Assembly: GCA_949451605.1 (NCBI GenBank)
Contig: CASTSB010000006.1
Span: forward strand, 15,592 to 79,591
Origin: an uncultured Bacilli bacterium
GTDB taxonomy: Bacteria; Bacillota_I; Bacilli_A; RF39; UBA660
Length of the DNA: 64,000 nucleotides
Direction of reading: 5' to 3'
Shown here piece by piece: positions 1 through 64,000 of the stretch; position 1 is the first letter of the stretch; the number at the start of each line of letters is the position of its first letter. The notes under the pieces were generated by a model. That model worked only from the letters and a program-made list of their open reading frames with translations, was not told the origin of the DNA and did not search any database. The position numbers were made by a program, and so were the translations under genes.

Positions 1-1
1 A

Positions 2-154
2 TTTTTACTTTATATGGATGATGGCAATATGGTTTATTTAACGCTAACTAAGTTTAAAATGATAAATTATTATAATACTGTTCTTGAACAGCTTGAAGGT
101 AAAAAGGGAATATTATATTTAGATAATGGAAATCATTTCCAAATAAAAGAGTAA
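2..154 (+). CDS. divIB: C-terminal end of cell division protein DivIB/FtsQ (partial, runs off window start)
   Basis: Open frame FLLYMDDGNMVYLTL...LEGKKGILYLDNGNHFQIKE* resembles the DivIB C-terminus; lies directly upstream of ftsA-ftsZ. Confidence 0.7.
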   Translation, partial: FLLYMDDGNMVYLTLTKFKMINYYNTVLEQLEGKKGILYLDNGNHFQIKE

Positions 155-238
155 TTTGTGCTTAATGGAAAGGCTTAAAATATCCTTTTCTTTTTTTTTG
201 CTTTATAGTATAATGACTTTAAGATAGGAGATGCTTCG

Positions 239-1465
239 ATGGGTAATATTTATACTGGAATAGATTTGGGCAGTAATAGTATAAAGATTGTAGTTGCAGA
301 AAAAAACAAGAGTAAATACAATGTTTTAGCTTGTACTAGTACTCCTTCTCGTGGTATTAAAAATGGGCAAGTAGTGGATGTGAAGTTAGCAGCTTCATCT
401 ATTAGTCATTGTTTAAATAAGATTGAAGAAATGTTAGGCTTTAAAATATATAAAGTTATTTGTCTTGTACCTCCAACAAATTGTAAGATGGATATATTAA
501 TAGGTACATGTGATGTAATTAATCCTAATATGATTAGTGGAATAGATGTTAGTAATGTATTAAATGAAGCAATAAAAGGATATAGATTATCTAATTACGA
601 AATTATAACAGCATCTCCAATAAGTTTTATAGTAGATGATACAGAAAATATTAAAGATCCTAAAGGGATGAGTGGAGATTCTTTAGAAGCAAAGGTTGTA
701 ATTGGTAGCGTTCCTAGAGAACCGCTTTGTAGAATATTAGAGGCAATTAATTTAAGCGGTTTAGAGACTGTAGATGTTGCATTTACTTCAACAGGGGATT
801 ATTATTCAGTTTTATCAAATGAGATTGAAGGCCTTGTTGGGGCAATAATTAATATTGGAGAGAATTCAACTGATGTCTCAATTTTTAATAAGGGAATACA
901 GATTAAACATTCATTGTTACAATTTGGTAGCTTTAATGTTGATAAAGATTTAGCTTATGTATATTCAATAGATAATATGGATGCTAAGAAAATCAAAGAG
1001 AACTTTGCATTTGCACTTACATCATTAGCTGATAATAATGAGACTATAAAAGTTATTTGTAATGATAAAAGTAAGAAAGAAATTACTCAAACAGGAGTAT
1101 CAAAGGTAGTTGAATCAAGGCTTAGAGAAATATTAAAAGTTTCTAAAAATGAAATAAAAAACTTAACAAATAGAGAAATACGTTATATAATTGTTACAGG
1201 TGGATTAAGCGAATTGCAAGGTTTTGACTATTTAGTTGATGAAGAATTTAATGGTCTTGCAAGAGTATGTAAAATTTCTACTATGGGCATAAGACATAAT
1301 AAGTACAGTAGTGCTTTTGGTGTCATTAAATATTTTGATGAAAAACTTTCCTTAAGAGGAAAGAGTTATGATATGATAGATGAGATAGATAGAGAAAATC
1401 TAGTATCTAATTCATTAAATAGCGATAACATTCTAGGTAAAGAGTTTGAACATTTATATGATTAA
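239..1465 (+). CDS. ftsA: Cell division protein FtsA
   Basis: GIDLGSNSIK actin-like ATPase start, IVTGGLSEL motif, adjacent to ftsZ. Confidence 0.93.
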   Translation: MGNIYTGIDLGSNSIKIVVAEKNKSKYNVLACTSTPSRGIKNGQVVDVKLAASSISHCLNKIEEMLGFKIYKVICLVPPTNCKMDILIGTCDVINPNMISGIDVSNVLNEAIKGYRLSNYEIITASPISFIVDDTENIKDPKGMSGDSLEAKVVIGSVPREPLCRILEAINLSGLETVDVAFTSTGDYYSVLSNEIEGLVGAIINIGENSTDVSIFNKGIQIKHSLLQFGSFNVDKDLAYVYSIDNMDAKKIKENFAFALTSLADNNETIKVICNDKSKKEITQTGVSKVVESRLREILKVSKNEIKNLTNREIRYIIVTGGLSELQGFDYLVDEEFNGLARVCKISTMGIRHNKYSSAFGVIKYFDEKLSLRGKSYDMIDEIDRENLVSNSLNSDNILGKEFEHLYD

Positions 1466-1477
1466 GGAGGACGAGGT

Positions 1478-2656
1478 ATGTTAGGCGGATTAGAAATGGA
1501 TCAATTAGCGAAGATTAAAGTCGTAGGAGTTGGTGGCGGTGGCGGAAACGCTATCAATCGAATGGTAGAGTCTGGAGTTAAAGGTGTAGAATTTATTGCT
1601 GCTAATACTGATTTACAAGTATTAAATTCTTCCAAAGCAGATGTTAAAATTCAAATCGGTTCTAATCTTACTGATGGTTTAGGAGCTGGTGCAAGACCTG
1701 AAATTGGTAAAGAGGCTGCATTAGAATCTAAAAAGGAAATAGAAGATGCGCTTGTAGGTGCTGATATGATTTTTGTTACTGCAGGAATGGGAGGAGGAAC
1801 TGGAACTGGTGCTGCTCCAATTATAGCAGAGATAGCACAAGGGCTTGGTGCTCTAACTGTTGCAATAGTTACAAAACCATTTTCTTTTGAAGGAAAAAGA
1901 AGAATGGACAATGCTCTTGCAGGAATAGATGAATTAAAAAAACACGTTGATACTTTGATTACTATTCCTAATGATAGATTAAGAGAAATAATTGATAAAA
2001 CTACTCCAATGATAGAAGCTTTTAAAGAAGTTGATAATGTACTTCGTCGAAGTGTACAATCTATTTCAGATTTAATTGCTGTTGTTGGTTTAGTTAACTT
2101 GGATTTTGCAGATGTTAAAGCTGTAATGGAAAAGAGCGGACATGCTATTATCGGTATAGGTATTGGTATGGGAGAGGAACGTGCGATTGAAGCTGCTAAG
2201 CAAGCTGTTTCATCTCCACTTCTTGAAATCCCAATTACAGGTGCAACAGATGCAATTATAAATATCACTGGTGGAGTTAATCTTACTTTGTTTGAGGCTG
2301 AACAAGCTGCTGAAGTGGTTAGAGCAGCAGCAGGTACTGATATTAATACTATCTTTGGTTCAGTAATTAATGAAAACTTAAGTGATGAAGTAATTGTTAC
2401 TGTAATTGCTACTGGATTTGATAAAGCAAAGAAACTTCAAGAACAAAAAGAAAGAGAAAGAATGAATACAATAGCTCAACAGGAAGAACCAGTATTTACA
2501 AGTAGTGCTCCAGCTTCAAGAAGAAGTTCTAATCCTCCAAGAGATATGGATTATGGAATGCCAACTGAGGTTTTGGATAATTCTAATGAAGTTGATGATA
2601 ACGATGATAGATATGAGTTACCTCCATTCTTAAGAGAAAGAAATTATAAACTATAA
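1478..2656 (+). CDS. ftsZ: Cell division protein FtsZ
   Basis: [19 protein letters not shown] tubulin signature, C-terminal ELPPFLR core; GGAGG RBS. Confidence 0.99.
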
Positions 2657-2664
2657 AATAAATT

Positions 2665-2693
2665 AAGAGGATTTTTAAAATCCTCTTTTTTTT
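2665..2693 (+). terminator. Intrinsic terminator after ftsZ
   Basis: aagaggatttt-aaaatcctctt hairpin followed by a T run. Confidence 0.85.
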
Positions 2694-2697
2694 GTCC

Positions 2698-2765
2698 TGT
2701 GGAATATTGACATTTTGACCTGGGGGGAGGGGTATACTTTATCTATAATAGGTAACTGTGGATAA
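2698..2765 (+). promoter_or_regulatory. Promoter region with G-rich spacer tract and a perfect DnaA box
   Basis: TTGACA 2707-2712, G-rich tract ~2722-2733, TATACT directly after it, TATAAT 2744-2749, TGTGGATAA (reverse of TTATCCACA) 2757-2765. Confidence 0.5.
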
Positions 2766-2776
2766 CGAGGTTTTAT

Positions 2777-4237
2777 ATGAGTATTAAAAGGTTAGTAAAT
2801 AGTAAAAACTTATCAATTTTAATTGTAATGTTTGTAGTAACTTTAAGTTGTGCTTATGCATCTTTTAATAGTGTTTTAAATATAACTGGAACAGTAGCCG
2901 ATGTCCGTATAAAAAGTGATATAAGAATAACAGGAATAAGAGTAAATGGAGTAACTAGTGGAGGAACATCGTTATCAGAAGACTATAATAAAGCAAGTTT
3001 AAAAGTAGGAACACTTTTACCTAATAGTGGATCAACAGTTTCCTATGCGGTAGATATAACAAATACCGGAAATCAAGAGATGAAATTAGCGTCTATTACA
3101 GGTCTTCCAGATAACTTAGAATATGTACTTACTGACTACAACATAGGGGATAAGTTATGTCAAAATGATAAATGTTCCCTAGGTCTTACAAAGACAATTA
3201 TTCTAACTTTAAAATATAAAGATGGAAGTTTTTCTTCAACATTTACTACACATAACTTAAATTTAAATTTTGAGTTTAAGAGATTTACTAATAGTTATTT
3301 AAGATCTGCTAGTCAAGAATCATATAGTACATCTCCTTTTTTAAATACAGATATTACAAAATCACAAATCGAATCTGTAACTTTTAAAAGTAGTGATGAA
3401 ATACCTGATAGTGCGATTACTTTTAGTGATAAAAAATATTTTGATGTTTCTCATGATCAATCGGATAGTATAAAATTATATGCAGAAGATATGGATTCTA
3501 ATGGATTGTATGAAATTTATATAGGACAAGATGGAGGAGTAAAGGCAAATTCTGGTTCTCAATATTTGTTTCTTAATCTAAATAATGTTTATAAAATTGA
3601 TTTGCAGAAACTTAATACTGATGGAGTAACTAGTATGTCAGAAATGTTTCGATATTGTAGTAAAATTGTTACTTTAGATCTTTCAAATTTTAATACATCT
3701 GATGTTACAACGATGGCTTTTATGTTTGCTTATTGTCAGAAAATTAATAGTTTGGATCTTACAAACTTTGATACAACTGGTGTCAAAAACATGAGATCAA
3801 TGTTTGATCATTGCACAAGTTTAACATATTTAAATTTATCTAGTTTTAATACACAAAATGTTACAGATATGGGTGTAATGTTTCAATGGTGTAGCAGTTT
3901 AACAACTCTTGATCTTTCATCATTTAATACTTTATTAGTAACAGATATGTCTTATATGTTTTTCACTTGTAGTAAACTTGTTAATTTAGACTTAACTATG
4001 TTTAACACAGAAAAAGTGACAAATATGAGTTATATGTTTACTTCTTGTGGATCTCTAAAAACAATAGATTTAAGAGGAGAATATTTTACAGTGGATGCTG
4101 CAAGAAACAATTTGACTGATATGTATAAAGGTTGTTCTTCATTAGAGGCTGTATATCTTCGTGATATTAATGAAAGAGCTATTTATAGGTTGAATTATCC
4201 TGATTATGAAAGTATTCCTTTTAATAACGTTGCATAA
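2777..4237 (+). CDS. Exported BspA-type (DUF285-like) LRR protein with N-terminal TasA-like domain (family A, copy 1)
   Basis: Signal peptide ending CAYA-SFNSVLNITG; LPNSGSTVSYAVDITNTGN; 26-aa repeats LDLSxFNTxxVTxMxxMFxxC. Confidence 0.85.
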   Translation: MSIKRLVNSKNLSILIVMFVVTLSCAYASFNSVLNITGTVADVRIKSDIRITGIRVNGVTSGGTSLSEDYNKASLKVGTLLPNSGSTVSYAVDITNTGNQEMKLASITGLPDNLEYVLTDYNIGDKLCQNDKCSLGLTKTIILTLKYKDGSFSSTFTTHNLNLNFEFKRFTNSYLRSASQESYSTSPFLNTDITKSQIESVTFKSSDEIPDSAITFSDKKYFDVSHDQSDSIKLYAEDMDSNGLYEIYIGQDGGVKANSGSQYLFLNLNNVYKIDLQKLNTDGVTSMSEMFRYCSKIVTLDLSNFNTSDVTTMAFMFAYCQKINSLDLTNFDTTGVKNMRSMFDHCTSLTYLNLSSFNTQNVTDMGVMFQWCSSLTTLDLSSFNTLLVTDMSYMFFTCSKLVNLDLTMFNTEKVTNMSYMFTSCGSLKTIDLRGEYFTVDAARNNLTDMYKGCSSLEAVYLRDINERAIYRLNYPDYESIPFNNVA

Positions 4238-4263
4238 TAAAAACGACAGTAATGTCGTTTTAT
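4237..4263. terminator. Probable bidirectional terminator between convergent genes
   Basis: aaaacgac-agtaat-gtcgtttt hairpin flanked by A and T runs. Confidence 0.75.
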
Positions 4264-4266
4264 TTG

Positions 4267-4968
4267 TTAGTTTCTAACTATAGTTCCAATATTTTCATCA
4301 AGGACTATTTTCTTTAAGTTTCCTTTTACATTTACATTAAATACATAGATTGGAATATTTTCATCCATACAAAGACTTGTTGCGGTAGAATCCATTACAT
4401 GTAATTTTTTATTTAATACTTCTATATAAGTTATTTCATCGAACTTTTTAGCATCTTCATATTTTTTTGGATCTTTGTCATAGACTCCATCAACTTTAGT
4501 TGCTTTTAATAAAACGTCTGCTTTTATTTCGGCTGCACGTAGAGCAGAAGCTGTATCAGTAGAGAAGAATGGACTTCCTGTTCCACATCCAAATACTACA
4601 ACTCTTCCTTTTTCTAAATGTCTAATTGCTCGATCTTTTATATAAAACTCTGCAATTTGTCTCATTTCTACTCCAGTTTGAACTCTTACTGGTACATTTA
4701 ATTGTTTAAATGCATCTCCTAAGGCTAGAGCATTCATTACTGTTCCCATCATACCTATATAGTCTGATGTAGCTCTATCCATATATTCATTGCTTTTTCC
4801 TCTCCAAAAGTTTCCTCCTCCAACTACTATTCCAATTTCTACGCCTAATTCTACGCATTCTTTAATTTCGTTAGCAAGCTCAAGGACTCTTTCAAAATCA
4901 ATTCCTGTATTTTTATCTCCTGCAAGTACTTCACCGCTAAGCTTTAAAAGTATTCTTTTGTATTTCAT
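4267..4968 (-). CDS. pyrH: UMP kinase
   Basis: [27 protein letters not shown] motifs; start placed at ATG 4968 after AAGGAGGT RBS. Confidence 0.97.
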
Positions 4969-5057
4969 GTTTACCTCCTTGTTATATAATATCATAGAAT
5001 ATCTATTGAATAAATTATTTTTATGTTAAAATAAGTTTAAATTTAGGAGGTAGTATT

Positions 5058-5483
5058 TTGGAAAATTACATTAAAGTAGGGCTTGGAATTATGATAAAAG
5101 ATGGTAATAAGGTTTTACTTGGTCATAGAACAAAAGAAAGAAAAGATACTGGAGGAATATTTGAGCCAGATAGCTGGACTTTTCCTGGTGGGAAGCAAGA
5201 ATTTGATGAGACTGTAATAGAGGGCGCTATACGTGAGGTAAAAGAGGAGACTAACTTGGATACTTCAGATATTAAAGTATTTAATGTATCTGATGATATT
5301 CAACCAAATAAACATTATGTGACTATACAATTAATTGCATCTAGTTATAGTGGTGAGTTAAGAGTTATGGAACCTTTGAAAGAAGATAAGTGGGGATGGT
5401 TTGATCTAGATAATCTACCTAATAATTTATATTCTCCTACTAAAAAGTTTATCGAGAAATATAAGTCGATGAATAATAAATAA
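5058..5483 (+). CDS. NUDIX hydrolase
   Basis: Nudix box PGGKQEFDETVIEGAIREVKEETNL; GGAGG RBS. Confidence 0.9.
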   Translation: MENYIKVGLGIMIKDGNKVLLGHRTKERKDTGGIFEPDSWTFPGGKQEFDETVIEGAIREVKEETNLDTSDIKVFNVSDDIQPNKHYVTIQLIASSYSGELRVMEPLKEDKWGWFDLDNLPNNLYSPTKKFIEKYKSMNNK

Positions 5484-5498
5484 AAATCTACGATTTCG

Positions 5499-5528
5499 TT
5501 GACATATAAACAAATTATATGCTATAAT
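5499..5528 (+). promoter_or_regulatory. sigmaA promoter of rplU operon
   Basis: TTGACA-18nt-TATAAT with extended TG. Confidence 0.8.
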
Positions 5529-5534
5529 CTAACT

Positions 5535-5615
5535 GTTTGACGCCTCTAGTGCTGCAAACCGCATTGAAAAGGTAGAAACAAATTAACTTTTGTGCCTTAA
5601 GAGCGAGTCTTAAGT
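5535..5615 (+). ncRNA. Ribosomal protein L21 leader (cis-regulatory RNA)
   Basis: Lies between the promoter and rplU; contains ACCGCA and GCGAGUCU, which I recall as conserved in the Firmicute L21 leader, and an aagg/cctt pairing. Confidence 0.65.
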
Positions 5616-5637
5616 TTAATATAAAAGGAGGTAAATT

Positions 5638-5940
5638 ATGAACGCTGTAATTAAAGTTGGTGGTAAACAATATTACGTAACTGAAGGATCAGAAATTTAT
5701 GTTGAAAAATTAAATGCTGCTTCAGGTGATGTTGTTAAATTTGATCAAGTTTTAATGCTTGATAGTAAAGTAGGAAACCCTTATCTTACAAATGCTACTG
5801 TTGAAGGTGAAGTAATCAAAAACGGTAAGCAAAAGAAAATCAGAGTTTTCAAATATAAGAGTAAAGACAGATCAAATCGTAAAACTCAAGGACATAGACA
5901 ACCTTACACTAAAATTAAAATTACTAAAATTAATGGTTAA
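5638..5940 (+). CDS. rplU: 50S ribosomal protein L21
   Basis: [21 protein letters not shown]. Confidence 0.98.
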
Positions 5941-5946
5941 TAATCT

Positions 5947-6249
5947 ATGATAAAAGTTTCGATTGAAAAAGAAAATGCTAAATTTAAGAAGATAACACTT
6001 CTTGGCCATGCTATGTATGATGAATATGGTAAAGATATAGTATGCAGTTCAGTTAGTAGTATAGTTACTACTACTGTAAATGGTATATTAGCATTAGATA
6101 AAGGTAGTCTAAGTTACTTAGTTAGTAAGAAAGGTATGTCAATTAGTATTAAAAATACTGATGAGGTTACTCAAATACTAATAGGAAACATGGTTAGTCT
6201 TTTAAAAGAGTTGGAAAAGAAATATCCAGCTAATATTGAAGTTAAGTAA
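5947..6249 (+). CDS. prp: Ribosomal-processing cysteine protease Prp (YsxB)
   Basis: GHA...[10 protein letters not shown] motif; located between rplU and rpmA. Confidence 0.93.
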
Positions 6250-6260
6250 GGAGGAGAATT

Positions 6261-6551
6261 ATGGATTTTTTAAGATTAGATATACAATTATTTGCTCATC
6301 ACAAAGGGCAAGGTTCAACATCTAATGGACGTGATTCTGCAGGACGTAGACTAGGAGCTAAAGCTAGTGATGGTGAATTCATAACAGCTGGTTCAATTAT
6401 ATATCGTCAACGTGGAACTAAAGTATTCCCAGGTACTAATGTACGTCGTGGTAATGATGATACTTTATATTCTACTATTGATGGAGTAGTAAAATTTGAA
6501 CGTTTAGGAAGAGATAAAAAACAAGCATCAGTTTACGCTGTATCAGAATAA
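6261..6551 (+). CDS. rpmA: 50S ribosomal protein L27 with Prp-cleaved N-terminal extension
   Basis: [23 protein letters not shown]. Confidence 0.98.
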
Positions 6552-6558
6552 ATATTCT

Positions 6559-6580
6559 AAGAGCCCAAGGCTCTTTTTTT
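6559..6580 (+). terminator. Intrinsic terminator after rpmA
   Basis: aagagcc-caa-ggctctt followed by T run. Confidence 0.85.
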
Positions 6581-6639
6581 GTGTTGATAAAAAGATAAAA
6601 AATATATATACTAATAATAGTATTATGCTAGGTGATAAA

Positions 6640-8616
6640 ATGAAAAAGCTTTTTATACATAGATACTTATCTTTAATAGTTATTTTAATTACTTTAATGT
6701 TAACAGTAGGATATTCTGCTTTTAGTGTTAAAATGGATATTAATGATACTTCTTTAGAAGTTAGAGTTAAGCAAGATATAAGAGTAACAGGTGTTACTGT
6801 AAGTGATAGGTCTAATGCTGGTATATCAAATTATGAGGATTATAATAAGAATAGTATAAGTACTGGAATTAGTTTGCCAAATGAGAATTCTACAATTACA
6901 TACAATGTTGAAATAACAAATATTGGTAGTGGAGCTATGGGAATAAATTCAATAGATGGTTTGCCAAGTAATTTAGAATATCAAGTTAGTGATTATGAAA
7001 TGCAAAAGCCTTTATGTGATGTGAATAATAAGTGTACTTTAGGTATGGTTAAAAATATAAAGCTTACTATTAAATATAAGAATAATTCTTTTGATTCTGC
7101 TAATGTTAATTATAATTTAAATGTTAATTTTAATTTTGAAAGATTACATACAATTACTTATGAAGATAGTAGTGGTAATGTTTATCATGATTATGTTACT
7201 GATAATGCAAGATTTATATTAAATTATGATGAGCTAGGACTTGTTCCTCCAACTGAATTTAAAGTAACTATGGGTGGTGTAGTAATTGATGATTATGTTT
7301 CAATGGGACCTATTCTTATAATAATGAGTGTTACTGGTGATGTGGTTATAGAAGGAGTTTTCCCAGATTATTTGATGTCAGTTGCTAAGGTTAACAGTGC
7401 TGATGTAGCAGTATTAGGTAATAATAATTTGAAACACTTTCAAATAGAATCTATTGTTTTTTCTAATACAAAAGAAGTGCCTAGTAGTGCAATTGGATCA
7501 TGGGATGTATCCGAAGCTAAGGATAATTCTATAATAGCCTATTATTTAGATAGTAATAGTAATGGTTTATATGAAATGGTAATTGGCCAAGATGGTGGAG
7601 TAAAAGCAAATCCTGATTCTAGTAATTTGTTTAGTTATTTTACTAATGTAACATCAATTAGTTTTGATAATTTTATTACTGAAGAAGTTACAAATATGAG
7701 CTTTTTATTTTCGAATTGTAATAATTTAGTTGATTTGAATTTAAATAATATTAATACTTCTAATGCTACAAATCTTGAAAATATGTTTTATAATTGTACT
7801 AATCTAATTAGTATAGATTTATCTTGTTTAATTACTGGAAAAGTTACTAATATGAGTTCTTTATTTTCGGGATGTAAAAATTTAGATGATTTTGATGTTT
7901 CAGCTCTTAATACTTCTAATGTTACTAGTATGACAGATATGTTTAGAAATTGTGAATCTATTAAAAGTTTAGATCTTACTTCATGGAATATTAATAATTT
8001 AGTAAGTATGGATTATATGTTTCAATCTTGTTATAATCTTGAAAGAGTTAATTTAAGTGGATTAAATGCTTCTAATGTTTTACAATTTGATTGTTTGTTT
8101 TTATATTGTGTAAATTTAACTGAAATAGATTTCACTAATTTTAAAACGAATAAAGTTACAAGTATGAGAGCTATGTTTCGTCAATGTGAAAAGCTTACAA
8201 CTTTAGATCTTTCATCTTTTGATACTCGTAATGTTACAAGAATGAATGAAATGTTTATGTATTGTTACAATTTAGTAAGTCTAGATTTAAGGATGTTTGA
8301 TACTACAAATGTTACTAATTTTGCTAGTATGTTTTCAGAATGTAGAAAAATTACTGAATTAAATATTTCTAATTTTAATACAAGAAAAGCAAAAGACATG
8401 TCTTCTATGTTTTCTAGAATGGATTCAGTAAAATATATTTATATTGATGGTGTTGATTTTATGCCACCAGGTGATACTAATTTTAGTGGTATGTTTCCAA
8501 CTACTAATGGTAATTTACAACAAGTTCGTGTTTATAATATTTCTTATCTTGAACCATATTTTGCAGGAAGTTATGCTGAAGAGATGAGAAATGTGCCTTG
8601 GGAAGTGGCTCATTAG
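6640..8616 (+). CDS. Exported BspA-type LRR protein with TasA-like N-terminal domain (family A, copy 2)
   Basis: Start after GGTGA RBS; VGYS-AFSVKMDIND junction; LPNENSTITYNVEITNIG; IGQDGGVKAN; 26-aa LRRs. Confidence 0.85.
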   Translation: MKKLFIHRYLSLIVILITLMLTVGYSAFSVKMDINDTSLEVRVKQDIRVTGVTVSDRSNAGISNYEDYNKNSISTGISLPNENSTITYNVEITNIGSGAMGINSIDGLPSNLEYQVSDYEMQKPLCDVNNKCTLGMVKNIKLTIKYKNNSFDSANVNYNLNVNFNFERLHTITYEDSSGNVYHDYVTDNARFILNYDELGLVPPTEFKVTMGGVVIDDYVSMGPILIIMSVTGDVVIEGVFPDYLMSVAKVNSADVAVLGNNNLKHFQIESIVFSNTKEVPSSAIGSWDVSEAKDNSIIAYYLDSNSNGLYEMVIGQDGGVKANPDSSNLFSYFTNVTSISFDNFITEEVTNMSFLFSNCNNLVDLNLNNINTSNATNLENMFYNCTNLISIDLSCLITGKVTNMSSLFSGCKNLDDFDVSALNTSNVTSMTDMFRNCESIKSLDLTSWNINNLVSMDYMFQSCYNLERVNLSGLNASNVLQFDCLFLYCVNLTEIDFTNFKTNKVTSMRAMFRQCEKLTTLDLSSFDTRNVTRMNEMFMYCYNLVSLDLRMFDTTNVTNFASMFSECRKITELNISNFNTRKAKDMSSMFSRMDSVKYIYIDGVDFMPPGDTNFSGMFPTTNGNLQQVRVYNISYLEPYFAGSYAEEMRNVPWEVAH

Positions 8617-8696
8617 AGCTTCTTCTTTTATTTAAATTTGTAGACTTTATAAGGAAAATCTGTTATAATACTAGGTGCTTAAGGAGGGGATTAGTT

Positions 8697-9974
8697 ATGT
8701 TTGTAGATGAGGTTGTAATAAAAGTTGAAGCTGGTAATGGTGGAGACGGTTGTACTGCTTTTAGACGTGAAAAATTTGTAGAAATGGGTGGACCTTACGG
8801 TGGTAATGGTGGACATGGAGCAGACATTATATTTAAAGTTGATGAAGGTTTACATACATTACTTGATTTAAGATATCAAAAAACTATTAAGGGGTCTAAT
8901 GGAGAAAATGGAAGAGGAAAGAATCAACATGGTAAGGGAGCTAGTCCTTTAGTTGTTAGAGTTCCTCAAGGTACTGTTGTAACTGATTTAGAGACTGGAT
9001 TTATCCTTGCGGACTTATCAAAAAAAGACCAAGAAGAGTTAATTGCTAAAGGTGGTCGTGGAGGAAGAGGTAATACTGCTTTTAAAACACAAACTAATAC
9101 CGCTCCTGATTATTCTGAACGTGGTGAAGAAGGAGAACACAAGACTTTAAAAGTTGAAGTTAAAATGCTTGCAGATGTAGGATTAGTTGGACTTCCTAGT
9201 GTTGGAAAGAGTACTATTATTTCTTGTGTTTCGAAATCTAAACCTAAAATAGCTGCTTATCACTTTACAACGTTAAATCCTAATCTTGGTGTTGTTAAGT
9301 CTAGTAGTGGAACAAGCTTTGTTATGGCTGATCTTCCTGGACTTATTGAAGGCGCAAGCCAAGGCGAAGGACTAGGGGACAAATTCTTACGTCATATTGA
9401 AAGAACAAGAGTAATAGCTCATGTAATTGATATGAGTGGTAGTGAATTACGTGATCCATATGAAGATTATTTATTAATCAACAAGGAATTAAAAGATTTT
9501 AATGAAAAACTTATGGAAAAGCCAATGATTGTAATTGCTAACAAGATGGATATTGAAGGTGCTAAAGAAAACCTAGATGAATTTAAGAAAAAAGTAGGAG
9601 ATATAAAAATATTTGAAGTAAGTGCTGCTACTAATGATGGACTTCAAAAGGTAGTAGATTATCTTGCAGAAGTACTTGACTCAATTCCTGTAAATCCTTT
9701 ATATGATGATAGTCAAATTGAGTCTCATGTTTTATATAAATTTAAGAAGGAAGAGCCATTTACTATTTCAAGAGATGATGATGGTACTTGGGCTATTTCA
9801 GGGGACGAAGTAGAAAGAATATTTAAAATGACAAAATTTTCTTCAGAAGAAGCACAATATAGATTTGCTAAAAAGTTATCACGTATGGGTATTGATGATA
9901 AGTTAAGAGAATTAGGTGCTGAAGAAGGAGACGAAGTAAGAATACTTGATTTTTACTTTATGTTTAAAGATTAA
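8697..9974 (+). CDS. obgE: GTPase ObgE
   Basis: MFVDEV..AGNGGDG, GLPSVGKST, DLPGLIEG, NKMD; start placed at ATG 8697 after GGAGGGG. Confidence 0.98.
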   Translation: MFVDEVVIKVEAGNGGDGCTAFRREKFVEMGGPYGGNGGHGADIIFKVDEGLHTLLDLRYQKTIKGSNGENGRGKNQHGKGASPLVVRVPQGTVVTDLETGFILADLSKKDQEELIAKGGRGGRGNTAFKTQTNTAPDYSERGEEGEHKTLKVEVKMLADVGLVGLPSVGKSTIISCVSKSKPKIAAYHFTTLNPNLGVVKSSSGTSFVMADLPGLIEGASQGEGLGDKFLRHIERTRVIAHVIDMSGSELRDPYEDYLLINKELKDFNEKLMEKPMIVIANKMDIEGAKENLDEFKKKVGDIKIFEVSAATNDGLQKVVDYLAEVLDSIPVNPLYDDSQIESHVLYKFKKEEPFTISRDDDGTWAISGDEVERIFKMTKFSSEEAQYRFAKKLSRMGIDDKLRELGAEEGDEVRILDFYFMFKD

Positions 9975-10170
9975 TTGAAAAAGTATTAATTACTAATACT
10001 TTTAAATATGCTTATTATAAGCTTCAAGATAAAGACTTTGATAGTAATTTATTAAATAAATTAAAGAATATATTGTTGGTGTTAAGAAAATAAAAAATCA
10101 GTTTTTGGAAGACTATATTGATAAAGCTATTTTAAATTTAAAGTAATCTATTATAAAAGGGGGGTTAAGT

Positions 10171-10848
10171 ATGGAAAGAAGTGAAGCTAAAAATAAAATT
10201 TTGACTTATCTTAAGCAAAATATAAGTAATTATACTGAGAAAGAATTTACATGGATTCTTGAAAATTATGATTATGGTTTAAATGGTAATTTCGCGCCTG
10301 ATATTTTAAGACAGATATATGATGAATTAGGAATTATTAAAGATGAAGATAATATGTATGCGGGATTTGTTGACATACTAGAAAATAAATTTGATATAGA
10401 TAGTAATATTATTGAAGTTGGTAGTGGTGTTATACCTAGTATTGCGAAGCGTATAAGTTTAAAACAAAATAAAGGTACTATTACTGTATATGATCCTAGA
10501 GTAATACCTAATTATCATACTAATGAAAGACTTGTTTTAAAGAAAGAAAAATTTACTAATAAAACTAAAATAAATAAAGCTAATTTATTAATTGGTTTTA
10601 TGCCTTGTACAGCAACAGAATTAATTATAGAGAAAGCAGTTAATAATAAAAAAGACTTCTTAATCGGTTTATGTGAAGGTGGATGTTCTGATTATGATGA
10701 TTATTATGATGAGAATGCTTGGTTAGATTATATTTGTGATTATGCGGATAAAATGTTAAAGAAGAAAAAATTAGGAAAACTTGAAAAAACTGATTTAAAA
10801 ATATATGGTGATCCATATCCAGTGATTTATAGTAAAAGAAGAAATTAA
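10171..10848 (+). CDS. Putative class I SAM-dependent methyltransferase-like protein
   Basis: IIEVGSG motif-I-like, ITVYDP, LLIGFMPCTATE..FLIGLC. Confidence 0.45.
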   Translation: MERSEAKNKILTYLKQNISNYTEKEFTWILENYDYGLNGNFAPDILRQIYDELGIIKDEDNMYAGFVDILENKFDIDSNIIEVGSGVIPSIAKRISLKQNKGTITVYDPRVIPNYHTNERLVLKKEKFTNKTKINKANLLIGFMPCTATELIIEKAVNNKKDFLIGLCEGGCSDYDDYYDENAWLDYICDYADKMLKKKKLGKLEKTDLKIYGDPYPVIYSKRRN

Positions 10849-10897
10849 AGTTTCTTTTTTTTCTTTTTATGATATAATCATCTTAGAGTATAAAGAG

Positions 10898-11722
10898 GTG
10901 ATTAATTTGAAGAATATCGAATTTTTAGTATCTAATGGGGTAGATATTGATTCTAGTTTAGAGCTTTTTGGAGATATTAAGACTTATAATGATACTTTAG
11001 GAGAATTTATAGTAAGTGCTAGAGAAAAGCTTAATAAACTTGCTAATTACAAAAGTAGTAAGGATATAGCTAATTATGCTATTTATGTTCATTCTTTGAA
11101 AAGTGATGCTAAATATTTTGGATTTAAAGATTTAGCGCAAATTGCTTTAGAACATGAAGAAAAGAGTAAAGCTGGAGACTTATTTTATGTAGAGGATAAT
11201 TTTGCTGCTTTAGAAGATTTAGTTAATAAGTCAATTAATATAGCTAGTTCATATTTAAGTGGTGATGAAGCTAGTATTTTAGATGAGAAAAATAAGGTAG
11301 AAAATACTAATATTAGCTCTGGAGAAGTTTATACTACAAAAGCTATATTAGTTGTAGATGATTCTAATATAATTACTAATTTTGTTAAAAGAATATTTGA
11401 TCAAAATTACAATGTAGGCATGGCTAAAAATGGTCAAGAGGCTATTGAAATTATTAATTCTAATAAAGATAATGAAAATATTAGTGCTATACTTCTTGAT
11501 TTAAATATGCCTGGAGTAGATGGGTTTGCAGTACTTGATTTTATGGAGAAAAATAATTTATTAAATAAAATGCCAGTTTCTATAATTTCTGGTGATTCTT
11601 CAAAAGAAACTATTGATAAAGCTTTTAAATATCCTATTGTTGATATGCTTGGAAAACCATTTACCCAAGATGATGTAAAAAGAATAGTAGAAAAAACAAT
11701 AATGTATAAAGATATTATATAA
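10898..11722 (+). CDS. HPt-receiver fusion (orphan response regulator with no output domain)
   Basis: N-terminal YVHSLKSDAKYFG HPt motif; C-terminal LVVDDS, LLDLNMPGVDG, ISG, KPF receiver motifs. Confidence 0.85.
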   Translation: MINLKNIEFLVSNGVDIDSSLELFGDIKTYNDTLGEFIVSAREKLNKLANYKSSKDIANYAIYVHSLKSDAKYFGFKDLAQIALEHEEKSKAGDLFYVEDNFAALEDLVNKSINIASSYLSGDEASILDEKNKVENTNISSGEVYTTKAILVVDDSNIITNFVKRIFDQNYNVGMAKNGQEAIEIINSNKDNENISAILLDLNMPGVDGFAVLDFMEKNNLLNKMPVSIISGDSSKETIDKAFKYPIVDMLGKPFTQDDVKRIVEKTIMYKDII

Positions 11723-11828
11723 AATTAAAGTACATATAAATTTTATAATTTATAAGCTTTTTATACATTAAATTCATATGAAGTTTCATACTAAGTGGTG
11801 TAAAACGATAATTGAGGTGTAAAGAAAG

Positions 11829-12503
11829 ATGGATAAATATAAAAGTAGATCTATTATGATAATAATATTATTAGTTGGTGTTATTAGCCTTTCAATTGGA
11901 CTTGCAGTTTTTTCATCAACTTTAAATATTAAATCTGGTACAACTGTTAGTCCAGACCCTTCTAAATTTAAAATAGCTGCTTCTGCTTCTAAAGATAATA
12001 CTACTTCTTTGCAAATTTCTCCTTCTGCTTATGTTTTACCTTCAGGGTTAATAAGTAACTCTTCTACTGCGACTATTACTAATTCAGGCAATATGGTAAC
12101 TATTTCTAATGTTAAACCTTATTTTACTGCTCCTAGACAAATAATTGAGTATATATTTTATGTTCATAATATAGGAGAGTATCCAGCTTATTTAAAGAGT
12201 TATTCTCAGTTTCTTTTACCGAGATGTGTATCTCTTGAAGGAACAACAGATTCTTTAGTTCAACAAGCGTGTAATGATATTAATACTGGAATTTGTCTAT
12301 TAGATTTTAATGGTAGATGTAATAATAGCCAATCTGACTTAGATAAAAACAATTATGTTATTCCGGTAGGTGGTAGTACAAAGATTTCTGTAAGATTAAA
12401 TTATTCATTACATTCTAATAGGGATAATGTAGTTGCAGATGGACCTTTCACAGTAGAATTTGATAATATAAATATTGTATTTGGATCTCAACCTACAAGT
12501 TAA
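11829..12503 (+). CDS. Exported ~230-aa TasA/CalY-like protein (family B, copy 1)
   Basis: SIGLA-VFSSTLNIKS junction, FTAPRQ..YIFYVHNIG, C-x14-C, DGPFTVEF; paralogous to 35154 and 57973. Confidence 0.7.
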   Translation: MDKYKSRSIMIIILLVGVISLSIGLAVFSSTLNIKSGTTVSPDPSKFKIAASASKDNTTSLQISPSAYVLPSGLISNSSTATITNSGNMVTISNVKPYFTAPRQIIEYIFYVHNIGEYPAYLKSYSQFLLPRCVSLEGTTDSLVQQACNDINTGICLLDFNGRCNNSQSDLDKNNYVIPVGGSTKISVRLNYSLHSNRDNVVADGPFTVEFDNINIVFGSQPTS

Positions 12504-12512
12504 AAAATAAAC

Positions 12513-12536
12513 AAACTAGCATCATTGCTAGTTTTT
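12513..12536 (+). terminator. Intrinsic terminator
   Basis: aaactagca-tcat-tgctagttt hairpin plus T run. Confidence 0.8.
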
Positions 12537-12599
12537 ATTTGCTTCAATATGTAAAATGTATTATACTGATATTGTTAATTAAATTACTAGTTGTAGGAA

Positions 12600-13532
12600 G
12601 TGAAATATATGGATAGAAGTGCAATTGATTATTTGCTTTTTTTGGAGAAAAATGATAGTTTCTTTTATAAAAATTTTAAAGATTTTATTGTTTTTGCAAG
12701 TGAAGTAAATAAAAATTTACAAGATGAAGAGTATATAGATTTAAAAAATGCAAAAGACAATGATTATAAAGTATTATTAAAGGACAAGAGGACTTCTATT
12801 AATATAGTAAAAAATTTCTTTTATAAAGTTTCTCCGAGTATAATTAAGCAAATAGATTATGATGTTGCTAATGAAAATATACTATTTTTGCCTAAAAATC
12901 AATTTAAAGATATTAAAAGTAGAATTAATGTATTAGATAAAAGTTACAAAATAGAAATATCTGAATCTAACAAAATAGAAGAAAGCTTTTTACTTGTTAG
13001 GGAGTATACACATTTATTTGTTGGGAATATATTAGAGTTTACTGATATTGAAGAAGGACTTAAAAAGATTTATTTAGAATCGATCACTAGTTTATGTGAG
13101 TTTGCTCTTGCTAAACATTTAAGTTTTAATATGACTTTAGCTGCAGATTCAAGAATGTATATTTTTAAAAAGATTTATGATTCAATTTATAAGATGAATG
13201 ATTCATATTTAACTTTAAGTTATTTAGGTTATTTGTTGGAAGGGAAGACTCATGAAGATATAGTTAAATATTTAGGTGATGAAAAAATAGTTAATTATTT
13301 GAATAAGATAATAATAGAAAAGAAACCATGTAATGACTATATAAATACTTTAAGTGTTGTCATGGCATTAAAGCTTACTAATAATACAGATAATATTTAT
13401 AATCTTTTGAATAAATTTTATATAAAGGCTGCAGAAAAAGATGTTGAGTATTTAAAGGCTAATTTAATAGTTAATTTAGATCAAAAAGAGGCAGTCAATG
13501 AAATTACTCACTATATAAGAAATAATAAGTAA
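12600..13532 (+). CDS. Hypothetical protein with degenerate zincin-like motif
   Basis: 310-aa ORF; LLVREYTHLF followed by YLESITSLCE. Confidence 0.6.
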   Translation: MKYMDRSAIDYLLFLEKNDSFFYKNFKDFIVFASEVNKNLQDEEYIDLKNAKDNDYKVLLKDKRTSINIVKNFFYKVSPSIIKQIDYDVANENILFLPKNQFKDIKSRINVLDKSYKIEISESNKIEESFLLVREYTHLFVGNILEFTDIEEGLKKIYLESITSLCEFALAKHLSFNMTLAADSRMYIFKKIYDSIYKMNDSYLTLSYLGYLLEGKTHEDIVKYLGDEKIVNYLNKIIIEKKPCNDYINTLSVVMALKLTNNTDNIYNLLNKFYIKAAEKDVEYLKANLIVNLDQKEAVNEITHYIRNNK

Positions 13533-13589
13533 ATATTGAATAAAATTAGATTTTGTGTTATCTTATATGAGAAATAAGGAGGTATTAGT

Positions 13590-14312
13590 ATGAGTGGACA
13601 TTCAAAATGGGCTACAATTCACAGAAAAAAAGGACTTTTGGATCAACAACGTGGTAAAGTTTTTCAAAAGTTAGCAAAAGAAATCATGGTTGCTGCAAAA
13701 GGTGGAAGTCCTGATCCACAACAAAATGCCGCACTAAGATTAGTTGTAGATAAAGCTAAGGCTCAAAATATGCCTAAAGATAATATTCAAAAGGCAATTG
13801 ATAAAGCAGTAGGTGCAGGAGACTCTGCAAACTTTGAAAGTATTCGTTATGAAGGGTATGGACATGGTGGAGTTGCATTTATGGTTGATTGTTTAACAGA
13901 TAACCGTAATAGAACAGCATCTCAAGTTAGAAGTTCATTTACAAAAGCTGGAGGGAACTTAGGAACAGATGGTTCAGTTAGTTATATGTTTGAACGTCGT
14001 GGGTCTATTGTTATTCCATCTGACTATGATGAAGATACAATGATGATGACTGCACTAGATGCAGGAGCACTTGACTTTGAACGTGTTGAAGATACTTATG
14101 TAATTACTACTGAACAAGGTTCATTTACTGCAGTTCGTGATGCTTTAGAAGACGCTGGAGTAAAGGAATTTATGGAATGTGAACTTACTTATGTTCCTAA
14201 TATGGAAGTTACACTTGATGAAGAGGGCGCAGAAAAAGTTCATAATTTAGTAGATACATTAGAAGATTTAGATGATGTACAAGATGTATACTATAATTTA
14301 AAAGAGGATTAG
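13590..14312 (+). CDS. yebC: YebC/PmpR family protein
   Basis: MSGHSKWATI, YEGYGHGGVA, TDNRNRT, LEDLDDVQDVY. Confidence 0.97.
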   Translation: MSGHSKWATIHRKKGLLDQQRGKVFQKLAKEIMVAAKGGSPDPQQNAALRLVVDKAKAQNMPKDNIQKAIDKAVGAGDSANFESIRYEGYGHGGVAFMVDCLTDNRNRTASQVRSSFTKAGGNLGTDGSVSYMFERRGSIVIPSDYDEDTMMMTALDAGALDFERVEDTYVITTEQGSFTAVRDALEDAGVKEFMECELTYVPNMEVTLDEEGAEKVHNLVDTLEDLDDVQDVYYNLKED

Positions 14313-14342
14313 TTCTTCTTTTTTTGTTTGTTTTATTAACCT

Positions 14343-14819
14343 TTATTGGTTATTGGATGTTTAACTATTGGATTTGCAACTTTTTCTAGTATTTTGAATA
14401 TAAAATCTTAAACTACTATATCGAACTCAAATTTATGATTTTTATATACATAATGTTTTTAAATTAAATGCATATTGGAAGAGATTAGAAATTAAAAAGG
14501 CAGGAAGCGATGAAAAAGCAACTAGTCAGAGTCAGTGTATAAAGTGTATAGCTAGATAAGGGACAACAGATACCTTGGTTCAAGCAACTTGTAAATATAT
14601 TAAGGTCATGATAGTTAAGGCTCCTCTTGAAGGGCATGGTGGTCTAAATTGTTCATTTAATGTTCCTCGCAATGAACTTATCGCCCCAACAATAAAATAT
14701 ATTTTTATGTAGAAATATATTTTTATTATAATGTATATGTTAAAAATTCTGTTATGGCGGATGGTCCGTTTGATGTTTAAATAGGAAATATAGAATTTGA
14801 GTTTTCTTCTCAACCATAA
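14343..14819 (+). pseudogene. Decayed family B (TasA-like) paralog
   Basis: Fragments LVIGCLTIGFATFSSILNIKS*, FYIHNVFKLNAY...CIAR*GTTDTLVQATC and MADGPFDV*IGNIEFEFSSQP*; several stops, an internal deletion, no start codon. Confidence 0.85.
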
Positions 14820-14848
14820 ATTGAATTCTAAAAAGAATTCTTTTTTGT

Positions 14849-14862
14849 AGAAAAAATGTTCG
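14849..14862 (+). promoter_or_regulatory. Putative LexA (SOS) box upstream of ruvA
   Basis: AGAAAAAATGTTCG versus Gram-positive consensus CGAACRNRYGTTCG; just upstream of the TTGCTT..TATAAT promoter. Confidence 0.45.
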
Positions 14863-14917
14863 ATATACTTTGCTTATAGGACTAATTTAGTTTATAATAG
14901 ATATGGAGTTGAGTAGA

Positions 14918-15481
14918 ATGTATGATTATATAAAAGGAACAATTACAGGAATTAAGAATAATGCGATAGTACTAGACAATAATGGAATTGGTTATTTAGT
15001 ATATGTAGCTAATCCTTTCTCTTTTGAGTTAGGAGAAGAGTATAAAGTTTATATTTATCAACAAATACAAGAAGATGGACATTTTCTTTATGGATTTAAA
15101 CTTTTAGAAGAGAAAGATTTATTTTTAAAACTTATTAGTGTTAAAGGTGTTGGATGTAAAATGGCTCTTCCTTTCTTATCAACTGGTTCTATATCTGGAA
15201 TTATGGATGCGATAGAAAGAGAAAATGTATTATATTTAAAAAAATTTCCTAAGATTGGAGAGAAAGTTGCAAGACAAATTATTCTTGATTTAAAGGGGAA
15301 ACTTGAATTTATTGGAGTTGGAATTTCTGATGACCAAGTTAATACTGAACAAGAGTTAAAAGAAGTACTTGTTGGACTTGGATATAAAGAAAAGGAGATC
15401 GTTCCTGTACTTGCTAGAGTTGATACTTCTTTAAAAATAGAAGATCAAGTAAAAGATGCATTAAAGTTATTACTTAAATAG
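14918..15481 (+). CDS. ruvA: Holliday junction branch migration protein RuvA
   Basis: MYDYIKG, LYGF, LISVKGVGCKMA, PKIGEKVARQIILDLKGK. Confidence 0.97.
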   Translation: MYDYIKGTITGIKNNAIVLDNNGIGYLVYVANPFSFELGEEYKVYIYQQIQEDGHFLYGFKLLEEKDLFLKLISVKGVGCKMALPFLSTGSISGIMDAIERENVLYLKKFPKIGEKVARQIILDLKGKLEFIGVGISDDQVNTEQELKEVLVGLGYKEKEIVPVLARVDTSLKIEDQVKDALKLLLK

Positions 15482-15490
15482 GAGGTCAGT

Positions 15491-16492
15491 ATGAGAGATG
15501 AAAGTGTTATAAAAAATTATTCTTTATATGATGATCAAGAGATCGATAATACAATAAGACCTGAATCAATTGAAGAATATATTGGTCAAAGTGATGTTAA
15601 AGAAAATATTAAAGTATTTATTGAGGCTGCAAAGATGAGAAATGAAGCTTTGGATCATGTTTTATTATATGGACCTCCAGGACTTGGAAAAACAACTCTT
15701 TCTTTTATCATTGCGCATGAGATGGGAACAAATATTAAAACTGCTAGTGGACCAAGTATAGAAAAGAGTGGAGATTTAGCAGCAATATTATCTTCTCTAG
15801 AGCCGGGGGATGTATTGTTTATTGATGAGATTCATCGTATGCCAAGATATATTGAAGAGATTTTATATCCAGCTATGGAGGATTTTTCTTTAGATATAAT
15901 TGTAGGTAGTGAAGGAAATAGTAGAAATATAAAAATAGATTTACCGCCTTTTACATTAGTAGGAGCTACTACTAGAGCAGGAGATTTATCATCTCCATTA
16001 AGAGATCGTTTTGGTATAGTATCTAAGCTTCAGTTTTATACTGTTGATGAACTTGAGACGATAATTAAGAGAACTGCAAGAGTTTTACAAGTAGAATGTG
16101 ATGATGAAGCAGCGCATGAACTTGCTAAAAGAAGTAGAGGAACACCAAGAATTGCTAATAGACTATTTAAAAGAGTTCGTGATTTTGCACTTGTTAAAAA
16201 TGATGGTGTAGTTGATTTAAATATTACACTTGAAGCATTAAAAAGATTAAAAGTTGATGATTTAGGTCTTGATAATACAGATCATGAATTATTACTTGCT
16301 ATTATTAATAAATTTAATGGTGGCCCTGTTGGAATAGAAGCTATAGCGTCATCCATTGGTGAAGAGGTCACTACTATAGAAGATGTTTGTGAACCTTATT
16401 TGTTGCAAGAAGGATTAATAAAGAGAACAAGTAGAGGAAGAATTGTTACTGATAGGGCTTATGATATTTTAGGAATAGAGAGAAAAAAATAA
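15491..16492 (+). CDS. ruvB: Holliday junction helicase RuvB
   Basis: [27 protein letters not shown]. Confidence 0.99.
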
Positions 16493-17040
16493 TGAGTAAG
16501 AATAAAAAAGTATTTGAGGCAGATACAGATTATAAAGAGTTTAAGAATATTATATTAAATAATACAGATACAACTTTGATGATAGATTGTGATATTTTAA
16601 AAGATGGTTTAAAAGTAATAAATAAGGCTGATGAAATGTTAAATAAAAAGATATTAGAATTTTCACATTATATAGATTTAAAATTAAGATCTTCAACTGA
16701 TAATAGATTTAGAAAAATTCCAAACATTATTATGGGGAGCTTTTTAATTAATAAATATGATTTAGATTTATCATTAGAGGAGATGTCTATTCTTACAAAT
16801 CATATTTTAGATAGGTCATATGACAATATTGATTTTGTAGTTAATTATTATAATAAAGATTTACTTGATGTTGTATCTTCTAAAACAACTGATTATCACT
16901 ATCAAGAAGAATTAATGAATTTGGTTGATTTAAGAGAAGACAGTGATATTTTAAATTATATAAGGACTGGTAATTTAGAAGAACTTGTGGTAGAATCACA
17001 TAAGTTGCAAAGAGATGTAGCAGATAATTTTAGATTATAG
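16492..17040 (+). CDS. Hypothetical protein
   Basis: 182-aa ORF overlapping the ruvB stop (TAATG); no recognised motif. Confidence 0.7.
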   Translation: MSKNKKVFEADTDYKEFKNIILNNTDTTLMIDCDILKDGLKVINKADEMLNKKILEFSHYIDLKLRSSTDNRFRKIPNIIMGSFLINKYDLDLSLEEMSILTNHILDRSYDNIDFVVNYYNKDLLDVVSSKTTDYHYQEELMNLVDLREDSDILNYIRTGNLEELVVESHKLQRDVADNFRL

Positions 17041-17052
17041 AGAAGGTGTAGT

Positions 17053-18078
17053 ATGCAAGTTGAAGATTTTAATTATGATTTACCTGAGGAGTTAATTGCA
17101 CAAACTCCTTTAGCTGTACGTGATTCTTCTAGATTATTAGTGCTTGATAAAAAAACAGGAGAAGTAAATCATAAAGTTTTTACTGATATAATTAATTATT
17201 TAAATCCTGGAGATGTATTAGTTTTGAATGATACTAAAGTTTTACCAGCAAGATTAATAGGTGTTAAGGAAGAAACTGGAGCTGTAATTGAAGTTTTACT
17301 TTTAAAAAATACTAAGGGTGATGAATGGGAATGTTTAGTTAAACCCGCTAGAAGAATAAAGGTTGGTACGATAGTTTCATTTGGAGATGGAGTATTAAAA
17401 GCAGAATGTATAGGTGAAGCGGATGAAGGTATTAGATATTTTAGATTTATTTATGATGGAATCTTTTTAGAGATACTTGAAAGTCTAGGAACTATGCCTC
17501 TTCCTCCATACATTCATGAAAAGTTGGAAGATCAATCTAGATATCAAACTGTATATGCAAAAGAAGTTGGTAGTGCAGCTGCTCCTACTGCAGGACTTCA
17601 TTTTACTAAAGATTTACTAAAGAAGATTGAAGATAAAGGTATAAGAATAGAGTATGTTACTCTTCATGTTGGTCTTGGAACTTTTAGACCAGTTAGTGTT
17701 GAAAAAATTGAAGAGCATGAGATGCACTCTGAATATTATCAAATGAGTAGTGAAGTAGCAGAAGTTTTAAATGATGCTAAGAAAAATGGCAATAAGATTA
17801 TTGCAGTTGGAACTACTTCTACTAGAACGCTTGAGACTATTGCTTCTAAATATGGAAAGTTTGTAGAATGTAGTGGATGGACTAATATATTTATTTATCC
17901 AGGTTATCAGTTTAAGGGAATTGATAACTTGATTACCAATTTTCATTTGCCAAAATCTACTTTAGTTATGTTAGTTTCAGCTTTAGCAGGAAGAGAAAAT
18001 ATCTTAAATGCTTATAATATAGCTGTTAAAGAAAAATATAGATTTTTCTCATTTGGAGATGCAATGCTAATAAAATAA
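17053..18078 (+). CDS. queA: S-adenosylmethionine:tRNA ribosyltransferase-isomerase
   Basis: [40 protein letters not shown]. Confidence 0.98.
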
Positions 18079-18154
18079 CATTGCATTTTTTTTATTTTTA
18101 AAGTTGTTTGTGAAACATTTATTTGTTATACTAAATTAAAATAGAGGTGATTTT

Positions 18155-18861
18155 GTGAATATAAATTATCGTAGAAAAAATAATAAGTTAGTTATTATAA
18201 TAATACTAGTTGTTACAATTTTTGGAGTTTCTATAGGTCTGCAACATTTTCAGAAAACTTAAAAATTAATAGTTCTACTCAAATAAATCCGAGTCCAGAT
18301 AACTTTCAGCTTAATATTACTAGTACTAAAGCTACAACACAAGCAATTCATATAGACCCAGAACTAGGTATAGATGAGCCTTCAGAAGGCGATAGAGTAC
18401 CATCTCTTCCGAAGGCTGCACCAGCAATAATTAATAACACATTAAAAAATCCATATATAGAGAATATTAATGCACAATTTACTGAGCCAGGACAATTAGT
18501 AAAATTTAATTTTTATATCTTTAACCCTGGAAAATATACTGCTTTTGTTAAAGACTCTAAATTTATTAATAAAGTTAATACAGAGTATTATTGGAATGCT
18601 GATATAACTTGTAAGGCTAAAAATGGTGCAACTGAGGCTTTAGTGCAAGATGCGTGCTCTTGTATTTCAACGGGGGTCTATACAGTGGATGATGATGGTA
18701 CATTTATTGATAAAGGAGTTGCAAAACAAACAATTCTCCCAAATGGATTTAGTAAAATGGTTATGATAGGTATTAGTTATGGTTATGGATGTCAAATGCT
18801 AGATGGGCCATTTGATGTAGAAATTAGTGATTCTATGGTTAATTTTTCAACTGCTGAATAA
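18155..18861 (+). pseudogene. Family B (TasA-like) paralog with a single 1-nt deletion frameshift near 18240
   Basis: GTG start after GAGGTG: MNINYRRKNNKLVIIIILVVTIFGVSIGL, continuing in a shifted frame as ATFSENLKINS...FTEPGQLVKFNFYIFNPG...CKAKNGATEALVQDAC...DGPFDVEI; the ORF track shows only 18643-18861. Confidence 0.85.
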
Positions 18862-19077
18862 TAAGAACAATAACTTTTTTTATAAAAAAAGTTATATCAA
18901 TATGTGGTAAATTCTTCTATTTTTATAGAATGTAGTAAATAATTATACTTTTAGTGAAATTGATAAATTTATTATTAAAAGAGTATTGATAAATGTAATT
19001 TAATTAATTTATTCATTGAATTATATAAGATGTTATGTTAGTATAGAGGCAAAAACACTTTGAGAGGGAGAAAGTAA

Positions 19078-21118
<2,041 letters not shown>

Positions 21119-21120
<2 letters not shown>

Positions 21121-21433
21121 ATTCTTGGATAAAAAATACTGGCTTTGAATTATTATAATTTGAAGTTTTTTCTTGAATAGTTTGAGCATTTGATGTACTG
21201 TTTCTAGTTTCTGGAACTTCTGGAGATGTTATTTCATTTGCAATTCTTAACATTGATCTCATATTTGAAACCATTGGTTTTACCTGATAAACGATAGGGA
21301 TTGCTTGATTTATTACACCTAGAGTTTTTTGTGTTCCGTCTAGTATACCACCCCAACTTATATTTTTTAAGCTAGCTAATAATCCAGGTTTTGCCATACT
21401 GGCCATATTTGTCATATATGGATTTGGGTACAT
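21119..21433 (-). CDS. VrrA/YqfQ-like sporulation protein
   Basis: LDGTQKTLGVINQAIPIVYQVKPMVSN and C-terminal SKPVFF resemble YqfQ; upstream CATAAACT is sigmaE-like -10. Confidence 0.65.
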
Positions 21434-21545
21434 AAAAACACCTCTTAATATAGTTTATGAAAAAATAATCAAAAAGTTAATTTAAATATTTAAAAAAATT
21501 TTTAACTATGCTACAATTAAATAGAATAATGAGGAGGTTAGTTGT

Positions 21546-23024
21546 ATGGAAGTTGTTCTTATGCCGTTTATTTTTATTTACCATATAGTTAGCGGAATAT
21601 TAAATTTACCTAAAAAATTATTTAGTAAGGCAGAAGATGTTGCTATAGGAGTTGAAGATAAAAGTCAATTAGTAAAAGAGACTATCTCTGAAAGTGTTGT
21701 ACCTGTTCAACAAAGTTATGTACAAGATTTAAATGTTAATCCTAATCAAGTTCCGCTTCCTGATAATACATCTGTAAAACCTCAAAATACAGAAAATAAA
21801 GAAAGAGCAAGAAATCCTTTGGTAGGATTTAAATATACTATTATTAATGCGATGGGCAAGAAAGAAAATGGAACTTTAAATGCCGAGTCAATTGAAGATG
21901 CTCGTAGCTTTTTAATGCAACAAGAATATGAAATATTAAGTCTTTCTGAAAGATCAAAGATGGATATTGATATTAATATTGGTACTGGAATTAAGCCAGC
22001 AGATCTTTCTTTTTCACTTACACAATTGTCTACTTATATAAAAGCTGGTATTCCACTTGTAGATGCTGTTAAAATCTTGGCAAAGCAAACTACTAAAAAA
22101 GACTTAAAGAAAAACTTTAATCAAATTGTTTATGAATTACTTAAAGGGGAGAGTTTTTCGGAAGCATTAATAGCTCAAGGAAATGTTTTTCCCAAACTTT
22201 TAATAAACATGGTAAAGACTTCTGAAATGACTGGAGATTTAGCATCTATTCTAGATGATATGGCAGAGTATTATACAAGTATGGATAATACGAGAAAACA
22301 GATGAAGAGCGCTATGACTTACCCAGTTGTAGTATTAACTCTTGCTTTTGCTGTATTAATTTTTATGCTTACTTATTTGGTCCCTCAATTTTCTGCAATG
22401 TTTGAAGAAAATGGAGCTTCACTACCTGCACTTACTCAAACAATTTTAAATATATCTAATTTTATAAAGTCTAATTATATAATGCTTATTATTGGAGTGA
22501 TTGTTGCGGTTGGAGCTTTCATATTTTTATTTAAAAAAGTACAAAGTTTTAGGACTACAGTTCAAACTATTATGATGCATTTACCTGTTTTTGGAAATAT
22601 TATAATTTATAACGAGATTGCTAATTTTACAAAGACTTTTGCATCACTTCTTAATCATGGTGTTTTTATTACAGATAGTATGGAAATTTTATCTAAGATT
22701 ACAAATAATGAAGTATATATAAGGATAATTAATAAGACTTTAGTTAATTTAGGTAAGGGTGACTCAATTTCTTCTGCATTTAGGGGAGAATGGGCTATAC
22801 CTGTTGTTGCTTATGAAATGATTGTTACTGGAGAATCTACTGGGCAGTTAGGTGCTATGATGGAAAAAGTCGCAAGCCACTTTCAAAATTTACATAAGAA
22901 TATAATTGATCAAATGAAAAGTTTAATTGAACCTTTATTAATCGTATTTTTGGCTGTTGTTGTAGGTGTTATTTTAATATCAATAGTTCAACCAATGTTT
23001 GCAATATATTCAACAGTGTCTTAG
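21546..23024 (+). CDS. pilC: Type IV pilus platform protein (PilC/T2SS F family) with N-terminal extension
   Basis: QLSTYIKAGIPL, GESFSEAL, SAMTYP, TGESTGQL, LIEP. Confidence 0.92.
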   Translation: MEVVLMPFIFIYHIVSGILNLPKKLFSKAEDVAIGVEDKSQLVKETISESVVPVQQSYVQDLNVNPNQVPLPDNTSVKPQNTENKERARNPLVGFKYTIINAMGKKENGTLNAESIEDARSFLMQQEYEILSLSERSKMDIDINIGTGIKPADLSFSLTQLSTYIKAGIPLVDAVKILAKQTTKKDLKKNFNQIVYELLKGESFSEALIAQGNVFPKLLINMVKTSEMTGDLASILDDMAEYYTSMDNTRKQMKSAMTYPVVVLTLAFAVLIFMLTYLVPQFSAMFEENGASLPALTQTILNISNFIKSNYIMLIIGVIVAVGAFIFLFKKVQSFRTTVQTIMMHLPVFGNIIIYNEIANFTKTFASLLNHGVFITDSMEILSKITNNEVYIRIINKTLVNLGKGDSISSAFRGEWAIPVVAYEMIVTGESTGQLGAMMEKVASHFQNLHKNIIDQMKSLIEPLLIVFLAVVVGVILISIVQPMFAIYSTVS

Positions 23025-23033
23025 GAGTAGATT

Positions 23034-23777
23034 ATGCAATTATTATTTATATGTTTTATTGGTATTGTGATAGGTTCAATATGTACAAAAGTGGGAATGC
23101 ATTTTCCAATAGAAGAAAGTATTTTTGAAAAGTCTACTTGTAGCCATTGTGGTTATAAGCATTCATATATTGCATTTTTTAATTATTTTATTAATAGTGG
23201 TAGATGTAAAAACTGTGGAGCTAGACTTAGGTTTTTACCTGTATTAAATGAGGCATTTACTGGACTGTTCTTTGCACTTAGTTATTATATTTTTGGATTT
23301 AGTTATTCTTTCTTTATTGCAATTGGTATTATTTGTTTACTTATGATTATTTTAATAAGTGATTTAAATTATATGATAATACCTGATGAAGTTTTAGTTT
23401 TGTTCAGTGCTTATTTTATTTTAGTGTTATTTTTTAAGATTGGACTTATGTCTGTATTATTACAAATTGGTTATGGAATATTCTTATTTTTAGTAATGTA
23501 TTTTATTATGATTTTAGGAGAGGTGATATTAAAAAAAGAAAGTTTAGGTGGAGGAGACGTTAAGATGATGTTTATTTTTGGACTTATCTTAGGACCATTA
23601 TCAGGAGTTTTTTCTATATTTGTTGCAAGCTTTATTGCTCTTCCAGTATCTATTATTATAATGCTTAAGAGTGATAATAATGCAATTCCATTTGGGCCTT
23701 TTTTATTAATATCTTTAATGCTTTTCTTCTTTTTACAAATTGATACAGATTTTATAATTAATTTATTAAGATTTTAA
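23034..23777 (+). CDS. pilD: Prepilin peptidase (A24; PilD/ComC)
   Basis: CxxC...CxxC, ISDL..MIIPD, LGGGDVK, IPFGPFL. Confidence 0.9.
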   Translation: MQLLFICFIGIVIGSICTKVGMHFPIEESIFEKSTCSHCGYKHSYIAFFNYFINSGRCKNCGARLRFLPVLNEAFTGLFFALSYYIFGFSYSFFIAIGIICLLMIILISDLNYMIIPDEVLVLFSAYFILVLFFKIGLMSVLLQIGYGIFLFLVMYFIMILGEVILKKESLGGGDVKMMFIFGLILGPLSGVFSIFVASFIALPVSIIIMLKSDNNAIPFGPFLLISLMLFFFLQIDTDFIINLLRF

Positions 23778-23838
23778 GAAAGATTTGCTTTCTTTTTTTC
23801 TTTATTAGTTGTAGTATAAAAGCAGGAGTTGATGAGAT

Positions 23839-25161
23839 GTGAAAAATCTAACTATTTTGCCAGCAGATACTTATACAGTTTTAAATAAAACTATAATCAG
23901 TGATAGTGATTTAAAAATAGTTAGTATGCTTTATCAACCAATTATAGGTTTTAGTGCAGTCTCTTTATATTTTACTTTAATTGATGATTTAGATAAGCTT
24001 CAACTTATGAGTGATGATTTGACTCATCATCATTTAATGGCGACAATGCAGCTTAGACTAGAGGATATTGTGATTGCTAGAGAAAAGCTAGAGGCTGTTG
24101 GACTTCTAAAGTCTTATTTAAAAAAAGGAAGTATCAATCAATATGTTTATTTAATTTATTCTCCAATGAATGCTAATGAGTTTTTTAATCACCCAATTTT
24201 AAATATTGTTTTATATAACAATTTAGGTAAAAAAGAATATGAAAAGTTACTTAATTTTTATAAAATACCAAAGGTTAATTTAAAAGATTTTGATGATGTA
24301 ACGGCTTCTTTTGATGAAGTTTTTACATCTGTTAGAGGAAATGTTTTAGAGTTTGATAATGATATTACCAAAAGGGATACTAATAATATAGTTCTAAATA
24401 AAGGTATTGATTTTAATTTACTTATATCATCTATTCCTGAATCACAAATTAACGATAGATGTTTCAATGATGAAATAAAAGAATTAATAAATTCTCTTAG
24501 TTTTACATATAATTTGCAGACTACTGATATGCAAGGATTAGTAAGAGATGCTATTAATGAGAAAGGTTTGATTGATAAAAATAAATTAAGAAGAAGTTGT
24601 CGTGATTATTATCAATTTGATAATAATGGTAATTTGCCTACTTTAATATATAATAAACAACCTAATTATTTGAAGAAGCCAGATGGAGATAATTCTAAAT
24701 GGGGAAGACTTGTCTATGCTTTTGAAAATTTAACGCCTTATCAATTTTTAAAACAAAAGTATAAAGGTGCTGAACCTACTCAAAGAGATAAGCGTCTAAT
24801 TGAAAACTTGTTGGTAGAGCAAAAATTCAATCCAGGAGTAGTTAATGTTTTAATAGCTTATGTTTTAAAAATTAATGGGGAACAATTAAAGAAAAGCTAT
24901 GTTGAAACACTAGCGGGACAATGGAAGAGGCTTAATATAGAAACAGTTGAAGAAGCTATGCGTATTACTGAAAAGGAACATAAGAAAACTAAGAAAATGA
25001 TCGATGCTGATCATAAAAATTCAGGAAAAGGTAGAGTATCGTCTGTTTCTACAAAAAATACAAGTGATATTCCAGTTTGGTTTGATACAGATCCAAATAA
25101 GAGTGAACTTAGTGAAGAGGATGAGTTAGAGCTTAACAAGATACTTGAAGACCTTGTCTAA
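23839..25161 (+). CDS. dnaB: Replication initiation/membrane attachment protein DnaB (Bacillus-type, DnaD domain)
   Basis: LYQPIIG..AVSLY, AREKLEAVGLL, GVVNVLIAYVL, YVETLAGQWKRLNIETVEEA. Confidence 0.88.
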   Translation: MKNLTILPADTYTVLNKTIISDSDLKIVSMLYQPIIGFSAVSLYFTLIDDLDKLQLMSDDLTHHHLMATMQLRLEDIVIAREKLEAVGLLKSYLKKGSINQYVYLIYSPMNANEFFNHPILNIVLYNNLGKKEYEKLLNFYKIPKVNLKDFDDVTASFDEVFTSVRGNVLEFDNDITKRDTNNIVLNKGIDFNLLISSIPESQINDRCFNDEIKELINSLSFTYNLQTTDMQGLVRDAINEKGLIDKNKLRRSCRDYYQFDNNGNLPTLIYNKQPNYLKKPDGDNSKWGRLVYAFENLTPYQFLKQKYKGAEPTQRDKRLIENLLVEQKFNPGVVNVLIAYVLKINGEQLKKSYVETLAGQWKRLNIETVEEAMRITEKEHKKTKKMIDADHKNSGKGRVSSVSTKNTSDIPVWFDTDPNKSELSEEDELELNKILEDLV

Positions 25162-25243
25162 TAGTGTAAAGTGTCTTGCTTCTCTAACTTGTCTTTTTTC
25201 TTTATCTATGATATTATTGTATGCGGTATAAGGGATTGATTAG

Positions 25244-25744
25244 ATGAAGAAATATAAAAATGATGAATTTTTTAATATAATAGATAAAATAATTTCAAAT
25301 GAAGAATTTAGTAAAACTAAAGAGATTGATCATCATGGTATAACAAGATATAATCATTGTTTAAGAGTTGCTTATTATTCTTTTTTAATTACTAAATTTT
25401 TGCATCTTGACTATAAAAAAGTTACTGAGGCAGCTTTACTTCATGATTTTTTTATTGATGAAGTAGAAGATAAGAATTTTTATGGTAGGCTTACAAAGCA
25501 TTCTAAATATGCTCTTGTTAATGCAAGTAAATATTTTGATTTAAATGATATGCAAAAAGATATTATTCTAACTCATATGTTTCCAGTTACTTTTACTCCG
25601 CCTAAGTATATAGAAAGCTGGATAGTTGATTTAGTGGATGATATAGCAGCAATTTATGAAAAGTTTTATTCTGTTAGATTAGAAATGAGAGCGGCATTTA
25701 CATTTTTGTTACTTTTATTTATAAATTATATTAGAGTTATTTAA
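25244..25744 (+). CDS. HD-domain phosphohydrolase
   Basis: RYNHCLRVA, ALLHDFF, HMFP. Confidence 0.88.
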   Translation: MKKYKNDEFFNIIDKIISNEEFSKTKEIDHHGITRYNHCLRVAYYSFLITKFLHLDYKKVTEAALLHDFFIDEVEDKNFYGRLTKHSKYALVNASKYFDLNDMQKDIILTHMFPVTFTPPKYIESWIVDLVDDIAAIYEKFYSVRLEMRAAFTFLLLLFINYIRVI

Positions 25745-25766
25745 GCAAGTACTTACTTGCTTTTTT
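25743..25766 (+). terminator. Intrinsic terminator
   Basis: aagcaagta-ct-tacttgctt plus T run. Confidence 0.8.
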
Positions 25767-25822
25767 GTTGTTTTATATAGTTTATTTTGCTATAATTTAA
25801 ATATAATAGGAAGGTAAGTAGT

Positions 25823-28800
25823 ATGGATAATTTTTTTAGAAAATTAGAGAAATATATAAATCGTAAAAATATTTCTTTATTAATCGTTTGTATAATAATG
25901 CTACTTAGCTTTGGTTATGCGGCATTTAATTCTAATCTTAATATATCAGGTTTCTCAGCTGATGTTAGAATAAGGGAAGATATAAGAATAACAGGAATTA
26001 GAACTAGTAGTTTTAATAATGCCTCATCTACTTATGAGGATTATAATAAGAAGAATATACAAGTTGGTGTAACTCTTCCAAGTTCTACATCTGAGGCAGT
26101 ATACTCAGTAGATATAACTAATCTTGGTAATGTAGAGATGGGTATTCTTTCAATTAATAATTTACCAGATAATTTATTACTTGAAGTATTAGATTATGAA
26201 ATGAATAAAGTTTTATGCCAAGATAATAAATGTAGTCTAGGAATGACTAAAACAATAAGAGTTAAAATTAAATATAAAAATGGAGGATTCTCTGCATCTT
26301 CAACAACTTATAATTTGAAATTAGATTTTGATTTTCAAAGGATGTATACAGTTACATATAATACTCAGGCCGGGGCTAATAAGACTGATAAAGCCATTAA
26401 CAATGGAACATATAAATTAGATTATAATCAAGAGTCAGTAAAGCCTACTAGTATGGCAGTTAAGATGAATAATCAAGCAATAACTGATTATACTTATACT
26501 TATCAAGAAGGAATACTAACAATTCCAAATGTATCAGGAGATATTGTAATTACTAATAGTTATATTGATTATTTAAAAGTATCAGGAAACCCTGATTCAG
26601 AAGATGTACAATTCTTTAATCAAGGAATTAAAAGAAACGAAATAGAGTCAGTAACATTTAAAAATAGTAAGGCAGTATCAAGAGCCGTTGTGAAAAGCTT
26701 TGATATATCACAAGATAATACTGGCAACATTATGGCTTATTATATGGATGAAGATTCTAATGGGTTATATGAATTATATATAGGCCAAGATGGAGGAGTA
26801 AATGCAAATAAAGACTCAAGTTATCTTTTTAAATATATGACTAATCTTAAAAATATAGATTTCACATACTATAATACCGATGCCGTTACTAGTATGAATT
26901 CTTTATTTAATTATTGTAGTAGCCTAACTAGTCTTGATTTATCAAGATTCAATACTTCTAAAGTAACAGATATGGGATGGATGTTTAGTGTTACTAGTGC
27001 TTTAACAAATTTAGATTTATCAATGTTTGACACAAGAGAAGTTACTAACATGCGTTCTATGTTTCATACTAATAGCAGTTTGACTGAACTTGATTTAAGT
27101 AATTTCATAACTACTAAGCTTACAAATATGGATAGTATGTTTAGAGGATGTAGTAATTTGATTAGCTTAGATTTAAGTAGTTTTAATACTTCTAATGTAA
27201 CAAATATGGAAAGCTTGCTTTATGAAGATATTAAATTAAATGATTTAAAATTTACACCAAATATATTTCTTACTAATAATGTAACTAGTATGGGATGGAT
27301 GTTTTATAAATGTAATGCCTTAGGTAATATAGATACCTCAAAATTTGTTGCAACAGAAGCAGTACAACTTAAAAGTATGTTTGCACAATGTACTAGTATG
27401 ACAACAATTGATTTAAGTAATTTTATGCAAACAAAAGCTGAAGATACATCATTTATGTTTAGTGGTTGTACAAATTTAAAAAATGTTAATATTAGTAATT
27501 TGGATGTAAGTTCTTCTACTTCTTTTAATCAAATGTTTAATAGCTGCTCAAGTCTTATTAGTGTAGATTTAAGTGGCTTTAACGCCAATTCAGTTACATC
27601 AACATATAGAATGTTTTATGGTTGTGAATCATTATCTAATATTAAATTTAATAATTTTGATGGAAGTAAGAATACAACTATGTATCAAATGTTTTACAAT
27701 TGTGGCAATCTTACTAATTTAGATTTAAGTAGTTTTAATACAGCTAGTGTAAAAAATATGCAATCAGTTTTTTATTGTTGTTCTAAACTTTCTACAATAA
27801 CTTTAAATCCTACAATATTTAAAACAGATAATGTAACAAATATGGGCTGGATGTTTTTTAGATGTAATGCATTAACTGCAGTTGATACGAGCAAATTCAC
27901 TGCTACAAATGTAGAACAAATGAAAAGTATGTTTTGTGATTGTTCTGAACTTACAAGTTTAAATCTTAGTAATTTTACTTCTTCAAAAGTTACAAATAAT
28001 GATTTTATGTTTAGTGGATGTAGTAAGCTTTCTAGCTTGATAATAAATAATTTTAATCCGAATTTATCTACATCGATGCAAGGGATGTTTGATGGTTGTT
28101 CTGAGTTGACTTCACTTGATATTTCTAAATTTAGTACAAGTAATGTTACAAATATGCAATCGATGTTTAGTGGTTGTCATAAAATTGTTACTATTACGTT
28201 CGATAAAAGTTTATTCTTAACAGATAAAGTAAAAAATCTGTCAGGTATGTATAATGAATGTTTCAAATTAATTTCTTTAGATTTAAGTAATTTTAATACT
28301 GCAAATGTTACTACTATGAGAATAATGTTTCAACAGTGTAATAATTTAAGTTCAATAAATATAAATCCTAATTTGTTTATTACAAGTGCAGTAACTGATT
28401 TTGTAGCAATGTTTAATCAATGTTCTGTGCTAACTAATGTTGATACAAGTAAGTTTGTTGCAACTAATGCTACAGATACTAAATGGATGTTTAGGTCATG
28501 TTCTAATATAACATCAATTAATTTAAGTAATTTTATAAGTTCTAAAACTACTGACACGTCATATATGTTTAGTGGATGTACTAGTTTAACTAATTTAGAG
28601 ATCAGTAAACTAGATACTTCTAATGTAGTTAATATGTCTAATATGTTTAATGAATGTAATTCACTAGTTTCTTTGAACGTTATTAATTTTAATACCTCAA
28701 ATGTTACTAATATGGAATTAATGTTTTATAATTGTAATAAACTTACAACTTTAACTTTTGATAAAACTAAGTTTTTAACTAATAATGTAACCACAATGGA

Positions 28801-30031
28801 TAGAATGTTTTGTCAATGTAGCAGCTTAACTAGTCTTGATGTGAGCAATTTTAATACAGCTAATGTGACAATTATGCAGTCAATGTTTTTTGATTGTAAT
28901 AAACTAACTGAAATAGATGTATCAAATTTCAATACAGAAAAAGTTACTAATATGTTTAAAATGTTTTTTCAATGTAAATCAGTTACAAATTTAAATTTAA
29001 GTAATTTTAATACTCCTGTATTAACAGCAATGGATCAAATGTTTAGAGATTGTAACGTATTAACTTCTTTAGATTTAAGAGGATTTAATACCAGTCAAAT
29101 TACAAAGATGGATTATTTATTTTATAATTGTAAAAAATTAACAACAGTTCAAATTGATTCTAGTATATTTAAAACTGATAAAGTAACAAGTTTAGGTTGG
29201 ATGTTTTATAATTGCAATTCTCTAACTTCTATTGATACTTCAAAATTTGTTGCTACAAATGCGACCCAATTAAAATGTATGTTTTATAATTGCAATGCTT
29301 TAACAAATTTAGACTTATCTATGTTTAGTAATACTCCTGCAACTAATACTAGTTGGATGTTTTATAATTGTTCTTCTTTAGTAACATTAAACATAAGTAA
29401 TTTTAATCCTTCATCATCAACAACAATGGAGCGTATGTTTAATAAATGTAATAAATTAACAGCACTTAATGTGTCAAAATTTAATACTAGTAATGTTACT
29501 AACATGAATTGTATGTTTGATAGTTGTGGGAGTTTAACTACTTTAAATATAACTAATTTTAACACTTCTAATGTTACGAATATGGGGGCAATGTTTACGG
29601 CTTGTTATGGTTTATCATCATTAAATGTAAGTAATTTTAATACAAGTAAGGTTACAAATATGAGTTCAATGTTTGCTTCTTGTTTTGGTCTAACTTCGCT
29701 TGACTTAAGTAATTTTGATACATCTAGTCTAACTGATATGAGTTCTATGTTTTACTATTGTAACAAATTAACTACTTTAAATTTAAATAATTTTAATACG
29801 AGAAAGGTTACTAATATGTATGGATTATTTAATCAATGTTCAGGTTTAAAAACAATTTATATAGATGGAATAGATTTTATGCCACCTAGCACATGTAATT
29901 TTGATAGTATGTTTTTAAATACTACGAGTTTGCAAGGAATTTATGTTTATAATATTAGTTATTTAGAACCATATTTGTATAGTGATTATAGTGATCAGTT
30001 ACAATCTTTACCATGGGAAGTGAGCCATTAG
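25823..30031 (+). CDS. Very large exported BspA-type LRR protein with TasA-like N-terminal domain (family A, copy 3)
   Basis: FGYA-AFNSNLNISG junction; LPSSTSEAVYSVDITNLGN; roughly 40 repeats of 26-28 aa. Confidence 0.88.
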   Translation: MDNFFRKLEKYINRKNISLLIVCIIMLLSFGYAAFNSNLNISGFSADVRIREDIRITGIRTSSFNNASSTYEDYNKKNIQVGVTLPSSTSEAVYSVDITNLGNVEMGILSINNLPDNLLLEVLDYEMNKVLCQDNKCSLGMTKTIRVKIKYKNGGFSASSTTYNLKLDFDFQRMYTVTYNTQAGANKTDKAINNGTYKLDYNQESVKPTSMAVKMNNQAITDYTYTYQEGILTIPNVSGDIVITNSYIDYLKVSGNPDSEDVQFFNQGIKRNEIESVTFKNSKAVSRAVVKSFDISQDNTGNIMAYYMDEDSNGLYELYIGQDGGVNANKDSSYLFKYMTNLKNIDFTYYNTDAVTSMNSLFNYCSSLTSLDLSRFNTSKVTDMGWMFSVTSALTNLDLSMFDTREVTNMRSMFHTNSSLTELDLSNFITTKLTNMDSMFRGCSNLISLDLSSFNTSNVTNMESLLYEDIKLNDLKFTPNIFLTNNVTSMGWMFYKCNALGNIDTSKFVATEAVQLKSMFAQCTSMTTIDLSNFMQTKAEDTSFMFSGCTNLKNVNISNLDVSSSTSFNQMFNSCSSLISVDLSGFNANSVTSTYRMFYGCESLSNIKFNNFDGSKNTTMYQMFYNCGNLTNLDLSSFNTASVKNMQSVFYCCSKLSTITLNPTIFKTDNVTNMGWMFFRCNALTAVDTSKFTATNVEQMKSMFCDCSELTSLNLSNFTSSKVTNNDFMFSGCSKLSSLIINNFNPNLSTSMQGMFDGCSELTSLDISKFSTSNVTNMQSMFSGCHKIVTITFDKSLFLTDKVKNLSGMYNECFKLISLDLSNFNTANVTTMRIMFQQCNNLSSININPNLFITSAVTDFVAMFNQCSVLTNVDTSKFVATNATDTKWMFRSCSNITSINLSNFISSKTTDTSYMFSGCTSLTNLEISKLDTSNVVNMSNMFNECNSLVSLNVINFNTSNVTNMELMFYNCNKLTTLTFDKTKFLTNNVTTMDRMFCQCSSLTSLDVSNFNTANVTIMQSMFFDCNKLTEIDVSNFNTEKVTNMFKMFFQCKSVTNLNLSNFNTPVLTAMDQMFRDCNVLTSLDLRGFNTSQITKMDYLFYNCKKLTTVQIDSSIFKTDKVTSLGWMFYNCNSLTSIDTSKFVATNATQLKCMFYNCNALTNLDLSMFSNTPATNTSWMFYNCSSLVTLNISNFNPSSSTTMERMFNKCNKLTALNVSKFNTSNVTNMNCMFDSCGSLTTLNITNFNTSNVTNMGAMFTACYGLSSLNVSNFNTSKVTNMSSMFASCFGLTSLDLSNFDTSSLTDMSSMFYYCNKLTTLNLNNFNTRKVTNMYGLFNQCSGLKTIYIDGIDFMPPSTCNFDSMFLNTTSLQGIYVYNISYLEPYLYSDYSDQLQSLPWEVSH

Positions 30032-30040
30032 GCTCTTTTT
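30022..30040 (+). terminator. Intrinsic terminator overlapping the stop codon
   Basis: gagcc-atta-ggctc plus T run. Confidence 0.7.
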
Positions 30041-30093
30041 CTTTTTGGGCTTTTTTTTATATAAGGTTTATGGTATAATTTAGCAAGAAAGAA

Positions 30094-31725
30094 GTGAGAA
30101 ACATGAATAATAAAACATTTATATTTGGACATAAGAGACCTGATTCAGATAGTATCATGTCTGCAATTGGACTTTCTTATTTAAAAAATCAATTAGGAGA
30201 GGATACTGAACCTAGAGCACTTGGTAGTGTTAATAAGGAAACAGCATATGCGCTTGATTATTTTAAGTTGGATACACCAGAATATTTAAATGATGTTAAA
30301 TTACAACTTAAAGATGTTAACTATCATAAAGAGTTTTTAATTAAAGAAAATGATAGTATTTATGATGGTTATCAATATATGTTGAAGGAAGGACTTACTG
30401 GTCTTCCTGTTGCAAAAGAAGATGGTGAGTTTACTGGACTTATTACTATTAAGGATCTTTCACGTGTTATTATTAATGAAAATATTGAGGATTTATATAC
30501 TTCATATGATAATATTATGCATGTATTAAAAGGTGAAGAATTAGTAAGAGCTAATGATGAGATAGTAGGTAAGCTAATAGTTGCAGCATATCGTAGTACA
30601 ACATTTATTAAAAATATTGATTTAGATAATAATACAGTTTTAATAGTAGGAGATCGTCATAGTATTATTGAGCATGCAGTTAATAAAAAAGTAAAATTAT
30701 TAATTATATCAGGTGATTCTGAAATTAAAGAAGAACATTTAGAGATTGCTCGTAAAAATAATGTTAACGTTATTAGAACACCTTATGATTCATATCATAT
30801 AGCTAAGTTAGTAGGTTTAACTAATTATATTAAAACAATGATTAGAAGTTATAATCCTACAAAGTTTGAAGATACAGAATTTGTATCAACTGTAATTGAA
30901 GTTAATAATAAGCTAAAACATACTAATTATCCAATTGTTGATAAGAATAACAAATGTTTAGGATTACTTAGAATAACAGACTTAAATGAAAAAAATCCTA
31001 AAAAAGCTATTTTAGTTGATCATAATGAAAAATTACAAAGTGCCGAAGGGTTAGATGAAGCTTTAATTTTAGAAATATTTGATCACCATAATTTAGGAAG
31101 TATTACTACATCAAATCCAATTAACTTTAGAAATATGGCAGTTGGTTCAACATGTACAATTGTTTATACATTATTTAAGGAGAAGAAAGTTAAAATTCCA
31201 AAGAAAATTGCAGGAGCATTACTTTCAGGAATTTTATCAGATACTTTAATTCTTAAAAGCCCAACTGCTACTAAGGTTGATGAAGAAGCAGTATTAGAAC
31301 TTGCTAAGATAGCTGGAGTAGATTATAAAGAATATGGTATGAACATGTTAAAAGCTGGTACTTCAGTTGAAGGTATGACTAAGGAAGAAGTATTATATAA
31401 CGACTTTAAATTATATACTGTAAATGATAAAAAGTTTGGTATAGGGCAATTCTTTACTATGAATTTTGATGAAATGAAAAAAGAGATGGATGAGTACGTA
31501 AGTGTATTAGATGAAATAGCATCTGCAAATGAATATAATTTAGTTGCTTTATATGTAACAGATATTATAGAAAATGGTAGTTATGTATTATATAACTCTA
31601 AGGGACAAGAAGCTATGGAACTAGCTTATGATAATAGAGAAGTAAGTGAAGGTATGTTTATTGAAGGATGTATGTCTCGCAAGAAAAATGTTGTTCCTAT
31701 CATTATGCAGGTATTTGAAAACTAA
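30094..31725 (+). CDS. ppaC: Mn-dependent inorganic pyrophosphatase with CBS-DRTGG insert
   Basis: FGHKRPDSDS, VDHNE, DHH, SDTL, SRKK; internal GDR and CBS-like segments. Confidence 0.93.
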   Translation: MRNMNNKTFIFGHKRPDSDSIMSAIGLSYLKNQLGEDTEPRALGSVNKETAYALDYFKLDTPEYLNDVKLQLKDVNYHKEFLIKENDSIYDGYQYMLKEGLTGLPVAKEDGEFTGLITIKDLSRVIINENIEDLYTSYDNIMHVLKGEELVRANDEIVGKLIVAAYRSTTFIKNIDLDNNTVLIVGDRHSIIEHAVNKKVKLLIISGDSEIKEEHLEIARKNNVNVIRTPYDSYHIAKLVGLTNYIKTMIRSYNPTKFEDTEFVSTVIEVNNKLKHTNYPIVDKNNKCLGLLRITDLNEKNPKKAILVDHNEKLQSAEGLDEALILEIFDHHNLGSITTSNPINFRNMAVGSTCTIVYTLFKEKKVKIPKKIAGALLSGILSDTLILKSPTATKVDEEAVLELAKIAGVDYKEYGMNMLKAGTSVEGMTKEEVLYNDFKLYTVNDKKFGIGQFFTMNFDEMKKEMDEYVSVLDEIASANEYNLVALYVTDIIENGSYVLYNSKGQEAMELAYDNREVSEGMFIEGCMSRKKNVVPIIMQVFEN

Positions 31726-31736
31726 AAGGAGTAAAT

Positions 31737-32576
31737 ATGAAAGATAAATTATTATTTATTATTAAGGGGTTCTTTTTTGGAGTTGCTAATATAATTCCTG
31801 GAGTTAGTGGTGGTACTATTGCTATTACTATGGGAATATATGAAGATATGTTAGCTAGTATTTCAGGATTTTTTAAAAATCCAATGAAAAGTATTAAGTA
31901 TTTAATGCCACTAGGTATAGGAGCAGTTCTTGCTATATTACTTATGAGTAAAGTAATAAGCTTTTCTCTTGATAAGTATCCTGCTCCTACAACTTTGTTC
32001 TTTATTGGACTCATTTTAGGAGGTATTCCTCTTCTTGCTAAGAAGGTAAAGAATGAGCGTATTAAACCATTTAATATTTTACTTTTTTTAATAACTTTTG
32101 GAATTGTTATTGCTATGAATTTTATGAAGGCTGGTAGTACTAATATGGATTTATCTAATCCTACTTTTATTACAGCAATTTTACTTTTCTTAGTAGGTAT
32201 GGTAGCTGCAGGTACTATGGTTATTCCTGGTATTAGTGGTTCTTTTGTACTAATGTTACTTGGGGCTTATGAACCAATTGTAAAAATAATAGGTGATATA
32301 ACTAATTTTTCCAATTTAGGCCATAATTTGTTCATTTTAATTCCTTTTGGAATTGGTGTTGTACTTGGAGTAATTGTGATTGCTAAAATACTAGAATTTT
32401 TATTTAGTAAATATGAAGTTTCAACTTATTATGCTATTTTAGGGTTTATAGTATCTAGTATTATAGCTTTATTTACTATTGTTCTTGGAGTTAAAATTTC
32501 AACTATTGAATTAATTATTGGTGCTATTTTATGTCTTCTTGGCATATTAGTAGGTTATAAGTTAGGAGATGAATAG
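31737..32576 (+). CDS. DUF368 membrane protein (undecaprenyl-phosphate translocase family)
   Basis: Duplicated IPGVSGGT / IPGISGS motifs; multiple TM segments. Confidence 0.9.
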   Translation: MKDKLLFIIKGFFFGVANIIPGVSGGTIAITMGIYEDMLASISGFFKNPMKSIKYLMPLGIGAVLAILLMSKVISFSLDKYPAPTTLFFIGLILGGIPLLAKKVKNERIKPFNILLFLITFGIVIAMNFMKAGSTNMDLSNPTFITAILLFLVGMVAAGTMVIPGISGSFVLMLLGAYEPIVKIIGDITNFSNLGHNLFILIPFGIGVVLGVIVIAKILEFLFSKYEVSTYYAILGFIVSSIIALFTIVLGVKISTIELIIGAILCLLGILVGYKLGDE

Positions 32577-33396
32577 CATGAGTATAATTGAAACTATTAT
32601 TTTAGGTATTGTACAAGGTATAGCTGAGTTTTTACCAATATCTTCATCAGGACATTTAATTATATTTAGAGATATTTTTGGAATTGGTGCTGGTATTTCT
32701 CATGATATGGAACTTGCTTTTGATATAGCACTTCATTTTGGAACATTACTTGCAATTGGCATATATTTCTTTAAAGATTTTATTTCTATGATTACTAAGG
32801 GTTTAACAAAAGGTGTTAAGGATAGTGAAGGAAAAATTCTTTGGTATTTAATTATAGCTACTATTCCTGCTGCTATTTTTGGACTTCTTTTTGAAGATGT
32901 TATTGAGAATGCAATTAGGGGGAATTATATAATTATTGCAGCTGCTTTAGCTTTTATGGGAATTGTAATTTATCTATGTGATAAATATTCTAAAAATGAA
33001 AAAACTGTAAAAGAGATGAGTTTAAAAGATGCTTTTTTAATTGGATGTAGCCAAGTATTTGCTTTAATTCCTGGGTTTTCTAGAAGTGGAACAACTATAG
33101 CTTGTGCAAGACAACTTGGAATTGAACGTGGAGAGGCTGCAAAGTTTTCCTTCTTTTTAAGTGCTCCAGTTGTGTGTGGAGCTGTCTTATTAAAAGTAAT
33201 TAAAAAGAGTACATGGACAATAATTATGGCAAATATATCTACTTTTATTATTGGAATTCTTGTTTCATTTATTATTGGTCTTTTATGTATAAAATATTTA
33301 TTGAAATATTTGGATAATCATAATTTTAAAGTATTTATGATTTATAGAGTATTAATGGCAATAGTAGTATTATTATTTGTTATGTTTGGAGTGTAA
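32569..33396 (+). CDS. uppP: Undecaprenyl-diphosphate phosphatase
   Basis: GIVQGIAEFLPISSSGHL, LIPGFSRSGTT. Confidence 0.97.
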   Translation: MNSMSIIETIILGIVQGIAEFLPISSSGHLIIFRDIFGIGAGISHDMELAFDIALHFGTLLAIGIYFFKDFISMITKGLTKGVKDSEGKILWYLIIATIPAAIFGLLFEDVIENAIRGNYIIIAAALAFMGIVIYLCDKYSKNEKTVKEMSLKDAFLIGCSQVFALIPGFSRSGTTIACARQLGIERGEAAKFSFFLSAPVVCGAVLLKVIKKSTWTIIMANISTFIIGILVSFIIGLLCIKYLLKYLDNHNFKVFMIYRVLMAIVVLLFVMFGV

Positions 33397-33398
33397 TT

Positions 33399-34151
33399 AT
33401 GGAACAAGCAAAATTAGGACTTATAGTAACTTTGGCACTTGGTATGTTTATACTTATTGGTGCCTTAATTGCTTTTATAATTAATAAAAAAGATAAGGTA
33501 GTAGATTTTTCGTTAGGTCTTGCTTTTGGTGTTATAGCGATGCTTATTGTTACAGATTTATTACCTGAAATATTTGAACATATAGAACTTAAGAATAGTT
33601 ACTTATTTATAATTTTTACAATAGCAGGATATTTTATTTTAAAAATTCTTGATAAATTTATTCCTGATCATGAAGATGAACATATGAATAAAAAAGAATT
33701 AAATAACAATTTAATTCATATCGGTGTTATTACTTCACTTACTTTAGCGTTACACAATATTATTGAGGGAATGGCTGTTTATTCTACAATAATTACTAGT
33801 ACTAATTTAGGAGTTGCAGTAACTCTTGGAGTTGGGTTTCATAATATTCCTCTTGGTATGGTAATTGCTGGAGCTTTTTATCAAAGTAATGAAAATATTT
33901 ATAAAACTATTTTAAATATTATTTTAGTTTCTCTTTCAACTTTTGTTGGAGGATTAATAATGTTTTTCTTAAATGTTTCAACGATATCTTTTGTAGTTCT
34001 TGGAATATTACTTTCTCTTACTTTAGGAATGCTTTTATTTATTTTATTTGATGAATTGTTTCCAAGAATAAGAGAATCACATCATAAAAGAGTTACTTAT
34101 ACTGGTATGATTATAGGAATAATTATTCTTTTAATTGCATTATTTGTATAG
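33399..34151 (+). CDS. ZIP family metal transporter
   Basis: LHNIIEG, FHNIPLG, DELFP; multiple TM segments. Confidence 0.9.
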   Translation: MEQAKLGLIVTLALGMFILIGALIAFIINKKDKVVDFSLGLAFGVIAMLIVTDLLPEIFEHIELKNSYLFIIFTIAGYFILKILDKFIPDHEDEHMNKKELNNNLIHIGVITSLTLALHNIIEGMAVYSTIITSTNLGVAVTLGVGFHNIPLGMVIAGAFYQSNENIYKTILNIILVSLSTFVGGLIMFFLNVSTISFVVLGILLSLTLGMLLFILFDELFPRIRESHHKRVTYTGMIIGIIILLIALFV

Positions 34152-34175
34152 AGAGAATAATAGAGGTGAAGTAGT

Positions 34176-34904
34176 ATGAATAGTTTTTTATTTCTTTTTC
34201 TACTTTTTATTATTTATTCAATAGTAGGATATTTTGTAGAAATACTTGCTTGTAGTATATATAGTAAAAAGTTTATTTTTAGTCGAGGTTTTTTAATAGG
34301 ACCTTACTTACCAATTTATGGAACAGGAGTAGTACTTATTACTATTTTCTTGAGTAAATATCGAGATGATTTATTGGCTCTTTTTATAATGAGTTGTGTA
34401 TTTTGTACTATATTAGAATATATTACAAGTTATGTTATGGAAAAATTATTTAATCTACGTTGGTGGGACTATAGTGAGAAAAAGTTTCATATTAATGGAA
34501 GAGTTTGTTTATCTAATTCTATATTATTTGGTATTGGTGGTTTACTTATTGTAGAATTTTTTAATCCTTTGATAGTAAAATTTATAAATTATTTATCGCC
34601 ATTTTGGTTTTATTTTATAAGTATTATTTTATTGTTTTTATTTATAGTGGACTTTTTAATGACAGTTGAGATAATGATTAAAGTTAAGGTTAATTTGTCA
34701 ATGATTGAAGAGAAGGATGCTACTGAACAAATTAAAAAGGAAGTTAGAAAATCCTTAGCTAACTTTAATTTACTTACTGTTAGATTATTAAAATCATTTC
34801 CTAATATGGAAAAAATTAATGGTAGTGAATTCTCTAAATTAAAAAATACTATTAATAATATTAGAAAAGAAAAAGTTAATAAAAAGAAAAATAAGGAAGC
34901 TTAG
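34176..34904 (+). CDS. Putative ABC transporter permease (CmpB-like)
   Basis: RGFLIGPYLPIYG, LEY..S..MEK.F..RWWDYS, NGRVCL. Confidence 0.85.
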   Translation: MNSFLFLFLLFIIYSIVGYFVEILACSIYSKKFIFSRGFLIGPYLPIYGTGVVLITIFLSKYRDDLLALFIMSCVFCTILEYITSYVMEKLFNLRWWDYSEKKFHINGRVCLSNSILFGIGGLLIVEFFNPLIVKFINYLSPFWFYFISIILLFLFIVDFLMTVEIMIKVKVNLSMIEEKDATEQIKKEVRKSLANFNLLTVRLLKSFPNMEKINGSEFSKLKNTINNIRKEKVNKKKNKEA

Positions 34905-35001
34905 TAAGAGTTTTCTTTTTTTATATAAACTTAGTTTATTGAAAAGTAATTAGTTTTACTTTTCTTTTTTTGTCTTAAAGCTTTTAGTTTTTTCAATTAT
35001 T

Positions 35002-35076
35002 TTGCCTTTTGAAGATATATCAAAAGCTCTAGGACTTGACCTAGAAGAGTTAAAAAAGATTCAAGATAATCTATAA
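35002..35076 (+). pseudogene. Short helix-turn-helix-like remnant (Rpn/YhgA C-terminal tail or XRE fragment)
   Basis: LPFEDISKALGLDLEELKKIQDNL* with no RBS or upstream body. Confidence 0.35.
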
Positions 35077-35153
35077 AAATATTTAATAAAAGAGACAAAA
35101 TAAAAGCTATTTGTCTTTTTTTTTATGATATACTTTTTATAGTAGGTGATTAT

Positions 35154-35846
35154 ATGAATATTGATTTAAGAAGTAAAAAGATAATAGTTATATTATTATT
35201 GCTAGCTTTATTTTGCTTATCTATTGGATTTGCGATGTTTTCATCAACTTTAAATATAAAAAGTGAAGCAACTATTAGTCCAGATGCTAGTAATTTTAAT
35301 GTTATTTTGTCTAGTTCTTCATCTGCAATTGAAAAAGAAGAGATTGTTCCTACCTCAGCAACTGAAGCGGTGGCGGCTAATTCAACAAATGCTATAATTA
35401 GTGAAGATGGAAAGTCTTTATCAAATATAAGTGTTGCGTTTACAGAGCCTGGACAGTCTGTCACTTATAAAATTTATGTGATAAATGATGGTAATTTGAA
35501 AGCTTGGTTAAAAAATTACGGTTTTTATAAAAAAACTAAAGAATTAAGAGTATGTACTCCAGGAGAAGGAGCAAATGAAGAGTTAACTAGTATTGCTTGT
35601 GAAGGTATCAAATACGTTGTGAATCCCCATCTTTCTAGACAAGTTCTTGGACAAGGAACTACTTTTCCATTGTCTGGATCTGGTGAAAATGTTATGGGTG
35701 TTGGTGGAGGCTCATATATAGATGATAATTCATATTATGAAATTTATATAACTGTTAAGTATGAAGAAAATGCTGCTAGAGTTGATGGACCATTTACCGT
35801 TCAATTTTCAGACTTGTTATTTATATTTAGATCTTCTGCAAATTAG
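35154..35846 (+). CDS. Exported ~230-aa TasA/CalY-like protein (family B, copy 2)
   Basis: SIGFA-MFSSTLNIKS, FTEPGQSVTYKIYVINDG, CTPGEGANEELTSIAC, DGPFTVQF. Confidence 0.72.
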   Translation: MNIDLRSKKIIVILLLLALFCLSIGFAMFSSTLNIKSEATISPDASNFNVILSSSSSAIEKEEIVPTSATEAVAANSTNAIISEDGKSLSNISVAFTEPGQSVTYKIYVINDGNLKAWLKNYGFYKKTKELRVCTPGEGANEELTSIACEGIKYVVNPHLSRQVLGQGTTFPLSGSGENVMGVGGGSYIDDNSYYEIYITVKYEENAARVDGPFTVQFSDLLFIFRSSAN

Positions 35847-35944
35847 GACAGTGCCTTGAGGTATTGTTTTCTTTTGTCTAAAAATATAAAAATACGTGCT
35901 AAAGATTAGTATTTGTGATACTATTAAGTTAGGAAGGTGGGGTA

Positions 35945-36577
35945 ATGATGAGTTATCAGGTTTTATCTCCAAAAGGAAAGATTATAAGGACTGAACATAA
36001 TTTTAAAATTGATGATAATAATAATTTGATTCAGGGTTTAATGACATGTTTAGATAAGCTTACTAAAATGAAAAATTCTGAAGAAATAGAAGATTATCTT
36101 TTATATGGAAGTAATGAATTAGACATTAAAGAAGAGATAGCTAGATTACTTTTAATTGCTACTACTATTCCTAAAAATGAATCTCCAACAATGGATATAA
36201 GTAATAAATTAATAGAGAATCATATAATTGATGTTAACTCTTTGTTCATTAAAGAATTTTTAGAGTTGGAAGCTAGAAATAAAACTAATTCCTTTATGAA
36301 AAGTGATTTCTACTATCAAATATCTAAAATGGTTGAAGAGATGGAAGAGAAAAGTTTAATTGAGAGTAATTTTTATCTTAATAATAGTATTATACTTATA
36401 AAAAGTATTAGAAATCTTTATATTTCATCCCTTGATGAGAATGTAGAGAGTGGCTTTTTAGATGCTAGATATAGGGAACCACTTATTGAACTTTTCCAAC
36501 ACAACTTAGATAATACACAAAAGAAAATGAAGAATGGAGTGTTAAACAATGTACAATTACAAACAAGATATCAATAA
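35945..36577 (+). CDS. Hypothetical protein
   Basis: 210-aa ORF with RBS, overlapping the pgm start; no recognised motif. Confidence 0.65.
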   Translation: MMSYQVLSPKGKIIRTEHNFKIDDNNNLIQGLMTCLDKLTKMKNSEEIEDYLLYGSNELDIKEEIARLLLIATTIPKNESPTMDISNKLIENHIIDVNSLFIKEFLELEARNKTNSFMKSDFYYQISKMVEEMEEKSLIESNFYLNNSIILIKSIRNLYISSLDENVESGFLDARYREPLIELFQHNLDNTQKKMKNGVLNNVQLQTRYQ

Positions 36578-37925
36578 GAATATTTTTAGGGGTTATGATA
36601 TTAGAGGAGTTTATCCTACTGAAATTGATCGTGATACTGCTTATACTATAGGTCGTGGATTTGGTAGTTATATTAAAACTATAGGTAAAACGACTTGTGT
36701 TATTGGCCATGATAATAGACTAAGTAGTGATGAACTTTATAAAGCATTACAAACAGGTATATTAGAGTCTGGTATAGATATAATATCACTTGGGCTTTGT
36801 ACTACACCTATGTATTATTATGCTTGTATAAAGCTTGGAATATATAGTGGAGTAATGGTAACAGCAAGTCATAATCCAAAGGATGATAATGGATTTAAAT
36901 TTGCATTCGATGAATCAGGAAACTGTAAAGGACAAGAAATTCAAGACTTTTTACAATATATTTTAGATGGAAACTTTACAAGTGGTAGTGGTAATATCAA
37001 AGAATATAATATTGAGCCTGATTATATGGAGTTATTTAGAACTAACTTTAATTTTGGTTCAAGACGAGTAAAAGTTGTTATCGATCCAGGAAATGGAACT
37101 ACTAGTATAGTTGCTGAAAAGCTATATGAGATGTTTCCAATTGATTTAGTAACAATAAATTCAGAAAGTGATGGGACTTTCCCTAATCATCATCCAGATC
37201 CTTGTGTAGAAGCTAATCTTGATCAATTAAAAACAAAAGTTATTGAGGTAGGTGCTGATATTGGTCTTGCCTTTGATGGTGATGGAGATCGTATGGGACT
37301 TGTAACTGGTAATGGAACATTTATTCCAACTGATAAATATATGATAATTATTGTAAGGGATATTATAAATAAAGTGGCAAATAAGAAGTTTTTATATGAT
37401 GTTAAATGTTCTAAATCTTTAAGTGATGAAATAGAAGCTTTAGGTGGAGAAGGAATTTGTTATAGAACTGGAAACTCTTATACAAAGGCAAAGGTTCGAG
37501 ATGATGATTTACCTTTTGGAGGAGAGTTATCAGGGCATGTTTACTTTAGAGATAGATGGCCAGGTTTTGATTCAGGACTTTATGCAGGTCTTAGAATGTT
37601 AGAGGTATTATCTAATAGTGATAAAACGGTAGAAGAATTGTTAGATGGAATAAATGAATACTATTCAACTGAGGAATTAAAATTTAAGAGCCCTGATGAT
37701 GTAAAATTTGGAATAGTAGATAAAATAGGTGAGTATGCAAATAGTATGAACTATAAATATTTAACAATAGATGGAATTAAGGTTTTATTTGATGATGGTT
37801 GGGCATTAGTCCGCGCAAGTAATACTGGACCAAATATAACTGCAAGATTTGAGGCATCTACTAAAGAAAGATTAGAAGAATTACAAAATGAATTTATAAG
37901 TAAAATTGAAGAATATAATAAATAA
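36549..37925 (+). CDS. Phosphomannomutase/phosphoglucomutase
   Basis: IFRGYDIRG, TASHNP, FDGDGDR, GELSGH, VRASNT. Confidence 0.96.
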   Translation: MYNYKQDINKNIFRGYDIRGVYPTEIDRDTAYTIGRGFGSYIKTIGKTTCVIGHDNRLSSDELYKALQTGILESGIDIISLGLCTTPMYYYACIKLGIYSGVMVTASHNPKDDNGFKFAFDESGNCKGQEIQDFLQYILDGNFTSGSGNIKEYNIEPDYMELFRTNFNFGSRRVKVVIDPGNGTTSIVAEKLYEMFPIDLVTINSESDGTFPNHHPDPCVEANLDQLKTKVIEVGADIGLAFDGDGDRMGLVTGNGTFIPTDKYMIIIVRDIINKVANKKFLYDVKCSKSLSDEIEALGGEGICYRTGNSYTKAKVRDDDLPFGGELSGHVYFRDRWPGFDSGLYAGLRMLEVLSNSDKTVEELLDGINEYYSTEELKFKSPDDVKFGIVDKIGEYANSMNYKYLTIDGIKVLFDDGWALVRASNTGPNITARFEASTKERLEELQNEFISKIEEYNK

Positions 37926-38060
37926 AGTAAAATATAGTAAAGGAATAAAGGTTTTATACTTTTATTTCTTTTTCGTATGTTATAATTTTTATTGATAAGA
38001 TATAGAGTAGAAGAGATTTACTTTATGTATTTTTTTGCTTTTAAATCAGGAGGTAGTTGT

Positions 38061-40091
38061 ATGGCAATTAGTGAAATAGAATTTCAAAAAGAAAAGAAAA
38101 TACTTAATAAAGTACAGAAATTACTTGATAATACATTAGAAAATTTAGGAGAAGAAGTATCTAGTGATTATGAGAATTTGCAAGAATTTAAAAAAATGAT
38201 GTGGGAAAATGCTTCTAGTTTTGATGATGGAGAAGCTCAACAAGTTATGACTGCGACTAGCCAAGAAGCAGAAAAGGTCTTAATGAGAAGACAATATTTT
38301 AATAGATTAATGCAAGTTAAAGACAAGCCTTATTTTGCTTCTATTGTATTTAAAGATGATGAGGGAAGTATCTTTAATATTTATATTTCACTTACTTATT
38401 TAAAAGATGATGATTTAAATAATATTTTATATGATTGGCGTAGCCCTATATGCAGTCTTTTTTATGATTATGAGACAGGACCTTGTTCTTATAGGGCACC
38501 TGGTGGAATATATCATGGGGAATTAAAGAGAAAAAGGCAATATAAAATAGAAAAAAGAAAATTGCTTGGAGTATTTGATAATTCTCTAAATATAAATGAT
38601 GAAGTTTTACAGGAAGTATTAGCGACTGAATCTAGTGATAAAATGAAAAATGTTGTTAATACCATTCAACAAGAACAAAATCAAGTTATTAGAAACTTAG
38701 AGGACAATAATTTAATTGTACAGGGTATTGCAGGAAGTGGTAAGACAACGGTTGCATTACATAGAATAGCTTTTTTACTTTATCGTCTTCCTAATCTTAA
38801 TAGTAATAATATTTTAATATTTTCTCCTAATGAAATTTTTACTGAGTATATATCTGATGTACTTCCATCTTTAGGAGAAGCCAATACATTACAAACTACT
38901 TTTAATGATTATATGGCATCTATGATTAATGAATATAAAGAAGTAGAGTCTTTTACGGATTTTATTTCACGTTATTATTCTTATCTTGAGTCAAATACAG
39001 AGCTTGTACTTTATAAGCAAAGTGATCAAATTATTGATGATTTGGACAATTATTTATCTGACTATATCAGTAATTGCCTATTTACTTCATCTTTTGTTGA
39101 AGGTGAAATAAATAAAGTTAAATGTGAAGATATTAATGAGATGCTTCATAATAAATATGATAGATTTCCATTATTTGAAAGAGTAGAGGAAATAGCTAAG
39201 AAATTATCTTCTAATTTTTATAAGGGTAGTGGTAAGAAAAATAAAACTTTTTATAAATTACTTCGTGAGCATGCAAACTTTGTAAAAGATTATAAAATGA
39301 TCTATACTGAGTTTTGGAAGAGTGAATATACTAAAATTAAACTTAGTGATGAAGAGATTAAAACCTTTATAAATAAAGAAATAATTAACTATGAGGATGC
39401 TTTAATATTTACTTATATTAAAGGTACTTTAGAAGGGTTTAAATATGAAAATAGTATTAGGCAAGTTATAATTGACGAAGCTCAGGATTATAATAGATTA
39501 CAATATATTATAATTAATAAGATATTTAGAAAAGCAGATTTTACTATTCTTGGGGATATTAATCAAAATATAAATCCATATTATTCTTATAAAAGCTTAG
39601 AGAGTTTAGCTTCACTATTTAGGGGAGATACAAAGTATATTGAACTTTTAAAAACCTATCGTTCTTCTCCTGAAATAATTGATTATACTAATAAGATATT
39701 AGGATTAAATCATGTTAATGCTATACGACGTGATAATCATAAGCCTGTTATTGTAAGACGAGGAAATAGCAAATTAAAAGAATCTTTAATTAGTGATATT
39801 AATTATTTACAACAAGAGTATAAAAGTACAGCAATTATTACTAAAGATTGCAAGGAAGCAGAAAAAATTTACGATTTAGTAAAAGATGAAGTAAATGTAT
39901 CTTTAGTAGATGCTAATTCTGTTAAATTTAGTAAAGATTTAATAGTAATCCCTGCATATACGGCTAAAGGATTAGAGTTTGATAGTGTTATCATTTATAA
40001 TGATCGTGAAAATTCCTATCGTAAAAATGAGAGAAATCTTTTATATGTTGCATGCACAAGATGTCAGCATGAATTAATTATTTATAATTAA
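38061..40091 (+). CDS. helD: HelD-like SF1 helicase (RNA polymerase recycling factor)
   Basis: PYFA, DWRSPI, IQQEQNQVIR, QGIAGSGKTTVALHRIAFLLY, IDEAQD, KGLEFD; start after GGAGG. Confidence 0.85.
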   Translation: MAISEIEFQKEKKILNKVQKLLDNTLENLGEEVSSDYENLQEFKKMMWENASSFDDGEAQQVMTATSQEAEKVLMRRQYFNRLMQVKDKPYFASIVFKDDEGSIFNIYISLTYLKDDDLNNILYDWRSPICSLFYDYETGPCSYRAPGGIYHGELKRKRQYKIEKRKLLGVFDNSLNINDEVLQEVLATESSDKMKNVVNTIQQEQNQVIRNLEDNNLIVQGIAGSGKTTVALHRIAFLLYRLPNLNSNNILIFSPNEIFTEYISDVLPSLGEANTLQTTFNDYMASMINEYKEVESFTDFISRYYSYLESNTELVLYKQSDQIIDDLDNYLSDYISNCLFTSSFVEGEINKVKCEDINEMLHNKYDRFPLFERVEEIAKKLSSNFYKGSGKKNKTFYKLLREHANFVKDYKMIYTEFWKSEYTKIKLSDEEIKTFINKEIINYEDALIFTYIKGTLEGFKYENSIRQVIIDEAQDYNRLQYIIINKIFRKADFTILGDINQNINPYYSYKSLESLASLFRGDTKYIELLKTYRSSPEIIDYTNKILGLNHVNAIRRDNHKPVIVRRGNSKLKESLISDINYLQQEYKSTAIITKDCKEAEKIYDLVKDEVNVSLVDANSVKFSKDLIVIPAYTAKGLEFDSVIIYNDRENSYRKNERNLLYVACTRCQHELIIYN

Positions 40092-40150
40092 TAGGACTTG
40101 AGAAAATCCTCTTTTTTTGTTAAAATTTATATAGAATAGGAAGACGCTTT

Positions 40151-42601
40151 ATGTATATAAATATTAGGAAGTTTATAACTAGTAAAAATTTATCTATTTT
40201 AATTGTGGTTATAGTTATAAGTTTATCATTATCTTATGCCGCTTTTAATAGTGTTTTAAATATTACTGGAACTGCTTTAAATGTTAGAATTAAGCAAGAT
40301 ATAAGAATTACTGGTATTAGAGTAGGGAGTGTTTTAAATAGTGGAATATCTAATTATGAGGATTTTAATAAAAACTCTGTTGATGTCGGTATAAGTCTTC
40401 CAAACAATAATTCAATAGTTAAATATGAAGTGGATATAACAAATCTCGGTAATGCTGAGATGGGAATTTATGAAGTGAAGGGCTTACCAAGTAATTTATA
40501 TTATTCTTTTGAAGAATATGAAGAAAAATCAAAAATTTGTGTAAATGACAAGTGCAGTTTAGGTATTACTAAAAAAGTTGTTTTATTAATCGGTTATTTA
40601 GATAATGGGTATGATTCTTTATCAACTAATTATAATTTAAAATTAGATTTTGATTTTCAAGGATTTAGAACTGTAAAATATAATATTTCAAATGGAAGTA
40701 CAAAAACTGATAGTGTTATGAATAAGAATCGTTATTCCTTAGATTTTAGTAAGGAGGGTGCAATTCCTAATAGTGTGTCTCTTACTATGGGAGGAGCTAG
40801 TTATAATGATCATATTTATTCTAATAGTAATGGATTATTGATTATAGCAAGTGTAACGGGAGATGTTGTTATAAATGCATCATATAAAGCTGATGTTTTA
40901 AGGGTGGCTTCTAGCGGTGGTTCAACATCTATGTTTTATAATACAACTATTGAGAAAAGATCAATTGAGTCATTGACTTTTAAAGATTCTAAAGAGGTTC
41001 CAACAGGTGTAGAGAGTTTTGATGTTTCAGCAGATGGAACAGGTAATATACTTTTGTATGCTTTAGATGAGGATGAAAATGGTCGTTATGAAGTGTATAT
41101 AGGTCAAGATGGTGGAGTAAAAGCGAATCGTGATTCTAAATATATGTTTAATTATTTGATATATCTTACTAATATTGATTTAACACATCTTGATACTTCA
41201 AATTCTGTATCTTTCCGTTATATGTTTGATGGCTGTAAAAATTTACTAAGCGTTGATCTTAGTGGTTTAAATACTAGTAATGTAAATCATATGGGTAGTA
41301 TGTTTAATGTTTGTAATAACATAACTTCTATTAATTTTGGAAATATTGATACTAGTAAGGTTACTTCTATGCAAAATATGTTTACTAGTTGTCTAGCTAT
41401 TAACAATATTGATGTAAGTAATTTTGATACTTCTAATGTAACAGATATGAATGAAATGTTTTATAATTGTACTAATTTAAAAGAGTTAGATCTTTCTAAT
41501 TTTAATAATGCTAAAGTTACTAATATGAGATATATGTTTTGTGAATGTCAAAACCTTGGAAATATCAATTTAAATGGTTTTATTGCTTCTAAGGTGACTA
41601 CTATGTGGCGAATGTTTTTTAATTGTAAGAGTTTAGTTAATCTTGATTTGAGTTCATTTAATGCTTATTCTGTTACATCAACTAATGATATGTTCTATAA
41701 TTGTTCTAAGTTGCAAATATTAAATTTGAATAATTTTAATTCAGTAAGTGTTACAAGTATGACTTCTATGTTTGATAATTGTAGTAGTTTAATTGAATTA
41801 AAATTAGATGGTTTTAAAACTGATAATTGTTCCAGTTTTAGATATATGTTTAATAAATGCAAGTCATTAGAAAATATTAATCTAAGTGGCTTTAATACTT
41901 CTGCTGCTAATGATTTCTATACTATGTTTGGTGAATGTTCAAAACTAGTTAATTTAGACCTTTCTAACTTTGTAACTTTGAGGGTTACTAATATGTCTGG
42001 AATGTTTTATATGTGTACTTCTATGAAGTCTTTAAATATATCTAATTTTGATACAAGTAAAGTAACTAATATGAGTTCAATGTTTAATAATAATGGATTA
42101 GAAAATATTAATCTTTCTCATTTTAATACCAGTAAGGTAACTGATATGTCTTCAATGTTCAATGCTAGTAGAGCTTTAACGATAAATGTTAGTAGTTTTG
42201 ATACTTCAAGCGTTACAAATATGAATTATATGTTTAGTTATTGTAGTAATTTAACTAGTATTGATGTTACAAAATTTAATACTATTAATGTTACAAGTAT
42301 GAAAAGTATGTTTGAAAAATGTGATACTTTGGTAGAAATAGATGTTAGTAGATTTAATACTATTAATGTTACAACTATGGAAAATATGTTTTCTTACTGT
42401 TACAGTCTTAAGAAAATATGGCTTGATAGTGCAAGTTTTGTGTTTACTAATGTAACTACAATTAGGAATATGTTTACTAATTGTACAAGCTCAGTAACTG
42501 TTTGGTTATATGATTTAGTTCAGTTACAGGGTCTTGCTAATGTCCCAGATTTTTCGCAATGTAAAGATTCATATGTTGAGTTTGACATTGGTGGAAGATG
42601 A
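40151..42601 (+). CDS. Exported BspA-type LRR protein with TasA-like N-terminal domain (family A, copy 4)
   Basis: LSYA-AFNSVLNITG junction; LPNNNSIVKYEVDITNLGN; IGQDGGVKAN; 26-aa LRRs; TGA stop. Confidence 0.87.
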   Translation: MYINIRKFITSKNLSILIVVIVISLSLSYAAFNSVLNITGTALNVRIKQDIRITGIRVGSVLNSGISNYEDFNKNSVDVGISLPNNNSIVKYEVDITNLGNAEMGIYEVKGLPSNLYYSFEEYEEKSKICVNDKCSLGITKKVVLLIGYLDNGYDSLSTNYNLKLDFDFQGFRTVKYNISNGSTKTDSVMNKNRYSLDFSKEGAIPNSVSLTMGGASYNDHIYSNSNGLLIIASVTGDVVINASYKADVLRVASSGGSTSMFYNTTIEKRSIESLTFKDSKEVPTGVESFDVSADGTGNILLYALDEDENGRYEVYIGQDGGVKANRDSKYMFNYLIYLTNIDLTHLDTSNSVSFRYMFDGCKNLLSVDLSGLNTSNVNHMGSMFNVCNNITSINFGNIDTSKVTSMQNMFTSCLAINNIDVSNFDTSNVTDMNEMFYNCTNLKELDLSNFNNAKVTNMRYMFCECQNLGNINLNGFIASKVTTMWRMFFNCKSLVNLDLSSFNAYSVTSTNDMFYNCSKLQILNLNNFNSVSVTSMTSMFDNCSSLIELKLDGFKTDNCSSFRYMFNKCKSLENINLSGFNTSAANDFYTMFGECSKLVNLDLSNFVTLRVTNMSGMFYMCTSMKSLNISNFDTSKVTNMSSMFNNNGLENINLSHFNTSKVTDMSSMFNASRALTINVSSFDTSSVTNMNYMFSYCSNLTSIDVTKFNTINVTSMKSMFEKCDTLVEIDVSRFNTINVTTMENMFSYCYSLKKIWLDSASFVFTNVTTIRNMFTNCTSSVTVWLYDLVQLQGLANVPDFSQCKDSYVEFDIGGR

Positions 42602-42628
42602 TTTGCATGAAATAGTGCAAATCTTTTT
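42600..42628 (+). terminator. Intrinsic terminator
   Basis: gatttgca-tgaaatag-tgcaaatc plus T run. Confidence 0.8.
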
Positions 42629-42680
42629 CTATTTGACTTTGATTTTTTGAAATTATATACTAAATCTAAGGTGGTATAAT

Positions 42681-43556
42681 ATGAAGAATAAATTTGATGC
42701 TTATAAAAAGCAGATTTTAAAAAATATGATTATATGTAATTTGTTTGGAAAAAAGAAACTTATTATGAAATATTATGAACAAATGACTGGAAGAACATAT
42801 GATTTTGATAATCCTAAAACTTTTATTGAGAAATTAAATACTAGAAAGGCTTCTACTGATAAGTTGCTTACTAGATGCTGTGATAAAGTAGCAGTTAGGG
42901 AATATGTAAAAGAAAAAATAGGGGAAGAGTATTTAATACCTGAATATTTTGTTGCTGATAAGCTTACTAGTAAGTTATATGATGATATGCCTAATCAGTG
43001 TGTTTTAAAAACTGCATCAGGTTCTGGTACAATTGAAATTATATATGATAAAGAAAAATGTAACAAAGAAGAAATTATAAAGTTAATGAGAGAATATCAA
43101 AAAGTTAAGTTCCATTATGTATGGGGTGAAATGTTTTATAAACATGTTAAAAATAGGATAATATGTGAGAAGCTTTTGCTGACAGAAGAAGGTAAAGTTC
43201 CAGTTGATTATAAAATTCATTATTTTAGAAATGGTGGTAAGCCTAAATATTTTATTGAAATTGATTTTGATAGATTTGGAGATCATAGAAGAAATTATTA
43301 TGATGAAAAATTTGAGTTGTTAGATCTTCAAGAACTTCATCCTAATTATGAAGGAAAAGTACAAAAACCTAAAAATTGGGATAAATTATTAGAAGTTGCA
43401 AAAAAATTAAGTGAAGACTTTGATTATGTTAGAGTTGATTTGTATAGTTTTGAAGAAAAAGTATATTTTGGAGAACTAACTTTTTGTCATAACGCAGCAT
43501 TCAGTAAATTTAACCCAGAAAAGTGGAATGTTGAATTTGGAAAATATTTTAAATAA
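42681..43556 (+). CDS. TupA-like ATP-grasp protein
   Basis: NPKTFIEKL, DKVAVREYV, DYKIH, FDYVRVDLY, FGELTF. Confidence 0.9.
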   Translation: MKNKFDAYKKQILKNMIICNLFGKKKLIMKYYEQMTGRTYDFDNPKTFIEKLNTRKASTDKLLTRCCDKVAVREYVKEKIGEEYLIPEYFVADKLTSKLYDDMPNQCVLKTASGSGTIEIIYDKEKCNKEEIIKLMREYQKVKFHYVWGEMFYKHVKNRIICEKLLLTEEGKVPVDYKIHYFRNGGKPKYFIEIDFDRFGDHRRNYYDEKFELLDLQELHPNYEGKVQKPKNWDKLLEVAKKLSEDFDYVRVDLYSFEEKVYFGELTFCHNAAFSKFNPEKWNVEFGKYFK

Positions 43557-43567
43557 AAAACAAGCAT

Positions 43568-44953
43568 TTAGTCTGCTTGTTTTTCTGTTTCAAAGTAGAA
43601 ACTGGTTCCTTTATTTTCTTTTGTTGTTACCCCATAATTAAAATTATGCTTTTCTAAGATGTTTTTTACTATAGAAAGTCCCAGCCCTGTTCCAATTAAG
43701 TTTCTTTTATGTTTCTTTTTGTTTTTATAGTATTTATCCCAGATGTATGGAAGATCTTCTTTTTTTATACCTTTTCCTGTATCTTTGATTTCTACTCTTA
43801 TAATATTATTTTTATCTAAAATAGTAATAAATATCTTATTGTCGTTTCCAGTATAATTAATGGCATTATTTATCAGATTATAAATAGCTTGTTCTATTTT
43901 TTGTTTATCAGCTTTAAGTATTATTTTTTTCTTATTATGCTTAAATATAAAGTTATAATTTTCTAATTCTTTTAAATAACTATAACTTTTTAAAATATTG
44001 TTAGTTAGTTCTACTAGATCGAAACTTTCGATATTTAATTCTTCGATATCAGACTGCATTTTAGAAAGAATCAAAATATCGTTTACTAAAGTAGTTAATC
44101 TATTTGTTTCATTAATAATAATTTTCATATCTTCCTTTTGCTTTTCCTTGTTGTCGCTATGTAAGTCAGTAGACATTTCTGCATAGGCTTTTATCATTGT
44201 GAGTGGTGTTTTTAAATCGTGAGATACATTAGCCATTAAGTCTCTTCTTAATTCATCGGTTTTTATAAGTTCATTTTTAGTATAATTTAAAGTCTTAGCA
44301 AGTTCATTTATTTCTAGAATGTCATTTTCTGCAAAGTCTATATTAAAGTTACCTTTAGCAAGATGTTTTGCTTCATTTGAAATGTTTTCAATGGGTTTAG
44401 ATATATGAATGGATATAAAATAAGAAATAGTAAAGGCAAGTAGAATAGTTATGATTGTTATTACTAATAATTGATTTTTTAAAATTACTACGGTTGATTC
44501 GATTGGATCTAGGGATGTATTTACAAATGCAAAGGTTCCATTATTGAGTTTTAGGGCACTTACTAGTGAATTAGTATCATATTCTTGATTAATAATTTCG
44601 TAAGTTCCTTCACTTTTGCCACTGGTTATAAATAAAGCCTTATAGCTTTGACCTTGAAGGCAACCTTTTCCTCTAAAAGCAGATCTATATAGGGTAATAC
44701 CACCACTATCTACTATTTCTACACAAACTTCTTTTTCTAGTGAATTTTTGTTAATAATTGATGCTAAATAATTAGAATTTTGATTATTTTTGATTTTTTT
44801 GGCCACTGTTTTAGTGTCTTGTATTTTAGTAATCTCATAATATTTATTAAAAAATATTACTTGAAAGAACCATAGAAATGATAGAATAAATAGCGAAAAA
44901 ATAAGAAAGTATTTCCATATCTTTTGATTTAAACTATTCTTCTTCATTTTCAA
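43568..44953 (-). CDS. HAMP-domain sensor histidine kinase
   Basis: Two TM segments, ANVSHDLKTPLT, NLINNAINY, DTGKGI, GTGLGLSI. Confidence 0.96.
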   Translation of the reverse strand: MKMKKNSLNQKIWKYFLIFSLFILSFLWFFQVIFFNKYYEITKIQDTKTVAKKIKNNQNSNYLASIINKNSLEKEVCVEIVDSGGITLYRSAFRGKGCLQGQSYKALFITSGKSEGTYEIINQEYDTNSLVSALKLNNGTFAFVNTSLDPIESTVVILKNQLLVITIITILLAFTISYFISIHISKPIENISNEAKHLAKGNFNIDFAENDILEINELAKTLNYTKNELIKTDELRRDLMANVSHDLKTPLTMIKAYAEMSTDLHSDNKEKQKEDMKIIINETNRLTTLVNDILILSKMQSDIEELNIESFDLVELTNNILKSYSYLKELENYNFIFKHNKKKIILKADKQKIEQAIYNLINNAINYTGNDNKIFITILDKNNIIRVEIKDTGKGIKKEDLPYIWDKYYKNKKKHKRNLIGTGLGLSIVKNILEKHNFNYGVTTKENKGTSFYFETEKQAD

Positions 44954-45599
44954 TAAATTTATATCCTATACTTCTTACTGTTATTATATGATTTCGATAT
45001 TTTCCTAGATTATTTCTTAACATTTTTATATGAGTATCTATAGTTCTATCATCGCCAAAATATGAATAACCCCATAGTTTTGATAAAAGTTGTTCTCTTG
45101 AAACCGCAATATTTTTATTTTCTATCAAGTAACTTAGAATTTCAAATTCTTTTGGAGTTAAATTTATTAATTTATTATCGATTTTTAAAGTATGTTGTAA
45201 GAAATCTATTTCTAAAGTATTAAGCTTATAGATATCTTGGTGATTTGTTCTTTTACTTAGAGCTTTTATTCTGGCGATAAGTTCTTTAGGTGAAAAAGGT
45301 TTAGTAATGTAGTCATCTATTCCTAATTCAAATCCTTGTAGTTTATCGTATTCATCGCCTCTTGCAGATAAAATAATGGTTGGAATTCTTTTTTCTTTTG
45401 GAATGTTTTCTAGTAAAGCAAAGCCATCCATCTTTGGCATCATAATATCTAATACTAATATATCGAATTTCTCTTTTTCTAAAGCTTCTAGGGCACTTTT
45501 GCCATCTTCTTTTTCTTCTACTTCAAAGTTTTCTACTAGACAATATTCTTTAATAACATTTCTTATCTTTTCTTCGTCATCAACTATTAAAATTTTCAT
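44934..45599 (-). CDS. OmpR-family response regulator
   Basis: ILIVDDE, LDIMMP, KPFSPKEL, RTIDTHIK.LR, TVRSIGYK. Confidence 0.97.
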   Translation of the reverse strand: MKILIVDDEEKIRNVIKEYCLVENFEVEEKEDGKSALEALEKEKFDILVLDIMMPKMDGFALLENIPKEKRIPTIILSARGDEYDKLQGFELGIDDYITKPFSPKELIARIKALSKRTNHQDIYKLNTLEIDFLQHTLKIDNKLINLTPKEFEILSYLIENKNIAVSREQLLSKLWGYSYFGDDRTIDTHIKMLRNNLGKYRNHIITVRSIGYKFIENEEE

Positions 45600-45618
45600 A
45601 ATACTTCACCAATTTAAT

Positions 45619-45650
45619 ATTATACAAAAAATTTGAAAATTTTGTGAAAA
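45619..45650 (-). promoter_or_regulatory. Two-component operon promoter with 11-bp-period TTTTCA direct repeat
   Basis: Minus strand reads TTTTCACAAAA-TTTTCAAATTT followed by TATAAT. Confidence 0.45.
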
Positions 45651-45651
45651 T

Positions 45652-46944
45652 TTATGCATTTACATATTTATCTAATATAAAGTAGTCATAAATTGTAACT
45701 GTTATTATATTTAGAGTACTAGAAATAACTAGACCCCATAGTCCAATTCTAAATAACGAAAAAATAAAAAGCGATGAGCATCTAATTATGGTTCCGATAA
45801 AGATAGCTTTCATATTAGCAGATGACTTACCAATGGCATCAAGTGATGCAGAAAGAGGGGATTGTATATATTGAATTAGAAAGATTGGAGCAAGTATTCT
45901 TAAATAATTGGCGCCTTCAGTTGTATTATAAATAAATTTAAGAAGAGTAGAAGGACAACTTATAAAGAAAAAAGTAGCGGAACATCCTATTATTAGAGAA
46001 AGAAAAATTGCTAGTTTTATTTTTGTTTTGACACTTTTTTTCTTCTTTAGAGCATAATCTTTTGAAATTGTTGGTAGTAGGGCTTGAGAAATTGCCATTG
46101 TAAAAAAGGATGGAGTCATAATAAGTGGTATGACATATCCAGTAATAATTCCGTAATTATAATTTATATATATAGAAGAATAGCCAATAAGTTTTAAAGT
46201 AAAGGTTAGAATAATTGGTTCTAAGAAAAAGCCTATATTTCCTATTAGCCTAGCACCTGTATTAGGTATACCTATGGATAAAGCTGATTTAACATAATCA
46301 AATTCTGGTATTAAATCTTTTTTTGTAATATTTAAGTTTTTAGGTAAAAATAACATCATAATAAAAATTGAAATTATCTCTGTTATTACATTTGATAGAA
46401 TTAAAAAACAGATTATATAAGAATAACTTTTATTTGCAATAAGAGGAAGATATAGAGTAAAAAGAAGTAGTTTTATTATTGATTCAACTATATGGGCAAA
46501 TGTACTTGGTATAACTTTATTTTTACCTAAGAAATAACTGCTAATTATAGAGCCAATACTAGTAAATGGTATTATAAAACCAATACATACTACTCCTAAA
46601 TAAAGGTCTGTTGACTTAAGTAGTTTTTCAGAAAGAAACGGGGCAATTATAAAGATTCCAATCATCAAAAATATATTTATAAAGGCAACAAAAGGAAGAA
46701 TTGAAAATACTAGCTTTTGATTATTTCTTTTTTCTTCCGCGACTAGTTTGGAAATAGCAGTAGGGATACCAAATTGGCTTAGACTTATAACAAGAGATAG
46801 TGTTGGCATAAGCATCATGTATAAACCTAGGACTTCTGTAGATATTTGTCTAGACATAATTATTTTTGTAACCATACTAAGTATTTTTGTTATAAATCCG
46901 CCTATAAGTAATATAAAAGTCGTTTTTATAAATTTATTTTTCAT
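45652..46944 (-). CDS. SpoVB/MurJ-like MOP-superfamily flippase
   Basis: FIKTTFILLIGG.ITKIL, GIPTAISKLVAE, many TM segments; CATAGTAT sigmaE-like -10 just upstream. Confidence 0.8.
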   Translation of the reverse strand: MKNKFIKTTFILLIGGFITKILSMVTKIIMSRQISTEVLGLYMMLMPTLSLVISLSQFGIPTAISKLVAEEKRNNQKLVFSILPFVAFINIFLMIGIFIIAPFLSEKLLKSTDLYLGVVCIGFIIPFTSIGSIISSYFLGKNKVIPSTFAHIVESIIKLLLFTLYLPLIANKSYSYIICFLILSNVITEIISIFIMMLFLPKNLNITKKDLIPEFDYVKSALSIGIPNTGARLIGNIGFFLEPIILTFTLKLIGYSSIYINYNYGIITGYVIPLIMTPSFFTMAISQALLPTISKDYALKKKKSVKTKIKLAIFLSLIIGCSATFFFISCPSTLLKFIYNTTEGANYLRILAPIFLIQYIQSPLSASLDAIGKSSANMKAIFIGTIIRCSSLFIFSLFRIGLWGLVISSTLNIITVTIYDYFILDKYVNA

Positions 46945-47045
46945 ATTTAATACTATGAATTTAAAAAAAATATATGTACTTAATTAGAATTTATGGTATT
47001 ATATTATTAAGTAAGATAAATGGCTGAACATTTATAATATTTGAG

Positions 47046-47942
47046 GTGGACAAAATGAACGATATAATAGATTTTTTAACATCAAAGGAGATTATTGTTG
47101 TCTACATAGTAGTAGCAGTAGCTTGCCTTTTATGTTTTGTTATATATTTAATAGATAAGAATTATGCAAAGAGAAAAAGAAGACAAAATACTAAAAAATT
47201 AAATAAATTAGTTGAAGATGTAAATATAAAATTAGAAGAAGAAAATAAGGATAAAGTAGTTACAAAAACTAAAGTAGAAGCATCAAGTGAACCTGTTATG
47301 ATTGCTCCTTCAGTAGATGTTGTTAGTAATAAATCTAAAGTTTCTCAAGTAAAAGAAGCACCTAAAAAACAAAGTTTTAATAGTAGTGAGAAAAATGTTT
47401 CTAATACAGCTTTTGATAAAATGGAAAAAGAAATCCACAAAGTTAATGAAAAGATTGAGGAGCTTGTTTATACTGATATTGAACCAGATAGAGAGCAAGC
47501 TACTAGAGAGTTAATGCAACTAACTCTTGAACTTGAAAAAGCTGAATTAGAAAAGAAATCTACTATAAATATTGAAGAGTATGAAAGTGCTCAAGAAGAA
47601 AATGCAATTATAAGTTTAGAAGAATTGACTAAGAAAAGTAGTGAGATGTATCTTCAAAATGAGGTTACTCAATATGCTGATGAAGGTAATGAGCCTATTA
47701 GTCTTGAAGATTTAGAACTTAGGAAAAAACAAGCAATGAATACTGAAATAGTAGAAGATAAAAAGGAAGAAGTTAAAAGAGATAGTGAATATTATTCACA
47801 AATGATTTCTCCTGTATTTAATTATAATAATAAAAATGATATCGAAAATACTGCAGATTATGATAAGTTTGATGAAGAATTGCAAAAGACTCAAGAATTT
47901 TTGATATCCTTGAAAGATTTACAAAGTAAATTGAATTCTTAA
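47046..47942 (+). CDS. Membrane-anchored acidic/coiled-coil hypothetical protein
   Basis: N-terminal TM segment followed by a basic patch; YESAQEENAIISLEEL. Confidence 0.75.
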   Translation: MDKMNDIIDFLTSKEIIVVYIVVAVACLLCFVIYLIDKNYAKRKRRQNTKKLNKLVEDVNIKLEEENKDKVVTKTKVEASSEPVMIAPSVDVVSNKSKVSQVKEAPKKQSFNSSEKNVSNTAFDKMEKEIHKVNEKIEELVYTDIEPDREQATRELMQLTLELEKAELEKKSTINIEEYESAQEENAIISLEELTKKSSEMYLQNEVTQYADEGNEPISLEDLELRKKQAMNTEIVEDKKEEVKRDSEYYSQMISPVFNYNNKNDIENTADYDKFDEELQKTQEFLISLKDLQSKLNS

Positions 47943-48008
47943 TAAAATGGATAATTATCAAATAGTGTATGTAGTTACAAAATAATTGATAATTATTTAT
48001 AAATTGAT

Positions 48009-48036
48009 AAAAAGAGCGTTCCTGCTCTTTTTTTTT
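48009..48036 (+). terminator. Intrinsic terminator
   Basis: aaaagagc-gttcct-gctctttt plus long T run. Confidence 0.8.
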
Positions 48037-48274
48037 GGAAAAATCCAATATTCTTCGAATTATATAAATAGAATGGTAAATAATCAAAGTAAATAGAAAA
48101 CAATGTTAGTTATATAGATCAATATAGTATAATAACAAATTTAATGTTTAGAAGATAATGTAGACAGTAAAAAAATAAAGTATATAACAAAAAGTAGAAT
48201 TATTTAAAACAGTCAAAATTTAGAAATATTTATGGTTTTTAATTATAAACAAAAATTGAAGATAGGAGTATTTT

Positions 48275-49273
48275 ATGTTAGATATAAATTTTAACCAAAT
48301 TATTGAAATAATTAAAAGAAGAAAAAATAATGCTTATAGAAAAGTAAATGAAGAATTAATTTTGCTTTATTTAGATGTTGGCAAATTTTTATATGAATTA
48401 ATAGAAAATAGTAGTTATGGAGATAAAATAACTACAAAAGCAGCAAATTTTATGAAAACTAATTATCCTGAAGTAAAAGAGTTTACTAAAAGAAATGTTG
48501 AAAGAATGGTACAGTTTTATAAAACTTATAAAGATGACGAGATTGCGACGCCAATGGTGACGCAATTAAGTTGGACAAATAATTTATTAATTTTAAGTGG
48601 TTCAAAATCAATCCAAGAAAGGCATTTCTATCTACAATTATCTATTAAGGGAAATTATTCAAAAAGAGAATTGGATAGACAAATTTCATCTGCTTATTAT
48701 GAACGATATTTATTATCAGAAGGTAATGCACTTCCAACTACAAATAAAACTATTGATGAAGAGGATTATCTAGATACAAGAATCTTAGATCTTTATAGTT
48801 TAGAATTTTTAGACCTACCAAATGAATATACTGAAAGCGATTTAAAAAATGCTATTGTAAAAAATCTAAAAGATTTTATTTTGGAAGTTGGAAAAGATTT
48901 TACTTTTATTGGTGATGAATATCGTGTTCAAATTGGTAATCATGATCTATTTATTGATTTATTATTTTTTAATCGTGAATTATCTTGTCTTGTTGCTTTT
49001 GAGTTAAAATTAGGTGAATTTAAAGCAGAATATTTGGGAAAGATGAATTTATATTTAGAAGCCCTTGATAGAGATGTTAAAAAGAAAAATGAGAATCCTA
49101 GTGTTGGGGTCATTTTATGCAGTTCTAAAGATAAAAATATAGTTGAATATTAACTTAGTAAAAATATGTCGCAAACATTAATTTCAGAATATAAATTAAA
49201 ATTAATTGATAAAAACTTATTAGAAAATAAATTAAGTGAGATGAAGCAAATTTTTGAATTAAAAGAAAGATAA
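48275..49273 (+). pseudogene. YhcG/DUF1016 PD-(D/E)XK nuclease with premature stop at 49151-49153
   Basis: LSWT, FILEVGKDFTFIG, IDLLFFNRELSCLVAFELK, GKMNLYL; family-like tail LSKNMSQTLISEYKLKLIDKNLLENKL continues in frame past TAA. Confidence 0.8.
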
Positions 49274-49475
49274 AGTAAATATGAATAGAAAATGCCTAGA
49301 TTAAGAAATTATTAATAAGGACACTTAAGTAAAGCATATATTTGATTCGTTATTAATAAATTTAGAAAATATAAAATTAAATAAAACAAGTATATCAAGT
49401 TTTTTCTTTCTATAAAAGCATTATTGTGATATAATTCATAGGTACTTAGGGGATATTAGAAAGTAGTTGATATTA

Positions 49476-50747
49476 ATGAGAAGTGTTGGAATACTAAGTT
49501 TAGGGTGTAAGGTAAATACTTATGAAAGTGAGTATGTAGCAAGTGCTTTAAAAGAAGCTGGGTATGTCATAAAAGATTTTAATGAAGTGTGTGATGTTTA
49601 TATTATAAATACATGTACAGTTACAAATACAAGTGATATTAAGTCGCGTAAAATGATTAGATCAGCAATTAAAAGAAATCCTTTAGCTTGTGTTGTTGCG
49701 ATGGGATGTTTTATACAAGCTAATAAGGATTTTAGTATTGAAGGTTTAGATATAGTTTTAGGTAATAAAGATAAAAGTAAAATAGTAAGTTTATTGGATG
49801 AATATTTTGAAAAGAAAGAAACTATTAATAGACTATATAATGATGATTTGACTAATTTTGAAGATATGTTTATAAATGAATTTCCTGGCAGAACTCGAGC
49901 TTTTGTAAAAATTCAAGATGGTTGTGAGAACTTTTGTAGCTATTGTATTATTCCTTTTGTTCGTGGTAAATGTCGTAGTAAAGAAATGTCAAAAGTAATT
50001 GAAGAAGTTAAATCTTTAGTAAGTAATGGATATAAAGAAGTCGTATTAACAGGAATTCACACTGGTAATTATGGAAGAGATTTGGAAGTGTCTTTTGCAG
50101 ATCTATTAAAAGAATTAGTTACTATTAAGGGACTTGAAAGACTCAGAATTTCTTCTATAGAAGTTACTGAATTAAATGATGAAGTTTTAAATGTTTTAAA
50201 GAATTCAAAAGTGATAGTTGATCATTTACATATTCCTTTACAAGCAGGTTCAAATGAAATACTAAAGGCTATGAATAGAAAATATGAGTTAGATTACTTC
50301 TTTGATAAAATAAAAGAGATTAGAGACATACGCCCTAATATATCTATTAGTACAGATGTAATTGTTGGTTTTCCAGGTGAAGATGAGGAACTTTTCAAAA
50401 AGACTATGGAAACTTGTAGGAAGCTTGCTTTTACTAAGATACATGTATTTCCTTATAGTGAGAGACATGGTACTAAAGCTGCATTTTTTACTAACCAAGT
50501 TGATGTTGGAGTTAGAAAAAGAAGAGCTCGCGAGTTATTAGAAGTTTCTCATGAATTAGAAGAAGAATATATGAAGAAACATATAGGAAAAACTGTTGAA
50601 GTTTTAGTAGAAGAAGTAAAAGATGGAGTAAGTATAGGTCATACTGGTAATTATTTGCATGTTAAGATTTTAAAAGAACTTAAGCATAACGAATTATATA
50701 ATGTAGTAATTAAGAGTTGTGAGTATCCATATTGTATTGCAGAATAA
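49476..50747 (+). CDS. mtaB: tRNA methylthiotransferase MtaB
   Basis: LGCKVNTYES, INTCTVT, KIQDGCENFCSYC radical SAM motif. Confidence 0.95.
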   Translation: MRSVGILSLGCKVNTYESEYVASALKEAGYVIKDFNEVCDVYIINTCTVTNTSDIKSRKMIRSAIKRNPLACVVAMGCFIQANKDFSIEGLDIVLGNKDKSKIVSLLDEYFEKKETINRLYNDDLTNFEDMFINEFPGRTRAFVKIQDGCENFCSYCIIPFVRGKCRSKEMSKVIEEVKSLVSNGYKEVVLTGIHTGNYGRDLEVSFADLLKELVTIKGLERLRISSIEVTELNDEVLNVLKNSKVIVDHLHIPLQAGSNEILKAMNRKYELDYFFDKIKEIRDIRPNISISTDVIVGFPGEDEELFKKTMETCRKLAFTKIHVFPYSERHGTKAAFFTNQVDVGVRKRRARELLEVSHELEEEYMKKHIGKTVEVLVEEVKDGVSIGHTGNYLHVKILKELKHNELYNVVIKSCEYPYCIAE

Positions 50748-50772
50748 GGTATAAATTTTATTAGTTGTTGTA

Positions 50773-50786
50773 AAAACAAATGTTTG
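50773..50786 (+). promoter_or_regulatory. Possible LexA box in recD2 promoter
   Basis: AAAACAAATGTTTG immediately before TATAAT 50788-50793. Confidence 0.35.
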
Positions 50787-50825
50787 ATATAATATTTTCT
50801 GTAAGTTATTGAAAGTGGAGGTATC

Positions 50826-53024
50826 ATGGAAGAAGTTTATATAAAAGGTAAATATTCAAGATTAATTTTTCAAAATAGTAGTTCTGGTTATACGATAGGA
50901 GTTTTTAAAGTACATGATACAAATAGTGAAGCTTTAAGTGATTATATTGGAAGAAGCTTAACTTTTACTGGTTATTTTCATGAGTTAAATGAAAATGATT
51001 TATATATGCTTTATGGTAAGTTAGTTAGCCATGAAAAGTATGGAGAGCAATTTAGTGTTTCTAGATATGATAGATGTAGACCTGAGGAGAAAGATTCGAT
51101 TGTTGAATTTCTAACTAGTGGGCTATTTAAAGGAATAGGAGAGAAAAAAGCTCAAGCTATTGTAGATGTTTTAGGAAGTGAAACATTGAAAATAATATTA
51201 GAAACTCCAGATAATTTGATTTTAATTCCAGGAATTACTAAAAAGAATGCTGATATGCTTCATGAAAAGCTAAAAGAATATGAAGCTAGTTATCAGAGCA
51301 TTATTTATTTAACCGATTTAGGATTTACTACTAAGGAATCTATGATTATTTATAATCACTATAAAGGAAAGACTGAGACAGTAATAAAAAATGACATTTA
51401 CAGTTTGGTGTTAGATATTGTAGATTTAAATTTTAAAAGAGTTGATTATATAGCTTTAAATATGGGAGTAGAAAAAGATCATTTAATTAGAATTCGATCA
51501 GCTATTTTATATATTATGGATGAAGTGAGTAATTTGTATGGTCATAGCTATTATTTTTATGATGAAATTTATAAACTTATTCATAGAGTAATAGGAATAA
51601 ATATAAGTGAAGATAGTTTTATTGAAGCTCTTAATAGTTTAGAAAAAGATTTACTAATTGTTGTTAAAGAGGATAAATATTATTTAAAAGAAATGTATGA
51701 AGCGGAAATTTTAATAGTAAAAAGATTTAGACTACTTGCTAGCAATGATGATAATAGTTGTAAAAAAATAGATGATGCATTAAATGAATTAGAAGAATTT
51801 TTTAGAATTAAATATAATGATGAACAGCGATTGGCTATTAAAAATAGTTATTTAAAAGATTTTTTAATTATTACTGGAGGTCCTGGTACTGGTAAGACTA
51901 CTATAATGAAGGGAATAACTGAACTTTATAGACAGCTTAATAAACTTTCTTACATGGATTTACAAGAGAAGGTTGCATTACTTGCTCCAACTGGTAGAGC
52001 AGCTAAGAGAATGGCAGACTCAACTGGTCTTCGTGCTAGTACAATCCATAGATTTTTAAAATGGAATAGAGAAACTAATAAATTTCAAGTAAATGAATAT
52101 AACAAAAGTAAAGTAGAATTTGTTTTAATTGATGAAGCTAGTATGATAGATACTTATTTAATGGCTGCTTTATTAAAAGGAATTAGCGCAAACTGTAAGA
52201 TTATAATAGTGGGGGATGATCATCAACTTCCATCAGTTGGACCTGGTAATTTATTGCATGATTTGATAGAGAGTTGCAAATTACCAGTTGTTAAGTTGAA
52301 AGAATTATATAGACAAGGGAAAGATTCAAATATAATAACTTTAGCTTATGATATTAGAAAAGAGTCTATTGATAGTAGTATATTTAATGTGGAAGATGAT
52401 CTAACATTTATAGATTCAACTGCAGAAGAGGTTGTCTTTAACATTATGGATATATGTAGGACTTATAAGGATTATTCTTATAAAGATTTTCAAATTCTTG
52501 CACCTATGTATAAGACTATAGCAGGTATTGATGAGATAAATAAAAACTTACAAGATATTTTTAATCCTAAAGAAAAGTCTAAAAAAGAAATAAAAATTGG
52601 TGATGTTGTTTTTAGAGAAGGTGATAAAGTTATCCAGTTAACTAATATGCCTGATGATAATGTATATAATGGTGATATTGGTATCATTTCAAGAATTAGT
52701 TTATCTCCTAAAAAAGAAGTTGAAATCGAATTTGATAATAATATAGTTAGATATACGCCTAGTAATTTTAATAATTTTAGGCAAGCTTATGCTATTTCTA
52801 TCCATAAAGCTCAAGGAAGCGAATTTGATATTGTAATTATGCCAGTTGTAAAGAATTATAATAAAATGCTTTATCAAAAGTTAGTTTATACTGGTGTAAC
52901 AAGAAGTAAAAAGAAACTTTATATAATAGGTTCACTTGAGAGTATGAATTATGCAGCTTCTAATGTTAATACAGATATTAGAAGAACAACTGTAAAAGAT
53001 TTTTTGATTAATGGTATAAAGTAG
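50826..53024 (+). CDS. recD2: RecD2 helicase
   Basis: TGGPGTGKTT, APTGRAAKRM, IDEASMID, AYAISIHKAQGSEF. Confidence 0.96.
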   Translation: MEEVYIKGKYSRLIFQNSSSGYTIGVFKVHDTNSEALSDYIGRSLTFTGYFHELNENDLYMLYGKLVSHEKYGEQFSVSRYDRCRPEEKDSIVEFLTSGLFKGIGEKKAQAIVDVLGSETLKIILETPDNLILIPGITKKNADMLHEKLKEYEASYQSIIYLTDLGFTTKESMIIYNHYKGKTETVIKNDIYSLVLDIVDLNFKRVDYIALNMGVEKDHLIRIRSAILYIMDEVSNLYGHSYYFYDEIYKLIHRVIGINISEDSFIEALNSLEKDLLIVVKEDKYYLKEMYEAEILIVKRFRLLASNDDNSCKKIDDALNELEEFFRIKYNDEQRLAIKNSYLKDFLIITGGPGTGKTTIMKGITELYRQLNKLSYMDLQEKVALLAPTGRAAKRMADSTGLRASTIHRFLKWNRETNKFQVNEYNKSKVEFVLIDEASMIDTYLMAALLKGISANCKIIIVGDDHQLPSVGPGNLLHDLIESCKLPVVKLKELYRQGKDSNIITLAYDIRKESIDSSIFNVEDDLTFIDSTAEEVVFNIMDICRTYKDYSYKDFQILAPMYKTIAGIDEINKNLQDIFNPKEKSKKEIKIGDVVFREGDKVIQLTNMPDDNVYNGDIGIISRISLSPKKEVEIEFDNNIVRYTPSNFNNFRQAYAISIHKAQGSEFDIVIMPVVKNYNKMLYQKLVYTGVTRSKKKLYIIGSLESMNYAASNVNTDIRRTTVKDFLINGIK

Positions 53025-53043
53025 GAAATTTGGATTCATAATA
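53014..53043 (+). promoter_or_regulatory. sigmaG-like promoter
   Basis: GTATA-N18-CATAATA, matching GHATR-N18-CATWWTA. Confidence 0.55.
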
Positions 53044-53062
53044 ATGGTAGAGGTGAATTAGA

Positions 53063-53236
53063 TTGAAAAGAAATAAGAAAATTGAAATGGCTGCTTTAGC
53101 TGCTGTTGGTACTTGTGCTTTTTTAGGTTATAAATATATGAAAAAACATCCAGAAGTTAAAAGAAATATGATGAATTCAGCTAAAAGTGCAACAAAAAGA
53201 GTTTATGATAAGTTAAATGAAATGGATATGGACTAA
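53063..53236 (+). CDS. Small 57-aa protein, possibly YrzQ-like (absent from ORF track)
   Basis: TTG start after GAGGTG; MKRNKKIEMAALAAVGTCAFLGYKYMKKHPEV...; has its own terminator. Confidence 0.7.
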   Translation: MKRNKKIEMAALAAVGTCAFLGYKYMKKHPEVKRNMMNSAKSATKRVYDKLNEMDMD

Positions 53237-53260
53237 ATCAAAATGATTTAGTCTTTTATT
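53231..53260 (+). terminator. Intrinsic terminator
   Basis: gactaaatca-aaa-tgatttagtc plus T-rich tail. Confidence 0.85.
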
Positions 53261-53267
53261 ATGTTAC

Positions 53268-53366
53268 TTGCAATTTGTAAATTTTATATGTTATGATGAA
53301 GACGCTTAGATGATACTTAGTAATAGTGTCAAGTAGTTTGCAAAAACTAAAGCTTTTAGTTATAAT
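53268..53366 (+). promoter_or_regulatory. Tandem sigmaA promoters upstream of parE
   Basis: TTGCAA-18-TATGAT and TTGCAA-17-TATAAT. Confidence 0.55.
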
Positions 53367-53398
53367 AAATTGTAGTAATTATTAGGAGTGATAACAAA

Positions 53399-55300
53399 AT
53401 GGCAGGGAAGTATGATGCATCATCAATTAAAATATTAGAGGGATTAGAGGCAGTAAGAAAAAGACCTGGAATGTATATTGGTTCAACAGATAAAAGAGGA
53501 CTACATCATCTTATTTGGGAAATTGTTGATAATTCAGTTGATGAAGCCATTAATGGTTATGGTGATTATATAAAAATAATTCTTCATAAGGATAAGTCAG
53601 TTAGTGTTGAGGATCATGGTCGTGGTGTTCCGACTGGAATGCATGAATCTGGTAAAAGTGCAGCTGAGGTTATTTATACAGTTCTTCATGCTGGTGGTAA
53701 GTTTGAATCAGATGGTTATAAAGTATCTGGAGGACTTCATGGTGTTGGATCTTCAGTTGTTAATGCTTTATCTAAATGGATGGAAGTTACTATTAAGCGA
53801 GATAAAAAAGAATATTATATAAGATTTGAAGATGGAGGACATGTTGCTGTTCCATTAAAAGAAGTTGGAAGCGCTAGAACTACAGGAACTACAGTAAGAT
53901 TTTTACCTGATGAAGAAATCTTTTCTTCTACAAATTTTTCTTATACTACAGTTTGTGAACGTATGCAAGAATCTGCATTTTTACTTAAAGGTATTACAAT
54001 TGAAGTAGTGGATGAAGAAGATGAAAGAGAAGTAAAATATCATTATGAACGAGGAATAGAACAATTTGTTGAAGATTTAAATAAAGGAAAAACTACACTT
54101 CATAAAGTATTATCATTTGATGGAGTAAAAGATAATATTGAAGTAGATATTTCAATGCAATATACTGATTCTTATAATGAAAATATTGTTAGTTTCGTTA
54201 ATAATGTAAAAACAATAGATGGTGGTTCGCATGAAGTTGGATTTAAAACAGCTTTAACAAAAGTATTTAATGACTACGCAAAAACTAATGGTTTCTTTAA
54301 ATCTAATGAGAAAAATTTTGAAGGTAGTGATGTTCGAGAAGGATTGACTGCAATCGTTAGTTTAAAAATTCCTGAGGGAATATTGCAGTTTGAAGGTCAA
54401 ACTAAAGGTAAACTTGGAACACCTCAAGCTAAGAGTGCAGTAGAAGCAATTGTTACAGAAAAAGTAAAAATATTTTTAGAAGAAAATCGTGCAATTGCGA
54501 CTGATATAATTAATAAGTCTTTAAAAAGTAAAGTAGCAAGAGAAGCAGCAAGACGCGCAAGGGAAGAAGCTAGAAAAGGAACTAAGAAAAATCCAAAAGA
54601 AAGATCATTATCAGGAAAGCTTGCACCTGCTCAAAGTAAGGATAAAGCAAAAAAAGAGTTATTCTTAGTCGAAGGAGATTCAGCTGGTGGTTCTGCAAAA
54701 CAAGGTAGAGATAGAAAATACCAAGCTATTCTTCCTTTAAGAGGTAAAGTATTAAATACAGAAAAAACAAAAGAAGATGATATCTTAAAAAACGAAGAAA
54801 TTAATACAATGATTTATACAATTGGTGCGGGATATGGCTCTAATTTTGATATAAAAGATTGTGAATATTCGAAAGTTATAATCATGAGCGATGCAGATGA
54901 AGATGGTGGACATATTCAATGTTTATTACTTACTTTCTTCTATAGATATATGCGTCCTTTGATTGAAGATGGTAGACTTTTTGTTGCATTACCTCCACTT
55001 TTTAAAGTTCAATCTGGAAAGAATGTTGAATATGCTTATACAGTAGATGAAATGAAAGAAAAAACTAAAGGTAAAAAATGTGATATTCAAAGATATAAAG
55101 GACTTGGTGAAATGAATGCAGATCAATTATGTGAGACAACAATGAAGCCAGGTAGTCGTACTTTGATTCGTGTAAATATTGAAGATGCTCAACTTGCAGA
55201 AAAACGAGTTTCTATTTTGATGGGTGATGATGTTCCACCTAGAAAAGAATGGATAGAGGAAAATGTTGAATTTTCACTTGAAGATGATTATGAGATTTAG
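53399..55300 (+). CDS. parE: DNA topoisomerase IV subunit B
   Basis: LEGLEAVRKRPGMYIGSTD, VEGDSAGGSAKQGRDR, QRYKGLGEMNADQL, RKEWIEENV. Confidence 0.93.
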   Translation: MAGKYDASSIKILEGLEAVRKRPGMYIGSTDKRGLHHLIWEIVDNSVDEAINGYGDYIKIILHKDKSVSVEDHGRGVPTGMHESGKSAAEVIYTVLHAGGKFESDGYKVSGGLHGVGSSVVNALSKWMEVTIKRDKKEYYIRFEDGGHVAVPLKEVGSARTTGTTVRFLPDEEIFSSTNFSYTTVCERMQESAFLLKGITIEVVDEEDEREVKYHYERGIEQFVEDLNKGKTTLHKVLSFDGVKDNIEVDISMQYTDSYNENIVSFVNNVKTIDGGSHEVGFKTALTKVFNDYAKTNGFFKSNEKNFEGSDVREGLTAIVSLKIPEGILQFEGQTKGKLGTPQAKSAVEAIVTEKVKIFLEENRAIATDIINKSLKSKVAREAARRAREEARKGTKKNPKERSLSGKLAPAQSKDKAKKELFLVEGDSAGGSAKQGRDRKYQAILPLRGKVLNTEKTKEDDILKNEEINTMIYTIGAGYGSNFDIKDCEYSKVIIMSDADEDGGHIQCLLLTFFYRYMRPLIEDGRLFVALPPLFKVQSGKNVEYAYTVDEMKEKTKGKKCDIQRYKGLGEMNADQLCETTMKPGSRTLIRVNIEDAQLAEKRVSILMGDDVPPRKEWIEENVEFSLEDDYEI

Positions 55301-55314
55301 GAGGTAGATTAGAT

Positions 55315-57876
55315 ATGGCAAAGAAAAACGAAACAGAAGAAGTAATTGAAAAAATATTTGACTATACTCTTGAAGATATCATGGGTGAAAGATTTGGTAG
55401 TTATTCTAAGTATATTATTCAAGATCGTGCTATACCTGATGCTAGAGATGGTTTAAAGCCAGTGCAAAGAAGAATTCTATATTCAATGCACAAAGAGAAG
55501 AATACTTATGATAAGGGTTATAGAAAAAGTGCTAAGACTGTTGGAGACGTTATAGGTAATTACCATCCACATGGAGATACTTCAATATATGATGCGATGG
55601 TTAGAATGAGTCAACCTTGGAAGACTAGACTTCCATATATAGATATGCATGGTAATAATGGTTCTATTGATGGAGATAGTCCTGCGGCTTATCGTTATAC
55701 AGAAGCAAGACTTTCAAAAATATCAAATGAAATGCTAAGAGATATTGATAAAGATACTGTTGAGTTTTCTCCAAACTTTGATGATACAACGATTGAACCA
55801 ACGGTACTTCCTGCAAGATTTCCTGCACTTCTTGTATATGGAGCTCAAGGAATTTCTGCTGGATATGCAACAAATATTCCAACACATAATTTAAATGAAG
55901 TAGTTGATGCAACAATTTACCGTATTGATCATCCAGAATGTAGTTTAGATGATTTAATGAAGTTTGTAAAAGGGCCTGATTTTCCAACTGGTGGTACGAT
56001 AGAAGGACTAGATGGTATACGTGATGCATATAAAACAGGAAGAGGTAGAATTGTAATAAAGAGTAAATATCACTTTGAAGAGAGTAAAAGTGCTATTTCT
56101 TTAATAATTACGGAAATACCATTTGAAAGTAATAAAGCATTAACTGTTAAAAAAATAGATGATATTAGAATTGATAAAAAAATAGATGGCATTATAGAAG
56201 TTAGAGATGAATCAGCTGCAGATGTTCGAATTGTTATAGATATAAAGAAAAATGCTAATAAAGAATTAATATTAAATTATTTACTTAAAAATACTGATAT
56301 GCAAATTAGTTATAACTTTAATATGGTTGCGATTGTTAATAGAAGACCAAAGTTACTTGGACTTGTTCAAGCATTAGATGCTTTTATTGCTCATCAAAAA
56401 GAGGTTGTTAAAAGAAGAACCGAATTTGATTTGAAACATGCAAAAGCAAGATTTCATATTGTTGAAGGTTTAATTAAATGTATTTCTATTTTGGATGAAG
56501 TAATAGCAGTAATTCGTGCTTCTCAAAATAAAGCTAATGCTAAAGAAAATATCATGGAAAAATTTGGATTTAGCGAAGCACAAGCTGAAGCTATTGTTGT
56601 ATTACAACTTTATAGATTAACTAATACCGATGTTGTAGCTCTTGAAAAAGAGTTAGCTGACCTACAAAAAATTATTGAAGGTTTATCAGCTATTCTTGCA
56701 TCAGAGGCTGTATTAAAATCAGTAATGAAGAAAGATTTAAAAGATGTTAACCGTGAATATCCAACTGAGAGACTTACAGATATAAAAGAAGAAATTACAG
56801 AAATTAAGATTGATACTCAAGCAATGATTTCTAAAGAAGATGTTGTAGTAGTAGTAACAAAAGATGGATATTTAAAACGTACTTCGTTTAGATCTTTCCA
56901 AGCTTCTCAAATGGAAGATTTAACTTTAAAAGAAAATGATTATATTATTGGTTTATATGAAATGAATACTACGGACGTTTTATTAGTATTTACTAGTGGA
57001 GGAAATTATTTACATATTCCAGTTCATATGATTCCTGATTTAAAATGGAAAGATATGCCAAAGCATGTAAGTAATGTAATAGAAGTACCTGCTGGAGAAG
57101 TTATAGTTTCATCAATTCCAGCATATCAATTTGAGTCAGATAAGAATATTATTACTGTAACTAAGGGTGGTATAGTTAAACGTTCACCTTTAAAAGATTT
57201 TAAACTTCAAAGATTTTCTAAAGCATCTAGTTGTATGAAATTAAAAGATATGGATGTTTTACTTGATGCATTTGTAGAAGAAGATAAATATTTAATGATG
57301 ATTGCAGACTCTGGTTATATGTTAACGTTTGATGTTTCTGAGATACCTCTTCAAGGAGTTAAGGCTAGTGGTGTTAAAGGTATGATGCTTAAGAATGATT
57401 CTATTGTTTCTAGTGGAACTTTTGATTATCGAAAACATGAGTTTATTAGTATCATTACAACGAAGACTGGAAAGAGAGTAAGACTTAATGAGTTTGAATT
57501 ATCAACTAGAACAAGGCGAGGAATTCTTGCGGTTAGAGAAGTAAAATCTAATCCTTGTAAAATACTTAAAGCTTTTATAATAGATTCACGTAAATTTATT
57601 GGTATTAAAAATGGTGATATTAAAGTATTTAAGGCAACTGAACTTCCTATTGCAGATAGACATTCTACTGGTAGTCAAATATCTAAGAGTGATTTAGATG
57701 ATGCCTTTGCAGTAAGTGAATTGACTTCTCCAAGTAGTCATGAAGAAAAAATAGAAATACTTGATACAGAGGAAGTTAAGGAAGAAGTCCCTGTAAAAGA
57801 GATTTCTAAAAAGGATAAGGTATCTTTATCAGAGATAGATGATAGATTAATGACGATAGATGATTTTCTAAAATAG
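55315..57876 (+). CDS. parC: DNA topoisomerase IV subunit A
   Basis: MGERFGSYSKYIIQDRAIPDARDGLKPVQRR, YHPHGDTS, YRYTEARL. Confidence 0.93.
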   Translation: MAKKNETEEVIEKIFDYTLEDIMGERFGSYSKYIIQDRAIPDARDGLKPVQRRILYSMHKEKNTYDKGYRKSAKTVGDVIGNYHPHGDTSIYDAMVRMSQPWKTRLPYIDMHGNNGSIDGDSPAAYRYTEARLSKISNEMLRDIDKDTVEFSPNFDDTTIEPTVLPARFPALLVYGAQGISAGYATNIPTHNLNEVVDATIYRIDHPECSLDDLMKFVKGPDFPTGGTIEGLDGIRDAYKTGRGRIVIKSKYHFEESKSAISLIITEIPFESNKALTVKKIDDIRIDKKIDGIIEVRDESAADVRIVIDIKKNANKELILNYLLKNTDMQISYNFNMVAIVNRRPKLLGLVQALDAFIAHQKEVVKRRTEFDLKHAKARFHIVEGLIKCISILDEVIAVIRASQNKANAKENIMEKFGFSEAQAEAIVVLQLYRLTNTDVVALEKELADLQKIIEGLSAILASEAVLKSVMKKDLKDVNREYPTERLTDIKEEITEIKIDTQAMISKEDVVVVVTKDGYLKRTSFRSFQASQMEDLTLKENDYIIGLYEMNTTDVLLVFTSGGNYLHIPVHMIPDLKWKDMPKHVSNVIEVPAGEVIVSSIPAYQFESDKNIITVTKGGIVKRSPLKDFKLQRFSKASSCMKLKDMDVLLDAFVEEDKYLMMIADSGYMLTFDVSEIPLQGVKASGVKGMMLKNDSIVSSGTFDYRKHEFISIITTKTGKRVRLNEFELSTRTRRGILAVREVKSNPCKILKAFIIDSRKFIGIKNGDIKVFKATELPIADRHSTGSQISKSDLDDAFAVSELTSPSSHEEKIEILDTEEVKEEVPVKEISKKDKVSLSEIDDRLMTIDDFLK

Positions 57877-57882
57877 TTATTG

Positions 57883-57914
57883 AAGATAAACTAATTAATA
57901 AGTTTATCTTTTTT
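57883..57914 (+). terminator. Intrinsic terminator after parC
   Basis: aagataaact-N8-agtttatctt plus T run. Confidence 0.85.
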
Positions 57915-57921
57915 AGTTTAA

Positions 57922-57950
57922 TAGACAATTATTGTTAAATGTAATATACT
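57922..57950 (+). promoter_or_regulatory. sigmaA promoter of family B copy 3
   Basis: TAGACA-17nt-TATACT. Confidence 0.65.
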
Positions 57951-57972
57951 GTTATTAGTTAAAATAGTAGAG

Positions 57973-58680
57973 GTGTTTAAATTGAAAAAGCAAATAGATA
58001 GAAAATTACTAGTAATAATAGTATTATTAATTGGAGTTGGAATGTTATCGGTAGGGCTTGCAGCATTTTCAAGTAATTTGAATATTAAGTCTAGTACAAC
58101 AGTTTCTCCATCAAGTGAGAACTTTAAACTAGAGTTATCATGTTCTAAAGATGGGGCAGATGAATGTGAATTAGCTCCAACTTCTAATAATTCTGAATTA
58201 GTTGAGAAATCCTCAAAAGCTATAATTGAGAATAATGGTGATAGTTTAGTAATTAGAAATTTAAACTTTTATTTTACCGAACCTGGACAAGATTTAGCAT
58301 ATACTTTTTATGTAAGAAATATTGGTAATCTTGATGCCTATGTAGAACATTTTGGTCAAAGAAATATCGAAGGATACAATAGGGCTATTAGATGTACTGC
58401 TGGAGAAGGAACATCTCAAGCACTTGTTAATCAGCTTTGTGATGCTTCTTCAGAAAGTTTTAAATTATATTATAAAGCAATTCATTATGGAAGACATGGT
58501 AACGCTATTGATACAGCTTTTAGTGCTAGCAGATCGTTTGATCGTCCATTAGAAAAAGAAGGTAATGAAGTTCGATTAAATATTGTTTATGATACTAATG
58601 CCCCTAGAGTTGATGGACCAGTATCTATCGAGCTTGGAGAATTTTATATTAATTTTACATCTACTCCATACATCAAATAG
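57973..58680 (+). CDS. Exported ~230-aa TasA/CalY-like protein (family B, copy 3)
   Basis: SVGLA-AFSSNLNIKS, FTEPGQDLAYTFYVRNIG, CTAGEGTSQALVNQLC, DGPVSIEL. Confidence 0.72.
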   Translation: MFKLKKQIDRKLLVIIVLLIGVGMLSVGLAAFSSNLNIKSSTTVSPSSENFKLELSCSKDGADECELAPTSNNSELVEKSSKAIIENNGDSLVIRNLNFYFTEPGQDLAYTFYVRNIGNLDAYVEHFGQRNIEGYNRAIRCTAGEGTSQALVNQLCDASSESFKLYYKAIHYGRHGNAIDTAFSASRSFDRPLEKEGNEVRLNIVYDTNAPRVDGPVSIELGEFYINFTSTPYIK

Positions 58681-58747
58681 TAAGAATAATACTTAAATGT
58701 ATTGTTCTTTTCTTTTTTATTTAATCATATACTTTAGTGGTGATATT

Positions 58748-59113
58748 ATGTCTAAAGAGAGTTTTAAAATATTTGCTAAATCTCATCCTGAACTTGTGTC
58801 TCGTGTAATGAGTAATGAAGTATCTTGGCAGAATTTATATGAGTTATATGATATATATGGAGATAATAGTGAAATATGGAGTAAATATATTTCTAATACA
58901 GTATCTAATGTTGCTAAGAGTGATCTTTCTTTTAAAGAGGTTTTTAATAGTATAAAAAATGTTGATATGAATTCATTACAAAAAGGAATTGAAAATCTTC
59001 AAAAGACTGTGGGACTTCTACAAGATATTGGAATAGGTGGTGGAGGAGCTAGTAGTGCCGTAGCACCTAAAGGGTATGAACCTAAGCCACTTTATAGACA
59101 TCTAGAGGATTAG
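58748..59113 (+). CDS. ylbD: YlbD-like spore coat protein
   Basis: KESFKIFAKSHPEL, SWQNLYELYDIYG..SEIW; upstream CATATACT is sigmaE-like -10; synteny ylbD-E-F-rsmD. Confidence 0.75.
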   Translation: MSKESFKIFAKSHPELVSRVMSNEVSWQNLYELYDIYGDNSEIWSKYISNTVSNVAKSDLSFKEVFNSIKNVDMNSLQKGIENLQKTVGLLQDIGIGGGGASSAVAPKGYEPKPLYRHLED

Positions 59114-59115
59114 TT

Positions 59116-59337
59116 ATGGATCTTTATACAATTAATTATATAAAAAATAATCCTATTGTTTATAGATATTTAAGAGAAGATTCTTCCTGGTATAAATATT
59201 TAAATAGAAGTAGTGAACCTTTGAAAGTTATTGAAGAACTTGCGAAAAAAAAGTATGGGTATACACCAGAAGCAAGGCTTAAAAAAATATCTGATAATAT
59301 TGATTTGATTTCTTCATTTTTGGAAGTTTTAAAGTAA
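59116..59337 (+). CDS. ylbE: YlbE-like protein
   Basis: YLREDSSWYKYLNR; synteny. Confidence 0.75.
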   Translation: MDLYTINYIKNNPIVYRYLREDSSWYKYLNRSSEPLKVIEELAKKKYGYTPEARLKKISDNIDLISSFLEVLK

Positions 59338-59372
59338 TAGACTTTAATATTAATTTTTGATAAAATAAGCAT

Positions 59373-59654
59373 ATGGAAGAGTTAATAGAAAAAGTAGAAA
59401 ATTTAAAGAATTTATTAGATAAAAGTGATGAAGTTATTAGAATTAGAGAGTTAAATAAGAAACTTGATGATGAAGAGTTTTTAAGGCTTATTGATGAATT
59501 TAAGGTTACAAAAAATATGGAAGTAAAGAATAAAATTTTATCTAATGAAGAATTTGTAGAATATAAAGAATTAGAAAATAAAATTAATTTATTAATCTTA
59601 AAGATTAATCAAGAATTAAAGAAAATTAGTAGTAAGGGTAAGTGTTTTAGATGA
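59373..59654 (+). CDS. ylbF: YlbF/YmcA-family (RicF-like) regulator, short
   Basis: Helical 93-aa protein ending in GKC; synteny; appears leaderless after TAGACT-17-TAAAAT. Confidence 0.55.
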   Translation: MEELIEKVENLKNLLDKSDEVIRIRELNKKLDDEEFLRLIDEFKVTKNMEVKNKILSNEEFVEYKELENKINLLILKINQELKKISSKGKCFR

Positions 59655-60196
59655 AAGTAATAAGTGGGATATATAAAGGAAGAAATATATTAGGCTATGA
59701 TCTTGATGGTACTAGACCTACAATGGATAGAGTTAAGGAATCTTTATTTGCGATGATTCAAGACTATATTAAAGATGCAGTTATACTTGATTTATTTTCA
59801 GGTAGTGGGAATCTTGGAATAGAAGCTCTATCTAATGGAGCGAAAGAGGCTTATTTAGTTGATTATAATAGAAAAGCTTATAATACAATTAAAACTAACA
59901 TTGATAATTTAGGAATAAATAATGCTAGTATTTTAAATATGGATTATAAAGAGGCTTTAACTAATTTAAATAAAACAGATAAAAAATTTGATGTAATATT
60001 TTTAGATCCACCATATAAGACAGATTATATTGAGAAGAGTATTACTTTAATTGATAAATATAAATTACTTACTTCTAATGGTATTATCGTTTGTGAAAAT
60101 GAGAGTTTAGATCGTATTGTTTATCCTATAAATTTTAAGGCAATTAAAGATAAAAAATATGGCAATAAATGGGTAGTCATTCTAAAGCAGTTGTGA
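59651..60196 (+). CDS. rsmD: 16S rRNA m2G966 methyltransferase RsmD
   Basis: TRPTMDRVKESLF, LDLFSGSGNLGIEALS, FLDPPY. Confidence 0.96.
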   Translation: MKVISGIYKGRNILGYDLDGTRPTMDRVKESLFAMIQDYIKDAVILDLFSGSGNLGIEALSNGAKEAYLVDYNRKAYNTIKTNIDNLGINNASILNMDYKEALTNLNKTDKKFDVIFLDPPYKTDYIEKSITLIDKYKLLTSNGIIVCENESLDRIVYPINFKAIKDKKYGNKWVVILKQL

Positions 60197-60226
60197 TAAA
60201 ATTGTTTTAGAATAGATGGTGATTTA

Positions 60227-61348
60227 ATGAAAAGATTGAATAATAAGGGGTTTGCCTTTTCAACTATTTTATATGGATTAATGATTATGGGATTTATGGT
60301 TGTTATTCTTATTATGAGTACTATGCAAACTAATAGAATGACTAATAAAGCTTTTATAGAAAATATTGAAGGTGAATTAAATAGATATAGTTTTACAGAT
60401 ACTGAATTTGAACCAAATGATGATTATTCTGCTCAGGAGTTTATTGTACCTGAAGGACAAGGTGGTATATATAAGATAGAACTTTGGGGAGCAAAGGGAG
60501 ATAAAGATGGAAATTATACTTCGGCTTTAGTTTCTTTACCAGAAAACTCGGCAATTTATTTTAAAATAGGAAGTAGTAAAGCAGATGCAAAAAGGGAAAC
60601 GTTAGTGATGTATGAGTCAACTGATGAAAGTGGTACTTTTTTGAACACTAGAGTTGCTCCTGAGAGTCCTTTGGCATTGTCATTACCTGGTGAAGGGATA
60701 AAATATCAATTAAATTCTATTGAAGCTAATAATACTAATGGTAAAGCAATGATTCAAAAAATTGATATCCAACCTTTACTTAATATGTTGAGTAATTTGG
60801 AAGGTAGACCTAAAAAATTTTCTGATTTGGATGCTTATTCTTCAGGAGTCTATTTTGATTTTGACCAAGCAATGAATATTACGTATTATTTGAGCGTTGG
60901 TAAAAGTAATAAGGATGAGATCGGTAATGATAAGTACGATAACTATTTAACTAGATCAGGTGGAGAAGATGTTAAGCTAACTAAGCTTAATGCTATTCCA
61001 AGTCAAAAATGGTTATTTACTAAGAATTCTGATGGAAGAACTTATAGAATTGCTGCACAAGATTCCCAATATGTATTACAATTACATAATCATGAAACTT
61101 ATGATGGATCTCCAGTAGTTGCTGGTAAGTTTGAAGGAGCTAGTAAGGATGACTCTAAATTTGACTGGGAAAAATGGATAATTGTTCGCGAATCTATGGG
61201 TTACTATAAAATATGTTCTTTTATGGATGAAAAGTTTTGTTTAACTCAGGAAAAATCAGGGGATGATCTTCGTCTTGTTGTTACTAATAAAAATGTTGCT
61301 AGTAACAAGGAACAGCAACAAATTTCATTTACTTTAGCAAGTTATTAA
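60227..61348 (+). CDS. Class III signal peptide (pilin-like) protein with C-terminal ricin-B-like lectin domain
   Basis: NNKG-FAFSTIL plus hydrophobic helix; GIYKIELWGAKG; SQKWLFTK..GRTYRI..YVL and EKWII..GYYKI..FCLT beta-trefoil-like repeats. Confidence 0.65.
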   Translation: MKRLNNKGFAFSTILYGLMIMGFMVVILIMSTMQTNRMTNKAFIENIEGELNRYSFTDTEFEPNDDYSAQEFIVPEGQGGIYKIELWGAKGDKDGNYTSALVSLPENSAIYFKIGSSKADAKRETLVMYESTDESGTFLNTRVAPESPLALSLPGEGIKYQLNSIEANNTNGKAMIQKIDIQPLLNMLSNLEGRPKKFSDLDAYSSGVYFDFDQAMNITYYLSVGKSNKDEIGNDKYDNYLTRSGGEDVKLTKLNAIPSQKWLFTKNSDGRTYRIAAQDSQYVLQLHNHETYDGSPVVAGKFEGASKDDSKFDWEKWIIVRESMGYYKICSFMDEKFCLTQEKSGDDLRLVVTNKNVASNKEQQQISFTLASY

Positions 61349-61350
61349 GT

Positions 61351-61371
61351 AGTAGTAAAATACTACTTTTT
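61351..61371 (+). terminator. Intrinsic terminator
   Basis: agtagta-aaa-tactact plus T run. Confidence 0.7.
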
Positions 61372-61385
61372 ATATTTTGATTTTT

Positions 61386-61457
61386 TTAGCACATACTATT
61401 GACAAGTGCTAAGGAAAGTAATAGAATTAATTTAGCACTTAGAAAAATGAGTGCTAG
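61386..61457 (+). promoter_or_regulatory. Two tandem CIRCE (HrcA operator) elements with sigmaA promoter
   Basis: TTAGCACAT-N9-AAGTGCTAA (61386-61412, containing TTGACA) and TTAGCACTT-N8-GAGTGCTAG (61432-61457). Confidence 0.9.
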
Positions 61458-61470
61458 GAGGTTGATGGCT

Positions 61471-62460
61471 GTGTTGAGTCAAAGACAAGAAAAGATTTTA
61501 AAGTTAATCGTAGAAAGATACATTAAAGAACCTATACCGGTTGGTTCTAAGGTATTATCTAAAATCCTAAATTGCTCCAGTGCGACAGTGCGTAATGAAA
61601 TGGCGACTCTGGAAGATAATGGATTACTAGAAAAAACTCATACATCATCTGGTAGAGTTCCTAGTGAAGCTGGTTATCGTTATTATGTAGATAACTTAAT
61701 GGAACTTAAAAAGATGAATGCAGAGGATATGTTAAAATTACAAATCGTCTTTAAAAATCAACAATTAGCTTTATCTGATGTTATCTCCAAGAGTTTGCAA
61801 ATAATTTCAGATATGACAAACTATACAACTGTTGTGCTTGGGAATAGTTCTCATGAGAATCTTCTTAAACAAATAGAAGTAGTTCCGATTGATGAAGAAA
61901 GTATGGTAGTTTTAATAGTTACTGACAGAGGATATGTAGAACATAAGAATATTAAATTACAAGATGTTTCTACAGATGAAATTAAAAAGACTGTTGGATT
62001 AATCAACAACCTTATTTCAGGAACTCCAATTGATGAAGTTAGTAAAAAATTAGAGTTTGAAATAAAACCTATTATAGGAAATTATGTAAGACAACATGAA
62101 CAACTTTATAATGTTTTTTATCATGTATTTAATGATTTTTCTTCTCATGATGTAAATGTTGTAGGAAGAACTAAGATGTTAGAACAGCCAGAGTTTTCTA
62201 ATAATGTTGAAAAGATTAAAAACCTATTTAACAAATTAGAAAGTGAAGATACTTTTAGTAGTATTGAAGAAGATGACGACAATAATATCAAAGTTTTTAT
62301 CGGAGAAGAAAGTAAAATTGATGATGATGTTACTGTTATAAAAACTAAATTTAGAAATGGTAATGAAGAAGGTACTATAGCAATAATTGGACCTAAGAGA
62401 ATGGAATATGATCGAGTTGTTGGATTGTTAGAATACATGAGAGAAAATATTGAAAGGTAG
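61471..62460 (+). CDS. hrcA: Heat-inducible transcription repressor HrcA
   Basis: LSQRQEKIL, PVGSK, SSATVRNEM, HTSSGRVPS..GYRYYV, IGPKRMEY; start placed at GTG after AGGAGG. Confidence 0.97.
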   Translation: MLSQRQEKILKLIVERYIKEPIPVGSKVLSKILNCSSATVRNEMATLEDNGLLEKTHTSSGRVPSEAGYRYYVDNLMELKKMNAEDMLKLQIVFKNQQLALSDVISKSLQIISDMTNYTTVVLGNSSHENLLKQIEVVPIDEESMVVLIVTDRGYVEHKNIKLQDVSTDEIKKTVGLINNLISGTPIDEVSKKLEFEIKPIIGNYVRQHEQLYNVFYHVFNDFSSHDVNVVGRTKMLEQPEFSNNVEKIKNLFNKLESEDTFSSIEEDDDNNIKVFIGEESKIDDDVTVIKTKFRNGNEEGTIAIIGPKRMEYDRVVGLLEYMRENIER

Positions 62461-62466
62461 GTATTC

Positions 62467-63066
62467 ATGGATAAAGAAAAGCAAGAAGAACTTACTGAAG
62501 TTCTAGATGAAGTAGAAAATACTGAAGAAAAAAAGCCCTCAGGAAAAGATAAATGCCATTGTGATGGTAAAAAGAAAAAGGAACTAGAAAATAAAATTAA
62601 AGATTTGGAAGCAGAATTAAAGAATGCTAACGAAGAAAAAGAAAAACTAGTTGAAAAAGTTAAACTTGCTCAAGCTGAACTTATTAACTATAGATGTCGT
62701 AAAGATAAAGAAGTACAAGATAGTTTAAAATATTGTAATCAAAGTATTATTACTGATCTTGTTCCAGTAGTTGATAATTTTGAAAGAGCTATAAAATTAG
62801 ATGATAATAATTTAACTGATGAATTGTCAAAATTCTTAGTTGGATTTAAAATGATATATTCTTCTTTAAGTGGAATTTTAAAAACTTATGGAGTAGAGGA
62901 AATATCAAGACAAGGTGAAATATTTGATCCAAATCTTGAACAGGCTCTTCTTACTGATAGAGTAGAAGAACTTGAAAATGAAGCAGTTATAGAAGTATTA
63001 CAAAAAGGATATAAATTAAAAGACAGAGTAATAAGACCTGCTTCTGTTAAAATTAATCAAAAATAA
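62467..63066 (+). CDS. grpE: Nucleotide exchange factor GrpE
   Basis: PVVDNFERA, FDPNLEQA, QKGYKLKDRVIRPASV. Confidence 0.97.
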   Translation: MDKEKQEELTEVLDEVENTEEKKPSGKDKCHCDGKKKKELENKIKDLEAELKNANEEKEKLVEKVKLAQAELINYRCRKDKEVQDSLKYCNQSIITDLVPVVDNFERAIKLDDNNLTDELSKFLVGFKMIYSSLSGILKTYGVEEISRQGEIFDPNLEQALLTDRVEELENEAVIEVLQKGYKLKDRVIRPASVKINQK

Positions 63067-63072
63067 ATATAA

Positions 63073-64000
<928 letters not shown>

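Follow-up and report, generated by a model that had tools for sequence, protein, structure and literature searches.

Dispersed TasA-related exported proteins, some bearing leucine-rich repeats, in a mouse-gut Bacilli genome: a candidate surface-fibre repertoire

The DNA analysed here (the window) is a stretch of 64,000 nucleotides from the 1.33 Mb genome (27% G+C) of an uncultured mouse-gut bacterium of the Bacilli. Nine genes and relics, all on the forward strand, lie where the initial annotation had placed them and share the junction G-[LFY]-A/x-F-[SN]-x-x-L-x-I, in which the slash marks the putative cleavage point; the seven intact genes (four large and three small) have the translations given there. 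The first large gene (2777..4237; 486 aa; LSCAYA/SFNSVLNI) encodes a leader, a beta-sandwich N-domain, a small middle domain and a DUF285/PARCEL leucine-rich repeat (LRR) region. The second (6640..8616; VGYS/AFSVKMDI) encodes 658 aa from the ATG at 6640, its frame being already open at an ATG at 6625 (663 aa). The third (25823..30031; 1402 aa; FGYA/AFNSNLNI) has 26 PARCEL repeat matches, and the fourth is located at 40151..42601 (816 aa; LSYA/AFNSVLNI). DUF285/PARCEL repeats are present in all four products (PF03382, E 2.5e-37 to 1e-160; TIGR02167, E down to 7.9e-197). The small genes are 11829..12503 (224 aa; IGLA/VFSSTLNI), 35154..35846 (230 aa; IGFA/MFSSTLNI), the product of which was modelled with AlphaFold, and 57973..58680 (235 aa; VGLA/AFSSNLNI), which starts with GTG. 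Two other small copies are broken. The one at 18155..18858 lacks a single base within the codons for the G-L-A of the junction (ggt ctg ca...) and is thereby shifted in frame; the next frame reads ...TFSENLKI and is open for 224 codons. The relic at 14343..14813 has no start codon, contains stops and reads LTIGFATFSSILNIKS before a stop; the FTEPGQ-core stretch is gone from it, as had been claimed, because only profile positions 16-45, 106-160 and 182-218 remain.

Upstream of the 2777 gene, a promoter-like element can be read from the sequence on the forward strand (2707..2738; TTGACA, a 20-nt spacer and TATACT), with a G6AG4 tract in its spacer (2722-2732) and a terminator-like hairpin just ahead of it (2665-2687). 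A consensus scan missed this element because its spacer limit was 16-18 nt. The arrangement recurs in two paralogues, where the spacers are 19 nt (containing G10) and 18 nt long. Such G-runs are a great rarity in this genome. The whole genome holds only two G/C runs of at least 7, both G10 and both in large-family genes, and the length of one of them differs in a public sequencing run, which suggests phase variation. The public runs holding this DNA number 17, of which 0 are recorded as RNA.

A genome-wide repertoire had been proposed from the window, and about forty scattered genes were counted in the genome, including 21 intact small genes, 12 large genes and 9 further members; the family occupies 4.1% of the genome, and about ten broken copies exist beyond the intact members. 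The copies are monocistronic and dispersed among housekeeping genes, most of them far from any peptidase gene. Larger alignments bear out the shared core described for the window copies: FTEPGQ..Y.FY..N.G hardly varies among 44 aligned small-family sequences, LPN..S..tY.V.ITN.GN is conserved among 47 aligned large-family sequences, and the two blocks align onto each other (hhalign 96.2%, E 2.6e-9, 96 columns). At the junction, Ala at -1, Ser at +3, Leu at +6 and Ile at +8 are each found in 21/21 small genes and Phe at +2 in 20/21, while the large genes have Phe at +2 in 12/12, Leu at +6 in 11/12 and Ile at +8 in 10/12. Judged from these alignments, the shared junction and core reflect homology and not chance, since the junction positions are near-invariant despite a mean column identity of only 36% in the 44 small-family sequences. 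Conservation past the junction reaches +10 in three diverged classes, well farther than a peptidase site needs. Position +4 is S, N, G or Q in 20/21 small genes and another residue in one; the small gene products have a median pI of 5.04 and contain 10.3% D+E. As neither an LPXTG tail nor a lipobox was found on the family proteins, the N-terminal module is their only visible means of attachment.

The proteins had been described as TasA-like, SipW-processed relatives, and a chain of profile alignments supports a remote kinship. The first link is the 96-column alignment of the small family with the large N-domain given above. The small family next aligns with operon-encoded relatives of 190-220 aa (99.7%, E 2.5e-25, 174 columns), and these align with six canonical GGTYA/LFSD proteins (alignment A2) taken from loci in which PF12389 scores above its cut-off (94.1%, E 1.2e-7, 153 columns, spanning leader to C-terminal strands). 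When the small family is compared directly with the canonical proteins, the value is no more than 45.6%, over 47 columns of leader and junction, so the TasA link rests on the intermediate alignment (8 sequences) and the target alignment (6 sequences). The TIGR04088 and PF12389 searches suggested by the initial annotation returned no match at E <= 10 in the six-frame genome; PF12389 matched 0/44 family members at E <= 5, and neither model matched any of the seven window proteins at E <= 0.1. The generic Ig-like model PF22544 was matched weakly by 15/44 members (best E 7.7e-5), and none of the solved TasA, AbpX or Taf chains was hit at E <= 10 by profiles of the small family and the operon relatives. 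For the homologue P0021, the nearest ESM Atlas cluster having any Pfam family carries PF12389 (score 0.93, 187 shared features; on 22% of its members).

The AlphaFold model of the small protein P0006 (gene 35154..35846; pLDDT 83.8) contains a beta-sandwich at residues 50-226. Its top ranks among 48,161 solved chains include the Sulfolobus 0406 thread (Z 7.7), a xanthanase domain (Z 7.1), the AbpA bundling pilus (Z 7.1) and the TasA fibre (Z 6.6), and in a second comparison with 998 chains AbpA ranked first and the TasA fibre second; Z scores of 6.6-7.7 are common for models without true relatives, and unrelated sandwiches also reach 6-7. A Foldseek search of the model returned nothing at E <= 0.001. 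The 2777 protein model (pLDDT 85.5) has a helix at 9-32, a low-confidence segment at 32-45, a sandwich at 49-169 and LRRs at about 260-465, the latter matching TpLRR and gut-bacterial LRR proteins with Z about 15. Its N-domain (about 120 residues) is shorter than the small sandwich (about 175 residues). In both monomer models the 16-18 residues or so after the junction (31-48 in the small protein, 32-45 in the large one) are unstructured and of low confidence, and the long hydrophobic stretch (about 18 residues) forms a helix continuing through the junction, which would also fit an uncleaved membrane anchor.

The genome does contain SipW-type peptidases, with four TIGR02228 matches over cut-off vs one bacterial-type signal peptidase. 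One of the four is a long form (388 aa) with about 7-8 helices in a crude hydropathy scan, followed by GSGSMSP...H...GDAN; it is encoded two genes away from a large family member, in a cassette of long SipW-type peptidase, DUF5305 gene and large family gene (C3:77758-82460). The view that these genes lack an operon holds within the window but not elsewhere, as in this genome and its relatives the family forms a conserved cassette with a long SipW-type peptidase and DUF5305, which in some relatives includes tandem small-subunit genes. In 17/17 DUF5305-positive genomes (the source genome, G000, included) DUF5305 lies at most about 1.1 kb from a SipW-type frame of 363-405 aa, and 14/17 also have a family gene no farther than about 3 kb away. 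DUF5305 occurs in 16/17 module-positive vs 0/7 module-negative genomes of the same taxonomic family, and neither module nor DUF5305 was found in any of 16 genomes outside it; these genomes are related and hence not independent samples. The idea that one module carries various passengers is borne out by the 48 homologues of the large N-domain, in which leader and first domain are followed by PF03382 (11), PF09479 (23), PF14200 (5), PF19789 (1), vWA (1) or no known further domain (9/48). No TapA-type anchor or nucleator was recognised.

Several known systems resemble this one. Like TasA/TapA/SipW of B. subtilis and CalY of B. cereus, the family has a Sec leader that would be cut by a dedicated archaeal/ER-type peptidase, Phe at P2' and a beta-sandwich/jelly-roll core with a PG[DQ]...N.G block, besides the remote profile-profile link and the structural match described above. 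According to the accessible parts of one study, LepB cleaves poorly where Phe occupies P2', and TasA needs SipW (PMC10269814); the TasA donor strand is described, in the passages available, as the N-terminal 11 residues of the mature protein, F29 (+2) being part of the hydrophobic contact. The family differs from TasA in matching neither PF12389 nor TIGR04088, in its junction (G-[LFY]-A/xFS[SN] vs GGT[YFW]A/xF[ST]D, Thr and the +4 Asp being missing here), in its tens of paralogues scattered over the genome where TasA has a single operon, in the C-terminal adhesin domains of many copies, and in a long many-helix peptidase paired with DUF5305, with no TapA-like gene recognised. By their C-terminal regions, the four large window proteins clearly belong to the DUF285/PARCEL (PF03382, TIGR02167) and BspA-type LRR group. 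Many described DUF285/PARCEL-repeat proteins are lipoproteins, and the NCBIfam name of TIGR02167 is 'PARCEL repeat surface lipoprotein'; here, in contrast, the repeats are attached to a TasA-like leader and sandwich without a lipobox.

The initial annotation knew of no system described in this form, and that stands in part, but published Tafi and AbpX loci, as far as the accessible texts describe them, already combine a many-helix peptidase, DUF5305, donor-strand subunits and tip proteins. The available passages on AbpX loci (bioRxiv 10.64898/2026.01.04.697558) report a dedicated signal peptidase I (TIGR02228) rich in membrane helices, DUF5305 as accessory protein, subunits of major and minor type, predicted tip proteins and homologues in Bacillota; the donor strand is given there as amphipathic and N-terminal, with the aromatic +2 kept, and unstructured in monomer predictions. 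On that description the two share the TIGR02228 many-helix peptidase, DUF5305 and the amphipathic N-terminal strand with aromatic +2, which monomer models leave unstructured. The family lacks the acidic +4 residue, which the same passages make typical of AbpX-like proteins and which the canonical A2 proteins have, and the low pI (median 5.04 vs about 4); its profiles do not match the solved AbpX chain, alignment A2 alone touching 9sj2 (E 0.53), and its peptidase has about 7-8 helices (crude scan) vs ten as described for AbpX. Paralogue expansion and LRR fusions are unmentioned in the main-text AbpX passages, while the supplements may list bacterial members. For the Tafi of haloarchaea (PMC11821415, PMC12337348), the accessible portions describe TafA/C/E/F subunits, the TafD peptidase and TafG (DUF5305), a block of processing and filament formation upon peptidase loss, and one N-terminal fold common to tip, adapter, core and anchor subunits. 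In both cases peptidase and DUF5305 genes adjoin those for filament subunits, which are candidate ones here, and TafC is weakly matched by the C-terminal regions of two family proteins of this genome (E 3.8e-4 and 1.5e-3; far under cut-off). Compared with these portions, the present system has a bacterial host, Sec-type vs Tat-type leaders, a catalytic domain C-terminal to the membrane domain (N-terminal in TafD), and subunit genes that are far more numerous and scattered. BsaA/SipW of Clostridium perfringens (PMC7395162, PMC11580942) is similar by description only, as a SipW-linked extracellular Bacillota protein forming stable polymers; the parts available attribute its polymerisation to intermolecular isopeptide bonds and its secretion to a type IV pilus-associated route (PMC11580942).

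We propose, with a probability of roughly 0.6, that these genes form a branch of the TasA superfamily of extracellular donor-strand filament proteins which is specific to this lineage and has expanded strongly, and that their products, processed by a SipW-type peptidase encoded beside DUF5305, would provide a donor-strand shaft and adhesin tips. The proteins of about forty scattered genes, with signal peptidases of their own, would probably make up surface fibres or adorn them, the adhesive tips being interchangeable. Each protein begins with a Sec-type leader, the junction L-S-x-G-[LFY]-A/x-F-[SN]-x-x-L-x-I and a beta-sandwich domain. Cleavage after Ala by a dedicated SipW/archaeal-type signal peptidase, for which the long many-helix enzyme encoded beside the DUF5305 accessory protein is the candidate, would free an amphipathic N-terminal strand (F +2, L +6, I +8). 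Insertion of this strand into the neighbour's sandwich would allow the proteins of about 225 aa to polymerise by donor-strand exchange into a shaft, and proteins joining the module to putative adhesin-type domains (DUF285/PARCEL LRR here; Flg_new repeats, ricin-type lectin and vWA in relatives) may be built into the fibre or cap it, so that LRR proteins would be grafted onto it. Scattered as numerous single genes, some of them with G-tracts, the copies could then supply a variable surface repertoire.

Three other explanations were weighed against this fibre proposal. Shared ancestry might come without a fibre, in a lineage-specific surface-display cassette of monomeric adhesins or antigens with the sandwich as a stalk; the N-terminal helix would stay uncleaved in the membrane, or the protein would be cut and released, the junction serving only for recognition by peptidase and DUF5305. 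The long hydrophobic stretch with a predicted helix spanning the junction, the weak Ig-like matches of 15/44 members, the merely middling fold matches and the failure to identify a TapA-type anchor or nucleator all suit this reading, as do the dispersed monocistronic copies among housekeeping genes, which are usual for variable surface antigens, and the G-tracts, which suggest single antigens switching on and off. We nevertheless hold it to be unlikely, if the most serious of the three: an amphipathic strand conserved to +10 in three diverged classes goes beyond what a cleavage site needs, both models leave the segment after the junction unpacked, as is seen for known donor strands, filament subunits are the best structural neighbours, tandem small subunits with a long SipW-type peptidase and DUF5305 have the layout of known donor-strand filaments, and a role as stalks is hard to reconcile with 21 small proteins that carry no passenger. 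That the hydrophobic N-termini resemble one another by chance or composition could be imagined in an AT-rich genome of 27% G+C, given that signal peptides tend to be similar, but this is refuted by full-length HMM matches between copies (E 1e-42 to 1e-85), by profile matches to 651 representative public clusters at E <= 1e-30 and by the invariance of -1, +3, +6 and +8 in the small genes, which leave it a negligible probability.

It is improbable, too, that the small proteins alone are TasA-type matrix or fibre subunits and that the large LRR proteins borrowed the leader for export and stay outside fibres. The similarity between small and large proteins is indeed strongest in the leader and first half of the domain (the 96 columns), and the large N-domain is the shorter of the two; however, hhalign pairs the families through the PGQ/LPN...Y.V.ITN.G core, beyond the leader, and the large proteins retain the +2, +6, +8 pattern. 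Moreover, the Tafi and AbpX loci, as the accessible texts present them, regularly include tip or minor subunits that bear extra domains, and what this genome has beside its long SipW/DUF5305 pair is a large gene, not a small one.

The seven intact genes that the initial annotation had described as encoding exported proteins with a common leader were recovered with the translations and junctions quoted there. Two further copies in the window are damaged: the one at position 18155 has a single base missing at its G-L-A codons, after which the next frame is open for 224 codons, and the one at 14343 is a relic in which only profile positions 16-45, 106-160 and 182-218 are retained. DUF285/PARCEL repeats (PF03382 and TIGR02167, above cut-off) are present in all four large window proteins and in none of the three small ones, which gave no above-cut-off match in Pfam or NCBIfam. 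The window has a G+C content of 27% and a strongly positive GC skew throughout, and 44 of its 49 frames of at least 150 aa lie on the forward strand; one of the five reverse-strand frames is contained within ftsZ and is unlikely to be a gene. Because the neighbouring genes have housekeeping functions (FtsZ, an amino-acid kinase, Obg, a response regulator, YebC, RuvA, RuvB, QueA, GreA-like, HD and DHH/DHHA2 proteins, a UvrD-like helicase and topoisomerase subunits), the window copies are regarded as single insertions with their own upstream regions.

The proposal that the repertoire extends across the genome is borne out by the whole assembly (1.33 Mb in 22 contigs, 95% complete; the window corresponds to C6:15592-79591), in which 42 intact genes of three classes occupy 54,987 nt, or 4.1% of the genome. 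In the six-frame ORFs, a small-family HMM detected 21 genes that are intact and encode 214-240 aa, along with six copies that are broken but almost full-length and a few relics. With an HMM of the large N-domain, 12 frames were found to contain this domain in full, at stop-to-stop lengths of 255 to 1,489 codons, and a further three copies to be broken. The third class consists of nine further proteins of 171-490 aa with junctions such as SVGYA/YLSTNLDING, in which the slash marks the predicted cleavage site. By hhalign, the match between the small family and the large N-domain starts at the leader and runs on through the PGQ/LPN...N.G core, at a probability of 96.2%. This is a real, large gene family: the small-family profile retrieved 3,538 representative clusters from public data at E <= 0.001, none of them with a Pfam model, of which 1,317 remained at E <= 1e-10 and 651 at E <= 1e-30, and a word-based homologue search found 30 proteins, all unnamed.

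The family also includes modular adhesin fusions on the shared N-module. Many of the clusters matched by the small-family profile carry the whole module at the N-terminus of proteins of 270-657 aa; among ten such proteins checked, one has a BspA-type LRR, one a weak DUF6273 match and eight no Pfam domain. The large N-domain is common to 48 public proteins with precomputed Pfam annotation, 11 of which continue into DUF285, 23 into Flg_new (PF09479) and five into a ricin-type lectin domain (PF14200), with one DUF6273 and one vWA domain as well, and nine continue into nothing known. Two third-class proteins of 409 and 399 aa (L027 and L028, contig C8:28657-31101) have a concanavalin/Laminin_G_3-like C-terminal domain (E 1.9e-11 for L027), and both resemble the TafC fimbrial protein model weakly, far below its cut-off (E 1.5e-3 and 3.8e-4).

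Counting from the predicted cleavage junction, positions -1 (A), +3 (S), +6 (L) and +8 (I) are invariant in the 21 small genes, and +2 is F in 20 of them and aromatic (F or Y) in all 21. The large class has F at +2 in 12/12 genes, L at +6 in 11/12 and I at +8 in 10/12, and the eight of nine third-class proteins that fitted the pattern all have L or I, not an aromatic residue, at +2, followed by L at +6 and I at +8. Given these conserved residues, the even positions 2, 4, 6 and 8 would form one face of an amphipathic strand. Position +4 of the small family is S, N, G or Q in 20/21 genes and not acidic, and the mature small proteins have a median pI of 5.04 and a D+E content of 10.3%. Other modes of surface attachment were considered. 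A lipoprotein leader is ruled out for the window proteins by their N-termini as read, and a scan for LPXTG-type sortase signals returned two frames, neither in the family; the genome does have five sortase genes. Five transpeptidase matches rule out a wall-less, mycoplasma-like lifestyle, and penicillin-binding proteins are present.

A SipW-type signal peptidase, which the initial annotation had suggested looking for, is indeed encoded in the genome, in four archaeal/SipW-type copies scoring over the TIGR02228 cut-off versus a single signal peptidase I of the bacterial type. Of the four SipW-type enzymes, two are long forms of 388-389 aa, in which about 7-8 predicted membrane helices precede a catalytic domain marked by GSGSMSP, GDAN and a conserved His. 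One of these (C3:77758-78924, locus L032; 388 aa, about 7 predicted helices, TIGR02228 94-97 bits with a cut-off of 51.85) is followed by a DUF5305 gene (C3:78929-79837; PF17231, E 7.2e-12) and an 845-aa large-family gene, the whole cassette spanning C3:77758-82460. The other (C3:97813-98982, locus L034) is preceded by three family-like genes encoding 434-490 aa. We compared 40 related genomes, 24 of the same taxonomic family and 16 outside it. The N-module was found in 17/24 and 0/16 and DUF5305 in 16/24 and 0/16 of these, respectively, and DUF5305 occurs in 16 of the 17 module-positive same-family genomes versus none of the seven module-negative ones. In all 17 DUF5305-positive genomes, the present one included, DUF5305 is at most about 1.1 kb away from a frame of 363-405 aa with a SipW-type match, and in 14 of them a module gene lies within about 3 kb. 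This neighbourhood is strong evidence for a functional link of the family with the long SipW-type peptidase and DUF5305, among genomes that are related and thus not independent samples.

Several further observations were made on the peptidase loci and on related leaders. The N-terminal domain of the long SipW-type proteins (L032, L034 and the loci L049:202-1338 and L050:215-1354) comprises about 250 aa with a conserved E-[LVE]-[FL]-R-Y motif, has no Pfam match at E <= 1e-5, and could serve in docking or assembly. The two short SipW-type genes (186 and 200 aa; C8:42657-45893 and C2:24994-26818) head clusters of small exported proteins, one of which includes a protein with a canonical PGTYA/FY junction, and these clusters have the appearance of distinct, classical TasA-type operons within this small genome. 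At C8:22060-25129, rimM-trmD and rplS-lepB flank a DUF5305 gene of 477 aa and a third-class gene of 187 aa. The lepB gene (C8:22060-22557) is the sole bacterial-type signal peptidase gene; with rplS in between, we regard its link to the family gene close by as weak. In another genome of the same taxonomic family (G184, L060:454-2295), a 438-aa protein with a canonical GGTYA/WF leader adjoins a gene whose product has a prepilin-type N-terminus (MNQKGFTLVEV...). A public DUF285 protein, P0083, has a prepilin N-methylation motif (PF07963), so that the same passenger domain is apparently mounted on different fibre leaders.

The relationship to TasA is distant. Searches with the TasA-type model PF12389 and the SipW-cognate signal model TIGR04088, both proposed at the outset, were negative: PF12389 matched none of the seven window proteins at E <= 0.1, none of 44 aligned family members at E <= 5 and nothing in the six-frame genome at E <= 10, and TIGR04088 gave no match at E <= 0.1 in the window proteins and none in the genome at E <= 10. 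Two distant family members were the only sub-threshold matches to PF12389 (E 0.032 and E 0.048). The family junction resembles the canonical SipW-type junction, to which it was aligned by hhalign, and a generic Ig-like model, PF22544, was matched weakly by 15 of the 44 small-family members (best E 7.7e-5). A bridge is provided by relatives of the genome in which tandem proteins of 190-220 aa (LSIGFA/ALQTKLEING...KPGD..Y.F.V.N.G..DAKIG) adjoin a long signal peptidase. These proteins and three third-class proteins of the present genome were combined in alignment A4, which was compared with the small-family alignment A1 and with A2, comprising six GGTYA/LFSD proteins from classical SipW operons at loci selected by PF12389 matches over its cut-off. 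A1 matched A4 with 99.7% probability and A4 matched A2 with 94.1% (E 1.2e-7, 153 columns); the direct match of A1 to A2 reached just 45.6% over 47 columns, covering leader and junction. For the homologue P0021, the ESM Atlas points to a cluster with PF12389 on 22% of its members. PDB sequence searches with the small-family and operon-relative profiles found no filament protein at E <= 10, and the A2 profile touched AbpX (9sj2) only at E 0.53. Because of the profile-profile chain A1-A4-A2, we regard remote membership of the TasA superfamily, by homology that runs through the intermediate A4, as supported at the level of sequence profiles; membership of the Pfam family PF12389 as defined is not supported. 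The present TasA and SipW-signal HMMs miss this branch.

Structures were predicted for one small and one large protein. The AlphaFold model of P0006, the protein of the 35154 gene, built with 44 aligned sequences (pLDDT 83.8), has a helix at residues 5-30 that spans the junction, then residues 31-48 without structure and at low confidence, and a beta-sandwich at 50-226 with two invariant cysteines, C134 and C149. Foldseek found no PDB match for it at E <= 0.001. In a comparison with 48,161 chains, the list was headed by the Sulfolobus 0406 thread (7pnb) at Z 7.7, followed by a xanthanase domain and the AbpA bundling pilus (7ueg), both at Z 7.1, and by the TasA fibre (8aur) at Z 6.6; ranks 8 and 17 went to CS17 pili and cannulae. 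All Z values lie below 8, a range that the tool calls common and in which unrelated sandwiches also score 6-7. AbpA and TasA took ranks 1 and 2 in a second comparison with 998 chains. The fold comparison is consistent with a TasA-type protein, without deciding for it. The model of the 2777 protein (pLDDT 85.5) has a similar plan, with a helix at 9-32, low confidence at 32-45 and a compact sandwich at 49-169, beyond which a linker, a small domain and the LRR follow; when all 486 aa were searched, the list was filled by matches of the LRR to TpLRR and to LRR proteins from the gut, at Z of about 15.

TasA-type donor-strand fibres are single-operon biofilm scaffolds. The donor strand of TasA is formed, in the published account as far as available, by residues 28-38 directly after the SipW cut, with F29 in hydrophobic contact, and Phe at P2' is described in the accessible text as poorly cut by LepB, SipW being required for TasA (PMC10269814). 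The DUF5305 literature that we found all concerns donor-strand filaments, as far as its accessible parts go. For haloarchaeal Tafi, these parts report a dedicated multi-helix signal peptidase, TafD, without which there is no TafA processing and no filaments, a DUF5305 partner, TafG, and one fold common to the tip, adapter, core and anchor subunits (PMC11821415, PMC12337348). A preprint on AbpX unites TasA, AbpX, Tafi, AbpA, thread and CanA in a TasA superfamily, and describes AbpX loci of archaea and bacteria, including Bacillota, with a ten-helix signal peptidase, DUF5305 and minor and tip subunits, and a donor strand with an aromatic +2 and an acidic +4 that is unstructured in monomer predictions (bioRxiv 10.64898/2026.01.04.697558). 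The present system shares with Tafi and AbpX its locus layout, a many-helix signal peptidase and DUF5305 beside the subunits, and with AbpX the aromatic +2 and the floppy N-terminal arm of the models. Unlike AbpX, it has neither the acidic +4 nor the low pI (about 4 in AbpX, with about 15% Asp/Glu, tied to calcium-dependent assembly), and unlike the known Tafi, AbpX and TasA systems it has other passenger domains, a far higher copy number and dispersed genes. The kind of system is already known; new are its expanded and dispersed gene set, the members with an LRR, the changed junction and possible switching. None of the papers on TasA-like proteins, SipW and adhesins found in our literature search mentions a leucine-rich repeat, although the supplements of the AbpX preprint may list such bacterial members.

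We infer, with a probability of roughly 60%, that the full mechanism operates in this bacterium, comprising cleavage at A/xF, donor-strand polymerisation and the formation of mixed fibres. The signs of donor-strand exchange are indirect, consisting of the conserved amphipathic segment from +1 to +10, which is unstructured in the monomer models. The competing explanation is that the family proteins are displayed on the surface without polymerising, which we consider rather unlikely. Complex prediction favours neither: three copies of mature P0006 (residues 28-230, alignment A1) scored 0.37, 0.39 and 0.35 versus a mark of 0.42, with controls at 0.00. With polymerisation as the preferred explanation, the TasA building principle would appear here as a multigene repertoire taking up 4% of the 1.3 Mb genome of an uncultured mouse-gut bacterium. 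If this is true, adhesin-type heads are set on a shared module, with signs of on/off switching; the system would show the route of a minimal-genome gut symbiont to surface diversity; a large unannotated family would gain a name and a testable function; and the peptidase/DUF5305 maturation module would reach beyond archaeal Tafi and AbpX loci into host-associated Bacillota.

More tentatively, the more than 40 dispersed genes may constitute a plug-in fibre system, individually switchable and giving a combinatorial, phase-variable surface, a view that we hold as possible and doubtful. One universal donor-strand leader on all of these genes, some under G-tract control, would feed a single TasA-type scaffold matured by the many-helix SipW/DUF5305 machine, and interchangeable shaft subunits would be decorated with LRR, lectin, vWA and Flg_new adhesin heads. 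The logic would resemble that of the variable lipoproteins of mycoplasmas, with donor-strand exchange as its basis.

G/C runs of at least 7 occur just twice in the 1.33 Mb genome, each time as G10 and in a large-family gene. One (C15:8511-8520, locus L062) lies in the promoter-like TTGACA...TATACT spacer of a large-family gene, and the homologous promoter place of the 2777 gene has G6AG4 (window 2722-2732); the three paralogous promoter spacers measure 20, 19 and 18 nt. The other (C1:66555-66564, locus L061) is located within a large-family gene, exactly at a frame break. The stretch around this C1 tract is present in 17 runs, which come from 8 studies of gut metagenomes (mouse and related). 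In run X14, a 428-nt contig (depth 11.8), the sole one across the tract among four runs, since X1, X2 and X7 have no contig over L061 482-592, has a tract one G shorter and a 30-nt insertion upstream, a version that by coordinate arithmetic places the two gene halves in one frame. This length difference is a hint of phase variation and no proof, from one contig of one run; the gap in the other three runs carries no weight either way. A near-identical upstream block (cttgcaaatatatataataaggataatagaggtg) is common to at least six small-family genes (C3:68157, C4:81634, C14:7283, C5:98632, C4:42453 and C1:121642), and the duplication unit therefore takes in the 5' region. The copies of this block vary in how many TA repeats or A residues they contain, and the length of these repeats might modulate the expression of the small-family genes.
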